Assembly (NCBI GenBank): GCA_977020255.1
Contig: CDROCS010000757.1
Span: 62,001-126,000 of the forward strand
Direction of reading: 5' to 3'
Length of the DNA: 64,000 nucleotides
DNA from: Obrimoposthia wandeli
Lineage: Eukaryota
In this document: positions 1-64,000 of the stretch, one piece after another
How positions within the stretch are numbered: the stretch's first letter is position 1
How the letters are laid out: each line of letters starts with the position of its first letter
Notes under the pieces: model-generated
Seen by the model: the letters and a program-made list of their open reading frames with translations, nothing else
Database searches by the model: none
Told to the model about the DNA's origin: nothing
Made by a program: the position numbers and the translations under genes

Positions 1-291
1 GATTCTCTTCAGAGATATGTAAGAAATTTTTATAATATGGAAAGAGTTTTAAAAAGAAAATTATGTAATACATTAAAGAGGCTTCAAATTATACGAGTTA
101 TGAAACCTGTAAAAATAGGAAATGTGGAAAATAAAATTAAAAACATCGTCTGTGATACGTCGGGGTTAATATGGATTTCTTTAGTCTTTTTAATCACTTT
201 TGAGATTGGCTGTAAAATTTCATTCTTATTAACACACAAAAAATCGATAGGGAGATAGCCCCCTCTCTTCGGGTGGGGGTAGATTATACAG

Positions 292-407
292 GACACACAT
301 GTACGAAATTTCCCTTTACAAACATAGACGTTTTAAAGGACAGTGGTAACCCCCTTACCCCAGGGTAGGGGGGAAGGGGTGGATTAGACCGGACATTTCC
401 ATCTACT
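292..407 (+). mobile_element. Solo Polinton/Maverick-type terminus, family A (right end, element lies to the left)
   Basis: The blocks GAAATTT...GTTTTAAAGGACA...GTGGATTAGACCGGACATTTCCATCTACT match the TIR of the 12938-13106 element. It ends CTACT at 407, directly abutting mariner coding sequence. Confidence 0.75.
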
Positions 408-858
408 TTAGGCACATGGGAAATTTGGTTTCAAAAGCTGAAACGAAAATCATTTTTGCACCGCTATCTTACTGGTGACGAAAAATGGATTGGAAAATAC
501 TGCGCATTGCCAAATGTCTCAAACAAATGTTAGAACTGCTTCGATGGGATGTGTTACTTCGCCCAGCATTTTTGCCAGAAATTGCTCAACCAGATTCCCA
601 TTTATTTCGATCATTGTACCATGCCATTCAGAACAGCACTTCAATTCTAATGGAGATTTCAAAACTTGACTTGATGATTGGATCGCTTCAAAAGAATCAG
701 ACCTTTCGATAGTGGAATTCATTTATTACCTAAAAAGGGTAAAATGTTACAGCTAGCGAAAGACATAGCTTGGTAAAAAAATCGTCTTCTTGTTTTATTA
801 TTATTAACATTATTGATTATTTTGAAAACGGCTGAAACTTATTCAAGTATCCAGTAAT
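408..858 (+). mobile_element. Internally deleted mariner transposase remnant
   Basis: Translates to KRKSFLHRYLTGDEKWI (mariner TGDEKW motif). After a deletion it reads LELLRWDVLLRPAFLPEIAQPDSHLFRSL, resembling the canonical HPPYSPDLAPSDYHLFRSL. A TIR-like end lies near 820-858. Confidence 0.8.
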
Positions 859-2804
859 GAAAAGTTATGGGAATATATGAATTTTAGTTGGTAGTTGATC
901 AAGTCAATGAGCAATATCTTCAAGTTGTGGTTTCACTATAAAATATCTCTATTTTAGTTTTAAAAATTTCCATTTGTTCTATAAATATTTTTAACAATTT
1001 TTTTCGTTTAAATTCAAACAAAATTCTGTAAATTTATATTATCGCCATCTTGAAGTATATAATTTTGTAGTAATACAACAATAAAAAGTGCGTAATATTT
1101 CGATAATACTGCGATATTATATAATTTGACATCCCTCTCTCTTCGCCGATTCCAATGTGGTAAGGATAGGCTTAGACCAGTCATTCTCTAATGGGATCTA
1201 ATGACTACAACTTTGATGTTAGTTGTCCCGGAATATCCCACAATGTCTGCTTACTAATTAAATTAAATATTTGTTGGATCGTCTTTTCTTTAATAAGATT
1301 TCCATTTTAGAATTTATCCAATTTCTATGACCTGGAATCGACTTTTCAAAGAGACTTTAGGGTAATCATTGTTACAAATTTGACGAAAAGCAAGATGAGC
1401 TTTGGTATTTCAGACGATCCATGCCGATAGCTCTTTTGGTCTGGTTCTTCGAATCCAGAGTATCAACAGCAATGGTATTTTGAATAGGCCTGCCAACCCC
1501 ATTTAACAGGTTTTCCTCTTAATCTGATCTATTCAAAATATCATTTCTCAATTATTTCCTCATTTCTTTAATTTTTTGCATTTTAAAACATACAAATCTC
1601 ATTTTATAAAACAAGTTAATTGTTACTTTTACCATCATATGGTTTAAGATACATTCCCAATCTAAGTCTACGTTCTTTATTTTACATATACAAACATTCT
1701 TTAAACGTTCAGAAACATATTTATTATCCATTTTTATTTTCTATATTATTTGTACCTACCAAATTTTTCAAAGAATAATTTGCTTCGTTTCCCTTGATAA
1801 GGATTTAAATGTATACCCTTTTCTTTTTCAAGTTTCATAATATTTATTTCGTTTTGTAATTTATGTTTCCCTAAATCTACTGTTTGTGCGTTTTGAACAA
1901 CTGTAGCAATTCCATCCACAACATAAGCTGAAATCCTACAAAACATTTATAAAATTATGCTTCACATTCAAACTCTGAATTTAATGTTCAATGTTTAAAG
2001 AAAGTATGTAGCAGTACAACAGGCGGTGGCTATGACATCCAAACCAATAAACGTATCCGAAAGCATATATTCAACATCTCGAACAATCTTCAAAATACTT
2101 CATATCAACAAACGCAAAATAACGAGGAGGACTTGGACTGCATTCTGCATATGACGTCATCAAAATTAATTACTGAAGAAACTGGATACTAATGATTGTG
2201 TTGCCGGTGTGACGTAGAGAAATCCTCAGCTTTAACCTACAATCGACACTGCTCTACAGTGGGTAAATAATAATATAGAAACACGAAAGGGTCACATTCA
2301 TACATGATGATCAAACATTTAAGGATCAATCAATGAATTGAAAAATGACACAATATTTTTTTGTGGAATTTTCATGTTTTTAAGATAAATTCAGTGTAAA
2401 GATTAGTGCCGATATATTAAAGAAACTTCGAAAGACAAAAGAAACAACAACTATGAAAATACTTAGCAGAACTCGTTGGATATTCGTACTACATCAAATG
2501 GTCCAGTTTAAAGTCACAAGGCAGCTTGGTTCAAACAATACTGGGTTGCAGTATAAATATGCATGTAATATGCACCCGAATGACTGGAAATTTATTAACT
2601 AAGCTAGAAACAATATACCCCAATTGAAATATTCTTGTATAATTACCCAAATATAACGTAAATGACTTTGTTTATAATGAAAAACATAGTAATAAAAATC
2701 TATTAAAACATAAAAATAATTAACGTATTCATTTTTTCTCGTTAATGTTGCTATGTGGTTTCAATTCTCCTATGAAAATTAAAATAAATTATATGAAATG
2801 TAAT

Positions 2805-3096
2805 AACACATGTAATCTCACCCGNNNNNNNNNNNNNNNNNNNNNNNNNNNNNNNNNNNNNNNNNNNNNNNNNNNNNNNNNNNNNNNNNNNNNNNNNNNN
2901 NNNNNNNNNNNNNNNNNNNNNNNNNNNNNNNNNNNNNNNNNNNNNNNNNNNNNNNNNATAGTATTTGTGTGATAAGTAGCACAAACTGACTTCTTAGAGG
3001 CATCAATGGCCTTTAGCCAAATGAGATGGAGCAATAACAGGTCTGTGATGCCCTTAGATGTCCGGGGCCGCACGCGCGCTACAATGGCAGTACTCA
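2805..3096 (+). rRNA. 18S: Isolated 18S rRNA gene fragment (pseudogene/orphon), central part is an N run
   Basis: ACTTCTTAGAGG...GCAATAACAGGTCTGTGATGCCCTTAGATGTCCGGGGCCGCACGCGCGCTACAATGG is a conserved 18S segment. Upstream of the Ns, AACAC..G.AATCTCACCCG is the metazoan 18S segment that normally lies about 130 nt earlier. Flanks are AT-rich non-rDNA. Confidence 0.9.
2825..2957. other. 133-nt N run (gap or hard mask)
   Basis: Seen directly; both flanks are 18S sequence. Confidence 0.95.
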
Positions 3097-3349
3097 AATA
3101 TTTTGAAAGTAAATTGCATATTTTATCCTCATAAATTTCGGGAATGTCGTTTATTGAGAAATAATTTTTTCATAATCTTCATTAAATCAGGAGACAATTT
3201 AATGTATAATTTATTCCAATTTATTTTATCATCCATATTATATAAACCTCATATATAAAATTGTTTATACTTAATATTTTTTATTTATTCAATAACAAAA
3301 TAATAATAACGATAAAAAAATCAAAAGAAACATATTTTTATAAAATTTA

Positions 3350-3664
3350 TTTTTAGACGAAAGACCCTTTTTGGATTGAATTTGAAGAATCCTTTTTCTT
3401 TCAGCTCTGCGTTTATCCTCCATCTCCACCTTTTTTAATACCAATTGACGTTTTTCCAAGTCCACCTTCTTATTTCAGTACATGACCCTTCTTCGTTCAG
3501 CAAGCAGGCCTGTCCCGAATATCAACCTTTCTATTCCACTCAGTCGCGACAGTAGCATACAAACTTTGATTCAAATACTTCTTTCGTAGGCCTCTTTTCT
3601 TTATATCCTTCCGGATATTCTCCTCTATCTTTGTGACAATCTGCTTCATTTGAATAAATTCCAT
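3350..3664 (-). pseudogene. Small Lys/Glu-rich ORF remnant with TATA box; homolog at 58350-58743
   Basis: Reads MEFIQMKQIVTKIEENIRKD...LYATVATEWNRK with frameshifts. TATATAAAA lies about 40 nt upstream of the ATG. It aligns by eye with MELPEMKRNLERIEKNYK...LYAARTEWKEK at 58743(-). Confidence 0.45.
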
Positions 3665-3856
3665 TTTTTTAAATAATGAAATGATAAATAAAGTTGAACC
3701 TTTTATATAAATTTGAAATAATTTTAATCCAATTATATTCTTTGAATAAATAAATGTTTAAAAGAAATTTTAAAGAAATTAACTTTAGTTAAATATATCT
3801 AAATAAAAAGGCAATGTTTAAACAAATTAAAAGAAAAAAACAACAAAAACTAAATG

Positions 3857-5342
3857 TTACTTCTTAAAAATTATATTTTTTTGAAAACATTTGACGAAGT
3901 CATCATAATGATCATTCTCATCAAGATCCCTCCGACATATAGGGAGATGTTCTAATAATACTGTCTGCTTCTTTTTGGTCGACCAGGCTTCTTCTTCGAC
4001 TGGACAACTACTGGTGCAGAAATTGTCGTCCAATTCTTCTTCCGTGGAGCCTTTTATTTTCTTCTCCTTCTCACGCTCCAGCTGTAGTGCTACTGCACCA
4101 TATTGTCGGTGGAAAACAGGATACATGGCCGGTTGCTGTGGACTCTTCAGTACTCCAGTACTGCCAGAAAATCGTGCAATCCAGCATCGAGTCAGGCCCT
4201 CTTCAAATTCCGGCTTGTGAATGCCACAGAAAGAAGAGATGCAGCCTTTCAAGCTATCGTCAAGTATTGACTGATGCTGGATTGCTGCTGAATAACAGGT
4301 GGTCTGATGGAATAGAGTTGACTAGAAATGTCTCCTGCAGATGACACTGGCTGGGAGGAGGAGTTATACTGATCGGAGCAACGGGTATTCTCTGGTACAA
4401 GATCGGCCCTTCGTCGACTGGATATTGTAGAATCTCCTGCATTCAAATCGCCACCTCGGTAGACTCGAGCAGATTGATGGTCACCTTCTTCTTCCTTTTC
4501 TTCTTGTGCACCACCGCTCGCTACTTGAACCTTGATGGAAGCCTTTCCCTGCAGGTTCTCCTTTAACTACGCTTGAACTGGTTCCTGCATTAAAATATAT
4601 TAATATTTTTTAAATATTAAAAAATCACCTCTATTATTGGTCATTTTGCCTGTTTTCACGTTCTTGCTTCGGACGATTTTCTGCATTACCTTGTGTATCT
4701 TCTGCACAACTGCTTGTTTCCGGTCCACCGATAATATAGGAGCCATCTCTTCTAACACGTCGGCTTCATAAATGAATAATTAATTATATTTTCTAAATAA
4801 TTTCCCCGAATTTTAACGAAGGACGCTAGATATCGCAGTTGAGTCCTTGGCAACTCATGGCTATATTGACTATCGATTATCTCTGGTTCTAGCAGTATCT
4901 CCACTGATTTCACCGACAGTGCCATATCCAGTTGAAGTTTCTGTATAAAATTCAAAATAAATGAATTAAATAATCCAACCTCATGTGTTGCCTTTATTCT
5001 CCTGCCTCGTCTTACGGGAGTCTGTGGCCTCCTGAATACTTCAGGCATTGTATCGTCTGCAGTAGTAGTCAGAGTAGCAGAAGAGGTAAGACCATCCCAT
5101 TCGTCCCATATTTGTCCAACGATGATTGAGTCGTTTGTGGCTGGAGCACTGTTGCTTACAGGCAGACTTGACGTGTACCACTCGTTGAGGAAAGGAGTGA
5201 GATTCTCTACTTTGTCAAAGTTGACCATGAAACTGTCACTGATTTGTCGGGCTACAGTATCGTATGGGAGAACCGGAGCCACGCCATCATATTCATCGAT
5301 GTAATGATTAAGATCCTGCTCCTGAGTCCCGCTTCTGCTCAT
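3857..5342 (-). pseudogene. Multi-exon low-complexity ORF of unknown function adjacent to a Polinton-type terminus
   Basis: GC-richer open frames (ORFs 4752..5342, 4249..4446, 3857..4252) are separated by short AT-rich GT..AG introns at 4941-4979 (39 nt) and 4585-4628 (44 nt). A third, degenerate intron lies near 4764-4805. Stops and frameshifts are present. Confidence 0.45.
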
Positions 5343-5607
5343 GCTTCATTATATTTCATACAACTCGTATCATTCGCCGTCGGTTCTTCGAAAAGATCCT
5401 CGTCAGCCTGGCCACCTTGACCACCATACTATTCACCGCCAGTAAACTGTTCTTGTGCAGTTGAAAAGTGTATGTATGTATGAGAACTTGTATAGATTTT
5501 TATATTGTTTGAGTAGGTCATGGAGTTATATAATAATACTGTTGCGCCCATTTTGGTCGCTCGGAGGGGCGCGTTGGGTTGGCTGCACCCACAAGGCATA
5601 AAAGCAT

Positions 5608-5693
5608 GAAATTTCACTTCACACACATGCACGATTTTAAAGGACGATGGGAAAGGGAGGGGGAGTGGATTAGATCGGACATATCCACCTACT
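5608..5693 (+). mobile_element. Solo Polinton-type terminus, family A (right end)
   Basis: GAAATTTCACTTCACACACATGCACGATTTTAAAGGAC...GTGGATTAGATCGGACATATCCACCTACT; followed by GATGCG. Confidence 0.85.
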
Positions 5694-7899
5694 GATGCGA
5701 TACATTATAAGTTGCATTTCCTGAAAATAGCTGTTAATCCATGTTGACTAAAATTTATGTTGTATTTTGTTTTCTTGATTTCTATATTATAGTAAAACAG
5801 TTCTTAAGTAATTATTTATTATCGGAATTCAACATTAGAAAGATTTAACTGTATTTCGTAGATTAATGAAATTATTTTTAAGCAGAACGACAGCCTCAGG
5901 GTCGGTGTATCACGATAGGTAAGGTCAGCGCGACAAAGTGAGCTATATTACGATATTAAGGTAACTATAAGAAAGCTCCTGTCCATCGAGTTATGCAGTT
6001 TCATTAGGAAGACTTAATTAGATTTTCGACAATAATATACTTAGAAATTACAAATTTTCACGGAAAATCTGCATCAACTAGAGGATGATAAAATCATTCA
6101 TATGAGGATTAATTGAATCGATGACGATTTCCCAAGAGGTAGGGTTATACGAGTACTAATGTATGTGAATGATGGCTTTTACCTGATGGTTTTGATCGGA
6201 TTCGGGACATAATCAGATGACTGGAATGTTGGGAGAAACTGGATGATGATATTGTCGATTCTTAATTATGGACACTGGTAAAATATTTCCCCAGGCAATT
6301 ATAATCTCAAAACTGAAGCTCGTTATTTAAATTAAAGCGGATAGTTTATAATTCATTATTAAAATCCAATACTTATATTTTTAATTTAACTGGCTAATGC
6401 CAAAATTACACCCCCTATATAATTATAACTTTGAAATTCTACGTTACAGAATTATAAAAGTCAACCAAATAAAACACTGCAACGTAGAATATTTATTAAA
6501 AACATACTTCATAAAAATTCACCCAAAATCATTAAAATTGACAAATAAAATTTCCATATTTAATCACATTTCTGAAAAAAAAACCCAAAAATTTTCTTAG
6601 GACAGAGTAAAATTGCCACACCATAATTAAACAAATGCATTAACGAAAATTCACTTCAAAATATCATTACTGGTTCAAAATTGTGGTCTGTATGGAAAAT
6701 ATATATGCTGCATCCATAGTGCGACACAAAAATGTCTCCATATCGACATTTTTACATTAAACGATTCAGATTATACTTTAATAACTTGTCATTTATATAT
6801 ACGATAAATTGAATAAAATTTTAATTTGGTTCAAAATGTATCCTTGGTAATATATGTTTTAAATTTCTTTATATTGATACCGATTTTATTATAATAAGTA
6901 ATATGATTTAAAAAGTTTCTTTATAATGAACTATTATAGAACGCAAAATGTTTAAAAAAATGAATTGCTATAGCGACAAGAAATGTTAGAAATTATGATG
7001 TGAAGGAAATTCCCCAAATATGACATCAAAATTAATTAAAAGATTCCGTTAAATGGTTAGAAAATTTCTTAATGTGTTTTATAATTATTAATAAATAACA
7101 ATGGATGTTCTGGTTAGTAAAAATGGCCTTGAAGGGCTAGATAGATATAATTATTTTTGGGACAATGGAAGATACATAACATTTATTTCTGAATAAAATT
7201 TATTCACGAAAGTGACACTTTCCGGAAATATCATTCATTGGTGGAGAACTAAAGAAGGAGAAATGAGTTATTTTGTTAATGGAGAATCTTTTAAATGAAA
7301 AACTGCGAAATATTTCTCACTCATCTTTATTAGATGGAAATAATATTGCTTATGTATATTTTGGTCGTCTTAATGCCCAAATCTCAATATTAAATAAAAT
7401 ATTTGGGGAAAATTCTCAATTAGAATTTACAAGAAGAATTCTAGATTTAAACGTGTAATTTTTAACGAATGGAATACGTTGGCTACAAATCACAGAAAAT
7501 AATAGGAAATACAATATAAATTTGAATTAAATATATGTGATATTTTACACTTTTAAAATTTTTAAGTCATTACAGTATAAATTTGTAGTTTCATACAAAA
7601 CTGTGAACAAGGAAATCTCTAGAAATATACAATATTGTAAGAATTCATTCAGCGTCTATGATTAGCATCTATGTCTAGATATAGCTATAGTGAATTGAGA
7701 TATTTCGAGTTTTTTATGACGAGAATGGCGATGCCGAAAATTTATCAAGATTTTAGTTATTAGTGGAATTTTGACAGTTTTGGTAAATTATTAATTAATT
7801 TTTTGTTTAAGTTCGAGTTTAGCCCGTGTGACTCAATCTATAAATGGTAATCGTTTTGTTAAGATTAGGAATTTATAAAATTAATTGACTATTGATAGG

Positions 7900-9004
7900 A
7901 AAAAGAAAAAACCTTGAATTAAAGGTTAAATAAATTAAATAGAAATTAAAATGAAAAATAATAAAGTTTATTTGAAAAACAAAATAGTTTAGGACCTTGA
8001 AGCGGTCATGTGCGTTGCGTGATATATAGGTAAGTTATTAAGGAAGTAAAATTGAACAGAAAATCAAAAATCAACCAAAAAAGGAATTTAAATTAGTACT
8101 TAGGAAAAATTAACGAAGTCAATTTCGTTGACAAAATCCATTACAACTGGGAACCGACTGCTGCCAGCCAGACTCGACTGGAGTGGAAAACCATTATCAG
8201 AAGAAAAATCTCCTGGGAATCAAGCCAGCCGCCAGACATCCTCAATTTAGAAGTTCGTCTGGAGGTAAGTGCCCCTTAATTAAGTTGTATCAATTAATTA
8301 TTTTAATTTTAGAAAAATTATATAAACGAAGAGGAAGAGATATTTAAACACAAAAAGAAAATTTATTTGACAGTGGAAAAGTCGTTCGACAAATCATAAG
8401 ATCCGGAGATATATTCTGAAATTGCAGCAGAACCAAAAGTCATTCAATAAATCACAAGATCCTGGACTAGAGAATATTCATAAAGAGATGAGGCAAGAAC
8501 GTAGGTCAGAGTCACCGTAATATAACCGAAATTTCGCAGAATATTCACTGCGATAGAGGACAATCCGGTCAACCAAATTTGAGGAGGAAACCAATCGCGA
8601 CAAAGGATATCAGGACGCAAGAATCTCGACAGAGACAGCTACCAAACTCCGTGGACCTACCGGAAAATTCACTAACATATTAGAGTGAGGTGAGAGGTTG
8701 TCGTTTAAAACGTTTTGCGTAAAGAAAAGTAATTGTCTCATGTAAAAGGAACTGATTTGAAATATAAAAGTAAAAGTATTTTATTAAAAATCTTGTGCAA
8801 AGAAAAGGCAATTGTTAGTCTCGTATAAATAAGAAGTATTCTGTTAAACAGATTAAAGAGTACAAGAAAAAATTATTGTGTTAAAGTCTCGTGAAAAGAA
8901 TTAGTATTAGTTGAAGATATCGAAGAAAATAACGTATGCTATTCGACTAAGGAGCTACGTATACAGGGAAGATAATTAGTATAGGGTCATCTCATTTCTC
9001 GGTG
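7900..9004 (+). repeat. Unclassified, LTR-like repeat (5' part), interrupted by the 9005 and 12938 insertions and resuming at 12912-13400
   Basis: Shares segments with 48660-49870: AAAGGT..AAT.AATT.AATAG; TAGAAGTT..GAGGT.AGT splice donor; and AACCTTCAGATT.GAGACT..TAGGCCAC.TCCATCTGTAAG.CCTAT.G.TACAGAACTC at 13310-13390 versus 49775-49855. Contains a short GT-AG intron starting near 8265. Confidence 0.4.
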
Positions 9005-9639
9005 AGTAGTGAGATATGATGACTTCGACTGATGGTTAAAGGATACCCCCTAGCAAAAACTGATTTTTTTAAATAAAATTGCGCGAAAGTTTTTTAGAAT
9101 TTTTTTTAAGGCAGATGTAGGTCAAGGTCAAGGTCAAAATTTTCTCGAGTAAATATGATATTTTAAGGTCAAAGTCATTTGAAAGTCATTATGTACTATA
9201 GTAGATCTATTTTAAGCTATTTTTTGTTTGGCGCGTATTCAAATTTCGGTTGATTCATGGTGTTTTCCCTCAAATTCTGAAGGTCATTAACAATTAAGGT
9301 TATAATTTTTTAAATTGCACATGTTTATAAAGTCAAGGTCATGATCTAGTATTTAAAAAGTTCTTTTGTTTTAACACATCAATTTTGATGCGCGCAAATT
9401 CAAAAGATTTGCGCGCGAAAACATATTTTCTAAGAAATTTTTGTAAAACTTATTTAAAAAAATTTCAACTACTTTTATTTGAGAGTAGAAAAAGTGTTTC
9501 TAATATTAAGGTATTTATTACACATAACTTGCAAAAGTACATTTTTAAACCTATGAGTTAAACAAGTAAATAGAGATAAAGAGAGATAGTAAAGAATAAT
9601 TTTTATTAAAGATACATACATTGTTACACAATAATCTCT

Positions 9640-10234
9640 TCATAATATCATAATCTTCATTACTTCGATAAATCTTCATTATCACAATCATTCTTCTCAT
9701 CAATGCAATCCTTCAGCAGCATGTTGTCTTCGTCATAATCCAGCATCTAATCTTCATTTCTTCAATCCTTCATCGCAATCATCTATCTTTTCTTCATCTT
9801 AATCCTCCATCTTCTTCAACATCCTCATCTAAAAATATTTATTTACAAAATAATTATCACAATCTTACCTGGAAATCTGACATCAATTCATCTTACCATC
9901 TTCGTCTCATCAATATAATCCATCATCGCAATCACTCATCTTATCTTCATTATCACAATCTCTCATCATTCATCTCATCATCTTCATTATCGCAATTTCT
10001 CATCTCATCATCTTCATTTCTGCTATCCTTCATCTTTCATCGCAATCATTCATTTTGTCTCCATCATAATCTTCATCTCAGCATTGCAATCCTTTATTAT
10101 CTTCATCTTGTCTTCATCGCATTCCTGCATATAATCTTCATCTTCTTCATCTTCATCATCTAAAAATAATTACTTACAAGATATTTAATGAAAACTTACC
10201 TACAATTGGAAATCAATTCATTATTAATCGCCAT
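9640..10234 (-). pseudogene. Decayed spliced Asp/Glu/Cys-rich repeat ORF (DCDNED-like repeats), partly duplicated in the right TIR (11923-12230, +)
   Basis: Begins ATGGCGATTAATAATGAATTG, followed by two about 40-nt GTAAG..TTTTTAG introns. Exon fragments include DDEDEEDEDYMQECDED, RNCDNEDDE and KDCIDEKNDCDNEDLSK. Many frameshifts. Confidence 0.5.
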
Positions 10235-10589
10235 ATTGTATTTTCAAATTTTATTGTTGATTATTTTCAAAATTAATTATTTAAAATAAAATCAATTATG
10301 TTTTAAATTACTAATATAAATAATTGGAAATATTTATTAAGTTAAAATCGTTAATATATTTTATTAGTTACTTAAATTACTAATAATATAATTTGAAATA
10401 TTTATTAATTATAATAATCAATACATTTTAAAATATGCAGAGAAATATATATATTATGTATTGATTCATACATGTTCAAAGAGGGAAATTAACAAGGTGT
10501 TTACAGAGGAGAATTCCCCGAGAAGGGTTATTTAGTGATATTATTCAATTGTTTATCCTTTGAAGCTTGATTCTAATTGGCTGATGATG

Positions 10590-11340
10590 TTGTTTATGTA
10601 AATGACATAGAAGACAAATTGATGGATCAGATGAGATATTAGCCAGATGGTTCTAGAAGATAAATTTATGATATTTAAAAGATTTAACGAGAGTATTGCT
10701 TTCAGAAGAGATAAAATGTAGTCTTAAAATGGGTTTACAGGGGATTTATCAGGGGTGTTGATTACAGAATAGAAATTATAACCTGTAAAAGGGTTCAGAG
10801 GGTGATTCAAGATGTTTCAGAAGAGGAAATTAGTAGGTTTTAGAAGAAAATTTAGATATTATCAACTTAGAAGGATTTTAGAAGGGAAACTTACGTAGAA
10901 GACAAATTGTTGGTTCAGAGGTGTTATTACCCAGATGACTCTAGAAGATAAATTTATGATATTTAGATGGTTGATAAGCAATTTCAGGAAATTATTTAAT
11001 AGAGATACGAAAATAAATTAACAAGGAAATTGAGGTATGTAGGTGATTAAGAAGAGAAAATATAGAAAGAGGACTCAGAGAGGGAATTAATGGGAGAGTC
11101 CATGGGTTTCAGAAGATAATTAATAGTCTTTAAAGAAGGGTTCAGATTTTTACCCAGATGGTTCTAGAAGATAGAATTAGGGGTTTTAGAAGCAAATTTA
11201 AGCATAGATATTAACAATTTAACAAGAGTTTAGAAGGGAAAATAACATAGAAGTCAAATCACTGGTCAAGAGGAGATATTACCTAGATGCTTCTAGAATA
11301 GAAATTGATGATATGTAGGTGATTAAGAAGTAAATTCATG
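10590..11340. repeat. Degenerate purine-skewed internal repeats (about 230-350 bp period)
   Basis: The motif (C)CAGATG..TCTAGAAGATA(A/G)A(T/A)TT recurs near 10640, 10930, 11155 and 11283. TAGAAG(A/T)CAAAT recurs near 10608, 10896 and 11248. Confidence 0.6.
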
Positions 11341-12937
11341 AAATGTATGATATTTAGAAGATATGGGTAACAGAAATTAACAAGGTGTTCAGGAAATTAA
11401 TGATATTTAGGTTTAAGCATAGATGATTAGTTACTTTTCTTCTACTTAATCCCCTCAACCACCACGAGATTAACCTCTTCTTAACCTCCATATTATTATT
11501 CTCTTCTTAGAGCAGAAATTATGTGTTATTTTATGTCCTATCTTTATCATAATTTCTAACATAAAGATGGGATACATGATTCGAATAAACAATTTAGCTG
11601 TAAGACCCTCTGATATAATTCCTCTATTAAGTCACAGTAATTTAGGTAAAGATACTCAGAGTATGTTTCGGTTAGAATATTAGCAGTCAACCTGTTAGGG
11701 TAATTCGAGATATCATTTCCGCATACTTGATAATTGATTTATAGTATAACTCTGAAATTGATCCAAGACAGTTGAAGTATCAGTTATATATAATATCCTA
11801 TCTTTATTTGATAATTTCTATATAAATGCATTCCCACTGAAGCCGATTAGTTATATATAATGTCTGCTAAATAAGGAGTCTCTGAAATTGATGAGTTAGA
11901 AATTATTATGAATTATAGGATAATGATGGATTATATTGATGAGACGAAGATGGTAAGATGAATTGATGTCAGATTTCCAGGTAAGATTGTGATAATTATT
12001 TTGTAAATAAATATTTTTAGATGAGGATGTTGAAGAAGATGGAGGATTAAGATGAAGACAAGATAGATGATTGCGATGAAGGATTGATGAAATGAAGATT
12101 AGATGCTGGATTATGACGAAGACAACATGCTGCTGAAGGATTGCATTGATGAGAAGAATGATTGTGATAATGAAGATTTATCGAAGTAATGAAGATTATG
12201 ATATTATGAAGAGATTATGGTGTAACAATGTATGTATCTTTAATAAAAATTATTCTTTACTATCTCTCTTTATCTCTATTTACTTGTTTAACTCATAGGT
12301 TTAAAAATGTACTTTTGCAAGTTGTGTAATAAATACTTTAATATTAGAAACCCTTTTTCTACTCACAAATAAAAATAGATTCAATTATACAAAATAAGTT
12401 TTAAAATAAAAAAATTCAGTTTAACAATTTATAAAACTTTTTTTACTCTCAAATAAAAGTAGTTGAAATTTCTTTAAATAAATTTTACAAAAATTTCTTA
12501 GAAAATATGTTTTCGCGCGCAAATGTTTTGAATTTGCGCGCATCAAAATTGATGTGTTAAAACAAAAGAACTTTTTAAATACTAGGTCATGACTTTGACT
12601 TTAAAATCATATGCCATTTTAATAATTATGACCTTAATTGAGAATGACTTTCTGAATTTGAGGGAAAACACCCTGAATCAACCGAAATTTGAATACTCGC
12701 CAAACAAAATTGATGCATTTTAAAAAATTAGCTTAAAATAGATTTACTATAGTACATAATGACCTTCAAATGACCTTGACCTTAAAATAACATCTGCCAT
12801 AAAAAAAAATTCAAAAAACATTTCGCGTAAATTTCAAAAAAAAATTGAGTTTTCGCTAAGGGGGTATCCTTCAACCATGAGTCGAAGTCATCACATCTTA
12901 CTACTTCGGTGTGTTGAAATAATTGTTGATAGACAAC

Positions 12938-13106
12938 AGTAGGTGGATGTGTCCGGTCTAATCCACACCCCCCTTGTCCTTTAAAACCGTGCATGTGTGT
13001 GGAGTGAAATTTCACTCCACACACCTACACGAAATTTCACTCCACACACATGCACGGTTTTAAAGGACAAGGGGGGTGTGGATTAGACCGGACACATCCA
13101 CCTACT
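12938..13106. mobile_element. 169-bp palindromic mini-Polinton (MITE-scale), family A
   Basis: Perfect 76-bp TIRs (12938-13013 and 13031-13106) with a 17-bp spacer. Termini are AGTAGG..CCTACT. The 6-bp TSD GACAAC is at 12932-12937 and 13107-13112. Confidence 0.92.
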
Positions 13107-13789
13107 GACAACCTACTCGAATTGTTAAAACTTTTACCGTTGGTGTAATAATATAATTCTTTTCTACAGCTGACTAGATTAATTTCGGGTACCCACATAT
13201 CGTTGTAGAGCCATATCAACCACGTTACACAGCACACTACATTAGTGGGAACCACATCAATTATATTTGTGAACACAACTCTGTATACACCTGGCAACAC
13301 AATAGCAAAAAACCTTCAGATTTGAGACTGAGTTAAGCAAGACAAACCAAAAATAGGCCACGTCCATCTGTAAGCCCTATTGCTACAGAACTCTCCAGTT
13401 CAATACAATCAGAAATCGGTCATGTTTATCATCAATCAGACAGTCAATGTTTGAGTGCATTAATGTAGGCCAAATGAATATATCATATATCAAGTTTATC
13501 ATAATTTAAAATATCCAAGATTTCATAAACTAGGCATGTGCACTCTTTTGGCTCGAGGGCTACATATTACCTTTTCCTATGGTTTTGGATTACACTTGAA
13601 ACAATATATTTATTAATTATAGATGCAATTATTTTAATGTGCAAAAATGGTTTGGTTAAAATTTATTAAAATTTATTCTGGAAAATATCTGATCCCACAT
13701 GTATGTGTTTTCAATTTTTTTTTATGAAACCTCTTTTTGGGAGGATTCTTATAAAGCTGTAGCAAGAAAAATTCTTTGAAGATGCATTT

Positions 13790-14003
13790 AAGATTATAAT
13801 TGTTTTGCAGATGATTGATCATGAAAAATTAATAAAATAAAAGAAAAATATTGGAATCACTGGAAAAGAGCTAAAATGGCATAAAAGTTATTTACTTTTT
13901 CACAAACAATGTGTCGTAATTGATTGCACTGTCTCTGATCCTGAAAACTTTAAATGCGGTGTTATCCAGTGTTCAATTCTTGGTCTAATTCTAGTTTGAA
14001 TTT
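13790..14003 (+). mobile_element. Non-LTR retrotransposon (CR1/L2-like) reverse transcriptase fragment
   Basis: MIDHEKLIK*KKNIGITGKELKWHKSYLLFHKQCVVID...CGVIQCSILGLIL resembles the LINE RT segment DHxILLxKL..GIxG..LxWFxSYL..RxQxV...GVPQGSILGP. Confidence 0.75.
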
Positions 14004-17000
14004 ATTTTGGTAGTAGCGGTAAGTGTCCACTCTCTGCACCTATATCTGGATCTCATCCCTCCGGGCGAGGTGAAGGCCCAAATTTATGTGCGGGGAGTGA
14101 ACCCTTGGCCTTTGGACTTTGATTCTTGGTCTCTCAGTAAAGTAAATCATCGTTTACGACATTTGCAAGACATTTTATCGGGGAATTTAAATTGGTCATA
14201 CAATACTTACTATAAGAAATCAATCATTTTCAAAAGTACTTTTATAAAATTACATTTTGGCGGGATTCAAAAAAAGCTTTTCATAAATAGAGTTCAAGAA
14301 ATCCAAAAGTTTATTTTGCGTACTATAAGATATCGTGATATTTAATAGAGGGTTTTGGATGAAATTTCGGCACAAATTCAAATAAAAAATACAAATACAA
14401 ATTTGACTACATTAAAGAAAAATAGTATTTTTTAAATAATGTGCAAAATTAATTAAAATACATTTTATATTCCCTAAAATTTATAATGAATTCAAATCGA
14501 TAGTTGCCATGTAACCTTAAACAAAAATTTCATCAAAATAAAGAAATAGTAATCAAATAATTTCATTTTAACCAAAATTCTACACTGTTTTCAAATAAAT
14601 TAATTAAATTTGAGTTCATTAAAACAAATTTTAAATTTTGTGTCAAATTAAATTTAAGCTTAAATTTTACACTGACTACAAATATAATAATAAAATTTTG
14701 ATTTGAGTTCAATAAACAACTACTATATATTTTATTCGTCAAACAATTAAAAAAAAAATTTTAAATTAGTTTCAATCTATTAATACAATATAATTCCCTT
14801 TTGTTTAATTTATTTAATTAATCCAATTAATTCAACTATATTTTCACATGATTTATTAAAGTTGTAGTAGACCTGTTAGAACTTTCTTAACCAAAATGTT
14901 GTTTTAAATTCAAATTTAAAATAAAAAAACAATTATTTTCAATCTATCCAAGTTACAGGAAACTTTCTTTTACAAAGATGTCACTCATCATTACCGGGTC
15001 ACCATCTCACTCTAAGTTTACATAATGATTAAAGTCAATAGAAAAAGCTTAGAAAACATAAATATTCATTCAAATTGTTCAGTTTATTTCAGAAACAGTT
15101 TTGTTTTCATTTTCGCAATTTCTCTAGCTAAAGTAAATTTAAAATACTATTTTATAAAAAATAAAGTCATAATAATTGAATATATTCAAAAGCATTCCAG
15201 AAATTAATTTCGCTGATGTGTAATTGCTGAAATATTTTCTTTTGTAACAAGCAAATAATTCTTTTGATAAACTTGTAGTTAATGCATAGAACATATCGAT
15301 GTTCCTATTTTTAAAACTAAGTTGAAACTAATGAAAAACGGTTTTCCTTACGTTTTTTAATCAATTTCAATGTATAAAAGTTTTAAAGAATCATATTTGT
15401 TAAACTTATATTATAGAACGAGTTCATATATAAATATATATTATTTGATTAATTTGTAATTAATCCACATGTGCGTATATATATTGAAATTTTAAAAAAT
15501 GTATTATTGTTTAAAATACACGAAATTTCCGAATACTTTAATCTTTTTAATTCTATACGTCTCATTTAAGTCTCGAGATGTCTGTTTCACAGATAAGCCA
15601 TCCTGTATTATCGGGTCACCATCTCCATATAAATTAAATAGAGTGGGTAAACATCAATATTTATTAAAAGTTTATAGCATAATACCTCATTTGGTAATTT
15701 TCCATATTGGTTTTAGGTTTTGTCTTGTATCCTTGATTCATGATGAATAGACTTCATTTTCATGTCATTGTCAACTTTCCAATAATCGTCAAAATATGTT
15801 AATCAGCACGAATAATTATTAAATTATTATGAATCTTTAACTCAATATCTATACGATGAAAGATGTCATTCAGTTATTTGATGTCTTGTTCATGGATATC
15901 TTCAGTGGTGTATTCAAACTTGATTTTATTCAATTTGACATGATTGGAGAAGATATATGTTTCTAGATTCTTTAATAAATACATATCCTTCTCACAGTAA
16001 TGATAAGGAGATTGAAATTGAGGCTTCTTTATTTCGTTTATATTCCTTTCATTAATATCAGAGATATCTCATAATAAATGTTAGATACAATCTTTATTCT
16101 CCTACGTTCTTCTTTTCTTCAATGGAGTAGTGTTGACAACTGATTAGATCTTCTTCCTGTCTGGAGTATCCTTTAGAATTACCTTCTCGATTTTGTTGTT
16201 TGTCAACATTGTCAGAAATAATGGTTGAAATGAATAACCTCGCCTGATTGATCAATAATTGATCAACTTCACATATATCCATGCATACATATGTGTATAT
16301 ATGTTAGTATTGATATGTTTATACCACATGTATATATCAGTTATCACAGGTATGTCCCTGCATTGCGTTTACATTTCGTTTATATACATTTGAATATCTC
16401 GAATACTAAAACGTATTATAACTGTCAAAACTTTATTGTAAAATGAATTGATTATTTTATTGAGAAAGTATCATCTAGTTAAAATTAATTTAGAAAATAC
16501 CATCGTTATATTGAAATATATCTTAATACCGTTAATAAATATTTACTCGTTTTATATCAAAATTCAATTTTAATTCACATAGGTTATTGATAATTCTTAA
16601 AATTTACACATGAATTAATTGGGTTACATAAGCAATATATTTTCAAGCCAACACCTTATTATTGAAGTATTTACAACTGTTTATTTACAACATACCACTA
16701 TTTTTCAAAATTAATAAGAAAAAGGTGCTAGAAGTGGTATTGGAACTTACGCGAAGAAACCTCTAGTGCATATTGAAAACCGTAAATACCCAGACATTCA
16801 GCAGCGGAATAATTATGAAAACTTCTTCCTTGACTTCTAAGAATTCATCTTAGTCTAATCAAATAGCTCCTTTGCATATGTAATGTACGATAGTAGAAAA
16901 TCCTCTTGTTCTCAATTATATATCCTACTCGACTTCAACCCGATTTTTGATGATGCTTTCAAATTGTGAAACTTGTTCTTATCCCTGTCACGTTTATATA

Positions 17001-18298
17001 AGAAACTCTTTTGTAATCAAATTATAAAAACGTTATTTTGAGAAAATGTTGACATTATAATCTTGTTTGTGAATCGGGTCTAAGAGAAACTGAAATGGAT
17101 TATCGTTGTAAATACAACCTTTTACTATATGATCATAAAGGTTCTACTAACAACCCAAACTATTTGAAATAAATTTAATTTATGTTTTACAGTTGTTTAC
17201 TATGTAAACTTTCTACGTAAAACTTAAAAGTCTTTAAAAGTTTAAATTAAATATTTTCTGTGTATTGTTTAATTGCCTTAATGAATAAATAAAACTTTTG
17301 AGTAAAAGTAAATTGTAGATTTATTATACTTTAGCTCTATGTTAAATATATTTTTGGTATTGTTATTATTGTGATATCTAAAGAGGGAGATGGAATTGTT
17401 GAAAGAAGCAATAGAAACAACAGTATATGCACATATTTTGTTGATTTAATTATCAGGTTTGGTAATGGGATATACGAATGATACATTTAATTAAACAGAT
17501 ACAACGTAATCACAATTGCTACATCGGTGGTTACCAACTTAAATGGGGGAAATTATAAGAATGTTTATGTTTTTACCCGCGAATCTTTCACGAGAGAAAC
17601 TGATGTTTTTCTTTGATATTCACATAGAAATGTCTGGTGATACGTTTCTTTGAGATAACAGCTATATTATCGCTAAGAACTGGAAAATAATTCAAGTTTG
17701 TGAGGTATTTTGTAAGCTATGTACAATTAATTTATCCACCAACTTCGCAATTTCGGCTGATCCTTCTCATAAACGGCTTCTTGTACAATTTTTAAAATGT
17801 AATTTACGATTTCAGATACCGATACAATTTCAGATAATAATTATGACTTTTCTTTAAAAATCTTAAAATTCCGAAGCACTTGAAAAGTAATTTCTCAAAA
17901 AGAATACAGATCTTGGAAAGAGAGATGCATCGACATTTGTATTTTACACTTCAGTACGTCGATTTGTTCATTAGAGCTTGTCGATACATTGTTAAGAGTC
18001 TCCCTCAATGAAGATCATCTTAAAAGACAGACGTAGTAGACATTGATTGACGATTAAATCATAATGTTATTTTGAAAATTGTTACTTCCCTCTTATTCAT
18101 TTCTTAATTGTCCAAAAAACACAAAGAGTAGATTTATTATTATTGTACAGTGTTTTATTGGCCTCTTATCACTCCAGTAAACACAATTATGCTTGTTATC
18201 TCATTGAATAATGTCTCTCTAGTAGAACTTTAATTTTATTATCAAATTTATTCGGCTCGATGATTATCGAAAAGCGAATATATTTATGAAGGTTTTCA

Positions 18299-18301
<3 letters not shown>

Positions 18302-18329
<28 letters not shown>
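18302..18329. repeat. (AT)14 microsatellite
   Basis: Seen directly. Confidence 0.95.
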
Positions 18330-18332
<3 letters not shown>

Positions 18333-19037
18333 GATACTTTTTTAATTTTTTTAAAGTCTATTTATTGAAACGATCTTATTAATAATTAGCTTTTCTGCAT
18401 GTATCATAGAAATTTCTAGGTAATTATTAAAAATATTAATTAAATCTTTCTCGGTTTTCAAACTTCGGACCTCTTCGATTTAGGTTAATTCAATTTTCTA
18501 CGAATAATAATTGATCTTCGTGATATTCATATTAAATCGTTATTTTAAAAATACATAACTTGAGATTAAAATTGATTGGTCAATAGATTCCCTAATATTT
18601 CAATAATCGATTTTATAATGAGTGATATTTTTTATCATTTATTTGGTGATAAATGATGATGAGAAAAGTTGAATTTTTTATATTTATAAAATTCAACATG
18701 GTAACTTAATTTCAAAAATGCGTGAAATAAAATAAAAATGTTATAAATAATTATGAAGCACCCTCAGAATTTATTAAAAAGACAAATTGGCGTTGTAAGA
18801 TGTATGAAAAAGAATCGTTGTAATGGTGAGAGTTTGCAAAAGTAATAGAGAAATCAGTTCAGCCAATCTGCATCAGTCACCGTTTTTCTCGACGTTGATT
18901 CGTAGGAAATTTATTGTCATTGCTTCTAAATTGTTTGAGATACGGACATTTTGATTCTCATAGTGAACTTAACGAGGAGATTTATTGCTCCACTTCTCTA
19001 ATTGCTTCATTGGCCTGGCTGTGTGGACCACAGAAGT

Positions 19038-19145
19038 ATGAGCGGTCGAGAGAGCAGAGGAGTCGTGGTGAAAGGCAAGTTCAAGGTGCTGAAAAGAACC
19101 AATACAATGCATGCTTCATCCCAGTTCCAGAATGCTCGAGCTCTG
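19038..19145 (+). CDS. Candidate first coding exon (alternative N-terminus 1) of a host gene: MSGRESRGVVVKGKFKVLKRTNTMHASSQFQNARAL
   Basis: GC-rich island with acceptor CCACAG at 19033, ATG 4 nt later, 108 nt open, and a phase-0 donor GTACGT at 19146. Confidence 0.55.
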
Positions 19146-21079
19146 GTACGTCTTTCTAGTGATGTAGTTCATGTGTTCCAATGCATTTACAAACTTCTGG
19201 GTTTGGACAATTATACTGGATAAGGTTACATATAAAGAACTCCCGCTGAAAACTGTAATGATAAATTCCCTAATTTTGCCTTTTTTGAATGTACACTCTA
19301 TGGAAAATTAATTAAAACTTTATACATTGTTTATTTGATTGTATACAGTACATGGCATACATACAAACGTTCCACCGATTTCCAATTTTTTTATAAACTT
19401 GTTCTTCTCTATTTTCGACACAATGTGTATGTCAAGTTAGCAGTACACCTATTGTACATTAGTAAGTTAGAATGAGACATTTACTAAATTAATACCAGCA
19501 GTTGATGTTAAATTCCAATTACAGATTCTATCGATGATAGGATGTCGTATCATTTCTGGCCCATAGAGTAGGTTAGAATTGAATTTTTTAGGTAAAATTA
19601 CATGGAAGAATAAATTTACACAAACCTACACGGATGAGCACAAAGATGATCCAATTAAAATCCATCGAAGAGCACAATTTTTGATAAACTTACTAAGTTA
19701 AAAGGAAGTTAATAAGTTAAATATTTATAACAAGAAAATCAAATTTTGTGTATAGGAATTTTAACTGGATTTCCCGAATGATAATTAGTAAGTTTTTGAT
19801 TTACCTTCTTTGAAAGTTATGATTTTTTCTTAATTTTAATTTAAATAAAAACTAAATAATAAAGATGAAATTTATACTTGTTATGGGTTTTTAGGACTCG
19901 TAAAGCAAAACAGCAACTTCATATTACGTGTTTCTCCATCCTGGATTAATAAGGATAAACAATGGGCATGCTTTATTGAAGAGGTCCATAAAATGATACA
20001 ACTAAATGTTGAAGTCGATGTGAATTATTGGGCAGAATTTACAACATAGTGAAACCATACCTTTATGCCCATTTTATTTTGAGATGTAATTTTTTACAAT
20101 GCTCTATATTGTGGGCAAAAACCGGGAGGGGAGGGGGTCTTTATTACTCATCTCAATTTATCATGAATTTAGATTCATATTTTATAAAAGATATTAAATA
20201 CTCAATAAATAATAAAATTATTTACCATAATTTATCTTTTCAAAATTGGGTTGAAATCCTTAACCTATAAATAGCTTAACAGTCAATTTATCGTTAAAAT
20301 AACGATTTAGCAATATTACATATTCGAAAACTGTTTTGGTGACCAAATCTGAGGGGGGGGGTATTGGCACACATCACGAATAAATAAAATCTCAAAATCA
20401 AGTAAAAACAAAGGGATCCACTGACAACTACAACCTAGAAATTGCGCACCACATTCAAAACACAGTCAGGAGACACACACGAACACATTTTTATAATTAA
20501 TAATAAAAAAATATATAATTTTTTTTCATCAAATTTTACATTCAAGAATGAATTTAGAATTAGTGATATTCTATCTCAGATATTCTATCTCAGATATCGG
20601 TTAAAAAATAAAAAAAGAAAGTAGATGTGATTAAATTATTTTAATTTGAAGAATTTGCGATTTCATGTCTCAATTGACACTGTTAAATGGAAAATTTTAA
20701 TAATTAATATTATGAGAAAAAAATTAAAATTACGAGTTCTAAATTTAGAATTTTTATTCTATTTTTTACATTTATGCTCAGTAGAAATCTTGCAAAAAAT
20801 CTCCCGGAGCAAGGTAAACATGTTTACACAAATATAGAGGGTCATCATAAGTCACATAGCAAATATGATCTTTGTATTGTTTGGTCCCTTTGGTACACTT
20901 TGATACGCGAAAAATTATAATATTGGAATCGGGTAGTTACCTAAATAATAAAAATGTGAACATTTCCTCAAGGAAGATTATTGAAAATTTGGAAGTTACT
21001 ATTTCAAGAGTTATGGATAAATGACTGAATAAAAGGAATTAAAAATATTCCACGAATGTACTGAAAATAGCTCTCAGCA

Positions 21080-21420
21080 CAGCGGTCCCCAAACTGTGGG
21101 AATTCCTCCTGGGGGACTTTCAGTATTCTAGGGATGGGGAAATGAGTTTGAATAAAAATTTGTATTGGTACATTTTGACATAATACATAGTTTATGTAAT
21201 AACTTTAACCTTGCGATTTAATATATATATAGCAATAATGTTAAAAAATGAGTAAACACATAAAATAAGGAGTAAAAGAAAGAAAATATATTAAAACAGC
21301 ATCATTCTTCATAATTAATACATTTTTGTTTATTATATATTTCAAAGATTTACCAGAATACCAAAAACAAAATATATTTAATCATATCACAGAATGGTTG
21401 GCACATAATTTTACAGATGA
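21080..21420. mobile_element. hAT (Charlie/Buster-like) terminal remnant
   Basis: CAGCGGTCCCCAAACTGTGG resembles Charlie-type TIRs; the partner end was not found. Confidence 0.3.
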
Positions 21421-21889
21421 GAAGAGAGTTACATTGATGGACCAGATATAAGGTAATTATAGCATAAAATATTTTATTTATAAGAAAGACAAGTTCAATG
21501 CTTTGAGCCAATGACGTCGATGTAGTGGTACAGAAATAATGGTCCAGGGGCAGTGTTGTAAAATGAAATGATTTTGTATAATGTTATTTCATTAGGGAAA
21601 TAGGAGCGCATATATTCTATGTAAAAGTCAATACCACAAACTGCATAATTTAATGATTATTTTATAACAATAAATTAATTTTTATTGGGAACATTTTGAT
21701 TTTCTCTTTTTCGGTCACAAACGATTAACAAACGATTAACAAACTAAACAAATAAAAATATTATTTAAATTACACGTCCTTGCATTCTATTAGCAAAATT
21801 GCTTTTTGTAAATTTTCATTGACGCGACTTCTTTGGTCAGATAATTTATATTTCAACGTGGAGAAAACTCTTTCTACAGACGTTTGACT

Positions 21890-22620
21890 TGCAGGTGCCG
21901 ATTATACTATATTTGCAAGTTTATTCAAATCACCTCTTCTATATTCCATCTGAATGTCCAAGCTACTTAAATCATTTATCCAAGTCTGGAATTGGGAAGG
22001 AATCGATTTTGTTGTTCTAAGCATGAACGTTATGGCTTTGTGATAAGTTCTCAGTTTGAATCTCTTTCCATATAAATAGTGGTTGAAATGCTGACAGAAA
22101 TAGTAAATTGCTAATAGCTCTTATCTTGTAATGCAGTATCCCTTTTCATGCGCATTCTTTGCCGGTTTCTCCGACTTGGGACAACATCGCTCCGATTGCG
22201 TTGATATTAACATCGGTGTCCAGAATGAATTCCTTTGTAAAATCTGGGAATGCCAAATTTATTCAATATTGCAATTTTTGTTCTCAGTATACAAAACGTT
22301 TGTGTTTCGGCATTATTTCCATATCACATATAAACTTGTAAAAACGTTGAAATAGCAACAAAAATTAAAAACGTGGTTCAGCAGGCCCAAATATTTCCAT
22401 TTTGACAAAAAAGAAAGTAATATTCTCACCTCTACATGAAACGATGTCTGAAGGAGACTTATTAAAGAAGCTATTTTTAAAATTTGGAAATACAAAGGCC
22501 GTTTATCGGAACCTCATCAAAGATGACAATGTCAAATTCGAAAAGAATTCTTTGTTTTCATTCCAAGATCTTGACAATATTTTTCCTGTCACCTTGCTAA
22601 TTTCCCAGGATATCTTCGTG
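21890..22620 (-). mobile_element. Ty3/Gypsy pol remnant (RNase H, traces of RT)
   Basis: Minus strand reads LAFPDFTKEFILDTDVNINAIGAMLSQ...ELLAIYYFCQHFNHYLYGKRFKLRTYHKAI, a Gypsy RNase H segment. KYLG lies upstream. Confidence 0.85.
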
Positions 22621-25029
22621 AGGTCAGTGATGAGCCAAGAGAACGATTGTCTTTCAAAAATCTTGCCTAGTAGTTACATAAAACAAAACATATTTGGTGG
22701 GTTGCAGAGAGGAGAAAGATACAGCGCATTTCCAAATAAAGAAAAACAGCTGAAGACTTTACTATTTAAAAAAACATTATCAATAATGCAATTCAGGAAG
22801 CGCCTTTGATAATTAAATCACAGATTTTTAAGATATTAGAGCTATATTAAATATATTATTATTTTGTATTGTTTATGAATTAACATTATTAAAAAAATTA
22901 TTTGTTTTTCTTCTGTCGATGATTCAATAGCAATTATAACAAATTCATTAACAAAATTGTTAATTTTGATTATTTATCTATGATTTCATAATTTTGATAA
23001 AAAAATGGGACAGAACAAAATGATCAATTTAATATAAAAGAATAGTTATTTACGTTAATTGTTTAGATCAGGAATAAAATGCTTAATTGACAATAACATT
23101 TGCTTTGAGTTTTTCTATCTTTCCATCCTCACTTTACGTTTAAGAATTTCACAATCTCACCTACATTGCAATTAATCAAATACAAGATTACACCTGTAAC
23201 TTTATGACAGGTGCGATAAATTCCTCATATTATCACTAGATATTTCTGAAGATGAAAGAATCAAAACCTAACATCTTAAAATCGTGAAGAAAAACAAAAA
23301 TTGTACATTTATTAACCTTATAAAGTCCATGTACATTTTAACTGATGTACTCTAATACCCCAAAGTTCCATTCATAACACGTGCGTTATACAAACAAAAA
23401 AGTATTTTTTGTTAAGAAAATTAAAAATGACCCTTTTTGAACTTATAAAAGGGACTTCAAACATTATGGATGAATTTATGTGGTAAGCAAATTTAATATC
23501 GAATTTTCGGATTCACTTGTTTTTCTATTTCCTTTTATTATATAATTAAATGAAATAAAATGTTTAGCTAGAATATTAAACTGCAATTTTGACATTGACA
23601 ATATGCATAAATTCGATACATTTCATGAACAACTATTATGAATGACTATTTATTAAAAGCATAAAGCTGACAAAATAAAACAAAACATAAACTCTTTTCA
23701 TTGCTACAACTCATTATTTTCATGTTTATGTAAAGTGCAAGAGAATCTAACAGCTCTAATAATTTTTGTAGTGCATCAGGCAATTCATCTTCTTTGCTGA
23801 ATTCATCGGATAAATCGTCCTTGTTGATGCTTTTATGATAGTAAATCATCTTGTAAATCATCTAAGCATTCAGCCTTTCATTTAGAACAAAAGATTTAAA
23901 ACTTTATTTCACTGAATGTCAAGTGGTTGAATTTTAAAAGTTCGCCGGGTAAAACTGCAAAACGAGAATTATTTTCAATTCGTTTTCTGTTGTTGTTTCA
24001 ACTACCGACATATGTGACGTTGCTGAATCGAGAACTAAGCCAGACCTATGTTTCAAAGACGACCCTGAAAGTTTCCGCCACATCTCGTTATTTTATTATA
24101 CTGGCTACGTTTCTGCATACAACACTGTATAATTACTTGACAAATCAAATGCCATCAGAATTTCATCCATATTGCCAATTTGAATATTACTAACAAATTT
24201 CATAGTGTTTTATGTACACAATAATTGAAACCAATTTTCCTCCAAATCAATGGGTGATTGTTGATCTACAGATTTTTTCATTCAAAAGGAAAACCCAACA
24301 TTCCAGGTAAATTATTATGCTGATTTAGTAGCGTATGAATTACACGCATTATGGCTTCGATCTACGCTGCCTCCGTTAAGTATATGTCTAGTTAAATTAA
24401 AGATTCGGAACTTAATACAGCAGTATAGGAATGAAATAAAACACCGAACAAAGTACTCAAATTATATCGATTCCTTAAAATATGTATACGAGTTTGTATA
24501 AGAGACTATACGAAGTTTATTAATAAAGAGGATGAGTTGTTTTATTAACTTCAAACGGCACTTATAGTGAAATATACTTTTCGAATATCCAACAAAAATA
24601 CAAAAATTGAACACCCTAATATATATATATATATGAAAGGGTAGGGTAATAGCTGGAAAATCTGGTAAAAGCAGTGTTCTTCTGGAAAAAACACATAATT
24701 ATATTAGTCAGCCTAGTAAATATTTTCTTGGTATTTTTTGGTGTTTTTAATTATAGCAGTTTTATTGCAGTTTTTGATATATTGAAAATCATATTTTAAA
24801 ATAACTTAAATAAGCATATAATTTAAAATATTACAAACTATGCACCATGTATTGTCGTGTTTGGTGTTTTGATGGATATATGGCATTAGAAATTTGGAAT
24901 TGTCAGAATTATGATCGTTGGTTGTTTTGTTGATAGCTATTTTTTTTTGTTGGTTCTGATTTTGTTGTTCAATGATTATATTTGAGTATTATTTTTATTG
25001 TGGGTGTTGGGTTCTGAAACTGCCATGTT

Positions 25030-25998
25030 TGACACCAATTGTGTGAGAGGTTGAAATATTTGGAGAATAACGTCTCGTAAACGTTGTGGAATTGACAAGC
25101 ATACCTGTCGAATTGTGTCTTACGAAATAGCATAAAATATTTCACTAAATTTTGTGTTTATTGCTTCTGTAGACTTGCATGAACAGTTTTTGAGATATTT
25201 TTTACCAGAGCCCATATATTTTCAGTGGGGTTAAGTCTGGCCAATTTACAGGCCACGGTTGTAATAGTGGAATATTTGAGTTTAGGAAATATTGACTTGT
25301 TATGTGTGATTTATGAGGAGCAGCAGTGTCTTGCTGCACCATTCTGTCTCCTGGAAATGGAGTAAAGGCGGTTTGCAAGATTTCAATATACTTTAATGAG
25401 TTAACATTTCCATTGATATGCGTTACATGTCTCTCACCGCATCCCGAAATGAAGCCCCATAACTTTTCTTTTATCACAATAAATAAAGTTGAATACATAC
25501 CTTTTCTTAAATTGTGTATTGGGAGGTCTTCTAACAACAATTCTGTACCTATTACTGTTGTTTCGTCAGAAAATAAGACGTTTTTCCAATTTATATTCTT
25601 ATCATAACAAAATGTCTTAACAAATATTACCTTCTTTTTTTAGAAAAAACAGACGATCTTTTAGCCGTCCTTGCTAACAAATAAAGTCTTCTCATATGTC
25701 TTGACACGGTCCATTGAGAAACAACATTATATAAATCACATTCATTGATAACTTGACACGCAGATTTTCCCGGATTACTCATTATTGGCGTTTAATTCTT
25801 AACTTTTGAAGCTGGGTAAGTTTTTGTTTAGGCCCACTTCCCATTTTCTTTTTGAATAACCCATCTTTCTCGTACTTTTAAATAATCCTGTATACTGTAG
25901 ACTTCGCAATTATAAATATATCCGCAATATATAAATATGATTGACCACTTTTGTATATATTACATTATATTTTTTTTCATTAATGTGAGTTGAGGCAT
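25030..25998 (-). mobile_element. Tc1-family transposase pseudogene
   Basis: Contains the HTH-like IAKSTVYRII, then WKNVLFSDET, LWGFISGCG..NGNVNSLKYIEIL, QQDTAAPHKS and WPVNWPDLTP, ending SIPQRLRDVI. TIRs were not identified. Confidence 0.85.
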
Positions 25999-27023
25999 GA
26001 TTAAAAATTCAACTTAATTATACAAATTACTTTAATACGATCAATAGTTTTATAATTATGAATATACTATGTAGATTTTATAACGTAAGCATGATTTATA
26101 ACATCTTTACATTTTTTTACGCTCACTCAAATTTTAGTAATTAAAATTAATTATCTATTTATTTAAAACCAATCAAATAAAGTAAAATATAATAAATATA
26201 TATATATATATCATTTTAACACCTCATTATCTCCCAATTTGCCACAGTTTTATCTAAATAGATTATTAGTACTTATGAACAAAATATTGAATGAAAATTC
26301 ACAAATTATCGATAAATTAACTATACATTTGAACTATGTCGGTGGCCACTAAATGTTACCGTAAAATAAATAAATTCTAAGTTCAATTAATTTGAAAAGA
26401 AATGACAATGATAAATATCTAGTAATTCAAAGATCTAAATCGTGACAGTAATTTCCTAGTGTCTAAATCTAGGCTTTACAATAGTTTGCAATTACCAACA
26501 AGAAAGTTTATTAATATTGAAGATTTCAGAAGACACATCAGGAAGTTCATGTTTGGAATATGCTACAGTTAACTACTTAAAGTGGCTGATTTGTAGAGTG
26601 CCTTTGAAAAATAAGTCTTACAACTTTTAAGAAATTGGTACTATATTAAAAATATGTAATGTTATTAACCATTTTGGGATTAAAAGTTTATTATATTTAT
26701 AAAACCTGTGAAAATGGAACTTTATCATTTGTTTAAATGGTAATCAGTTTTGAAATATTGCAATAAAAAAAAGAATATTTAATTTAAAATTACAAAATAA
26801 TCACAATTTTTACATATATTTATTAATTATAAAATCTACTGAAAAATAAAATAATGTTAATATGCATAATAGAAAACAAATAGTGATATACAATGATTAT
26901 TTATATAATAATTATTAAATTTCAGAAATATCAAACAAAATGTATCAGAAAAAACATATTTAAAATTATTTTCATATGATTATTAACATAAATGACTTAA
27001 ATACTTTACCTTACTTAAAGGAC

Positions 27024-28753
27024 AGTAGGTACTTTGATGGAGTCTAGATCACTGGGGGGTCACCCTCTTGTGTGCGTACACCATGTTAAAGGGTGTCACT
27101 CCATAAGGGTGTCACACCATAGGGGTGTCACACCATAGGGATGTCACACCATACGGGTATATGTTGCCTTACCATAGGGGTGTCACGTTTCATAAGGGTT
27201 ATGTTGACTCACCATAGGGGTATCTTGCTACACCATAAGGGTCTGGCTCAGAAAGGTTATGAAGGTTTGAAGGTATGGTCGTGACCGTCTATGGTCGGCC
27301 AACATACCCAAGGTGTTGTGGTCGTTCATAGGTGAAAGGGTCGGACTCAGTTTTGACTTGAATGTTTGAAGGTATAATTAAGGTCTACTATGATTGTCCA
27401 TCACATCTAAAGGGCCATGGTCGGTCATAGATGAAGGGGTCAGGCTAAAGACAAAATCAAGTTTAAAATATCATGGTTGGAATTATCTTTAGAAGACGAA
27501 TTATTCCATAAAGATATAGTTGTTCATAGATGAAGGGTTTAAAAAAATTGGAATTTCATAGTTTCAAGTACATGGTTGTATTTGGCAACATATTACGAGT
27601 TTATTCATGTAAACATTTTATGGTCATCCACAAGTTAAGGGTCAGATTTGGAACAAACATGATAATTGTATTACATAGTTGTATTTGTCTATGAAAATTG
27701 AGTTCAAAGATACCCTTAAGGTCATGCATACTTTTAATTAAGAGGTCCTGGTGAAAAATACTTGTAATTTCAAAAAATAATATATTTTTAAATTTAAATT
27801 TGTGCCAAATTTTTTATGGTTTCTATTGATTTAATTAAACAAATTTTAATTTAACGGGTTTTTTTAAATAAAATATTAAAGGAACATTATTTAAAATAAA
27901 TATTAAGGAAAATGTTAATAAACTCAAATTACTTTACTAACAGTATTTTTTTCTTCTCATAAATATTTAAATTTATGCAAATTTTTATCCATTTTATTAA
28001 TGTAATTAAACAATTTTGTTTAATAAAATTAAGATTTCCTGGTGGAAAAAAAACTTGTAATTTTGTTTTATTCAAAATTAAATTTGTGCCAATTTAATTT
28101 GTTAGATATTATTAAAGTTAAACAAATTTTAATTTATCAGGTTTTTAAATAAAATATTAAAGTACCAAACACATCTATAGTAATCAGTCAATTATTCTAT
28201 GTGAAAGTTAAAGTTCACTCTTATCAGTTAAGAAATGTATTACGTAATAATAATAATACACACTATTATATGTGAAAATTTAGATCAAAGTTTTTTCCCA
28301 GGCTTACGCATCTAAAGAATTATGGTAACATTTCTTTAATTAACTGTAATTATATGTCATGCATACTTTAAGGGGTCCTGGAAAAAAATACAAATACTTG
28401 TAATTTTCAAACAAATAAATATATATTTTTAAATTTAATTTGTGCCAAATTTTTCATTGTTTCTTTGATTTAATTAAACAAATTTGATTTTAAACATAAG
28501 TATCAAACAAATGTTAATTATAAAATAAAAGAAATAATTAATAATTTGATAAATATCATCTTACCACAAGTTATTCATCGAATCCATTGATCATATACCC
28601 TTATGGTGTGACACCCCTATGGTGAGGCAACATATACCCTTACGGTGTGACATCCCTATGGTGTGACACCCTTGTGATGTGACACCCTTTAACATGGTGT
28701 GCTCACACAAGGGGAACCCCCCAAGTAGTCTAGACTCCATCAAAGTACCTACT
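27024..28753. mobile_element. Non-autonomous Polinton/Maverick-type element, family B, 1,730 bp
   Basis: Both ends read AGTAGGTACTTTGATGGAGTCTAGA (25 bp identical, inverted). The 6-bp TSD AAGGAC is at 27018-27023 and 28754-28759. TIRs of about 160-210 bp contain CATAAGGGTGTCACAC arrays. The interior has about 100-bp (27320-27540) and about 320-bp (27720-28490) direct repeats and no ORF of note. Confidence 0.9.
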
Positions 28754-29499
28754 AAGGACAAACGTGACTTTACACAAAAAAGGTTTTGTTTTCCTTTTGC
28801 AATCGTTCTTCTAGATAAAACTTCTTTAAATTGGGCCTTAAGCGGCTTGAACCCATTTTTGAGACCTTTCTTTTTATTAAAATAATCAAATTCAGAATAT
28901 TCCGACAGATAATTCAATTGTTTAGTTTTGATGTTCTCGGGCTAGCGGAAATAGGAGGAAAATTATGAAAACTATAAATTACAATGAATATTACGGCATA
29001 ATGTGTCGATTATCTTTGAAGTAGAGCAACGTTCGAGATTCGTCTGATTGATTACCTGCAGTAATTCATGCACACCGAGTTGTATTTCCGAAACGAAAAT
29101 TTGCCCCTTAATTGCAAACTAAGAACAGTAGAATGTATGGAAAATTATGAAATGGAAATTCCTTGCCTTTTATAACTAACAAGGTTCAATCGATTTTTCT
29201 TTAAAACAGGAAAATTCACTTTTCTATACGAGGTGTTTTTTCTTTTAACGATTGAGCGCATAGAGAGAGTTTTGAAACAAATGTTGAACTACGAAACGTT
29301 ATCACTGGCTTACATTTTCTGCAACTGTCTTGACAGGCTGTAAGGTAGTTTACACACAACCGAAATGATAAGTTACTGATATAATAATACAAAATCATGA
29401 CAAAAAGTTATGAAACGGAGAGCTAAGGAAATGATATAGGAACCGTAAAAGAGAAGAAAAACAATAAAACCAATGAGTTATAACTTAGAGTAAATCAAG

Positions 29500-29547
29500 A
29501 TGTCCGTGCTCACAAGTTGTACATTAGAAATCTGTGATAGCCAAATG
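29500..29547 (+). CDS. Weak candidate alternative first coding exon: MSVLTSCTLEICDSQM
   Basis: Acceptor-like TAACTTAG at 29488, ATG at 29500, and a phase-0 donor GTGAGG at 29548. It is short and could be chance. Confidence 0.25.
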
Positions 29548-29665
29548 GTGAGGTCTACTCCAATACATATACCCTCAAGTATCAGCTGAATATGACTTAC
29601 TGAATAATTTTATATTAAAACAAATAACATACTTGACCAAATAGTACGCCTAGATGGGTTAAAAC

Positions 29666-29791
29666 TTAAATAGTATGTCACGTTTTCATATCCAGGTTGC
29701 AGAAAATGTCATATGTACAGAAAAAATAAATTTACATATTTATCAATTAAATAGTATGTCACGTTTTCATATCCAGGTTGCAGAAAATGTC
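29666..29791. repeat. 45-bp exact direct repeat (29666-29710 and 29747-29791)
   Basis: TTAAATAGTATGTCACGTTTTCATATCCAGGTTGCAGAAAATGTC occurs twice, 36 bp apart. Confidence 0.9.
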
Positions 29792-30574
29792 CAGAATAAC
29801 CGCTTACATAAGTGAGCAGCATTTTCTAGCTTTTGAAATTTCATGAAATTTACGATAATATTAATTTTAAATACTAATAATAAATTTTAAGACGAATTTA
29901 TGCTTAACATTTACCATACATATTTTATTAAAAGAGAAATTAATAAATTATTTTTTTAAAAACCCTTTAGTTATAATAGCATTTAAACACAATTAAATTG
30001 ATCTTTTAGTTCAAAGTTTCTCAGTTTAAGCCAGTTTTTAACAGTTATACATAATTAGAATAATATCTTATTAAAAAACTTACTTTTATTTAAAAGTGAT
30101 ATTCATATATTCAAAGGGTACATAGTACTCTGTTAAATTTGGTATTGTTAAAATTAATATTTATAAGATCAAGTTTATATTTTATTGAATAAAATAAAAT
30201 AATAAATAATAGGAAAATTCTAATAATTGAAAATTTTATAATATTAGAATAAGAATCAAAATTTTGGACAATTCATTTCAATTCATCATTCTTCTTAAAG
30301 GCTACAACTTTTGTCATTCAGACGAGAACGAATACGAAGAGATACAGAAAATTCCTTTTTAAAGTCGACATTGCTGAGTCCGATGGTACTTAAATTATCA
30401 AATATGTGCAAGTTAAATTCTTGTTTTCTTTTTTCATCCGCATTTTGTTATCTCCTGTTAATCTACAATTTATTCTGTTCTGAGTATGATGCTACGGAGC
30501 AATTCAAAGCCTATTTAAGTTTAATTCCTCTTTCAGCACTAAAAATCGTCAATGAAAATTTTATATATTTATTT

Positions 30575-30890
30575 ATCCAACAACTGTGTGATCTTTGACA
30601 TAGCTCTTCTTCTCCGAGTCTTTTTTTATTCGTGGTATTGTGACTTCTAAAGCACATCTGAGATCATCTTCCACCAGAAATATATTTCTATATGTAGTTT
30701 TCTTAACTAAAACAGTTGCAAATCTTTACAAAGATACGCGAAAGAAAAAGGTAGAAACATGTGCAATTCAATATGAAGACATTTCCATTGAACAACAGAA
30801 CTTATTCAGTGTATTTGATTCGAATGTATCTTTAGCCGGATAATCGTTGTTCAGTTTTAAAAAAAATCAGCTTCAACTTATTCATCGATT
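30575..30890 (-). mobile_element. hAT Charlie/Buster transposase C-terminal remnant
   Basis: LNNDYP...FATVLVKKTTYRNIFLVEDDLRCALEVTIPRIKK..LCQRSH matches the Buster-type ending KTKYRxRLxVEDDLRxALS..PxI..L....SH. Confidence 0.65.
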
Positions 30891-31824
30891 TTTGAAACAA
30901 CACAAATAAACAAATTTCTGCTTAAGTCAAAACTTGGTTGATGGAAATATGGAAAATACCTATAGAAGTAAAGCTTCAAGTTTGAGTAATTGACCTAAAA
31001 TCTGTGTTAAATGGCAAAGATTTTCTGTATAAAAATAATTATATTAAAAAGTCTTATTTAAATAAAAAAGTTTAAAAAAATTTAATTTCGAAGTAAAAAA
31101 TTATATTAAGAAATATAAAATTACATTTAAAATTAATATTAATAAAACCATCAGAACTTTAAATATATCATATGAAATATTATTTTTAATCTGCATTACT
31201 TTTTTGTTAAAGTTTTATTTAAACAAAGATGAAATTTTCTTCCTAAATAAACTTATATTAATAGAAATTAAACTTTGGTTCCGCGTGGTTTAAATATTCT
31301 TAACTTATAAAATCAATATCAATTAAATTAATCATCATCATTGTTTCTTTGTTTTCTCCTGTATAATGCATACCAAAATCGATTATAAAATATTGTACAA
31401 TGCACATATTAAATCGAATTTAAAATGTTTTTCAATTGTTATTAAATTATTAAAATGGATATGAAACAAATATATTATGAAATTTAAGACATTTAAAATC
31501 AAATTTATTTTTTCTAAAGTTTATATGCACTAAATATTTCACATTTTTCAATATATACATAACCGTTTTATCAATAAAAACTCGATATACCACATCTTTC
31601 ATAATTATGTCATTCTTTAACACCAAATCTATTTATTAAAAATATACAATAAGCGTTTAGTTTATTAAAAAAGCATAAAAACAATACATTAAAAGTCATT
31701 TCAGTCATTTTTTAAATACACATGATATATTCGCGTCCGGAGGGCGTGAATTGTAGTCACTCTGATGGTGTGACTGGGGCTCCCAATATGCGTCGATTTT
31801 TTTGCGTGGGGACCCGCTTCCTCT

Positions 31825-31928
31825 TGTTGCTTTTTTCAAAATTTCACTCCACACACATGCACGGTTTTAAAGGACAGTGGTAGCCCCCTGGGGGAGGTGG
31901 TGCATTAGACCGGACATATCCACCTACT
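31825..31928 (+). mobile_element. Solo Polinton-type terminus, family A (right end)
   Basis: AAATTTCACTCCACACACATGCACGGTTTTAAAGGACAG...CATTAGACCGGACATATCCACCTACT; followed by AAAATA. Confidence 0.85.
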
Positions 31929-34149
31929 AAAATACTAAACTACAAAGTAAATATAATATAAAAAAAATCAAAATAAATATTAATAACTAAAAAAAAAAAT
32001 TGTATTGTCTGAAATTTTGAAAATTTGGGTACTTTAGAATACGTTTGCTATTTGCATTTTTGTTTGCTAAACATTGAGAAATGTAAAATATAAATATATT
32101 AAAAAATAATTATCTTTACGTGTGATATTGTGAACAAATTTCACAACGTTCTCGTGAGTACATGAAATAGCGTGGTGAAAAACGTTTTTCATTTTAAACC
32201 GAAAAACAGTAATTAGAAACAGAATTTCCTCATTTTTTAAATCGTTTTTTCTCCTTAAATAATTGTCTTTTTACACATGCATAATCTTTTGTGTCCTTTA
32301 AGTTTAAAAATGCTTGAATTGGGGAACACGTTTGTTGGTTTATAAAAATAACTAATAAATAAAATTTGAAAACGGCAAATCTTGAGTTTCTAACTCCATT
32401 TAATCAATCAAATTATGACAATATTTACTTGAGTAATCTATATTTAATCAAATTGTCTATGATTGTGTCAATGAGTTGAAACAGTTGAATAAATTTTCCA
32501 ATGAAAGCAATGAAACAAAATTGATTTTTCACCGGATTTAAACAGGTTACTCAAACGATTTTCCTCAATCTTCCTCAATATTCCTCAATACCAATCCACT
32601 GAAATCAGCGCTATTTTGCAATTTTAATTTCAGAAAATAGACCCAACATTGAAAATCGATTTTGTATTCTTTCTTCGACATTTTCTGAATCCCTCATTCA
32701 CTAGATTTCTCCAGCACAGACAGTCGACGTATTAAGCAGAAATTAACAGATGCATTTGCAGTTCTCTACGACACTTTTTCACTAAATCTAAATGACTGAC
32801 CTAATTTTCATTACCAGTATTTTTGTTTCGGTATCAATTTCAAATTATTATTAAAATTTCATTGAATACACTCGGTCAAACTGAATGCCATGAGTATAAA
32901 GATGAATTATATAACCTATAATAAAATGAAATTAACCACGATAGCAATATGATAAGTGTCGCTGACTCAGTAATTTTTGTATATTTTTAGAAATAAATTG
33001 GATTTTCCTTCAAATACACAAGAAAAGGTGAGACATTTATTTATATATATTAAATAACCCACTTAGCCGCCAACAATGTTTAAACATTGAATGAAAATTA
33101 GTAAAATATGATCATATTTGTTACTGAAGTGCAGGAATTTGGGAACCTGGATTGAAGATTGGATCATATCCACCATCTTGGTCATCCATTGATTCGTTGT
33201 AAGCTCGCTTTGAACTGGTTGTTGAGCAAAGAATGTGCCAGTCATCCCATCTTCCATATGCTCCAATCCAGGCCTCTTTGAGCTCAGGAGAGATTCTAGA
33301 TAAATCTTAAATATATATCGGAAAAATCTACATTAACTTATGTTTCCCTGAAAGGCAACATCTCCACCCTAACATCAGAGTTATGATCCTATAATTATTT
33401 TTTAAATATCATAATATAAATATAAAGTGAATCTTCAGAAACATTTGATAGTTCATCCTTTCATCGCTAGGGGATATATTCTCTATATTATCCTTGTATT
33501 TTAATCAAAACAACGGGACTATCCAATTTTATAAAACACTCTTTATAAAAAGTACCAGCACTTTTTGTTCTGTCCCTCATGCGTGTCCCAAAAACGGAAT
33601 GCAGTACAAGATCATGGAGGCAGTCGGAGACTTGTCATTGAATGTGTTGTATCGAGCCTGTTATAAATACTTACTTTGTTTTTGATTTGACTTTTGAAAG
33701 TGTATATAAAACTGATCCAAAATGTTCATGGAAATTGATAATCATATAATTCCTTTTTGGCCATCTTTTTTTATCAAATTGAATTTTATAACTGTGATAT
33801 TTAATATGATTGAGTGTAATTTACAATATCCTTTGTAATAATCAAAATACAAATCAGTTTCTTTTGTCAAACCAGTATAAACATCTAATCAATAAAATAA
33901 ATATTCTCAATCAATATGTAAATAATTAATTGCCAAATACTGCACAAAATTTTGAATTTTTTTCAAATTGGTATTTACAAACATAGTTAATGAAAATTTG
34001 TACTTTAAAGCATAATTTACCTTTTTTATAAGATACATATATATTTGCAACTATTTTTAATTGTAATTTCAATGTTTGGATACTATTTAAATTCATTTCG
34101 ACCTTTAATTTTAAGGTTAATTATTTTCGAAATATAAATAATTATCTTA

Positions 34150-34770
34150 TTCAATTATATGTCTGAAGAGTTAAAACCGAGCAATCAGTTTTAATGGCAC
34201 ATAGTATAGGAATGGAAAAAAACAATGCTTGTTATCCTATTAGAGAAACTAAACGTATAACCTACTCTTTAGGATTGGGTACACAAGCTTTTAATAAGGA
34301 TAACAATTTTGGTGATGTAAGATTGCAGAAATTTGTTTTAATTTCATTTCAAAAAACTTTACGGTTTCTAGGAAATTATACGACAGATGCAACTCAATTT
34401 GACAATCTTAATGGGGTTCAGTGACACTTTCAAAAAATATCGATTATCGTAAAACCTATAAAACAGATTTCGAAGGTAACGCTTATGCTTTGGCTTATAC
34501 GCAATATATTATTCAAAATTTGGTCAACTAGATAAAAATATAAACAATGGTATTTCTTTCACTGAGTTTAAAAGCAGCTGCCCCTTCTTCACATTTGTTT
34601 TGGCACCAGACTTTGATATAAACCAATGCCAACTACCAAAGGATGGAAATTTACGACTAGAAATTAAGTTCAATACAGCTTTAACACATCCTACTACGGT
34701 GCTTATATACGGAGTATTTGATTCAGAAATACAAATGAACAACAACAGATCTATTTGGTTAATATGGTGG
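34150..34770 (+). pseudogene. Polinton/Maverick (adintovirus-like) major capsid protein, C-terminal fragment, frameshifted
   Basis: Reads VLMAHSIGMEKNNACYPI..QAFNKDNNFG..FLGNY; KTDFEGNAYALAY; NGISFTEFKSSCPFFTFVLAPD..KDGNLRLEIKFNTALTHPTTVLIYGVFDSEIQMNNNRSI. This follows the recalled family pattern AKYPI..AFxGxY..YxxAY..GI..F.F.LTPD..GNLRLExKF..L....VIVYxEFx..IxIx.xR. Confidence 0.8.
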
Positions 34771-35677
34771 GTACAGAATAAAATTTGCAGTTAAAGAAAA
34801 TATGATAAACAATTTAATATATAATAGAATGTTTAATTTTAAAAAAAAATATTAAATTTAATAATAATCTATAGTTTTTTAAACATGTATTATTATACTA
34901 TTATTTTCTTCAGAACATATTTGTTAAAAGAACTATAAAGTCAAAGATAAAGTATAGTAAACATTATTTTATAAACGTCTAACTAATTGCAATAAATATT
35001 TTAAAAAGTAACTAAATATAACAATCATTTTAGTCGGCGCAATTTTTCATGGGGTTTATAAAAATTTATGGTAAATGAATTAGAATTATTTGGGAAAAAT
35101 TAACTAAAAAGACGATCTTATTTATATTTGATATTTTTTTATAATTGATCTAACTGCTATTTTCGATTTAAGGGATAGATTTATCAACAGGGTTTTGAGA
35201 GTCGAGTCTTTCACTATTCCAATTAAAATATTGCGCAAAATTGAATGATAGCTGCTAATTATAAAACATCAAACTATATTTTGGTATTTTAATTAAATTT
35301 CCCTATTTTGAAATGTCAGGTTATTTTATAAGATTGGTTCCTTGGAAAGTATATTTATTCAGTTTAATTAATAAGTACAGAAATATCCCAAAACCACTTC
35401 TATTTCCAGACAGAAGATGGCCCGAAATGAAATCTCATGAGGTTTGACATTTGCATCAGTAGAATATGATTTCATTTCTGCTTTAGAGGTCTACTTTCTT
35501 GTCGAAGAAATGTCAACATATCCGTCTATTTTTATATAACATTTAAGTAACCTATTGAATGACACTGTATAAGCCATTCCGTGTAACAAAACTAAAAATT
35601 GCCTAATTTAAATGTTTGAGGACAGTGTACATTCATCAGGAGTGTTTATTCTTTATAGAATCAGTCCAAACTGACGG

Positions 35678-35779
35678 ATGTTTGAAGGTATCAATTTTCG
35701 TAGTTCTCCTCGTATAATCCGTTTTGTTTGCTCAATTGAAAGAGTTAAAAGGTGTCGGGCAATTCGACAATTGCGTCAG
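35678..35779 (+). CDS. Candidate alternative first coding exon: MFEGINFRSSPRIIRFVCSIERVKRCRAIRQLRQ
   Basis: Acceptor CTTTATAG at 35658 and ATG at 35678 preceded by an in-frame stop. It is open for 102 nt and ends at a phase-0 donor CAG|GTACTC. Confidence 0.4.
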
Positions 35780-36651
35780 GTACTCGTTTACCCTCACATG
35801 TACAGTCGACTTCTACATTCGTGAACATTACGTGCACCTTTCAATCGATATCAATCAACCTCATCAGAAGTTTGAAAGCTCTAGTTAACATTTTTGGCAT
35901 TTGTATGAAATCATACGACTTCAATTTGATAATAAGATGAGTACGTTACATCCCCAGTACTTCTAACCATTCGCTTTATCAGATATAACTACGCTACAAA
36001 CGAGGGAAACTTCGGATCGTTCGGTTTGTCTTTAACCTCTTAAGTATGTTTGTCATCAATTTACATATCAGAACAGTTTTGGTCCTCCACCCCAATTTTC
36101 GCTGGTGTCAACCTCCCCACGTTTATCTGGTCTCCTTTCGATGAACATCTTCAACATTGATCTCAACCCAGTGGTCCAGAACATCAGCTTGGTCGTGAAA
36201 TATTGTCATACACAAACGATTTCACCATAATATCGATTTCTTCTGCACAACAATAGATCATGGTGAGTCGCACGGTTGACGCTGCGCGCTGGAGCAATCT
36301 TTGCAATACTGACAGGTTTTACTGTTATCTGGGAGTGCATTTCAAACCCATTAACCAAATATACAAACAGTGGCATTAGTAAAATTTTACCCTTCACTAT
36401 TGTTTTATCAAATCGATAAATTAATAACACAGTGCAACTTGAAAATAAGGAATAGTTTTGCATCCTAAATTCGACACAAATCATTCGAATGCACTATCGC
36501 GTCCAGAAATGCGACTTTCTTTGGTAATTTATACACATTTCTCAAACACTTATATACACTGCACAAACTCAAAGATATACCATTTGAAGCGTCATAAACA
36601 GATGAATCCGACAGATGAATACACTTCTTATTCTCGTCAAAGATTCAAGTT

Positions 36652-37226
36652 AGTAGGTACTTTGATGGAGTCTAGACCTCTTGGAGGGTCCCCCTTGTGT
36701 GCGCACACCATGTTAAAGGGTGTCACACCATAAGGGTATCACACCATAGGGATGTCACACCATAAGGGTATATATTACCTCACCATAGGGTGTCACACCA
36801 TAAGGGTATATGTTACCTCACCATAGGGTGTCACACCATAAGGGTGTCTCACCATAAGGGTGTCACGCCATAGGGATGTCACACCATAAGGGTATATGTT
36901 ACCTCACCATAGGGTGTCACACCATAAGGGTGTCTCACCATAAGGGTATATGTTACCTCACCATAAGAGTGTCACACCATAAGAGTGTCACACCAGAAGG
37001 TGTCACGCCATAGGGATGTCACACCATAAGGGTATATGTTACCTCACCATAAGGGTATATGTTACCTCAACATAAGGGTGTCACACCATAGGGATGTCAC
37101 ACCATAAGGGTATATGTTACCTCACCATAAGAGTGTCACACCATAAGAGTGTCACACCAGAAGGGTGTCACACCATAATGGTGTCACACCATAGGGATGT
37201 CACACCATAAGGGTATATGTTGACTC
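36652..37226 (+). mobile_element. Solo family-B Polinton-type left terminus with expanded subterminal minisatellite
   Basis: Begins AGTAGGTACTTTGATGGAGTCTAGAC, preceded by CAAGTT. About 510 bp of 15-23-bp units follow (CATAAGGGTGTCACAC, CATAGGGATGTCACAC, CATAAGGGTATATGTTACCTCAC), then an abrupt truncation. Confidence 0.88.
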
Positions 37227-38627
37227 AAAAATTAGATGAGATTTTTGGGTACCTTAAAAATAACAAATGCCGCTTTGAAGATGAGCCGTTGATATTATTT
37301 TCTCCTCCGCATCTACGGTGTGGCATCTACAGGGAAACCCAAGATCAACTGTTGTAATCAGTTCCATTGGCTAATACGACTTCGATTTTTATTGCTTTTA
37401 GTGAAGTGGAACAATTTGAATTTGAATGATGTCTCAAATTAGTTTAAGGAAAAAGATCAAAAATTAAATATCGGTAAAAACAGTTTGTCCTCATTTTATG
37501 TTAACCCTGACAGAAGAACTTCTCGTGGATGAATGTAGTGGTGACTGGACTGCTTATAGGGCCTCCTTCATATGAAAAGTAAATTGTATGGTTTTCCTTT
37601 CATTAGTGTCAATGTCTGCTTCATAATCCCCGCCTATTTTCTCTGCATCTGCAACCACATATAACTCTCACAAATAAACTAACCAAACACTGTTTCAATT
37701 GTCAAGATCCTAATGATGTTTCTCACTCAGGATGACAGAATCAAACAGAAGGGAATATTATGCTTTTCTCAATTTTAATTTTCCTTTTATCTCGTTTTCT
37801 CTGTACTGTTTCTGTTGAAGATAGAACATTTTGCTTTTCATTTGCCTTGTCGACAAATATGGCAATAGAAAAGTGGGATGCTTCGTTTATTCAGTTTTCC
37901 TATTTGTGATTCACATTATTTGAATAATCATGACTCATCAATTTGTTGTACTTTTAATTTGATTTGATAGCTAAATTACAATTTAATTTTTTTTATCATT
38001 TTGTGAGTTTGTGCTGAATTTAGATTGGTATTTTATCAATGAGAACAATTCAATATTTCTAGTTTTTATTGACGCTATTTGTAAACTGTCCGTTTAATAT
38101 TAGATGTTTAGTCTATTTTGAAGCAAGCTAACCAAACTAAATTGAGGCTTGGATTTTTTTATATATTGAAACATGAACGTGTTATGATTGTATTCAAGGG
38201 CTATGTTAAAAATGAGTTTTGTGAATCTATAAGAAAGATTTAGAAAAAATATATAAATATTGAAAAAAAAAATACGAGTAAAAATAAAAATAATAATGAA
38301 TTTCATAAATTTATGGACATACACATTTATAAAACGGGAAGAACATTTTGTGTGTACTTTTAATGTGTCAGAGAATCAAAATTAATGCCATAATAAAAGC
38401 TGATTATCAGCATAGAAACTAATAAAAATGCACTTTTTACAATCTATCGGACGTTTTGGACGCATCTTTGGGTACTACAAAGAAAATGAAGTAATTTTAT
38501 TCATTTTCATTTAGCAGAAGAGAAATGAAATTAGTCTTAAACTACGATGGACATTTCACTTCGTGAACGAAATCAGAAATTGTAACATTTAGGGTATTTT
38601 TGCCCAATTCAATGTTTTATATATATA

Positions 38628-39270
38628 CAGGGTGTCCCACAAAATAACGAACTATTTTAAATTAAAATCACAAAGCAATATAATATATATATTATAAAAA
38701 ACACTAATAAATAGATTGTAGACAAAAAAGGGATTTATATAAGTCTATCATAATGTTCAATATGTCCGCCATTTTGTTCAATAATTACTTGAAGTCTTAA
38801 CGGTACATTTTTATCACTTTTTTGAAATCTAATAGTTTCACTTAATATACTTAATTCACAATACAGAATATAATTTTTTCTTTTAGTTGATCCAACGAGT
38901 TAAACGATTTTTCATACACTTTATATTTCAGGTAACTCCAGAAGTAAAAATCCAATGGATTAAGATGAGATTGTGCGAATAGCAATCATTTTTCATAATC
39001 ATCAGGTAAAAGTTGATGAACTGTCCTTGGTCTATAAACTCTATATGCCAACTTCTTTAGCAAACGATGTACGGACCTTTTACTGCATCCAACCTTTTCA
39101 GCTCTCTTTCTTACGCTTGTTAATTCATTATTACTTTGTTTCATCAAACTTTCTGTGCTGTCTTATAATCCTTTACCATAAACATTAATTATCATTTTCC
39201 CACCACTTCCAACTTTTATAATTATTTTTAAATTTCCAGTTTATTATTCATACAAAAACTTCATCACTAT
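38628..39270 (-). mobile_element. Tc1/mariner superfamily (maT/DD37D-like) internally deleted remnant
   Basis: TA|CAGGGTGTCCCA terminus. Translates to SVRKRAEKVGCSKRSVHRLLKKLAYRVYRPRTVHQLLPDD, HLNPLDFYFWSYLKYKVY and RLQVIIEQNGGHIEH. Confidence 0.75.
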
Positions 39271-40378
39271 TTGCAAAAATAAAATCCTTTATACAAGATT
39301 CCATAAGCTCCTATCAAAGGAACCTATTAACGGAGCTACACTCTTACAAACCTGCGAATGAATTGTACGATTCTTTCAGACTCGCGCTTCTTTCTTTAAC
39401 ACTCTAATTAAGGCAAGGTACGTCAGCAAGAGAGACCAGAAGATCTCACCTGATAAATATTTGTCTATGTTCGTGGAATCTCGACGGTGGGATCCCGTAG
39501 TTGCCGCTAAACTCAAATGCCATATGTTCTCTATTGCCATACCCAACTAAACCACCGCGACCTCCACCAGGATTCCCCAGGCACTACACAGCGCCTGTCA
39601 CCAGCTGTCCTAGGCCATCCATAACCACAGAAGCAGAGTAGTGTGTAGCTATACCGCTTTCACTGGCGACCGCCAATTCACAATATATGCCAGCATAGAT
39701 TGTGGTACATATTCAGCCTAGGTCAACCCCTTGGCAATAACAGGACTACCTTGCCTCTTTGGGTCATAGCTCAGCTGAAACCCATTCCCCATACTCTTCA
39801 GGGTTCGTTTATTCTGGCCCCTAGTCACTTTGTATGTCTCAACTTCACTAACAAAACCATTCTTCCCCTTTTTACTGTTACGATAATATAATAAAGTTGT
39901 CAGTACTGTGTTTTTACCCTTCTTTACAATTGTCATTCATAGTGATGCATTACACCACATATTTAAAGATGTAAGAAATTAGGTAACCTCATGTTTATGC
40001 ATATAACGACTGAATTATTGGGAAATCTTCAATAGACACAACATTTGAAAACCAAAGTAAATGGGAAAGCATTAAAAATAAGCAAATGATCAGTAAAATT
40101 TTAAATTATACCTACCTATATACCGTGATAGCTGAGCTCAGTATGTAACAGTATTAACCCACTTTAAATCAAAATAACTTTGAAACCAATGAAAATACAC
40201 CACTAAAAAATCAAATTTCTTCTATTAACATCTCAACATATCTTAGTGTCAAAGAGTAACAAATTTTACTGATATTGGTTGACTTGGCCTTTTGTATGTA
40301 TAACATAAGTTTATTTCTATGATGTGAAGAATTTAAATTATTTGCCTCGTGAGATATCTATATTTTCTCTCCTCGCAG

Positions 40379-40489
40379 ATTGATCAATCCGGAAGCAACC
40401 ATAGTATCGCCAGTGACCCAGAGGACTGTTGTGAGGGCAACGAGGCGAGCACCAGGCGAGGCAGAAGATCCGCCATCATAGACAATACG
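40379..40489 (+). CDS. Internal phase-0 exon encoding a PKI-like PKA pseudosubstrate: IDQSGSNHSIASDPEDCCEGNEASTRRGRRSAIIDNT
   Basis: Strong acceptor TTTTCTCTCCTCGCAG, donor GTGAGT, 111 nt, only one frame open, GC-rich island. Confidence 0.72.
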
Positions 40490-42215
40490 GTGAGTTCCTG
40501 ATACTTCATTCTAGCAACTATATAAGCTGAGACTGAAATGTACGACTCGTCGATCAAACCCCATTCACTACATGGTGTAATTTGTGTCTGCTTTACTTTT
40601 GACATAATATCCGTAAGATGAGAGTGTTTGATTGATTTGAATGTACTAGAATGTTGCGTGAGTACGCTTCAAGTCTTCTGATTTCAGTCATCAGTCATAA
40701 TCTTCTGACAAGCACAATAAACAACACCACAGTTGAACATGGGGCGCAATTGAATATACCCAGCCTTAATATAGTCACTAATTATCATATAAATGTACAT
40801 TATTTTGATTTTTCAACTTATTCACCTTTTGCTTACTGCTTACGTTCTTTCAAAATGCTAATCAGTTCAGAAATATTCCACACGATTTGTTTAAATCAGT
40901 GATGTAAAACGTTGTTTGTAACGTAACGCAAAAACGAAATAGCAAAATAATTTATCGTTAATTGGCAAAATTATGTTACATAACGGTATAAAATTTTAAT
41001 TATGTTAAAATAACGAAAATTTAGTAACGCAAACGCAAAAAAAATCAGTATACATTTTTGTTATTGCTAAATAATAATTCCTTTCAATTTTACTGAGTAA
41101 AATTAGCACCCAGTCAGAATAGTATTGTTTTTTAATTTGTGATTTAAATATTATTTTATTATTCTGTATTAATATTCGATTTTTCTTTAAATTTAAAAAA
41201 AAATTATAACTTTAATATAATAACTTTGTTTTTATAACTTTTTAACGCAATGAATTTTCTTTTTCGTTTTATTACGAAATAACGTAATTAAAAAAATTCA
41301 TGATATCTGTATATAACAAAATGTGTAATGCTATAATTTTTTTTTCGTTTTCCATCTTGAAATTAAAAATGATGATAAATTCACCGCTTTACTATTACTG
41401 TTTTTCGTTTTTAGCTTAGAAATAGGGGTACTTATAGTACTTTTACACATTTTTAAAATGACATTTAATATTTAATTTTTTGTTAGTTAAAATTATATTT
41501 TTCAAATTTTAATTTTATTTTTGAACATTATAGTTTATTTCACCTTATTTTATATAATTCATTGTGTATTTTTTTGAAACTTTTATTATTATATATATTT
41601 TGTGTATAAACTTTATTTTTAAAATTTGTATAATAATTATAAGACAAATAATTGAATATATCAAACACAGAACTAAAACTGTTTTTAAATGTTTAAAGAA
41701 GTTTTTTTATATCTGTCGAAATATGAACCCTGTTTAAAAATAATTTTGAAGAAACACCAAGAAAAAATTAATCAAAGCACATTTCCATAAAATTTAGTCT
41801 ATCTGAAATTAGAATTGAAATATGATATTTTGATAATGTGTGGGTCAAGATCCAGATAACATTAAAAAGCAGTTTTAAACAATTTTTGACCAAATATTCA
41901 GAACACCTGTTTTGTTTGACAATTTGATAATGAATATTATTAACATCTTTGTAATATAAAATGCGAAAATAAAGAATAAATAAAAAAATGCAGAGAATTA
42001 CAGTAATTATTCACCTATAAGGGGTCCTACCTATAAGCAGGGCCGGATTAACCCCTTTAGGTGCCCTAAGCACTTACAAGATTTTAGTGCCCCCTATATA
42101 TATAAGTAATTCAAAATATAAATAAAAGTAAACTATAAAATTTTATTTTTCGAAATGAAACAAAACTTACAGTAAGATAAAATATAATTTTTATGTAAAT
42201 ATATATACTTTTACT

Positions 42216-44894
42216 TCATTTATATTTGAAAATTTTTCTCCTACATTTTATAATTGCAAAGTCTTTGATAAGATCCTCAAAACTAATCTTGTGTAACATA
42301 TCTGCTTCTATACTTAGTAGAGATAAGTCATCCAGCCTGCCTTGTTGCATAGTTGTTCTTTTGGCATTTTTAATATTCTTCAACTGGGAAAATGAACGCT
42401 CAGCTGAGCAATTTGTAACCATTAATGTTAAAAATATTCGAAAGGCAATTTCTACATTTGGGAATGCACACTCAATATTGTCTTCTACAATTATTTTATA
42501 AAGTTCAGCATGACTGAATCTTGTTTTTACATTATCTTGTGCACTGAATTTATGGCACACATATGAGTGAAACTGCTGAAGCTCAACAGATAAATTAATG
42601 TTCAAGTCCTCTGGGTAAGCATCAATCATATTTTTGCAACCCTGAGAATACCTTTCAATTTCAGTAGATGATGAAGTAACATTATGTGGCACATCACTTA
42701 GACAAGAAAATTTCTCTGCTATTTCTTTGTATATTTCTCCTCTTTTTCTCATCTCAGTTTTAAGTCTGTCAATAATTGTGTAAAAAGGTGGTGATTAAAA
42801 AGTTATCTCTGTTATTCAAATACACTTCTGGTGCATCTCCGTCATTTGGTACCTTCTTTCTGATTCGTTTGCGAGTTTGAGCTGTCTTGTAATCAACATC
42901 TGGTAGCATTTCCTTTGTAGCTGCTTCATATCTTTGAAATTCATCTCGTGAAGTGCACAGTTGGTCAGCTAAAGATTCATACAGATCTGCACTTGTTTTT
43001 AAATTTACATCCTCATTCTGTAGAATTTTGCTCACTCTATGAAAATTTTGCAAAATCTCACCCCAAAAATTCAACATAAAAACGAATTCTAGCTCTTGCA
43101 TCTTGCTTGCAATATTATTTGCTTCTCTTCTAGTGTCTCCCTTTTGATTCTGGTCTTCAGTTATACATTCTAACGCTTCTAAAATTTGAAAAAAGGATTT
43201 CAAAATTGCTGCTATTGCCATTGCATGTGCCTCCCATCTGGTGTTAGATAGGATTTTTAAAACACTTTCATTTCCAATACAACATTTAAGAATTTTCCAC
43301 CTGCTAGTTGAGGCTGAAAAAAAGGTATAGAGCAACTGTACTGTAGAAAAGAAATTAACCGCCTCTTGACAGCAATCAACAGCACTTCGACCTACCAGAT
43401 TTAGTGAATGAGCTGCACAGGGCACATATATAGCAAACTTGTTTGTTTCTAAGATTATTTGCTGCATCCTTATAACGCCCGGACATGTTGGCAGCATTGT
43501 CGTAAGATTGACCCCTACATTTTGAAAAGTTTAGCTTACAAACTTCTCGTAAGTACTGCAACACCTGAATTGCCATTTCCTCGCCAGTATGACTTTGCAT
43601 TTCCAAAAGGTTAAGAACCGTTCAATAGGTTGTCCATCTTTTAAGTACCTAAGTACAACACTTAACTGATCGATATGTGATAGATCTGGTGTTGAATCAA
43701 CAGATAAACTAAAATAACCAGACAATTTTACTTCGTCAATAATGAGTGTGTGGACCTTTTGAGCCATTAGATGAATGAGTTCCTCACAGGTGGTTTTCGA
43801 TAGGTAAGAAGGATTTCCTTTGCCAGAATTTCCATATTTCGAAATGTGACCTGCTAAAAATGGATCAAACTGGCTTATGAGCTCAAGCATCCCTAAAAAT
43901 TCCCATTCTGCAATGATCCAAATCTTTCTTCTGTTCCTCGAAAAGCCAAGCCACGTTCTGCTAACGTACAAATAACAGCTATGACACGCCTCAAGACATG
44001 TTCCCAGTAATTACATTCTTCCTGAATTTGTTTTTCCAACTGTTGTCCCAACCCCGCACCTTGTCTGCGAGTTAAGTATGTTAGCATAAAGTCTCGGTGA
44101 CTAATGCTTTTTTCATGATGATCAATTACAATAGTATTTCGCCAGTCACTAAACCCTTCTCTGGTAACAAATTGTGAGACATTTTTAGGAGCAAAAAGTT
44201 TACAAATATAACAGTAAACTGATCCTGTTGATGGTGAATACAATAACCACTCTCTCCTGTATTTTTCACCATTGGCTTTTGTTCCAATGAAAAGATTTTG
44301 AGAACAGTATCTTGATGGTTTGCCACTACTAAAGTGCCGGTAAGACTTGTCAAAAGGCCCATTGTGGTGTTGACAGTCACTGGGTCCACAAGCAATCCAA
44401 TAAGCCACATCATTATCAGAGAAATCTAGCCACAACCCTGGATCTTTTGCTATATTTACTTTATCTTTTGCAGACTGATTCATTTCACCACCATCACCAT
44501 GGTCCGCTATACTTTCATTTTCAGCAATTATTTCAACATCAGAAAGGCTTGTAAAGCAACTTGAATCAACATTTGTAGTAGATGTATCAAGATTATTTAC
44601 AGGCAAAGTGAGATCATTGAGACATGTGGTAGATGAACCTGCTTGTGACACCTCAGTGATTCCAACATCATTAGGTTTTAATTTTGAAGTGATCAAAGTG
44701 GTATTTGTGTCCAATTCTGATGACGGAGATTGGTTTTGATTCAGAATCGGTATATCATGTTGACGTTGTGGTCGAGGAACTTGCGTGAAGAAATCAGTAA
44801 GCTTTACAGTCTTGGGCATTAAATCCAAAGTCTTTTCTTGTTTCTCTTTTGATAGTTTTCGCTTTTGCGCACCACTTAATTGAATACGTTTCAT
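42216..44894 (-). pseudogene. hAT transposase, four frameshifts, no in-frame stops in the coding path
   Basis: Motifs in order: REWLLYSPSTGSVYCYICKLF (TTF zinc finger), GLAFRG, LSVDSTPDLSHIDQLSVVLRY, GQSYDNAANMSG, CAAHSLNL, TRWEAH, CSAERSFSQLK (dimerisation domain). They are spread over five overlapping ORFs. Confidence 0.93.
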
Positions 44895-45275
44895 CTTAAT
44901 CTTGGGTCTGTAAAATAAAGATAATTTTATTAGATATTATTGTATATAATGTGGCAATCAACACAGTTACAATATCATATTCTTGGCATACACAACCAAA
45001 ATGGGAATTTAAATATAAATGGCAATTAAATTTAACTCAACGGAAATATCAACTCAAAATGTTGAATACAAATTAAATCGAAAGAAGGAACCGAAAGAAG
45101 GAACCAAACCTATATATAAAATAAAAATACTTAACATTAGAATTAATGAACCGCAATCTATAAACATATCAATATTAACAGGACACATTTTATATTTACA
45201 TTTATTTATTTAAAATAGAATATTTAATTATAGAAAACATGAATAAATAAATTATAAAATATATTCATATTTATG

Positions 45276-45408
45276 CAGGGCCGAATTAAGAGGGAGCTGA
45301 CTCGGCTATAGCCCCCAAAATTAGTTACACTATTATCATTATGATGTAAGGGCCCCTGTTTGAATTACAGCCAGGGCCCCCACCCCATGCAACCTTAATC
45401 CGACCCTG
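45276..45408. mobile_element. 133-bp hAT-type MITE nested inside the hAT element
   Basis: Inverted ends CAGGGCCGAATTAAG / CTTAATCCGACCCTG (13/15), similar to the host element TIR. No exact 8-bp TSD is visible. Confidence 0.55.
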
Positions 45409-45899
45409 CATGTATATACTATTAAAGTACACTTAATAGACTTACCCTAAAGCAAAGGGAGAAAAACATCAAGGTGCCCCTATAATCCGAATTTGTTTCT
45501 CGTTATATATGAATCATATGAACTATTGGTATATTATAAAATATATTTTGTAATTTTTTCAATAACATTTTTAAAAATTATGAATTTGCACATTATTTGG
45601 CTCTATAAAAAAAATTATTGTATAATAAATCCAATGTAAATCCAACAATAATTTTTTTTGTGGTGCCCCCTTTCCCTTGATGCCCTAAGCACGTGCTTAT
45701 ATTGCTTAATGGTTAATCCAGCCCAGCCTATAAGGGTGTCCGGTCACCGAAAATTTCACGCTTCACCTATAAGGGTGCCCATAAGTGCCTATAAATAATG
45801 CATCTATAAGTGATTCGGTGTCGGTCTCTCTCAAAAACATGTTTTAATGAATACCCTTACAGGTGAATAATTACTGTAGGATTTCTTTCATGATCACAA

Positions 45900-46400
45900 A
45901 AGTTTTGAATTGAATTCTGGACTGACCTTCGAAGTTGTGCTCGGTATTGGGTATGGCTGGCAAAAACTTGGCACTTTATCAATGTTTGTTCAAAGTCCAA
46001 GTGTTAAAGAATTGTTCATTTAATAATTATTTTCCTGTAGTTTGTCTCGTACATTTAATTCCATTGATGATTTGGTTCCAGATGCAGACCTACAAAATAT
46101 AAAAAATTATTTATTTCATATCTAAATAATATGTTTTAGATTCATTTAGTTTTGCACTTTTAAAATATGCTCAGCATTAATGAGAACCGTCGACTGAGGA
46201 GGAAGAGTGGCAATTCCTTGAACTTTTAGTGGATGACCTTCTGCTTCATTAGCCAGTAAACATGTAGTCGATGAAGGTAAGAACATTTTCTTGGTTAGTG
46301 AAGAGTCAATAATGTCTTTAGATTTTGCATTTCTAAGTAGTGCAATTATAAGCCCACTTTCATTTTGTTGATCAGCTTTGCAGTTGTGAAATATCCTTCA
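45900..46400 (-). mobile_element. Probable Gypsy protease/RT-start remnant
   Basis: ALLRNAKSKDIIDSSLTKKMFLP..AEGHPLKVQGIATLP resembles a decayed retropepsin; FCQPYPIP resembles an RT N-terminus. Confidence 0.4.
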
Positions 46401-46796
46401 GAAGAGCCGTTTAAAGATGCATCTTTAAGTTTTTTAAAGCTTGTAATTAAAAATTTAAGAGTCAACACTAGCATTTTTGACACATTTTCAATAATAGCTC
46501 TATATTATCCAATGTTCTCCGCACATTTCTCCCGTAGAATACGACATTTGTACATTTACAGGTTATTTCCATGCATTCTCTGTCGTCTTTTTAGTGGATA
46601 AATGGTAATATTTAAGGACAAAAACCAGTCATTTCACTCTGAATTTCTTTACATCCTGAACTATGTTTAAGACTTTCAAGTTTATTTGACAGAAGCTTCA
46701 ATCTATATATTCCTTAGCCATTTAATGATCGTGTTGGCTGAAGTACATATTTGACAAATTATAAATACATTAGGCCAATACAAAATCCACTCCATT

Positions 46797-46855
46797 CGTT
46801 GCTTTTTCAATTTTTTTCTCCGGGGGGTGGATTAGACCGGACACATCCACCTACT
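46797..46855 (+). mobile_element. Solo, internally deleted family-A terminus (right end)
   Basis: GTTGCTTTTTCAA (shared with 31826) ... GGGGGGTGGATTAGACCGGACACATCCACCTACT; followed by ACAGTG. Confidence 0.8.
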
Positions 46856-48659
46856 ACAGTGCAAAGTTGGGAGACATTACGAGCCAATCGCAGCAATTGA
46901 TTTTCACCCGAATCCACCCGTGAAATTGAATATGCGTGCAGCCGTTCAAAGGAAGGAAGTAACGAACAAATTCTTTTGCAGGAAATGATTTTTTAACGTA
47001 CTTTTAAATGGGAATATCTCAAAAATATGTAACATGAGTCATTATTTTTGACGATAAGTATACAATTTTAACATACAAATTTCAATTTCTGTATTTTGTT
47101 GTGGAAAGTGAAAATTGGTTAAACTCAATTTGGAGATGAATATCTTCCCAAATAAGATTATTCGGTTAAAATTCGGTATATAAATATGTATGTTGATGTA
47201 CATAAAAGTTTCCTTGTACATTTTTAACTCATTCTGATAATTACATTTTTTGTAAATCCAAAATTTATTGAATCCAATCTTAATCATGGCTGGTATACAC
47301 AATTTCTATATCAATTTGTTCCATTTTGAGGAACATTATGGTTATTTCTGGGAAAATAATGAACAATTACTTTGTTTAAACTGGGATAAGCGCCAAATTT
47401 ACTGATAAATTGTATTTCTGAATAACCCGAGTATATAAGGTTATTCTACACCAAGTACTTATTTAATAATTGGGAGAAGTTCTCATTGCTAAATCAAACA
47501 AATATAATTGAAGCAATAAAGTACTTTTAATTAAATTCAAAATCCAACATCCTTTTAAGAGTATATTTAAATAATTACCCAGTTCATTGCAGTTACAAAT
47601 ATTTTCTGATGCATATTTTTCTAACTTAGATTTCAAAACATTGTTAAAACATTCAATTTTTGATGCGTATACTACACATTCTACGGCAATTGCTTAGCTT
47701 TCTTAAGACTAAACAAACAATTGTTTGGAGCCACAAACGATTCTAATTTACACTTATCAGCTACTCAAATTGACATTATTATTTCAATATTTCATCGGTA
47801 ATTGTACTTCTTCATACACATTTAATACAAAACTACTCGAAAGATAAATATATTGTTCGTTATAAAATTCAATTCATTTCTAACATAAACAAACAATTTT
47901 CAATATTTTTCATTATAAGTCGATGTTCATTAAAAACAGTTTTCATTATACAAAGGTTAACTTTAGATTTACGTCTATGCGAGTAAATTACAATAAAAGC
48001 AATTAATATTGAAAACGATGTTAACTAATATAAATTCAATTTGAGTTGATAAATAACAAACTCAGTCATCGACTTTAGATTTCTCTAGATTATGTGAATT
48101 AAGTAATCCTCTCGTCCTACGTGGTTTCTATATTTAGACTGAGGAATATTGGAAATATGGGTGGAGTCGTAGATGGTTTTTCTTGTGTCTTTGTCTATTA
48201 TTGAAGTTATTTTATTTTTTAATCATATATTTCCCATAGTTTCTCAAACTATTTCTTGATTATCGGGAAATATATTTTTAATTTAAATGTTATGTAAAAA
48301 TATTTTCGCAATTCCAGATTTTGATTTTGATTCGTTAGGAAAATTCCTATTTCTCAAAAGATGGGTTCTTACTTTGATTTATAAATCAACAAAATAATAA
48401 CGACCTAACAATTTAAAAGCGTAGTTTTAACTCCAGTAGTTGATCAAATTATATATTTTTAAAATAGTATAAAAAAAGTTTATGTATCGAAGAATCAATT
48501 TTTAAATGAAGTCAATTTTGACGATAAGGAAAATATGAAATTTTCAAATTTGAGTTTTTTTTTTCTTTGTCAAAATTTGATTTTGCATGAAATAATGAAG
48601 TGTTAGATTAAGGAAATTTGAATAAGATAAATAAAACAATTTTTTATATTAAAAAAAAT

Positions 48660-49870
48660 TAAACTTTAAAATCAAAGGTCGAAATGAATTTAAATAGAAA
48701 ATTAAAAATACACTGATTTTAGAATAAAATATCGAATTAAAATAAATTATGACCTTGAAAAAGTCGTGGGAAATGTGTGTAGAATGAGTAGAACAGTGTG
48801 AGAAGGGGCCGATGAAGATAAATCTAGTGGGGAAGGATGGGTGGATTTTGAAAAGGAAGTTGAGATTTAGTTAAGTTAGAAGAGCGGGAACCTATTAGTA
48901 GCGCAACTCAGAATCCATTAGCTTGCAAAGAAGAACTCAGATTCCATTAGTTCATGAAGAAGCACTCAGACAGGAATACTTCGAGACGCAGCCGCACTCT
49001 CCCATCTTCAGAGGCCACCAGAAGCTAGAAGTTAGAGGTGAGTAAATTTTAAATATAAAGATAAATTAATTGCAGAAAAATGCGGAACTACATATATTCA
49101 AGTTAGTAAATTCGGAACTACTGATATTTAAATTGAACTGGTGAGCAAAAAACTCAACTTACATAAAGTACATTTTTGAATGAAGACGAATTTAATTTTA
49201 ATTACAGTTCAAGGAAAAGACATTGAATTTTAAGTACATTTCGAGTAAATCGACGATATTTAATTAGTCGGCAATAGCATATTAAATTAAAGATTTAGAT
49301 AGACGGGTAGAAAGGCACGGGAAATAATTTGAGGATGATAATAGCAGGAGGCGTATAAAGGTATACGCATAGAAAAGTGTTAACCCTATTGGGTATTCTG
49401 TAATAATGTTAGGAAGTTTTAAGTGGGCTAAATTAAATATAGTCATCTTAGCAAAATCGATAAAAGATTCATTCCGATTTAAATTCTTTGGGAAATTCGT
49501 GTGCTCCCTAACATATAGATTAGCCGAGGGACAACCAACGAGACAATATTCCACGTTCTGACAGATTCAGAGGAGTATTGTCTACGTCGATTGGTCACGG
49601 CTCTGTTTCATCGATATTCGGTCTTGGTGTTGCCAGACTCTTCCGACATAAAAGCTAACTCAGATGATAAACTATTCACCCTGCGTTACATCACACCACA
49701 CTAGCTTTGGGGCCCTACTAGCTATTCTGTGAACACAATTCCTTGAACACACCACAAGACAATAAGACACAAAACCTTCAGATTGAGACTATAATTAAGT
49801 AGAACATGAACAGGTAGGCCACATCCATCTGTAAGTCCTATCGTTACAGAACTCACGATGGGGGCCTCCA
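48660..49870 (+). repeat. Second, diverged copy of the unclassified LTR-like repeat (see 7900-9004 and 12912-13400)
   Basis: Shared motifs as listed for the first copy. AAAGGTCGAAATGAATTTAAATAG also occurs inverted at about 34062-34090. Confidence 0.4.
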
Positions 49871-50307
49871 TACGAGGATATAATTGAAGAGATTCAAATA
49901 GAAATCCCAACACTTATATGAAGTTACCAAATGAGTCTCACCAAATTTAAAGTACTATTTTATTCTCGGAAGTAAAGGGTACATAAATACATAATTTATC
50001 AGCTGTTTGATCTGATATTAGGCTTGTTTAAGTTTTTCTTTGTTTACAATCGACTTAATTCTTCTGTTAACATTTAAAAAGTTAATAAATAAATTAGTAA
50101 ATAATTTAATCTCATTAATTTCTGTCTATTTTTTTTTAAAATGTACATGATTAATCTTCAAATAATCTTCAAACGCTTTGAAACCTTCTTCTCGGACAAC
50201 TCGTACTTAATTAGTGATACAGGATGATTAATTAACTATAATATTTATATTTTTAGAAAAACAGTTAATTGTGAACGTGATATTTTAGTAACTGCTAATC
50301 TGCGCAG

Positions 50308-50616
50308 AATGTTATCGGTACGGATGATTCTCAAGTGGCCTCATCAGGGACGGGGACAGGCAGACCAAACTGTCACGGCCCACTCCCAACTTGCTCCCCG
50401 TCATCCTCCGTCATCCTCCCGTTACTGAACTGCGTGTCCGCTTCATCTTCTTCCGCATTCACCGCACCCCCCTCAAATCCGGCTTCTTCTCCCTCCCCCT
50501 CCTTCAGATCACTCTGCCCTTCCATGTGGGTACCGTCACCAACAATTGAGGCTACCCGAAACGAGATAAACATTCTTAAAAAGTTACCGTTTATTAAACT
50601 ACAATCCAACACATAA
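50308..50616 (+). CDS. Candidate terminal exon (Ser/Pro-rich, 102 aa) of the same host gene
   Basis: Branch-like GCTAAT plus CTGCGCAG acceptor, open in phase 0 (NVIGTDDSQVASSGTG...ILKKLPFIKLQSNT*), with AATAAA at 50621-50626. An alternative donor GTGGGT exists at 50526. Confidence 0.55.
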   Translation, partial: NVIGTDDSQVASSGTGTGRPNCHGPLPTCSPSSSVILPLLNCVSASSSSAFTAPPSNPASSPSPSFRSLCPSMWVPSPTIEATRNEINILKKLPFIKLQSNT

Positions 50617-50906
50617 ATCAAATAAAAATATTGAAATTGTTTGTCGCTTCAAGTAATGAGTTGTTAAGTTTTAAGAAAGCCAAGCAATTGCTGTTAAAGG
50701 TGTAATGAACGCAACAAAAATTGAGTGTTTCAAGATGCTTTTAAATCTAAGTTAGACCAAAAAATATTCACGAAACTGTTTTTTCTAAATCTGCTAAAGT
50801 AATCTAGAAAGAAACTGAAAATGATTTACCAATATGGAAAACTTGAACGCTTTTTTTGTTAAAAATCGTGAGACATTGGAAATAATATATATTTAATTTA
50901 TAACTA

Positions 50907-51551
50907 GGGAATGTTTTGGATTCGAAATGACAAATTTATTTTAAATTCATACAATAAAATTATCATAATTCAATAAAAACTTCTGTATAGTTTTATCAAT
51001 CCATATTTAATAAATTAAAAATTATTAATGTTCAATTTTTACTATAATTTTATTAATTTGTATTATTTTATTATATATTCACGAATATGATTAAGATTAA
51101 CTAATTTATTTTATTATTATTTTGTACATGTATCGACTTTCCTATTAGCTCAATCTATTTTAATATTTTCAAGAAAAAAAAATAATCCTATTAATAACAA
51201 AAAATATGCTTTTTTCAGACTACCCAGAACAAGAAAAAAATGTTTTCGAACAACTTTTTCGGAACAGAGGGAGTAATAAATTAACATTTATTAAAATTTA
51301 TCATGTGCGTTATTATATAAATAAATAATCAATAAAAATTATCTTTAAAGATAAAATAGTTTCCAAAGTAATTTGCAATATTATTTTAATATAACAACTC
51401 ATAAAAAATATATTTAACTGTATACATTAATGACTTATAACTTAATACAGATGAACCAACTATAACAACTATACATAAGTTCTTATAAAATTAAATTAGT
51501 TTATTATATAAATATCAAACAGTTTTGTCATTTCGATTCAAAAATATTCCC
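50907..51551. mobile_element. AT-rich MITE-like element with GGG..CCC termini (PIF/Harbinger- or Zator-like)
   Basis: GGGAATGTTTTGGATTCGAAATGACAAA and the inverted TTTGTCATTTCGATTCAAAAATATTCCC; TSD not preserved. Confidence 0.5.
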
Positions 51552-51699
51552 TTGAAAATGCTTTCTTTAATATGACTTGTCTATTGATTGTGGTGTGCAG
51601 TATTCAAATTTATGCTTTACCAACAGCATATTTATATTTAGTCAGATTATTTCTTCTAAAATAATGAAATCCGGCTTTTTCAGTTAAGTCAAACTTCGT

Positions 51700-52400
51700 A
51701 GCATTGACGATTGAAATGACCTTTCTTTTAATGACATTCTGCTCTGTTATCTCCCATTATTTACTAGCCAAACACCATTTCATAAACTGCGGATTGTAAT
51801 CGGAATTTCTGTTGTACGTTCTTTTATTTCCATATTATTTCCTTTCAAATCGGTTTTGGCCATTATTTATTATCTCATGGTTCTACTGTCGTTGATTATG
51901 TTGTTGCTGCAAATTATGCTGTTGGTAAGATTCTTTCACTATCCGTTGTTCATTTGTTCTTCGTTCAGTTGAGTTTGCATAACCCTCCGCTCTGACAGTA
52001 TATGTTCAGTTAACGTTACATCATTTGTAATCGTGTTCATCCTGAAATAGTTTTTTTGATTCCCTTTAAATCCTGATTTTTGCAGATGCATCTGAATCGA
52101 GTAATCCAAGATGCATCCCAGGATATGTTTTGGTAATATCATACTCCATAGTCTTCTTGGGTTAAATTTCTTTTTTTAAGGTTTGTATCAACATTTTCCA
52201 TAGTTATTTTTTAACTCATAGCCTCCGATCAACACTGGAACAATGTTGCCTTATTCAGAAATGCTTTCTACATCGTTCCTTAATACAGCTATATTTTGCA
52301 CTGGTCTTTTAGAATTCACTGTTGGCTTCATTCGATGGGAGCTCCTTGATGAATGTCGCTTGCAAATTTTCTGGAATTTGAAACCTTTCAAAAGTCCATC
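51700..52400 (-). mobile_element. Possible LTR-retrotransposon gag remnant
   Basis: Coding-like composition with many stops, an Asn/Gln-rich linker and a decayed zinc-knuckle-like C...MGDNRAEC. Confidence 0.3.
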
Positions 52401-53425
52401 TTAATACAAACTCGATGATTTTCAGTTTTGTTTAAAACAATGACAAACATAGTGAAAGCTGAAATGATCATTCAAACACAAAAACTGCTGTGATTAAATT
52501 ATAATTAAATTTTTACCGAAATTGACTTATTTCAGTTGGAAATCCAATCCTGGCAACCAATTGCCCCAGCTTAGTATGCATATCGAGGGCATCGATAAGC
52601 TGATAAAATATAAGGAGTTCAAAGAGAAAAGTGGGAAAATTCAGAACTAGAATACATCCAAAGAATCCATAATGTTAATTACACATTGAAAGTTTGGTCC
52701 AAATAGATGAAAGTGATTTTGATAACATCGATGAATATATAAATGAAATTTGAACATATATATGTGTATATACATTCCGGCTTGTTTTGTCATGTTTTCT
52801 TGAATTTATAAATGATGATTGTGTTACAAGCCTGTGTCTTCAACGTAGGATACTTTTATATTACCCGGTCCATAATATCATAGTGATTGTCGTCAGCTGA
52901 GAGGAAATGGAAGCTTGTGTTTGGTTTGTTGATAGCGGCCGGAGCGTTTCAGTCTTACTACAGATATGCATCAACAAAATGCATTCCTACGATGATAATA
53001 CGCATTGTTATGACTCATAATTCTCCCGCTAATTCTTTTTACTCGTGTGCGGAAAACTTTTTCTACGTTTCTTATCGGCAGGCATATAATGAGTAAAGAA
53101 TTTGAAAAAATAATTTTTTAGTAATGTTCATTATTTAAACAAAAATAAAATCTAATAATATAATATAATTTTTTAATATAAATAGTAAACAAAATTATAA
53201 TCTTTAATAAATGACCAATCATTTACATATTTTAAATCCCAAAACAAAAGAATGGTGTGCCTGGTACAAAAAGAATTTTAAGTGTGTGCGCTAAAATAAA
53301 AGACCGTGTGCGGCATCTTCTTTTCTCGTGTGCGCGCGCTTATGATAACTTATGAGACAGGCAAGATCCAAAAGTATAAAAACTGTTTTTTTCCAAATGA
53401 CTTAGAACATGTAAGATTGACTACG

Positions 53426-53782
53426 ATGTTTTCTCTTCCAGGGACTCCACCGGAGCACTCCCATTAGGGCGAGATTGCTCGCCCACAAGCACCAGCAGCC
53501 CAGCAGCCATATCTCTAGCGGCAACTCCAACCAGCGGCGTTATCCCATCAGTCAACATCATCAAGGAGCAGCAGATCAAAATCCTCAAGAAGCAGAACAC
53601 CATTGCTGATCTCACAGCAAAGACCTCAAATTCCAGCTCTTCTACCCTCAATGAAAGCGGTGAGAAAAGTATTAACCCTAATATTCCCAAAAGAGGAAAC
53701 AGATTTTTTCATAAGACCAACAATTTGTTTACTGGCACAAATTATTTCACATCAAACTCCATTTCTTGGATATTCACATTGA
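53426..53782 (+). pseudogene. Small Ser/Pro/Gln-rich ORF with two TAG stops, TATA-driven
   Basis: TATAAAAA at 53375; reads MFSLPGTPPEHSH*GEIARPQAP...SSRSSRSKSSRSRTP... Confidence 0.35.
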
Positions 53783-56362
53783 TTACTTCCCTAATATCAA
53801 AGGCAGTGCTTCATCAAGACCTCATCCCCATGGAAGAGCGCTACCAAAGGAAATGAGATAACACTATGATGGCAGACACTGATGGAGCATAAACTGAGGT
53901 TGTCAAATACCGCAAATTCAAGAGCTACAGGGGCAAATTCTTGCATCCATATGTCCCATTTTTACACATTTTACCCCGAAGAAGAGATCTTTTAAATCTA
54001 AATTTTACAACCATTCTTTATTTATATATACGTTTTGTGAGTAAATAAAGAATACCGTTGTTTTAACACGTTGTTTTAAAGCTTCCAGATAGACCAAGTC
54101 GCAATGAGAGAGCCGTTCAAAATTCACGAATTAAGAAATGTTCCAACAGTTACAGAGAAAATCTGCTTGTATATTTGAATTCAGCACACCATTACTAGCT
54201 AAGAACAAAGGTTGGGATCAATCTAACAAACACTTTTATCAATGTACTTTGTTATAAAGATTATACCAACAATACACACTTTTCACTGACCTTTTTTCAA
54301 AATGATAGTGCTGCCAATTTAAACCAATGTACAAAATTAGTTTAAAATACTTTATATATTTCATATTTTATTAAAAAATTATTTTTTGTTACTTTTAATT
54401 ACATTTAGTAGGGTGAATAAATAATATTACATTTTAAAATGTTAAGATTTAATTAATTATCTAGCTAACTTATCGTAAAGATATTTTCCAATTATGCCTA
54501 TTATTATGCATAGCTTCTGATTTAAAATGTTTCACAGACATCTTTTGATAATATATCCCGAGAATCGTGCAAATTTGAAATCAAATCTGAAAGAAAAATA
54601 AACATCATATACGTAAAACTAAACTAACATATAATTGATTCCTGAACTAAACGAAAAATTATCCGTATTCAAAAAATTTAAAATTCGTTTTGAAGTTTTG
54701 TTAAAACAAATGAATTTCTGGACAAAGAACATTTGAATGAATATCTTTAACTTTATATAGAATTTTTACTTTATTTTCATAAAATAGCTTTTATGTTGTT
54801 TAAATATTTAAACAGGAATCGAGTTTTCACAGTAAAATGTTTAGTCTAAATTATGAACACATGCCTAAAAGAGTAAATTCAATATAGATCTACATATATC
54901 ACTGCAAATAACAAGTTTTATATAATAAAATTAAAGAAACGCTTTGCAACAGAGCAAAGAATTCCAATAAAATTTATTTTTATTTATAATACTGTAAATA
55001 TAAAAGGATATTCTTGTCCAAGTAAAGAATGACAGTATTCAAATTTAATAATATATTTATTTGTTCAAATTTTTGTAAATATAGATGTACAGATATCTTG
55101 TTAAGTAACAATTACTAAATTATAAATTGCGTTTTGCAATAATACTTAATAATACGATATAAAGAGATATTCATGTCCAAGTAAGGAATAATCCATAGTT
55201 TGACCTTAAAATATATTTTTGTCATATCAATGCGCGGCTGCTACATAAATATCAGATTGGATTGCCCACTAATTTATCAATTTTACTATGTTAATTTAAA
55301 TATAAATGTTATAATATTATCCAAAGGAAACAAGGATTCTTTCATCACAAAGACATTTTGTTTAAATACATCAATTTCCTAATATATTATTTAAACAAAG
55401 GTCAATTAACTAAATGTATAATGCATAATATAATTTTAATCAGTTCAATGTATCTAAGTTATTATATACCATGTGTATTTTATTTAAATATGAACTTTAT
55501 AATATTATCCATTGTTCATTAAAAGATAATTTGTTTTACTGCATCAATAAAATTAATTAATACGGAAAGAGTAAGACAAATAATTTAAATTCTTTAAATC
55601 TTAAATCAAATTACAAAGACAAACTTTGTTGAAAGAGCTATTGGAGAGCAACCACACACTAGCCAAGAAGTGTAATCCCGCGGAGGGCTTGATACTCCGG
55701 GAGTCTCTGGAAGTAGAAGAGATCCTGAGGTTCATTGGTTGGTCATCAAATGGCCAACCACTCATTATTCCTCATGATAACTGGTGATGAGGCTCTCCAA
55801 CACATACACATACACGAGAACGACCCCAAAGGCCTCACTTGGGCTATATCAAACAGGGATGGGAGAAAAAGGGAAAAACTCTAATTTTTAGTTGAATTAT
55901 TTTTAAATATGTTTTTAAAAGTCATATAGAAAATTATTTTTAAAAACTTTAATTAATTAATATTAAAAGTAACTAAACGTACTATCTACTTATAAAAAAA
56001 AAATTTCTACATTTAATTAAACTATCTACTTATATCAATAAGTATTATATAATTTTCTGAAATTTATTTAAATATATTTAAATATTTTTCTTATACGTTT
56101 ATGTTTGTAACAAAGGTGGTAACTTACTGCATGTATATTGCAAAAACTTGCAACTTTATTTAATTACGTTAATTAAACTATCTACTCATAAAATTAAGTG
56201 TTATATAATTACCAAAAGTTAATTTCATATTTTTAAATTTCAGTCTTTGGACTTTTTAGCGAAAAATTTTGTACAAAGATATGCACTATAATTCTTTTCA
56301 AATGCATTTAATGCTTTATGTAATCCTACAAAAATATCTTAAAGTTTTAAATTTATCAATAA

Positions 56363-56557
56363 ATGGATAAACTTAACGAAGCAACAGCGATAGCAGCAAC
56401 AAAAAAGTAAAAAATTATTGAAGAAACTATTGAGGAAGTGAAATCAATTATTGAAGTGAAATCAATTATTGAAGAAAAACAACGTACAGAATTCTTAAAT
56501 GCTCTGGCTTTTATGGAACCCATGATAGCTGATGTTTCCAGTATGGAGATCATATGA
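56363..56557 (+). pseudogene. Small acidic ORF with one internal stop and a 21-bp tandem duplication
   Basis: MDKLNEATAIAATKK*KIIEETIEEVKSIIEVKSIIEEKQRTEFLNALAFMEPMIADVSSMEII*. Confidence 0.3.
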
Positions 56558-57164
56558 CCCAAAATTTTGTTAGTTTGTTTAGAGCTAGATTTAGTTATCT
56601 CAGAGCAGAAAGATTAAACAGAACTTCAATGAGCAAGATTTTAGTAAATCAATTATACATATATTATACATGTATATTGAAAATTATCGAGATAGAATTG
56701 ATAAAACTGAGCTTCTAAAACCAAATTTAACCGTGTAATCAATACATATATGGTGGATAAGATAAGAGGATACGTTTATCTTTGTAAATTCGAAGTTAGG
56801 GAAAAAATATTGCAATAAAATAGACAGACTAATAATATAATTAAAGTAACTATCAAAAAGCAGGAGAATGTTTTAGTATGTTGTCATTATGAAAGTTTAC
56901 ATACTGTTTGTTTTGCTATTGCATTTTTTTGCATATATTTATTGCATCTCTTTCAATGGGCGTTAGCACTGCCACCAATCTTGTTAAAACTAAACGTAGT
57001 ATTGCTGCACCTAATGAAACTATGCTTAATCAGATACGTTATCATTATCATATATATAAATTGTATTCTTTATGAATCTTTATTAGTCAGTGTCTTTCAG
57101 CATCCAATCATATTTTAGTTGTATAGTATATAAACAGTTCACATTTTACTCCTACTTCATTATT

Positions 57165-57383
57165 ATGTCTACTCCCAATTATTTCAAGCAAGATGTTGAC
57201 AAGGCAGTGAAGAAATTCATTTTGAAAAATCTTATAGAAGAAGATGTCTTGAAACTCATTGAAGCAACGGATCTGCCTCTGAAGGAGCATGTTAGAAGAA
57301 GTCCGTCAATCTTCTCATTCTGGGCTACAATAAGAAGAAAGAGAAGAAGCAGAAGAGCTTTTTCTAAGAAAGAGTTTTTTTAA
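57165..57383 (+). CDS. Compact 72-aa ORF with basic C-terminus (RRKRRSRR), unknown function
   Basis: TATATAAA at 57127, ATG at 57165, stop at 57383, AATAAA at 57407. Intact frame. Confidence 0.4.
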   Translation: MSTPNYFKQDVDKAVKKFILKNLIEEDVLKLIEATDLPLKEHVRRSPSIFSFWATIRRKRRSRRAFSKKEFF

Positions 57384-57511
57384 TTATTTATTGGTGGATG
57401 TATCGTAATAAAGTATTTTAAGTAACTTTGTTTTAAAAACATTATCCCAACACTAATAATTTTAATATGGATTTAAAAAATAATTCAGTTTTTTTTCAAA
57501 TTGTAAGGCCT

Positions 57512-57900
57512 AGTGGTAGCGAGAAAACTACTTTGTCTGTAAGAATAAAGGGAAGTGGGCATTAGCGGCCAACCCCCTAGCGATAACAACAAAAAATTAC
57601 GCAAATTTAAAATACACAGTATAATAAACCTACGTATATTTTAAAGTCAATGTTAAAAGTAGGTCACATTTTGTTATAGTACACATGATTTTGAGGGTTA
57701 AATTCATAATTAGGTCACTTTATACTATAGTAAAGCCGTTTATAGGTGATTTTGGTCTAAATTCAGGTGTTTTCTGTTTAAACGCATCAATTTTTATGCG
57801 CACAAATTTAAAAACAAACTATAATACGTCTATTTTTTCTAGGTAATTATTAGTGAAGGTCACATTTTGTTATAGTGCATATGATTTAATAGTCAAGATC
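57512..57900 (+). mobile_element. Diverged relative of the family-C terminus (solo left end)
   Basis: Starts AGTGGTAG. Shares CCCCCTAGC, T.TACTATAGTA, CATCAATTTT.ATGCGC.CAAATT and AGGTCA motifs, in the same order, with 9005-9400. Confidence 0.5.
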
Positions 57901-58349
57901 ATATTTGTATTATATTTAATTCATTTTTAAAAATATTTTTTGGTTTACTTCATCAATGTCAGTGAGCGAGATTTCAAAAGTGTGTCAATTTTTTGAAAAC
58001 ATTTTATTGTAAAAACCTTTCATCGTAAAATGTTTTGTTTTAAATATTGTTTTGTTGTTAAATCTTTGATAAAAATATTCCGTAGCCCACGGACACTACT
58101 CGTATCCGGATATTGTAGAAATTGAGTGACTGAATGTTTGAACCTCCTTTGATTGTTTGTCGGTTGAATATAAATGAATGTTTCTTTCTCTTTGTGTTGT
58201 AATTACATGTAATTACATCACTTTTAACATATTGTTAAATAATATAAAACTACTTACGAAAGATAAAATTTACTAATTAAATAAACCTAGTAATAATTAT
58301 ACAATTATTATAGTTAAAAGACAAAAGACAATAATATAAAAACATCAAT

Positions 58350-58743
58350 ATTTATTGCTTAGTAGGAGGCCCTTCTTCATCTTGAGGATGTAGATTTATT
58401 TAGTCATTTTTTCTCTTCTTTTCTGTGCCTCTTGCTGCTTTCCCTGTTTCACCAACTCTATTCTTTTATCTCTGTGTATTTCTTCATATTCACCTTTCTT
58501 CTTTCAGCCAATTACTTATTCTCTATTTCATTCTTCTTCTTTCACTCCAGGATCCTTTTTGTTTCAGTTAAGTGTCTATTTTGCACCGCTTCAAGCTTCT
58601 CTTTCCACTCCGTTCTGGCAGCATATAAATGAAGAGTTAATATGTAAGATTTAAAATTTAAGATTGTGCAGGTCTCCTTTCTTCAAATTCTTATAATTCT
58701 TCTCTATCCGTTCCAAATTTCTCTTCATTTCTGGTAATTCCAT
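58350..58743 (-). pseudogene. Small Lys/Glu-rich ORF remnant, homolog of 3350-3664
   Basis: TATATAA (58779-58785) and a TCAGTT initiator-like site lie upstream of the ATG at 58743; stops and frameshifts are present. Confidence 0.45.
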
Positions 58744-60499
58744 TTTATAAATTATGAACTGAAACTTAAAAAATTCTCTTATATACTCCTCCGCCTTAAT
58801 TGATTTTATTGATGCAGTAAAAAAAATTATCTTTTAATTAACAATGGATAATATTATAAAATTCCTATTTAAATAAAATACACATTATATATAATAACCT
58901 AGATACATTGAACTGATTAAAATTATATTATGCATTATACATTTAGTTAAATGACCTTTGTTTAAAATATATATATTATGAAATTGATGTATTTAAACAA
59001 AAAGTTTTTATGATGAAATAATCCTTGTTTCCTTTGGATAATATTATAAAATTCCAATTTAAATTAACATAGTATATAATAACCTTAATAAAAATTAACT
59101 AAATTGAATTTAGAAGTAGAATATAATTAAGTTTTTGAAATTGTTGAGTTTTTTGAAATTTTTGAATTTTGCTACATTTTTTTTTGAAAATAAAAACAAA
59201 AATAATTTTTTACTTAAGTAAAACAAAAAATTCCATTTTGTATAACCAAAATCTACGACGTCGTTGATAGCGTCATATCAACAACGGATTTCATGTTAAC
59301 GATGACTCATCATGGCAACTGTTGCTATGGTGTCTTTCGAAACAAAGAACGTTGGGGGTAAAATGTCTTTGGTCCAAAAGACACACATCGCCCTACTTAA
59401 GGTATATTCAAAAGTGTTTTAAGGTATCCTCATATACCAAATCATATGAAAGCAATGAAAAGACAAATTAAATATAACAAACTATTACAACTTCAAAGAA
59501 AACAGAGCTAATTCGTAAGAAAGAATAATAATAAACAAGTTGATTAAAAAGGTAACTGATCTGAAAATAAATTAAATGAATGATAAATTTAAAACGGAGT
59601 CAAATCATAATTTTTGGAAACGCAAATAGAAATACAACCTTCAAGTTCTTAAGTTAACACTCCTAAAAATTAATATGATCGAACGACTTATTTGAAAAGT
59701 TATGAGGACAAGTTAAGAACGATTATTAGTACCTACTGACGAATGAACAGGCTTTGTGGACTCGTAGGTATTGACAAAAAATTTACGAAGTAAAAAAATT
59801 ACTTTACGACAGATATTTATGCAATTGAGCAGGTTTCACACACTAAAATATATTAATAGAGTATATCAATTCAGTTGCGATTATAAAACTGACAAACTAA
59901 AATTGAGCTGAAAGCAAGCAAAATGTAAATACAAATCACCTAAATCAACCAAATGTCAATATATTAGTCGGCGTGTAAGGGTATGGAGCAATATAGAAAA
60001 CATATACGCTGAGTTGGAATGGTGTAGTCACCGTTGTAGATTCGTCTTCATATGTTGCGGTGTGGTCCTCGGCTTTGACAGGCAAAGTGCGAGACTTCAC
60101 TCGACTTCGTTGATCTATGCGTATTCAATTCAATTTACGTACTTCAATGCTATCTTTATAAAAAAAAGTCAGTTATGTAATCAGAAACCTGAAATATTCT
60201 ACTTGCAATAAATTATTTGAAAGGCATAATAAATTCGTATACTGCTAAAGTTATTTTCTGGTAACAAACTATACTTTCTAATGGAAAGTAAAATGTCTTG
60301 GCACGTATGCAATTATTTTTCGTTTCTTATTTCATCAAGTTGGCTCAAAACTACCTCAATCGCACTAAAGCTTGAGCCTGTATCAATTATAAATATTATA
60401 TTTCGCATAAGAAAATCTAAAGTGGAAGCTGTTGTTGATTTTTCTTTGATGAAAGCAAAACTTGTTTTACAATCTGGTGATTATTGTATTCACTTTCTA

Positions 60500-62062
60500 T
60501 CTCCGGACCCCGCTGCATATATTTAGGCCACCGTATTGGCGTAATCTGTAATAAATCGTCAATAATAGTTTTTATAATCTGGTTCTTTAAAATTTATAAT
60601 ATTATTGATTTTCAACTGATTTGTATGTATTCTGCTTTCTCTTATGCTAGTTACCTAGGAATTTTAACTGTTTCTGACTAATGTAGCATTTATTAGGGTT
60701 TATTATAAGGTCTGCAGCTGAAATTCTTTTGAATACTTCCCTTAAAAATTTAGTATGTTATTCTTGCTTGTTACTATAAACAAGAATATCATCCAGATAA
60801 ACGATTTTTTCTTTGGACTGCAAATCATCTAATATTTATATAGAACAGAACTTTTGGCAAGAACAGATCATAAAGCATTAGCATTTGTAAGAACGACGAA
60901 GAAACCAATCAGTCTTCAATTTCCAACATGGTTGGAAAATTTATCAGAATTTAATTTTAAGTGAGAACATCATTAAGGTATTGATTATGGCAATGCGGAT
61001 GAAATGTCAAGATTGAATGAAACAGTCTGTGCTCAGTGTGAAACTAAAGATATAGATGCACAAGAGAAAAGATCTAAAATACGATATATTAACTCACTAA
61101 ATGAAGACAACTTCTTGAGTAAGATAAGGAAAATACTGTACGAAGATATTCACGTGAAAGAAATCAAAGTTTTCCTCCAACTATAAAGTAAGAATTTTAT
61201 CAAAAGAATGCAAATAAGTTGGATTTATCACATAAAAGAAAACCTAAAACTCTGCAATGATATCCTTTATTTTGAATAACATTTTACGGATTTAATTATT
61301 ATACCTTTGAAGAATGCTAGTGAAATTATTAATGAAATTCACCAATATCTTTGTCACCTAGGAATGCATATGAACTATATGAAAGATAACTTTTATTGAA
61401 AGGAATGTTTCAAGAAATAAAATAATGCATATAAAAATGCGTTTTATGTGACAAAGGCAAATTTAAACAATAAGAACAAATAAATGTATTCCTATAGTCG
61501 GAGAATTTCTTTCAGATCAAATAGTTGGCGATAAAGCCCACATGAAGGAAGAAACATCTAAAAAAATATATGTTTATAGAAATCGATCAATTTAGTAAAC
61601 TGAAATCACTATCCGCAATTACAAAAAAAGATGGAATAACAATTATTAAAGCTCTCGAGACTAATTAGATATATAAATTTGGAAACCTAAGAGCATTTTA
61701 ACAGATAGAAGACGAATATTTCAGGAAATAATTTTCAGAATTGGCTACGAAAATTTGTTATTGGACAGGAGCTTACAGCACCTCATCAACACCAAGCTAA
61801 CGGTCTAGCAGAAAGAGTTATACATACGGTTAGAGATATGATTGTTACGACAATAGCGTCTACTGAAATAGGAAAATGTTGGCACTGTTTATTGCCACAA
61901 ATTGAATTTGCTATAAATGCAACAGTAAATAGTTCTTCAAAACATTCACCGTTTGAGGTCATTTATGGAAGAAAAATAATAATTCAAGCATCAAATGCAA
62001 CAACAAACTATAAAGAAAATATTATTCAAGGAAGAACCAACAAATCACTACTGAAAAGTTAG
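60500..62062 (+). mobile_element. Ty3/Gypsy pol remnant (RT trace, RNase H, integrase)
   Basis: Contains YLGHRI; RTDHKAL..WLENLSEFNF..GNADEMSRL; and HQANGLAERV..WHCLLPQIEFAINATVNSSSKHSPFEVIYGR. Confidence 0.85.
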
Positions 62063-62924
62063 AGAAGTTTTATAATGAAAGACGAGAGGAAAAGATCTTT
62101 GAAGGAAATAAAAAGGTGCTTGTTAAAAAAAACCATTTAAAAGAAGCAAGAATAGTGACTAGTATGAAGGCTTATATAGAATAATAGAATTTTTGAGTAA
62201 ACAACAGGTATCAATTCAAGTTCCAAGAGGAGTTGGCATGCTATGAGCATTACGCTGTATTAATATATGAATATCTGGCAAATTAAAATATTCAGTTAAA
62301 AATATATTTTTTAATATTTTGTTAGATTAGAGAATTAATATTATATGGAAATTTATTCAAAGTTTAATATTAAATTAATAATGTTGGCAAATATATGCAA
62401 AGAATTTTATTACTTTAACAATAAAGTTATTTTATCTTTAATACAATTTTGTTATATGTTTATTGGTATCTCATTTTTGTTTCAACAAATTATTTAAATC
62501 ATACAAATATTTTTGATTAACAATTGGAAATGAACATTTTTAAATATATGTCAACTTTCTAAAACTCATATAATAAATGATTTTTTTTGTATTAGTTTTA
62601 ATGTGACCGATTTCACATCAAAAAGTTCTCAGTGAAAACTCGAGTCCTGATTATAAATAGTTTAGGTTATATTTTAAAACTTTCACTTAATTGATCTAAA
62701 ATAATTTTAAAATAGTTTAAAAAATTATAAAAAAAATTAAAATTTTACAAATAATTCGATTTTTTAATTTAAAGTTTGTATTTAAAAGTTACAATAAAAA
62801 AATTATTAAAAATTCATAAAATTTTGGAAATTATTTTAGGAATTTGTATTTTTGAAAGATTATGTACGCTAGTATAAAAACATCTTAAAAATGCATTGTT
62901 TATATGGTTTACATTCATTTGCAG

Positions 62925-62962
62925 ACAGTCGCCGTAAAAGTGCCAAGTCCTTTCTAAAATTG
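62925..62962 (+). CDS. Candidate 38-nt internal exon: (x)SRRKSAKSFLKL
   Basis: Acceptor TTCATTTGCAG and donor GTGAGT, with a single open frame (phase 1 to phase 0). Not linked to the other exons within the window. Confidence 0.45.
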
Positions 62963-63329
62963 GTGAGTCTCAAACTCATTTAGTCTCCGTAGTTTGAGAA
63001 ATACACTAAATTTGTAATTTCATCACTTTATATTTCTCCGATTTCTAATTTTATTATCGAAATTAAGTCTTGTACTTTCCAAGTTCATTTTCTGATGTCA
63101 AACATTAAATTACTGTTGAATTTACAGTTCGATAAGTATCTGAATGCTTCAAAAAGGCTAAATTTACACATACATATGTTTTTCCACATGAAACACGATT
63201 AGTATAAAATATGTAAACACAAAGTTGGGTTTTCTTAAAAGGTTAAAAAAATGTACTCCACATTACTCCACAGTTATATAAATATTTAAATGCAATTGTC
63301 AGATAAAGCAAAACATTGAAAATATTATT

Positions 63330-63590
63330 ACGCATCGTTTCTTACAGATACACCAATTTCGAATCACACCCAAGCTTCCAAAAGGAAGTAAAATAATTCA
63401 GTTTTGTCCCAAAGATAGGAAATAGGTAAAACTCTTCTTTTTCATTAATTGATGAAACTCGATGTAGAAATAACCATCGATATGTTGACCATGAGGAACA
63501 ATCCCACTACGTATATCCTCTAAAAGCAGCCGATTTACCACATGAGATCACTGTGAACTTCGAGGCATTTTCCTTTTTCTTCTGGTGAGG
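63330..63590 (-). mobile_element. Mariner transposase fragment
   Basis: EDIRSGIVPHGQHIDGYFYIE resembles the mariner FFDxxGIVHxEFVPxGQTVNxxFY segment. Confidence 0.45.
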
Positions 63591-64000
63591 CATACTATAA
63601 ACAATTTTCTCGTCGATATAGATGATTTTATATGGATATGGATGTATGAAGTGGGTGGATTTATTATCAGTGTGGTCCAATGTATACCTTTATGTTTATA
63701 AATGATGTTGTCTCTGATTTGACACCAGGGTTATAGTGTCATCTACACCCCCTGAAAAATTCTGGTCCCACGTTAAGAAGCCCTGTTTTATACTTATTCG
63801 ACAGAGAACGATAATTGTTGTAATTCCAACAGTTTATGCATCTGGAATGTTTGAAGAAGGTATTAGAGTTAAATTTAAAAGAACATTAAATTAACAAATA
63901 TTTAAATTACTATCCTTAAAAACTTTTAATTAAATAAATAACAATTGCTTAAGTTATGCATAAATTTTAAACCAAAATACTTATTAAAATTTTATGTAGT

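Follow-up and report, generated by a model that had tools for sequence, protein, structure and literature searches.

The 64,000-nucleotide stretch of Obrimoposthia wandeli DNA analysed here (the window) raises the question of what could have produced three gene-less insertions, 169 to 3901 bp long, that start with AGTAG, end with CTACT and are flanked by target site duplications (TSDs) of 6 bp. The initial annotation had read them as three unrelated families of satellite-like mini-Polintons mobilised in trans. Polintons (Mavericks), according to two published sources, have (AGT)2-type or AG-starting ends, terminal inverted repeats (TIRs) of 46–1,447 bp, 6-bp TSDs and lengths of 12.7–24.6 kb, and their genes comprise pPolB, INT, ATPase, capsids and protease (PMC8097293, PMC10748475). 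We hold it moderately probable that all three insertions are gene-less Polinton derivatives, A and C coming from families that were copied in trans and then rearranged and B being a "solo-TIR" collapse product.

The three elements are found exactly where they had been placed, with the ends and TSDs given for them. Element A (9005..12905, 3901 bp) lies between copies of TCGGTG at 8999..9004 (plus strand) and 12906-12911, the B mini (12938..13106, 169 bp) between copies of GACAAC at 12932-12937 and 13107-13112, and element C (27024..28753, 1730 bp) between copies of AAGGAC at 27018-27023 and 28754-28759. The window contains 44 AGTAG and 46 CTACT sites, and these form three pairs with a terminal match of at least 24/30 and an exact 6-bp TSD; 60 shuffled windows contain no such pair (maximum 0). 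None of the three is an autonomous Polinton with pPolB, INT, ATPase, capsids and protease. As had been noted, they encode no enzymes: the longest ATG-initiated open reading frames (ORFs) in A, B and C measure 57, 19 and 54 aa, and a tblastn search of the three elements for Polinton genes returned no match except spurious TIR frames.

Their proposed Polinton origin is borne out by the rest of the genome, which we analysed as assembled DNA and contigs from one sample. Exact ends of seven Polinton families number 40,340 genome-wide, including 19,760 for B, 2,298 for C and 1,171 for A, which corresponds to about 20,000 Polinton copies. For comparison, vertebrates have at most 287 loci (PMC8097293) and Trichomonas has 388 pPolB2 copies (PMC10748475), both far fewer. 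The TIRs start with AG (AGTAGT in A, AGTAGG in B and C), the 6-bp TSD is exact in 3/3 window elements and 6/6 elements of family D, and the coding elements of families B, D, E, F and G match Polinton/Maverick traits. The B mini shares its ends with coding Polintons of 16.1–17.7 kb that carry an rve integrase (PF00665), a polymerase (PF03175), an A32 ATPase and a capsid gene; three of the seven long B ends that were followed belong to complete elements. The 1255-aa polymerase ORF of family D has Endonuclease_7 as its sole Pfam match, the D locus itself having passed PF03175 in another profile search, and the protease matches to PF00770 (E 0.0005–0.04) are below the curated cut-off. The window trio is derived from this genome's Polintons and is not a separate satellite system.

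Elements A and C are both composite. In the former, the first 2920 bp of the ~8-kb A family, its left arm, run into that family's first ~983 bp in inverted orientation; in the latter, 1568 bp from the start of the C family are fused to its inverted first ~160 bp. Each element therefore has two "left" ends. The junction of element A is lacking in 17/17 other A copies and that of element C in 6/6 other copies that reach it; the two window copies are one-off rearrangements. The inner arm of A (9522..9926) is 99% complementary to 11923-12327, whereas the outer arms are only 79–93% complementary, and it is likely that one arm was recently copied onto the other.

The families behind these copies are also gene-less. 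An A parent of 8,239 bp with an exact TSD has no genes, and the three A end pairs comprise one with an exact TSD, one with 5/6 and one with an inverted flank. A TIR of 2.8 kb was considered for this family and rejected, the sole complete long copy having a TIR of 47 bp. Ten pairs of C ends, 1.6–5.8 kb apart and two of them the same sites twice, occur in 8 of 20 loci; eight have exact TSDs and two have 5/6, and they hold no genes beyond a 21-aa polymerase tail. Within 10–20 kb of the 19 A ends and 20 C ends screened, no element combined intact genes with exact A or C termini; eight further pairs of C ends, 10.6–13 kb apart, stood outside this screen. What lies behind the A ends are the genes of nested B, D, E and F elements and no gene set of A's own. 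Behind one of the C ends is a set of D-like genes in decay (L143). Coding copies of 15–20 kb with the same termini, which were to be looked for, exist for B, are represented for C only by this decayed set and are not seen behind the 19 A ends.

The description of the families as unrelated does not stand. Family C has an end motif, a 16-bp subterminal repeat and an 85% segment in common with coding family D, a 12-kb sister family with long open genes, and the A family includes a decayed accessory ORF (four copies) related to ORFs of E and F and an end motif resembling that of a coding element on C184. Families E, F and G were considered as the coding counterparts of A and C and rejected, each having its own ends and being nested.

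Gene-less A and C interiors are shared at 80–93% by numerous copies inserted at separate sites and flanked by TSDs, and mobilisation in trans is therefore likely for these two families; the B minis, for which the same had been proposed, formed partly in place. Relatives with genes would have supplied the polymerase and integrase that copied and inserted A and C, with the rearrangements likely following afterwards. On their own, these families are ordinary non-autonomous derivatives, which lack genes but keep the termini and TSD of coding elements. Non-autonomous Polinton families were reportedly named in the original Polinton description and in Repbase. A literature search for studies of non-autonomous Polintons returned none, the single phrase match concerning Tlr1 (PMC5499653). 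The common interiors would also suit a model of three independent lineages, satellite or MITE-like, each amplifying from its own small copies while parasitising helper Polintons or interfering with them, but we consider that model quite improbable. The same deleted structure repeated at many sites is seen in the A and C family interiors and is absent from the window junctions, which are unique, and from the B minis, which account for ~4% of B ends and are non-clonal; moreover, the families are related to one another. Nor is the supposed size series of satellites supported, the window's A and C being unique rearranged copies and the B minis few, non-clonal and partly formed in place. The label of defective-interfering elements is likewise unsupported, the assembled DNA and contigs giving no sign of interference.

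The origin of the B mini is a different problem. The B TIR opens with a terminus of ~30–36 nt, after which comes a palindrome of ~100 bp bounded by C and G runs (z = -12), and among four long copies the palindrome is present at both ends in two and partly deleted in the remaining two. The mini consists of a terminus, the subterminal palindrome of the B TIR and another terminus. In contigs of three runs from one sample there is neither a clean empty-site joint nor a clean full-length allele at 12640-13420, the nearest to an empty site being a single contig that joins 12928 to 13143 with a 22-letter side.

Genome-wide, 806 of the 19,760 B ends (4.1%) sit on minis, and their sizes show a sharp peak, with 56 minis at 123–153 bp, 281 at 154–184 bp, 66 at 185–215 bp and 12 at 247–277 bp. 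Among the first 40 listed of the 281, the TSD is exact in 26, matches at 5/6 in five, is absent in five and is replaced by inverted flanks in four, so that the consistent 6-bp TSD assumed at the outset is seen in B minis as in C pairs and D elements, and in one of three A pairs. The GACAAC shared by two minis suggested a target-site preference, which was rejected, 26 further exact TSDs being patternless and the coincidence being taken as chance. The clonal amplification typical of MITEs is absent: none of 42 B minis has a mini-specific haplotype, and one pair in 50 is identical. Private substitutions average 1.7 per 97 bp, and the two arms of a single mini often differ in their terminal variants.

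Of seven B cases with inverted flanks, six return to the interior of the B TIR after 21–69 bp of inverted host DNA, with mismatches between the flank copies in several. Inverted host flanks can form in the chromosome only. Sequencing polymerases have difficulty with near-perfect hairpins, and the inverted-flank structures look like fold-back chimeras, as would be expected if hairpin reads folded back or collapsed in the library or assembly to create false minis. We regard such an artefact as highly improbable. Most minis have exact TSDs, the private substitutions and flank mismatches imply age, and the right junction of the window mini is spanned without mismatch by an independent 255-bp short-read contig from the same sample. 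In addition, a 68-bp B mini that retains its TSD has its empty site in the window's A copy.

The minis are also polar. Of 15 asymmetric minis, 14 have the long C tract towards the native side (p = 0.001); among asymmetric inverted cases, all four whose side is known have it towards the host. The 14:1 polarity disfavours symmetric in-register recombination being the sole route to minis.

When a palindrome lies within both TIRs, geometry makes it a direct repeat between the element's two ends as well. Solo LTRs arise in this way, recombination between direct repeats dropping the interior and leaving the ends with the original TSD. Nearly precise excision of Tn10 removes the interior through copy-choice or through recombination of direct repeats, and the ends and original TSD stay behind (PMC12524634). 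Here, in contrast, the element is eukaryotic and virus-like, its direct repeat is created by a long palindrome within each TIR, and there is a sister class with inverted host flanks. The 169-bp mini likely represents a full-length B Polinton that collapsed at this palindrome. A new strand would stall or break at the palindrome's far end, and its 3' G run could re-anneal to a terminus. If its own terminus were chosen, copy-back into 20–200 bp of host DNA and return would yield the inverted-flank class, which is seen; if the opposite terminus were chosen, the interior would be deleted and the original TSD kept, a route we infer for the TSD class. The B minis are best read as side products of template switching at the palindromes of the TIRs.

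Collapse in place has a serious contender, which we nevertheless judge rather unlikely, in protein-primed strand-displacement replication of a free Polinton, with snap-back at the TIR palindrome, run-off and insertion by integrase with a fresh 6-bp TSD. The minis would then be trans-mobilised, yet each made anew from its parent. Trans integration explains the 31/40 B minis with exact or 5/6 TSDs equally well, exact TSDs are also found in 8/10 D and 6/10 F minis, and snap-back on a free linear genome suits the polarity, the position of the junction at the palindrome's far end and sizes that follow each family's palindrome. However, the same structure demonstrably arises in the chromosome, as the inverted host flanks show, and terminal variants often differ between the arms of one mini. 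The 68-bp copy with its TSD is a further difficulty; DNA has a persistence length of about 150 bp, so this copy is short for synapsing two ends.

Template switching at the palindrome, as framed for B, makes a prediction for other families, namely that the size and sequence of minis should track the palindromic direct repeat in their own parent's TIRs, and this was found in B, F, D and G. Family F (palindrome at 7–177) has 23 minis at 169–199 bp, D (8–240) has 12 at 229–259 bp, and G (14–60) has two at 76 bp and none at 154–184 bp. Inverted flanks recur in 4/10 F and 1/10 D minis. Counting against collapse in place, no locus was observed to hold a full-length element on one allele and a mini on the other. 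The frequency of D minis is low as well, at 12 per ~5,800 elements (0.2%), a rate no higher than that of control family E, which has no long terminal palindrome (4 per ~1,200), one 31-bp size bin being counted in each.

Apart from the gene-less window elements, the palindromes of 100–230 bp in the B, D and F TIRs set this genome apart from known Polintons, and a literature search returned no report of such TIRs. Copy-back (snap-back) defective viral genomes and AAV-type terminal hairpins similarly place two identical ends around a hairpin without genes; copy-back defective genomes are known as free replicating molecules, whereas the minis are known from chromosomal copies alone. It is a speculative idea, and on balance an unlikely one, that the B, D and F palindromes are working parts of replication origins, AAV-like terminal hairpins in a protein-primed genome, and that the minis with TSDs are copy-back defective genomes inserted by integrase. 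If so, the minis would preserve, as fossils, the traces of Polinton replication outside the chromosome and of defective genomes in this class of viruses. Polinton replication has so far been inferred rather than watched, and ~20,000 copies with family-specific palindromes and hundreds of minis offer a population-genetic test of it and of how the host sheds such elements. If solo-TIRs arise by collapse, Polintons would have their own equivalent of solo-LTR formation, and in the fold-back class the TIRs rearrange host DNA. For annotation, short AG..CT elements with 6-bp TSDs are not necessarily MITEs.

The window also holds Polinton fragments. All five solo ends reported earlier are present, but only those at 31928 and 36652 lie inside 9005..37226. 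Four are B-type on the minus strand: 372..407 (end at 407); 5693, which terminates a truncated, diverged B-like Polinton (3313..5693, interior 68–73% to B accessory ORFs) outside that interval; 31839..31928, of an older subfamily about 80% identical to young B ends; and 46820..46855, of 36 bp only. The fifth is C-type, with an expanded 16-bp repeat array (36652..37230, plus strand), and a sixth end, of another type, is found at 59397. The decayed capsid gene is confirmed at 34153..34752 (plus strand) as a broken 3' part of the family-B double jelly-roll major capsid gene, in three frames with no adjacent TIR and 91.5–92% identical to the corresponding part of full-length B elements. Pfam recognised neither the capsid ORFs nor this fragment, and a PDB sequence search with the capsid recognised nothing. 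A low-confidence structural model (pLDDT 46) from six natural ORFs has the major capsid proteins of Sputnik and mavirus as its top matches, and the Atlas assignment places the capsid in a DJR-like cluster (0.97).

The three elements of the window, A (9005-12905, 3901 bp), B (12938-13106, 169 bp) and C (27024-28753, 1730 bp), each have AGTAG..CTACT ends and an exact 6-bp target site duplication (TSD), as the initial annotation had described; this combination occurred in none of 60 shuffled windows. An ORF scan found no ATG-started ORF longer than 57 aa inside them. The five solo ends are likewise present, four of B type (407, 5693, 31928 and 46855) and one of C type (36652), and the decayed capsid gene is a broken 3' part (34153-34752) with 91.5-92% identity to the capsid gene of full-length B elements. 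A weak structure model built on six natural capsid ORFs (pLDDT 46) has Sputnik and mavirus capsids as its top matches, and an Atlas search leads to a DJR-like cluster. A fourth, E-like decayed derivative (55284-59397) has its end at 59397, lacks the left end and carries inverted repeats at 55284-55566 and 58790-59074; its coding remnants (56480-57547, 36-63% to E ORFs) reach the start of the ATPase. Other fragments in the window are a broken hAT transposase (42216-44936, minus strand, PF05699 match), a piece of a Tc1-like ORF recognized by eye (25202-25639) and an integrase piece (61709-62062, weak rve_3).

The elements are real and Polinton-derived, which bears out part of the initial annotation, and coding copies of the 15-20 kb kind that it envisaged, with matching ends, exist for B. 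Long elements of family B (letters A to G are our names for the Polinton families) measure 16.1-17.7 kb and match rve, PF03175 and Pox_A32; three were complete among seven long ends followed, with TSD matches of 6/6, 6/6 and 5/6. Family D elements are 11.7-12.5 kb long, all six polymerase loci being complete with exact TSDs, and the sizes for E, F and G are 16.2 kb, about 15 kb and 11.4-13 kb. Capsid and integrase genes are 98-100% alike among E, F and G copies, and therefore the spread is recent. In ends, TSD and gene set these elements match the Polintons/Mavericks as described in the available text of PMC8097293, PMC10748475, PMC6431247 and PMC3014272.

The assembly comprises 1.35 Gb in 6,912 contigs. 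A PF03175 profile search of it returned 24,442 first-look candidates; scoring was applied to 91, and every one lay above the cut-off. Exact end motifs number 19,760 for B, 11,588 for D, 2,443 for F, 2,391 for E, 2,298 for C, 1,171 for A and 689 for G; the total of 40,340, or about 20,000 elements, is perhaps inflated by double-assembled sites, which have common flanks (loci L003/L018 and L147/L150). The vertebrate maximum given in the available part of PMC8097293 is 287 loci. As a rough estimate, Polintons, with long copies of 10-17 kb, may occupy a tenth or more of the assembly. They are often nested, the inner element keeping its own ends: G occurs within B and within a derivative of D, F within A, and D within C (loci L097-L098, L183/L129, L277-L279 and L148/L194). 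An accessory gene in a family D element (L168:7248-7757) has a TATA-binding-protein domain (PF00352, E 1e-11, above cut-off; Atlas 0.95) and homologs in B, E and F loci (41-67%, tblastn); a brief literature search at the level of headings found no report of TBP in Polintons.

The terminal inverted repeat (TIR) of long B elements begins with a terminus of ~30-36 nt; next come a C tract and a palindrome of ~100 bp (z = -12), which is complete at both ends in two of four long copies and partly deleted in the other two. The window's B element is a mini, a short gene-less copy made up of terminus, palindrome and terminus. By size, 56 B minis fall at 123-153 bp, 281 at 154-184, 66 at 185-215 and 12 at 247-277; the three bins from 123 to 215 bp represent 4.1% of B ends. 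Inner TIRs of B (L097, L105, L108) also contain tandem repeats of ~35 bp, along with long microsatellites of the (CACAC)n type that vary in length. Among the first 40 of the 281 minis, the TSD is exact in 26, matches at 5/6 in five and is missing in five, while four have inverted flanks. Including three from a first search, six of seven inverted-flank cases carry 21-69 bp of inverted host DNA and then re-enter the interior of the TIR, and the seventh is still inverted at the limit of the stretch read. Only a chromosomal switch can copy host flank. C tracts could be typed in 39 of 43 other B minis (four were dropped), giving 16 long/long, 8 short/short and 15 mixed; in 14 of the 15 mixed minis the long tract lies on the side from which the spacer sequence runs as it does in a native TIR (p = 0.001), and the four mixed inverted-flank cases whose side is known all agree. 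This polarity puts the junction at the G run by which the palindrome is closed. No mini-specific haplotype was found in 42 B minis, the sole widely common variant being also present in a long end.

With structure, size peak, two flank classes, polarity and absence of clonal spread established, a mechanism can be proposed in which copying would stall or break at the palindrome and re-prime on a terminus; use of the far terminus would delete the interior. The nearest known process, from the available text of PMC12524634, is nearly precise excision of Tn10 by copy choice. We consider it moderately probable that TSD-bearing minis arise in place, by collapse of a chromosomal copy to a solo-TIR. That they are instead free copy-back molecules inserted by integrase is the less probable alternative; a 68-bp mini with a TSD, the empty site of which is present in the window's A copy, favours the in-place origin. 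Contigs of one sample confirm the right junction of the window B mini, its allele state not being readable.

TIR palindromes also occur in D (about 8-240, variable), F (7-177) and G (14-60); E has short ones only, and A, C and the element on contig C184 have none. Minis of the palindrome-predicted size number 23 in F, 12 in D and 2 in G (76 bp); the 154-184 bin holds none for G and four for E. Mini rates are 2.8% in B (p = 7e-10) and 1.9% in F (p = 3e-4) versus 0.33% in the control family E, while D (0.2%) shows no excess over that control. Of ten F minis inspected, six have an exact TSD and four inverted flanks; of ten D minis, eight have an exact TSD, one matches at 5/6 and one has a 9-bp inverted flank re-entering the TIR. 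Palindrome length in D is unequal between the two ends of the same element, and beyond the main palindrome of D TIRs (e.g. L168, L162) the end motif recurs in several inverted, decayed copies, which look as if formed by repeated fold-back.

Non-autonomous Polintons were reportedly named in the original Polinton description. A literature search at the level of headings, with most subscription journals outside its reach, found no study of them, nor any on TIR palindromes or solo-TIRs. The available text of bioRxiv 2025.02.07.637071 does not treat gene-less Polintons, and that of bioRxiv 2024.01.15.575659 describes how Polinton TIRs rearrange loci of the C. elegans host genome. New in the present data are the palindromes within the TIRs, the two mini classes (solo-TIR and fold-back) and the extent of the Polinton load.

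The reading of the window elements as a system of three unrelated satellites does not hold. Over the first 30 letters the C end departs from that of D at positions 8-12 only; the 16-bp repeat of D recurs in C, and the two families are 85% alike over a segment of 163 bp. Family A has 2,993 first-look interior candidates genome-wide and one complete long copy (8,239 bp, 47-bp TIR, dissimilar arms, exact TSD); no gene set was found in the family, its sole coding trace being a decayed relative of the accessory ORFs of E and F. A window fragment (15679-16019) is 67% alike to the accessory-ORF region of this parent, whose other end (L139:1313-1400) has a short run of telomere-like (TTAGGG)n repeats ~60 bp in from the terminus. 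The window A copy joins the left 2,920 bp to a second, inverted stretch that repeats the left ~983 bp, a junction present in 0 of 17 other A copies (16 continue and one breaks earlier). Several others have left pieces inverted at different points, and one such copy (contig C2463) has no TSD and inverted host flanks of at least 200 bp. The window arms are 99% alike over the inner 405 bp and 79-93% in the outer parts, a contrast which suggests that one arm was later copied onto the other.

Eight of 20 C loci contain end pairs of 1.6-5.8 kb, ten in all; the TSD is exact in eight of these and matches at 5/6 in two, and no genes were found in them. In the window C copy, 1568 bp of family sequence are joined to the first ~160 bp in inverted orientation, and all six other copies reaching that point continue uninterrupted. 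The gene-less C pairs, the lack of a gene set in A and the unique window junctions mark A and C as multi-copy families devoid of genes, their window copies being one-off rearranged copies; mobilisation in trans by helper enzymes is likely for the families. Among the 20 C ends, L143 has directly behind it a D-like gene set that keeps the D order and is decayed and frameshifted, and L152 adjoins genes of family G. Among the first 100 C sites listed, 17 end pairs lie within 20 kb, eight of them at 10.6-13 kb (judged from positions only). Fifteen C-type ends in tandem with a 3.32-kb period on contig C52 (645217-691771) form a satellite array that expanded from a C element.

What the first reader, a model, noticed from the sequence alone, without database searches (positions are those of the whole stretch)
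12938..13106. 169-bp perfect hairpin element: possibly a minimal Polinton replicon
Seen: two identical 76-bp inverted arms, a 17-bp spacer and TSD GACAAC. A second perfect 30-bp palindrome (12995-13024) overlaps the junction, and the 19-mer GAAATTTCACTCCACACAC is directly repeated (13006-13024, 13031-13049). Inference: this looks like a copy-back or deletion product joined at the palindromic GAAATTTC core, i.e. just two origins head to head. Its TSD shows it was integrated as such, defining at most 76 bp per end as sufficient in cis. Zero arm mismatches implies a recent insertion or replication-coupled homogenisation.
Basis: partly seen in the sequence, partly recalled or inferred. Interest (0 to 1): 0.82.

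Follow-up and report, generated by a model that had tools for sequence, protein, structure and literature searches.

The report
Tiny hairpin remnant of Polinton-type transposon
A 169-base piece made only of the two ends of a virus-like transposon joined back to back; it is real and young, but whether it ever moved on its own, which is what would make it informative, is not shown.

Summary
The arm belongs to a family with four more ends in the window. In the three comparable ends, similarity stops at the GAAATTT core, so 76 bp is about the family's shared terminal module. The palindrome and direct repeat come from one event: an 11-nt snap-back at GAAA/TTTC joined through ACACAC to the other end, which keeps about 12 nt of parent sequence. 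This is the published signature of synthesis-dependent end joining. Polinton affinity is likely but indirect: AGTAG ends, 6-bp TSDs in 3 of 3 complete elements, and an unlinked capsid remnant. No polymerase or integrase is linked. The TSD does not show that the 169-mer integrated as such, since deletion in place keeps a TSD too. Only one copy is in the window. 'Replicon' and '76 bp per end is sufficient' are unproven. Verdict: a MITE-like, ends-only derivative of a Polinton-type family; mobility about even odds.

The parts
12932..12937 (+). left copy of the 6-bp target site duplication GACAAC
12938..13013 (+). left arm, 76 bp, starts AGTAGG; the family-A terminal module
12938..12966 (+). conserved block 1 of the arm (26-29 of 29 identical in the four other family-A ends)
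12967..12974 (+). C-rich spacer between the blocks, 8 nt here, 18-35 nt in the three comparable family-A ends
12975..13012 (+). conserved block 2 (38, 35 and 25 of 38 identical, ungapped, at ends 31928, 5693 and 407; absent at 46855)
13006..13013 (.). self-complementary core GAAA/TTTC, the inferred fold-back primer; similarity among family-A ends stops here
13014..13018 (+). net templated insertion ACTCC, the reverse complement of arm positions 64-68
13019..13024 (+). ACACAC, the reverse complement of arm positions 58-63; inferred microhomology used for the join
   Evidence: the paralogous end at 407 carries ACACAC at the same place
13025..13030 (+). CTACAC, the only 6 bases not derived from the arm; probably parent interior kept next to the right arm
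13031..13106 (-). right arm, 76 bp, perfect inverted copy of the left arm
13107..13112 (+). right copy of the target site duplication
293..407 (-). related family-A end without a partner in the window; its continuation past the core matches the mini element's right-arm continuation at 9 of 12 positions
5607..5693 (-). related family-A end, followed inward by GC-rich sequence with open frames of no known family
31839..31928 (-). related family-A end; block 2 identical to the mini element's
46822..46855 (-). related family-A end with block 1 only (29 of 29 identical)

Best explanation
A non-autonomous, ends-only derivative of a Polinton-type family ('family A') whose shared terminal module is about 76-100 bp. 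SHOWN: it consists of two family termini, a 6-bp TSD and 6 non-arm bases, and its junction parses exactly as a snap-back join. INFERRED: a longer parent lost its whole interior in one event. A 3' end at GAAATTTC folded on itself, was extended 11 nt along its own arm, unwound, and annealed through ACACAC to the opposite end about 88 nt inside the terminus. The polymerase could be the host's end-joining polymerase or the element's own polymerase acting on a panhandle intermediate. INFERRED, least certain: because both conserved terminal blocks are intact at both ends, a helper Polinton's integrase then inserted the 169-bp unit here, as a MITE would be inserted. Protein-primed replication of the unit is possible but is not needed to explain anything seen.
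For: Anatomy exact. 163 of 169 nt are arm-derived. Snap-back parse exact, with the structure described for snap-back SD-MMEJ in PMC2943611 (passages). The right-arm continuation matches the 407 end at 9 of 12 (0.00027 per random site; 6 comparisons made, the other five gave 1-5 of 12). Both breakpoints fall at the inner edge of the module shared by 3 of 3 comparable ends. All 3 complete AGTAG-ended elements in the window have a perfect 6-bp TSD. Six-bp TSDs, TIRs of 46-1447 bp and (AGT)2 ends are reported for Mavericks (PMC8097293, passages). A double-jelly-roll capsid remnant of Polinton type lies at 34152-34761. Arms look younger than the TIRs of neighbouring elements, which are 80-96% alike. 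Polinton derivatives lacking polB are reported as still active in butterflies (10.1101/2025.02.07.637071, passages).
Against: Only one 169-bp copy in 64 kb, so amplification is not shown. The junction signature is that of a chromosomal repair pathway, which fits collapse in place at least as well. No family-A end is linked to a polymerase, integrase or capsid gene: 0 of 211 frames of 55 aa or more hit such Pfam families, although that scan also missed the capsid remnant, and the remnant lies outside all mapped ends. The terminus is AGTAGG, 5 of 6 matches to the reported (AGT)2 motif. None of the four other family-A ends has a partner end or TSD in the window. The pre-existing microhomology is inferred from a diverged paralogue, not from the parent.
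Confidence: 0.42

Rival explanations
1. Same origin, but the collapse happened here: a longer family-A element inserted at this site, then lost its interior by snap-back end joining after an internal break, an aborted gap repair, or cleavage of the loop of a TIR stem-loop. The 169-mer never moved and says nothing about cis sufficiency.
For: A TSD survives internal deletion. The junction fits snap-back SD-MMEJ, described for chromosomal break repair. Single copy in the window. The region is full of truncated ends. A TIR stem-loop would place both breakpoints at the TIR edge without any selection for mobility (inference).
Against: It needs insertion and near-total deletion within the short time allowed by 0 of 76 arm differences (under 3.9%). 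A random internal deletion would rarely leave only about 12 nt of interior (inference). A multi-copy element is more likely to be met in one window than a one-off product (sampling argument).
Confidence: 0.35
2. A MITE or deletion derivative of some other DDE transposon that makes 6-bp TSDs, not of a Polinton.
For: No linked Polinton gene. The interiors next to family-A ends have no identified relatives. The end motif is an imperfect match to (AGT)2.
Against: The other 6-bp-TSD group named in the passages read, IS3EU/GingerRoot, has TA..TA (sometimes TG..CA) ends (PMC10045372), not AG..CT. The neighbouring element 9005-12905 has exact (AGT)2 ends, about 0.9 kb TIRs and a 6-bp TSD. Families A and C share AGTAGGT and GTCTA at positions 19-23.
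Confidence: 0.15
3. Assembly or library artefact: a fold-back chimera, or a long element collapsed between its identical ends.
For: The assembly has a gap at 2825-2957; perfect inverted repeats are hard to assemble; reads could not be seen.
Against: A fold-back chimera would continue the inversion into the flank. Here it stops at the termini, the flanks match at only 12 of 30 and are joined by a direct 6-bp repeat. The 8-bp palindrome in the related ends is too short to bridge an assembly (inference), and the 30-bp palindrome occurs in no other copy in the window. The junction keeps parent-like bases.
Confidence: 0.05

Closest known systems
Polinton/Maverick elements (Polintoviricetes), as described in PMC8097293 and PMC10748475 (passages read)
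   Same: 6-bp TSD; AG...CT ends with an AGT-type start; TIR length within the reported 46-1447 bp range.
   Different: 169 bp instead of 13-25 kb; no pPolB, integrase or capsid gene; terminus AGTAGG rather than AGTAGT; link to an autonomous partner not shown.
Non-autonomous Polinton derivatives: polB-less active polintons of Pieris (10.1101/2025.02.07.637071, passages), 'TIRs only' Polinton sequences in C. elegans (PMC11414722, passages), and the gene-less non-autonomous Polinton families of Kapitonov and Jurka 2006 and Repbase (recalled; paper not held)
   Same: Ends kept, core genes lost, dependent on a helper if mobile.
   Different: The Pieris elements still carry genes and the C. elegans TIR is 744 bp; this one has essentially no interior. 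The recalled families were not checked.
MITEs and internal-deletion derivatives of TIR transposons (Ds, dSpm, deleted P elements; general knowledge)
   Same: Short, non-coding, TIRs plus TSD, junction with microhomology and templated filler.
   Different: High copy number, the defining MITE trait, is not shown; the putative parent is a self-synthesising virus-like element rather than a cut-and-paste transposon.
Snap-back SD-MMEJ repair junctions (PMC2943611, passages read)
   Same: Adjacent 4-bp inverted primer repeat, insertion equal to the reverse complement of upstream sequence, newly made microhomology.
   Different: There the junctions came from defined breaks; here the pre-break sequence is inferred from a paralogue, and a template switch by the element's own polymerase would leave the same trace.
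Snap-back or copy-back defective genomes and ITR-only minichromosomes of linear protein-primed viruses such as adenovirus (recalled, no call)
   Same: Two origins joined head to head with the interior lost.
   Different: This one sits in a chromosome with a TSD; replication is not shown.

Membership tests
Polinton/Maverick | 6-bp target site duplication | tested here: met
   GACAAC on both sides; chance about 0.001; feature from PMC8097293 and PMC10045372
Polinton/Maverick | Terminal repeat motif (AGT)2//(ACT)2 or (AG)3//(CT)3 | tested here: inconclusive
   Ends are AGTAGG//CCTACT, 5 of 6 matches to (AGT)2; the neighbouring element 9005-12905 has the exact motif. The motif was reported for vertebrate elements; the host of this window is unknown
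Polinton/Maverick | Terminal inverted repeats (46-1447 bp in intact vertebrate elements) | tested here: met
   76-bp perfect arms; range
Polinton/Maverick | Encodes protein-primed PolB and retroviral-type integrase; 13-25 kb | tested here: not met
   169 bp, nearly all arm sequence; 0 of 211 frames in the window hit such Pfam families. It is therefore not filed as a Polinton, only as a probable derivative
Non-autonomous Polinton derivative | Termini shared with an autonomous Polinton of the same genome | not testable with these tools
   No eukaryotic genome collection on hand; two scans of the prokaryotic collection gave 0 hits each; the capsid remnant in the window is not linked to a family-A end
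MITE | Short, non-coding, TIRs and TSD | tested here: met
MITE | Many dispersed copies of uniform size at different sites | tested here: inconclusive
   1 such copy among 5 family-A loci in 64 kb; rest of the genome not available
IS3EU/GingerRoot (6-bp TSD) | TA..TA (or TG..CA) termini | tested here: not met
   Ends are AG..CT; feature from PMC10045372
Snap-back SD-MMEJ junction | Short inverted primer repeat, insertion that is the reverse complement of upstream sequence, inverted repeat spanning the junction | tested here: met
   against PMC2943611
Snap-back SD-MMEJ junction | Microhomology present on the far side of the break before joining | tested here: inconclusive
   Inferred from the 407 end, 9 of 12 matches; the true parent is not in the window
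Minimal protein-primed replicon | Replicates as a linear episome when polymerase and terminal protein are supplied | not testable with these tools
   No sequence test exists for this

The most novel reading that the evidence does not exclude
The 169-bp hairpin is one copy of an amplified Polinton MITE family: a natural mini-genome of two terminal modules that helper Polintons integrate, and perhaps replicate by protein priming. It would map the cis signals for Polinton mobility to two short blocks (positions 1-29 and 38-75) within under 100 bp of each end, and show that these virus-like elements carry their own tiny parasites.
Probability: 0.3. Interest if true: 0.65.

Novelty: new variant of a known kind. 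Interest (0 to 1): 0.38.

Why it matters
The cis requirements for Polinton integration and replication rest on analogy with adenovirus and on sequence inspection (PMC8097293, passages, says the end motifs 'would be expected' to act so). A dispersed family of 169-bp ends-only copies would be a natural deletion experiment that bounds those requirements. The comparison of five family-A loci already points to a two-block terminal module with a variable spacer. If instead the element collapsed in place, it is an ordinary though very clean repair scar, useful only as an example of how a long-TIR element shrinks to a palindrome.

Tried and rejected
Partner ends and TSDs for the four other family-A ends: none found. 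Two pattern scans of the prokaryotic genome collection, in case of contaminant copies: 0 hits each. Identity of the sequence next to family-A ends: no relatives for 3860-4321 or 46149-46397; one weak repeat-like hit for 4755-5345, not pursued; no usable atlas hit. Rfam at gathering threshold: 0 matches in the window, so a structured-RNA gene was dropped. Capsid relatives: Pfam and PDB sequence searches were blank and a single-sequence fold failed (pLDDT 31); the alignment-based fold worked. The empty-site flanks matched no other copy across the junction, so the insertion could not be confirmed against a paralogous target. The idea that the CTACT at 13113-13117 is the end of an older element: no partner with a matching TSD. 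An internal hairpin at arm positions 6-11/24-29 is broken in the 407 and 31928 ends, so it was not kept as a feature. My recollection that PMC5788539 describes miniature Mavericks was wrong (0 occurrences). Ten literature searches listed no paper describing a 150-200 bp hairpin Polinton derivative. The library lacks most subscription journals, and the defining 2006 paper and a Repbase review were not held, so this is weak evidence of novelty. No supplements were read; they could list such small families.

Full report
1. Observation. Every stated feature is present at the stated coordinates: 169 bp, arms 12938-13013 and 13031-13106 complementary at 76 of 76 positions, a 17-nt spacer, GACAAC on both sides, a maximal 30-bp palindrome at 12995-13024 and identical 19-mers at 13006-13024 and 13031-13049. 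As single-stranded DNA it folds to one stem at -99.3 kcal/mol, z = -25.5, 0 of 200 shuffles as good. A matching 6-mer pair has a background of about 0.001. Among 4 perfect hairpins with arms of 15 bp or more and spacers up to 100 nt in the window, only this one exceeds 15 bp.

2. Family context. The arm has four more relatives in the window, ending at 407, 5693, 31928 and 46855, all right-hand ends on the + strand. None has a partner end or a TSD in the window. Two blocks are shared: positions 1-29 (26, 27, 27 and 29 of 29 identical) and 38-75 (25, 35 and 38 of 38, ungapped; missing at 46855), separated by a spacer of 8 nt here and 18-35 nt in the others. In the three ends that have block 2, similarity to one another and to the mini element stops at or just past the GAAATTT core, and their interiors are unrelated. 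So 76 bp is not an arbitrary truncation: it is about the whole module that family-A ends share. Two other complete elements with AGTAG ends have perfect 6-bp TSDs: 9005-12905 (TCGGTG), which ends 32 bp before the mini element, and 27024-28753 (AAGGAC).

3. The junction is one event. 163 of 169 bases are covered by arm-derived 8-mers; only CTACAC (13025-13030) is not, and removing one 25-nt unit leaves a perfect 144-bp palindrome. Read inward from the right terminus, the 12 bases after the core match the same stretch of the 407 end at 9 of 12, against 0.00027 per random site; the other five of six such comparisons gave 1-5 of 12. The right end therefore probably keeps about 88 nt of parent. The left end parses exactly as GAAA/TTTC fold-back, insertion ACTCC (reverse complement of positions 64-68) and ACACAC (reverse complement of 58-63), which is also what the 407 end carries at the matching place. 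This is the structure given for snap-back synthesis-dependent microhomology-mediated end joining in PMC2943611 (passages and figure legends read). The 30-bp palindrome and the 19-bp direct repeat both follow from those 11 copied bases. A template switch by the element's own polymerase would leave the same trace, and a parent with a native 25-bp tandem repeat joined by a plain 8-bp microhomology deletion is not excluded, because the true parent is not in the window.

4. Is it Polinton-type? For: intact vertebrate Mavericks have 6-bp TSDs, TIRs of 46-1447 bp and (AGT)2 or (AG)3 ends (PMC8097293, passages). The 9005-12905 element has exact (AGT)2 ends; families A and C have AGTAGG. IS3EU/GingerRoot also make 6-bp TSDs but end TA..TA (PMC10045372, passages). 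A broken gene at 34152-34761 matches 54 proteins, most of 400-420 aa. One of these scores 0.98 to arthropod and nematode clusters with the DJR-like domain on 15-30% of members and folds (pLDDT 88) like double-jelly-roll major capsids; that this is the Polinton capsid family rests on those results plus recall that F54H12.2 is a nematode Polinton gene. The GC-rich stretch inside the 5693 end recalls the GC-rich, intron-bearing cargo next to the TIR of nematode Mavericks (10.1101/2022.07.12.499685, passages). Against: the capsid remnant lies outside all mapped ends; 0 of 211 frames of 55 aa or more hit a polymerase B or Polinton integrase family in Pfam (the scan also missed the capsid remnant, so its sensitivity on fragments is low); and the frames beside family-A ends have no identified relatives. 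I put Polinton parentage at about 0.8. The element itself fails the coding test and is not filed as a Polinton.

5. Did it move as a 169-mer? The TSD cannot say: an element that inserts and then loses its interior keeps its TSD. Zero differences over 76 bp bound arm divergence below 3.9% (95%), while the TIRs of the two neighbours are 80-96% alike; zero mismatches has probability 0.004 at 7% divergence but 0.47 at 1%. So it is young, but homogenisation is not shown. For movement: both conserved blocks survive intact at both ends, almost no interior is left, and multi-copy elements are more likely to be sampled. For collapse in place: the repair-type junction, the single copy in 64 kb, and the fact that a TIR stem-loop would itself direct breaks to the TIR edge. 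I judge these close to even (0.42 versus 0.35 overall). Even if it moved, the bound is the whole 169 bp, with three copies of the 19-mer, not 76 bp per end; and integrase-only movement needs no replication, so 'replicon' remains a hypothesis.

6. Artefact. The inversion stops at the termini; the flanks read outward match at 12 of 30 and are joined by a direct repeat, which a simple fold-back chimera would not give. Reads were not available; I leave 0.05.

7. Comparison with what is known. Non-autonomous Polinton derivatives have precedent: polB-less active elements in butterflies (10.1101/2025.02.07.637071, passages), 'TIRs only' Polinton sequences in C. elegans (PMC11414722, passages), and gene-less families in the defining 2006 paper and Repbase (recalled; not held). 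In anole lizards such copies were apparently absent (PMC3014272, passages). General Polinton size and TSD ranges came from PMC10748475 (passages) and the racket-shaped intermediate from PMC4196379 (passages). Passages of PMC8504770, PMC11662393, PMC11296320, PMC5499653 and PMC5788539 added nothing on miniature derivatives. Ten searches listed no description of a 150-200 bp hairpin derivative; one search found 8 papers and listed 5, four of them mentioning C. elegans PALTTTAAA repeats, which I did not read. Given the library's gaps this does not establish novelty.

8. Verdict. Real, young, cleanly built, and explained by one snap-back join between the two ends of a probable Polinton-type element. 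It is a new variant of a known kind. Interest 0.38, rising to about 0.65 if a genome search shows dispersed copies with the same junction.

Noticed in passing
window 9005-12905: Complete 3.9-kb non-coding element with exact (AGT)2 ends, about 0.9-kb TIRs (80-96% alike) and TSD TCGGTG; it ends 32 bp before the mini element, hinting at a local insertion hotspot.
   Followed up: partly
window 27024-28753 and 36652-37227: A third AGTAG-ended family: one complete 1.7-kb element with TSD AAGGAC, and one orphan end followed by an array of about 28 copies of a 16-bp subterminal unit. It shares AGTAGGT and GTCTA (positions 19-23) with family A.
   Followed up: partly
window 34152-34761 (+): Broken, partial gene for a double-jelly-roll major capsid protein of Polinton type, not enclosed by any mapped pair of ends.
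   Followed up: yes
window 407, 5693, 31928, 46855: All four orphan family-A ends face the same way and have unrelated interiors; no partner ends were found. The same orientation has a 1 in 8 chance.
   Followed up: partly
window 2958-5600: Inside the 5693 end: GC-rich blocks alternating with AT-rich blocks, suggesting a spliced cargo gene on the minus strand with no identified relatives. About 3030-3085 looks like an 18S rRNA fragment (recognised from memory; Rfam gave no match at gathering score). An assembly gap lies at 2825-2957.
   Followed up: partly
window 46800-46855: This end has block 1 intact but lacks block 2, and then weakly resembles the start of the 31928 interior (0.6% of random windows score as well): possibly a short deletion of block 2.
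   Followed up: partly
window 13111-13117: The seven terminal bases ACCTACT recur four bases beyond the right end, overlapping the TSD (about 0.002 per 20-nt window, noticed after the fact). No partner end with a matching TSD was found. Unexplained.
   Followed up: partly
window 41999-45878: hAT-type element with 25-bp inverted ends and transposase frames in pieces (Pfam hAT dimerisation and DUF4371), lying about 1 kb inside the 46855 end.
   Followed up: no
window 21905-22120, 60316-60480: Retrotransposon RNase H fragments.
   Followed up: no
window 55284-59074 and 50906-51552: Two more inverted-repeat-bounded stretches of other families, and a small perfect hairpin at 45607-45659.
   Followed up: no

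Follow-up and report, generated by a model that had tools for sequence, protein, structure and literature searches.

A mostly disordered protein with a PKI-like motif and a conserved, predicted helix encoded by an unannotated gene of Obrimoposthia wandeli

Gene model and genomic context

The window analysed here is a stretch of 64,000 nt from contig CDROCS010000757.1 of the Obrimoposthia wandeli assembly GCA_977020255.1 (positions 62,001–126,000), and all coordinates below are counted from its first base. On the forward strand of this AT-rich, invertebrate-type sequence there is a real gene that lacks annotation and whose product is mostly disordered. A preliminary description of the locus had proposed a hidden + strand gene with a low-complexity, largely disordered product; this part of the proposal is supported, and all five exon segments that it listed translate as it stated. 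According to our model, the segments 40379–40489, 50308–50525 and 53442–53659 are probably consecutive coding exons of one host gene on the + strand, and we infer that they are spliced into one transcript. The window also contains a run of N at 2825–2957, and no tRNA or Rfam family was found in it.

Exon 40379–40489 (111 nt, phase 0 to 0, 37 aa) has a strong acceptor (ttttctctcctcgcag/A), a strong donor (ACG/gtgagt), a GC content of 0.54 (GC3 0.59) and one open frame only, consistent with its earlier designation as a strong phase-0 exon. Exon 50308–50525 (218 nt, phase 0 to 2) encodes a Ser/Pro-rich low-complexity segment and is the highest GC island in the window (0.61). Only one of its + frames is open, the minus strand is open as well with splice-like boundaries, and its splice sites are just moderate (acceptor ctgcgcag/, donor CAT/gtgggt). 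The third exon, 53442–53659 (218 nt, phase 2 to 1; acceptor gttttctcttccag/G, donor GCG/gtgaga), had been overlooked in the preliminary description. The phases of the three exons agree, with AT+G (Met) as the codon across the 50525>53442 junction, and the 218 nt of the middle exon are the length required to bridge the phase from exon 40379–40489 to exon 53442–53659. The exons are unique, non-repeat sequence, the first two being GC islands in 29% GC surroundings, and when the window is filtered strictly for exon-like segments (GC >0.5), just two remain on the + strand, namely 40379–40489 and 53442–53659.

These three exons alone provide about 182 codons. Since exon 40379–40489 lacks an ATG, at least one further exon is expected upstream of the motif that it encodes (see below), and since exon 53442–53659 ends in phase 1, the gene extends past the window; a scan of 53660–64000 gave no convincing phase-1 candidate for the next exon. 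We picture a single unannotated host gene whose 10-kb introns are filled with transposons, and which possibly starts at 19038–19145 and has its 3' exons beyond base 64000. Its product would have more than 180 residues and be rich in Ser and Pro and disordered for the most part. The intron between 40379–40489 and 50308–50525 contains a degraded hAT (ZMYM1-like) transposase on the minus strand (42216–44936; Pfam Dimer_Tnp_hAT, E=2.5e-8). Among the 115 relatives of this transposase are named proteins of lobster (87%) and Hydra (60%), and the element is widespread, with a match at 97% in a Logan contig as well. Database searches were run exon by exon; hmmscan against Pfam-A assigned no family to any of the exons at E<=1 or E<=10, thresholds at which HMMER filters may hide very weak matches.

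A conserved, predicted helix in exon 53442–53659

The first half of exon 53442–53659 is variable and low-complexity, and the second half is conserved. On contig L001 the exon has a relative that agrees with it in acceptor phase and donor position. The exon is under coding selection: over the 39 codons of the conserved block IPSVNIIKEQQ(I/K)KILKKQNTIADLTAKTS... (53542–53659, + strand), identity to L001 is 87% at the amino-acid level versus 69% at the nucleotide level, 24 of the 37 mismatches fall at codon position 3, and the other five frames reach only 28–58% identity. The block is predicted to form a single amphipathic helix, which AlphaFold2 places at exon residues 35–62 (block-mean pLDDT 81–89 over residues 41–60). 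A full HMMER search with the exon recovered only an 85-aa ORF (P0001), plus a spurious Entomoplasma repeat protein. A set of 1.84 billion representative proteins yielded no annotated relative and no known-family protein with the block, and the exon alignment recovered no relatives from the JGI metagenome, GTDB genome and IMG/VR collections. Two functional patterns, the AKAP-type RII-binding pattern and the common spacings of nuclear export signals (NES), were compared with the helix by eye and rejected as not fitting; its hydrophobic pairs are 7–8 residues apart and not 4.

A PKI-like motif in exon 40379–40489

The motif ASTRRGRRSAIID (40445–40483, + strand) resembles the PKA pseudosubstrates of PKI and RI type, and is identical to the PKI-alpha site ASGRTGRRNAIHD at 9 of 13 positions. 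It has Arg at P-6, P-5, P-3 and P-2, Ala at P0 and Ile at P+1, and the pseudosubstrate core R-x-G-R-R-x-A-[ILV] with a non-phosphorylatable P0 is present as TRRGRRSAI at 40451–40477. The sequences of PKI(6-22) and PKI-tide confirm the ASGRTGRRNAI part of the PKI-alpha site and the HD that follows it, respectively (PMC7878667). Among the 128,000 six-frame positions of the window, ASTRRGRRSAIID is the sole 13-mer with at least 6/13 identity to the PKI site, and the best identities in 100 local-composition shuffles were 5–7, so the 9/13 match reported earlier is real, unique in the window and above the shuffle maximum. The matched positions include R15, G17, R18, R19, A21, I22 and D24 (PKI-alpha numbering), which we take to be invariant in the family, and they presumably fall on residues that contact PKA-C in PKI. 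A PKI-type pseudosubstrate is a plausible reading of these residues; that the motif works as a PKA pseudosubstrate is a tentative proposition, which we consider rather doubtful.

PKI homologues have been reported from many invertebrates (PMC4674680). For the present gene, membership in the PKI family (PF02827), as suggested in the preliminary description, cannot be shown: hmmscan of exon 40379–40489 and of its 54-aa stop-free frame against Pfam-A gave no family, and hence no match to the PKI model, at E<=1 or E<=10, and phmmer against the PDB with the motif exon (E<=10) returned two unrelated spider toxins only and no PKI chain. Because the spider toxins outscore any PKI chain, the PKI similarity is not significant database-wide. 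A word search with the 54-aa frame against proteins of 30–94 aa gave no match, and no relatives came up when the motif-exon frame was run against the JGI metagenome, GTDB genome and IMG/VR collections.

In PKI, a Phe at P-11 and a hydrophobic helix give nanomolar affinity, and the export signal is about 15 residues from the pseudosubstrate. Here P-11 is Asn (the missing Phe had been pointed out before), the preceding segment SDPEDCCEGNE is acidic and polar with no hydrophobic N-terminal helix, and the 70 residues after the motif exon are Ser/Pro-rich with no leucine-rich CRM1 export signal at short distance. The product is not a small PKI. A PKI stays below about 100 aa and has its inhibitor site in the first 25 or so residues, whereas the three exons here already amount to about 182 codons and the coding sequence is unfinished.

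Candidate first exons and the read-through tail

The preliminary description had joined the motif exon to three alternative ATG exons (19038–19145, 29500–29547 and 35678–35779), taken as promoter-specific isoforms. Segment 19038–19145 (+ strand, 36 aa from ATG, phase-0 donor CTG/gtacgt) has an in-frame stop 36 nt upstream of its ATG and, alone among the three, is located in a unique GC-rich island (18951–19200); it appears to be the best of the three, as a candidate only. As a class, the three ATG exons are at chance level. Between 19000 and 40378 there are 49 segments of at least 16 codons that run from an ATG to a phase-0 GTR on the + strand, as compared to 57 on the opposite strand, and the proposal of promoter-specific isoforms is not borne out by these frequencies.

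At the other end, segment 50308–50616 is open up to a TAA at 50614–50616, with an AATAAA at 50621–50626, as described before. At the GT donor at 50526, GC changes from 0.57 upstream to 0.38 in the tail, and this donor (phase 2) fits the strong phase-2 acceptor at 53441/53442. The read-through tail 50526–50616 (+ strand), with its NES-like pattern and stop, is probably intron, judging from its composition and from this donor, and if it is used at all, it would belong to an isoform with a retained intron or an alternative poly(A) site. The six frames of the window contain 1,580 instances of the class-1a NES spacing (about 1.2 per 100 aa), and on the + strand there is one AATAAA for every 383 nt. 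The NES candidate contains a Pro, as had been conceded, and is about 95 residues from the pseudosubstrate. The NES-like tail is a chance-level pattern within an intronic-looking stretch. A word search with 50308–50613 against proteins of 57–180 aa found no match.

Interpretation

The explanation that we prefer, with a probability of roughly 0.4 as a whole, combines the gene model with two modules, a pseudosubstrate-type motif and a conserved helix, in a longer regulator or scaffold. The basic RRGRRSAII would most likely dock in the substrate cleft of a PKA-type basophilic AGC kinase and act there as a non-phosphorylatable pseudosubstrate (Ala at P0), like the inhibitor sites of PKI and RI, and the strongly conserved amphipathic helix would most likely serve partner binding or self-association. 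It is the presence of these two modules that points to a longer protein with an embedded PKI-type motif, and not to a small PKI with an export signal.

The PKI resemblance may well be coincidental. In that case the exons would encode the disordered N-terminus or a linker of some larger protein, with its domain exons downstream of the window, and RRGRRS would serve as a patch for nuclear localisation, as a site of phosphorylation or docking for a basophilic kinase (Ser before Ala), or in no specific role. The continuation of the gene past the window in phase 1, with no convincing next exon in 53660–64000, agrees with this, as do the motif exon having no PKI match in Pfam or the PDB, the five occurrences of the minimal RRxA-hydrophobic motif in the six frames of the window, and the fact that conservation is shown only for the helix of exon 53442–53659. 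Coincidence accounts less well for the extended 9/13 match, unique among all six-frame positions and above all shuffles, for the placement of the matches on what are presumably PKA-C contact residues, and for the finding that none of the representative proteins searched is a known-family protein with the exon 53442–53659 block.

The small protein put forward in the preliminary description, a divergent PKI of 155–175 aa with alternative promoter-specific N-termini, a stop at 50614 and a PKI-like export signal, is improbable. The frame is indeed open to the TAA, with the AATAAA 5 nt on, the tail does fit the class-1a NES spacing, and a short isoform could arise by intron retention or intronic poly(A). 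Against this, no protein of 57–180 aa resembles the last exon, the tail has a GC content of 0.38, the NES spacing, AATAAA and the alternative first exons all occur about as often as expected by chance, and the NES candidate has a Pro and is some 95 residues from the pseudosubstrate as compared to about 15 in PKI. The size of 155–175 aa does not hold, with the 50526 donor being phase-compatible with the conserved downstream exon and the gene leaving the window. The preliminary description had itself named, as an outcome speaking against its model, transcripts that use the 50526 donor and continue into a large protein of a known family; half of this applies here, the donor being compatible in phase with the conserved downstream exon and the gene exiting the window.

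It is likewise improbable that only exon 53442–53659 is real, with 40379–40489 and 50308–50525 as GC-rich stretches that are open by accident, or as parts of a transcript that is non-coding or comes from the minus strand, and the motif never translated. Open frames of 37 and 72 codons at 54–57% GC are not rare by chance, and the minus strand of 50308–50525 has an open frame between splice-like boundaries, but 40379–40489 has textbook splice sites and passes the strict filter, as does the conservation-verified exon alone, the lengths and phases of both segments exactly bridge to the conserved 53442–53659 frame, and both are unique GC islands in 29% GC sequence.

Returning to the embedded motif with a conserved helix, its strongest form would be a class of regulators of the PKA catalytic subunit that has so far escaped recognition, in an invertebrate lineage of AT-rich sequence, namely a long disordered protein with a PKI-type pseudosubstrate and a targeting or tethering amphipathic helix and with no detectable annotated relative; we regard this as unlikely. 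If the motif works, the gene would encode an invertebrate PKA inhibitor built differently from PKI, in that it is long, has a conserved helix and lacks an export signal, and such regulators would escape annotation because just 10–40 residues are conserved. If it does not, the corrected model remains, for a gene that is real, lacks annotation and is under selective constraint. A more general lesson is that short-motif and NES-like patterns from AT-rich sequence need a chance estimate before interpretation.

Comparison with known systems

The PKI family (alpha, beta and gamma; PF02827) shares with the present motif the core A-S-x-R-x-G-R-R-x-A-I-x-D, with Arg at P-6, P-3 and P-2, Gly at P-4, Ala at P0 and Ile at P+1, and both proteins are disordered. 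In contrast to PKI (<100 aa), the present protein has more than 180 aa and is unfinished, its motif is not near the N-terminus, it has no leucine-rich export signal about 15 residues downstream of the motif, and it has the conserved helix IPSVNIIKEQQxKILKKQNTIADL, which PKI lacks.

CaM-KIIN proteins are small inhibitors of CaMKII (PMC4674680). They are comparable as disordered kinase inhibitors in which hydrophobic and acidic residues come after a basic, pseudosubstrate-like segment, but differ in target kinase and consensus, and no similarity to them was detected.

The inhibitor site of the PKA type I regulatory subunit is RRxGAI (PMC7723848). The type I subunit likewise has RR-x-A-I with Ala at P0 in a flexible linker; unlike in that subunit, there is here no docking/dimerisation domain upstream and no cyclic-nucleotide-binding exon within the window (no Pfam domain of either kind in any motif-gene exon or open frame tested), and the sequence after the motif differs. 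The pseudosubstrate contexts of PKA-RI, PKG and aPKC were rejected, as neither the flanking sequence nor the module order fits.

In vertebrates, ARHGAP36 and the C-tail of Smoothened carry PKI-like motifs inside larger proteins and capture the PKA catalytic subunit. They have no sequence relationship to the present protein, which has no GAP or 7TM exons and in which PKA capture is putative, but the concept is alike, a short PKI-type pseudosubstrate in a longer, otherwise unrelated protein, and the present gene, if its motif works, would join the few cases of such embedding.

Predicted gene and its internal exons

We identified three plus-strand exons, all of them unique sequence, which together appear to form a real, unannotated gene. 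The first, 40379-40489 (111 nt, phase 0 to 0), follows a long pyrimidine tract before CAG, ends at a GTGAGT donor and has a single open frame (GC 0.54, GC3 0.59). We combined a cut-off of GC >0.5 with a strict exon filter (YAG preceded by 80% or more pyrimidines, GTRAG donor, open frame, 50-400 nt); on the two strands of the whole window, only this exon and 53442-53659 passed. The latter (218 nt, phase 2 to 1) has a strong acceptor at 53441/53442 (gttttctcttccag|G), which needs two bases, and then an open frame up to a GTGAGA donor at 53660. Because their phases differ, exon 40379-40489 cannot splice straight to exon 53442-53659. Exon 50308-50525 (218 nt, phase 0 to 2) has exactly the length needed between them, with only one plus-strand frame open; its donor at 50526 (CAT|GTGGGT) leaves two bases, and the junction codon is AT+G (Met). 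This middle exon is the weakest link of the model, with moderate splice sites and a strand assignment that comes from phase bridging, not from direct evidence. The minus strand is open here as well, in a 91-codon acidic frame with splice-like borders (50376-50648). Since exon 53442-53659 ends in phase 1 and we found no convincing candidate for the next exon in 53660-64000, the 3' part of the gene should lie outside the window.

All our queries were single exons or stop-free frames. An exhaustive protein search, run for exon 53442-53659 only against 1.84 billion representatives, gave one true relative, an 85-aa ORF (P0001) on a 709-bp ENA metagenome contig (L001; assembly ERZ27256860, k141_1108856), the sole relative of the gene found. 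A second match, to a repeat protein of a mollicute, was regarded as spurious. The DNA alignment with L001 is a 118-nt block in which 69% of the nucleotides but 87% of the amino acids read in the exon frame are identical (28-58% in the other five frames); of its 37 mismatches, 24 fall at codon position 3. Both sequences have G|GT at the donor, the precise point where similarity stops, and both have the acceptor phase AG|G. Neither the flanks nor the exon's first half align with L001. This signature points to a coding exon under purifying selection, compared between species saturated at silent sites. The contig has 24% GC, so that sample contains a relative whose DNA is richer still in AT than that of the source organism. 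AlphaFold2, with an alignment only two sequences deep, predicted a single helix for the conserved block (residues 35-62 of the exon; block-mean pLDDT 81-89 over 41-60) and disorder for the remainder of the exon.

Proposed ends of the gene

The preliminary description had joined exon 40379-40489 to three alternative ATG exons (19038-19145, 29500-29547 and 35678-35779) and to a terminal exon 50308-50616, and all five segments translate exactly as written there. In 19000-40378 we counted 49 plus-strand segments in which an ATG opens a frame of 16 or more codons up to a phase-0 GTR, vs 57 on the opposite strand. Taken as a group, the three N-termini thus count for nothing, and promoter-specific isoforms are left unsupported at this chance frequency. 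Among the three, only 19038-19145 has extra features: few islands in the window are both GC-rich and unique, and it sits in one of them; moreover, no other ATG lies between the upstream in-frame stop and its own. Two TCAGTY motifs resembling the arthropod initiator lie at 18854-18878 (165-185 nt upstream of this ATG), inside the unique GC island. We regard the island, the first ATG and the TCAGTY motifs as weak support.

At the other end, the NES-like pattern and the stop both lie in the tail 50527-50613, where GC drops to 0.38 from 0.57 in 50308-50523. The pattern I-LKK-L-PF-I-K-L fits the class-1a NES spacing, of which the six frames contain 1,580 occurrences (1.2 per 100 residues), a frequency to be expected from AT-rich DNA with its I, L, K, F and N codons. 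AATAAA occurs once per 383 nt on the plus strand. With both at chance frequency in a tail of GC 0.38, the export signal proposed for 50526-50616 is not borne out. The model of a small PKI with an NES is likewise not supported, as the 50526 donor fits the downstream exon and the gene continues past the window.

PKI-like motif

The motif exon was described as carrying a stretch similar to the inhibitor site of PKI. PKI(6-22) is TYADFIASGRTGRRNAI, and the related PKI-tide runs on as ...AIHD (PMC7878667); with the PKI sequence confirmed from this source, the match of ASTRRGRRSAIID to ASGRTGRRNAIHD holds at 9 of 13 residues. No other 13-mer in any of the window's six reading frames has even 6 identities to the PKI site, and the best matches in 100 shuffles preserving local composition have 5-7, which confirms that the motif match exceeds chance for this window. 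The shared positions are those known to be invariant across PKI alpha, beta and gamma: Arg at P-6, P-3 and P-2, Gly at P-4, Ala at P0, Asp at P+3 and a hydrophobic residue at P+1.

In the database-wide direction the significance is limited. Against all PDB chains, many PKI peptides included, the motif exon retrieved no PKI chain at E<=10 (the best-scoring chains were two unrelated spider toxins), and the Pfam PKI model, to which the preliminary description had pointed, was silent at E<=10. A motif recognized by its describer is closer in kind to such a database-wide search than to a window scan. No orthologues of the motif exon were found by a word search, nor in JGI metagenomes, GTDB genomes or IMG/VR. 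The word search covers proteins of 0.55-1.75x the query length, and its blanks are uninformative on long proteins.

Neighboring elements

Window GC is 29%, with sharp GC-rich islands, and introns are long with canonical AG/GT borders; the genome is eukaryotic and of invertebrate type. Inside the predicted intron between exons 40379-40489 and 50308-50525 lies a hAT/ZMYM1-like transposase in four broken ORFs (42216-44936, minus strand). Its relatives (Logan contig, 97% identity; Homarus americanus, 87%; Hydra vulgaris, 60%) suggest an element that has spread widely, possibly by horizontal transfer. Other elements include a retroelement reverse transcriptase RNase H fragment (21905-22120, minus strand; Pfam RT_RNaseH, E=2.4e-9) and copies of an interspersed repeat family (27024-27219, 28592-28755 and 36650-37228; up to 18 self-matches), whose GC-rich sequence could be mistaken for exons. 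A duplicated block (9005-9926 and 11923-12905) has one His/Ser/Ile-rich open frame in both copies, at 9672-10160 on the plus strand and 11899-12177 on the minus strand, so the two copies are inverted; a repeat is more likely here than a gene. On the minus strand, 3857-5342 holds two GC-rich ORFs of 196 aa (ATG at 5342) and 131 aa, neither with a Pfam match, and an RRGRR stretch; a GC-rich stretch follows at 5345-5700. This may be a neighboring, divergently placed gene. A run of 133 N lies at 2825-2957.

Predicted product and comparison with PKI

The predicted product exceeds 180 residues, is mostly disordered and Ser/Pro-rich, and contains two short modules. RRGRRSAII, the first of them, has the features of a PKA-type pseudosubstrate, a plausible function to which we give a probability of about one in three. 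Established peptide work puts inhibition by the isolated PKI nonapeptide core at tens of nanomolar, with a gain of roughly tenfold from the upstream helix that carries the Phe; the protein here lacks this helix, and weaker PKA binding is therefore expected, if any. The pseudosubstrate mechanism of PKI and RI is described in PMC7723848. The second module is the conserved helix, with hydrophobic pairs at heptad-like spacing (II, IL, IA, then L), which we read as a putative partner-binding or self-association helix. By eye, this helix does not fit the AKAP pattern for RII binding, nor any spacing usual in an NES.

Of the features that define the PKI family, the locus shares the pseudosubstrate core but differs in four others (profile match, P-11 Phe helix, an NES close by, and a small protein whose inhibitor site is N-terminal); we therefore do not file it as PKI. 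At most, it may work like PKI through an embedded motif, as has reportedly been described for ARHGAP36 and Smoothened of vertebrates. PKI homologues are found in many invertebrates (e.g. C. elegans K09E9.4), not in Drosophila (PMC4674680), so an invertebrate PKI-type regulator would be unsurprising in itself; if the motif works, the unusual part would be this architecture, not the presence of such a regulator.
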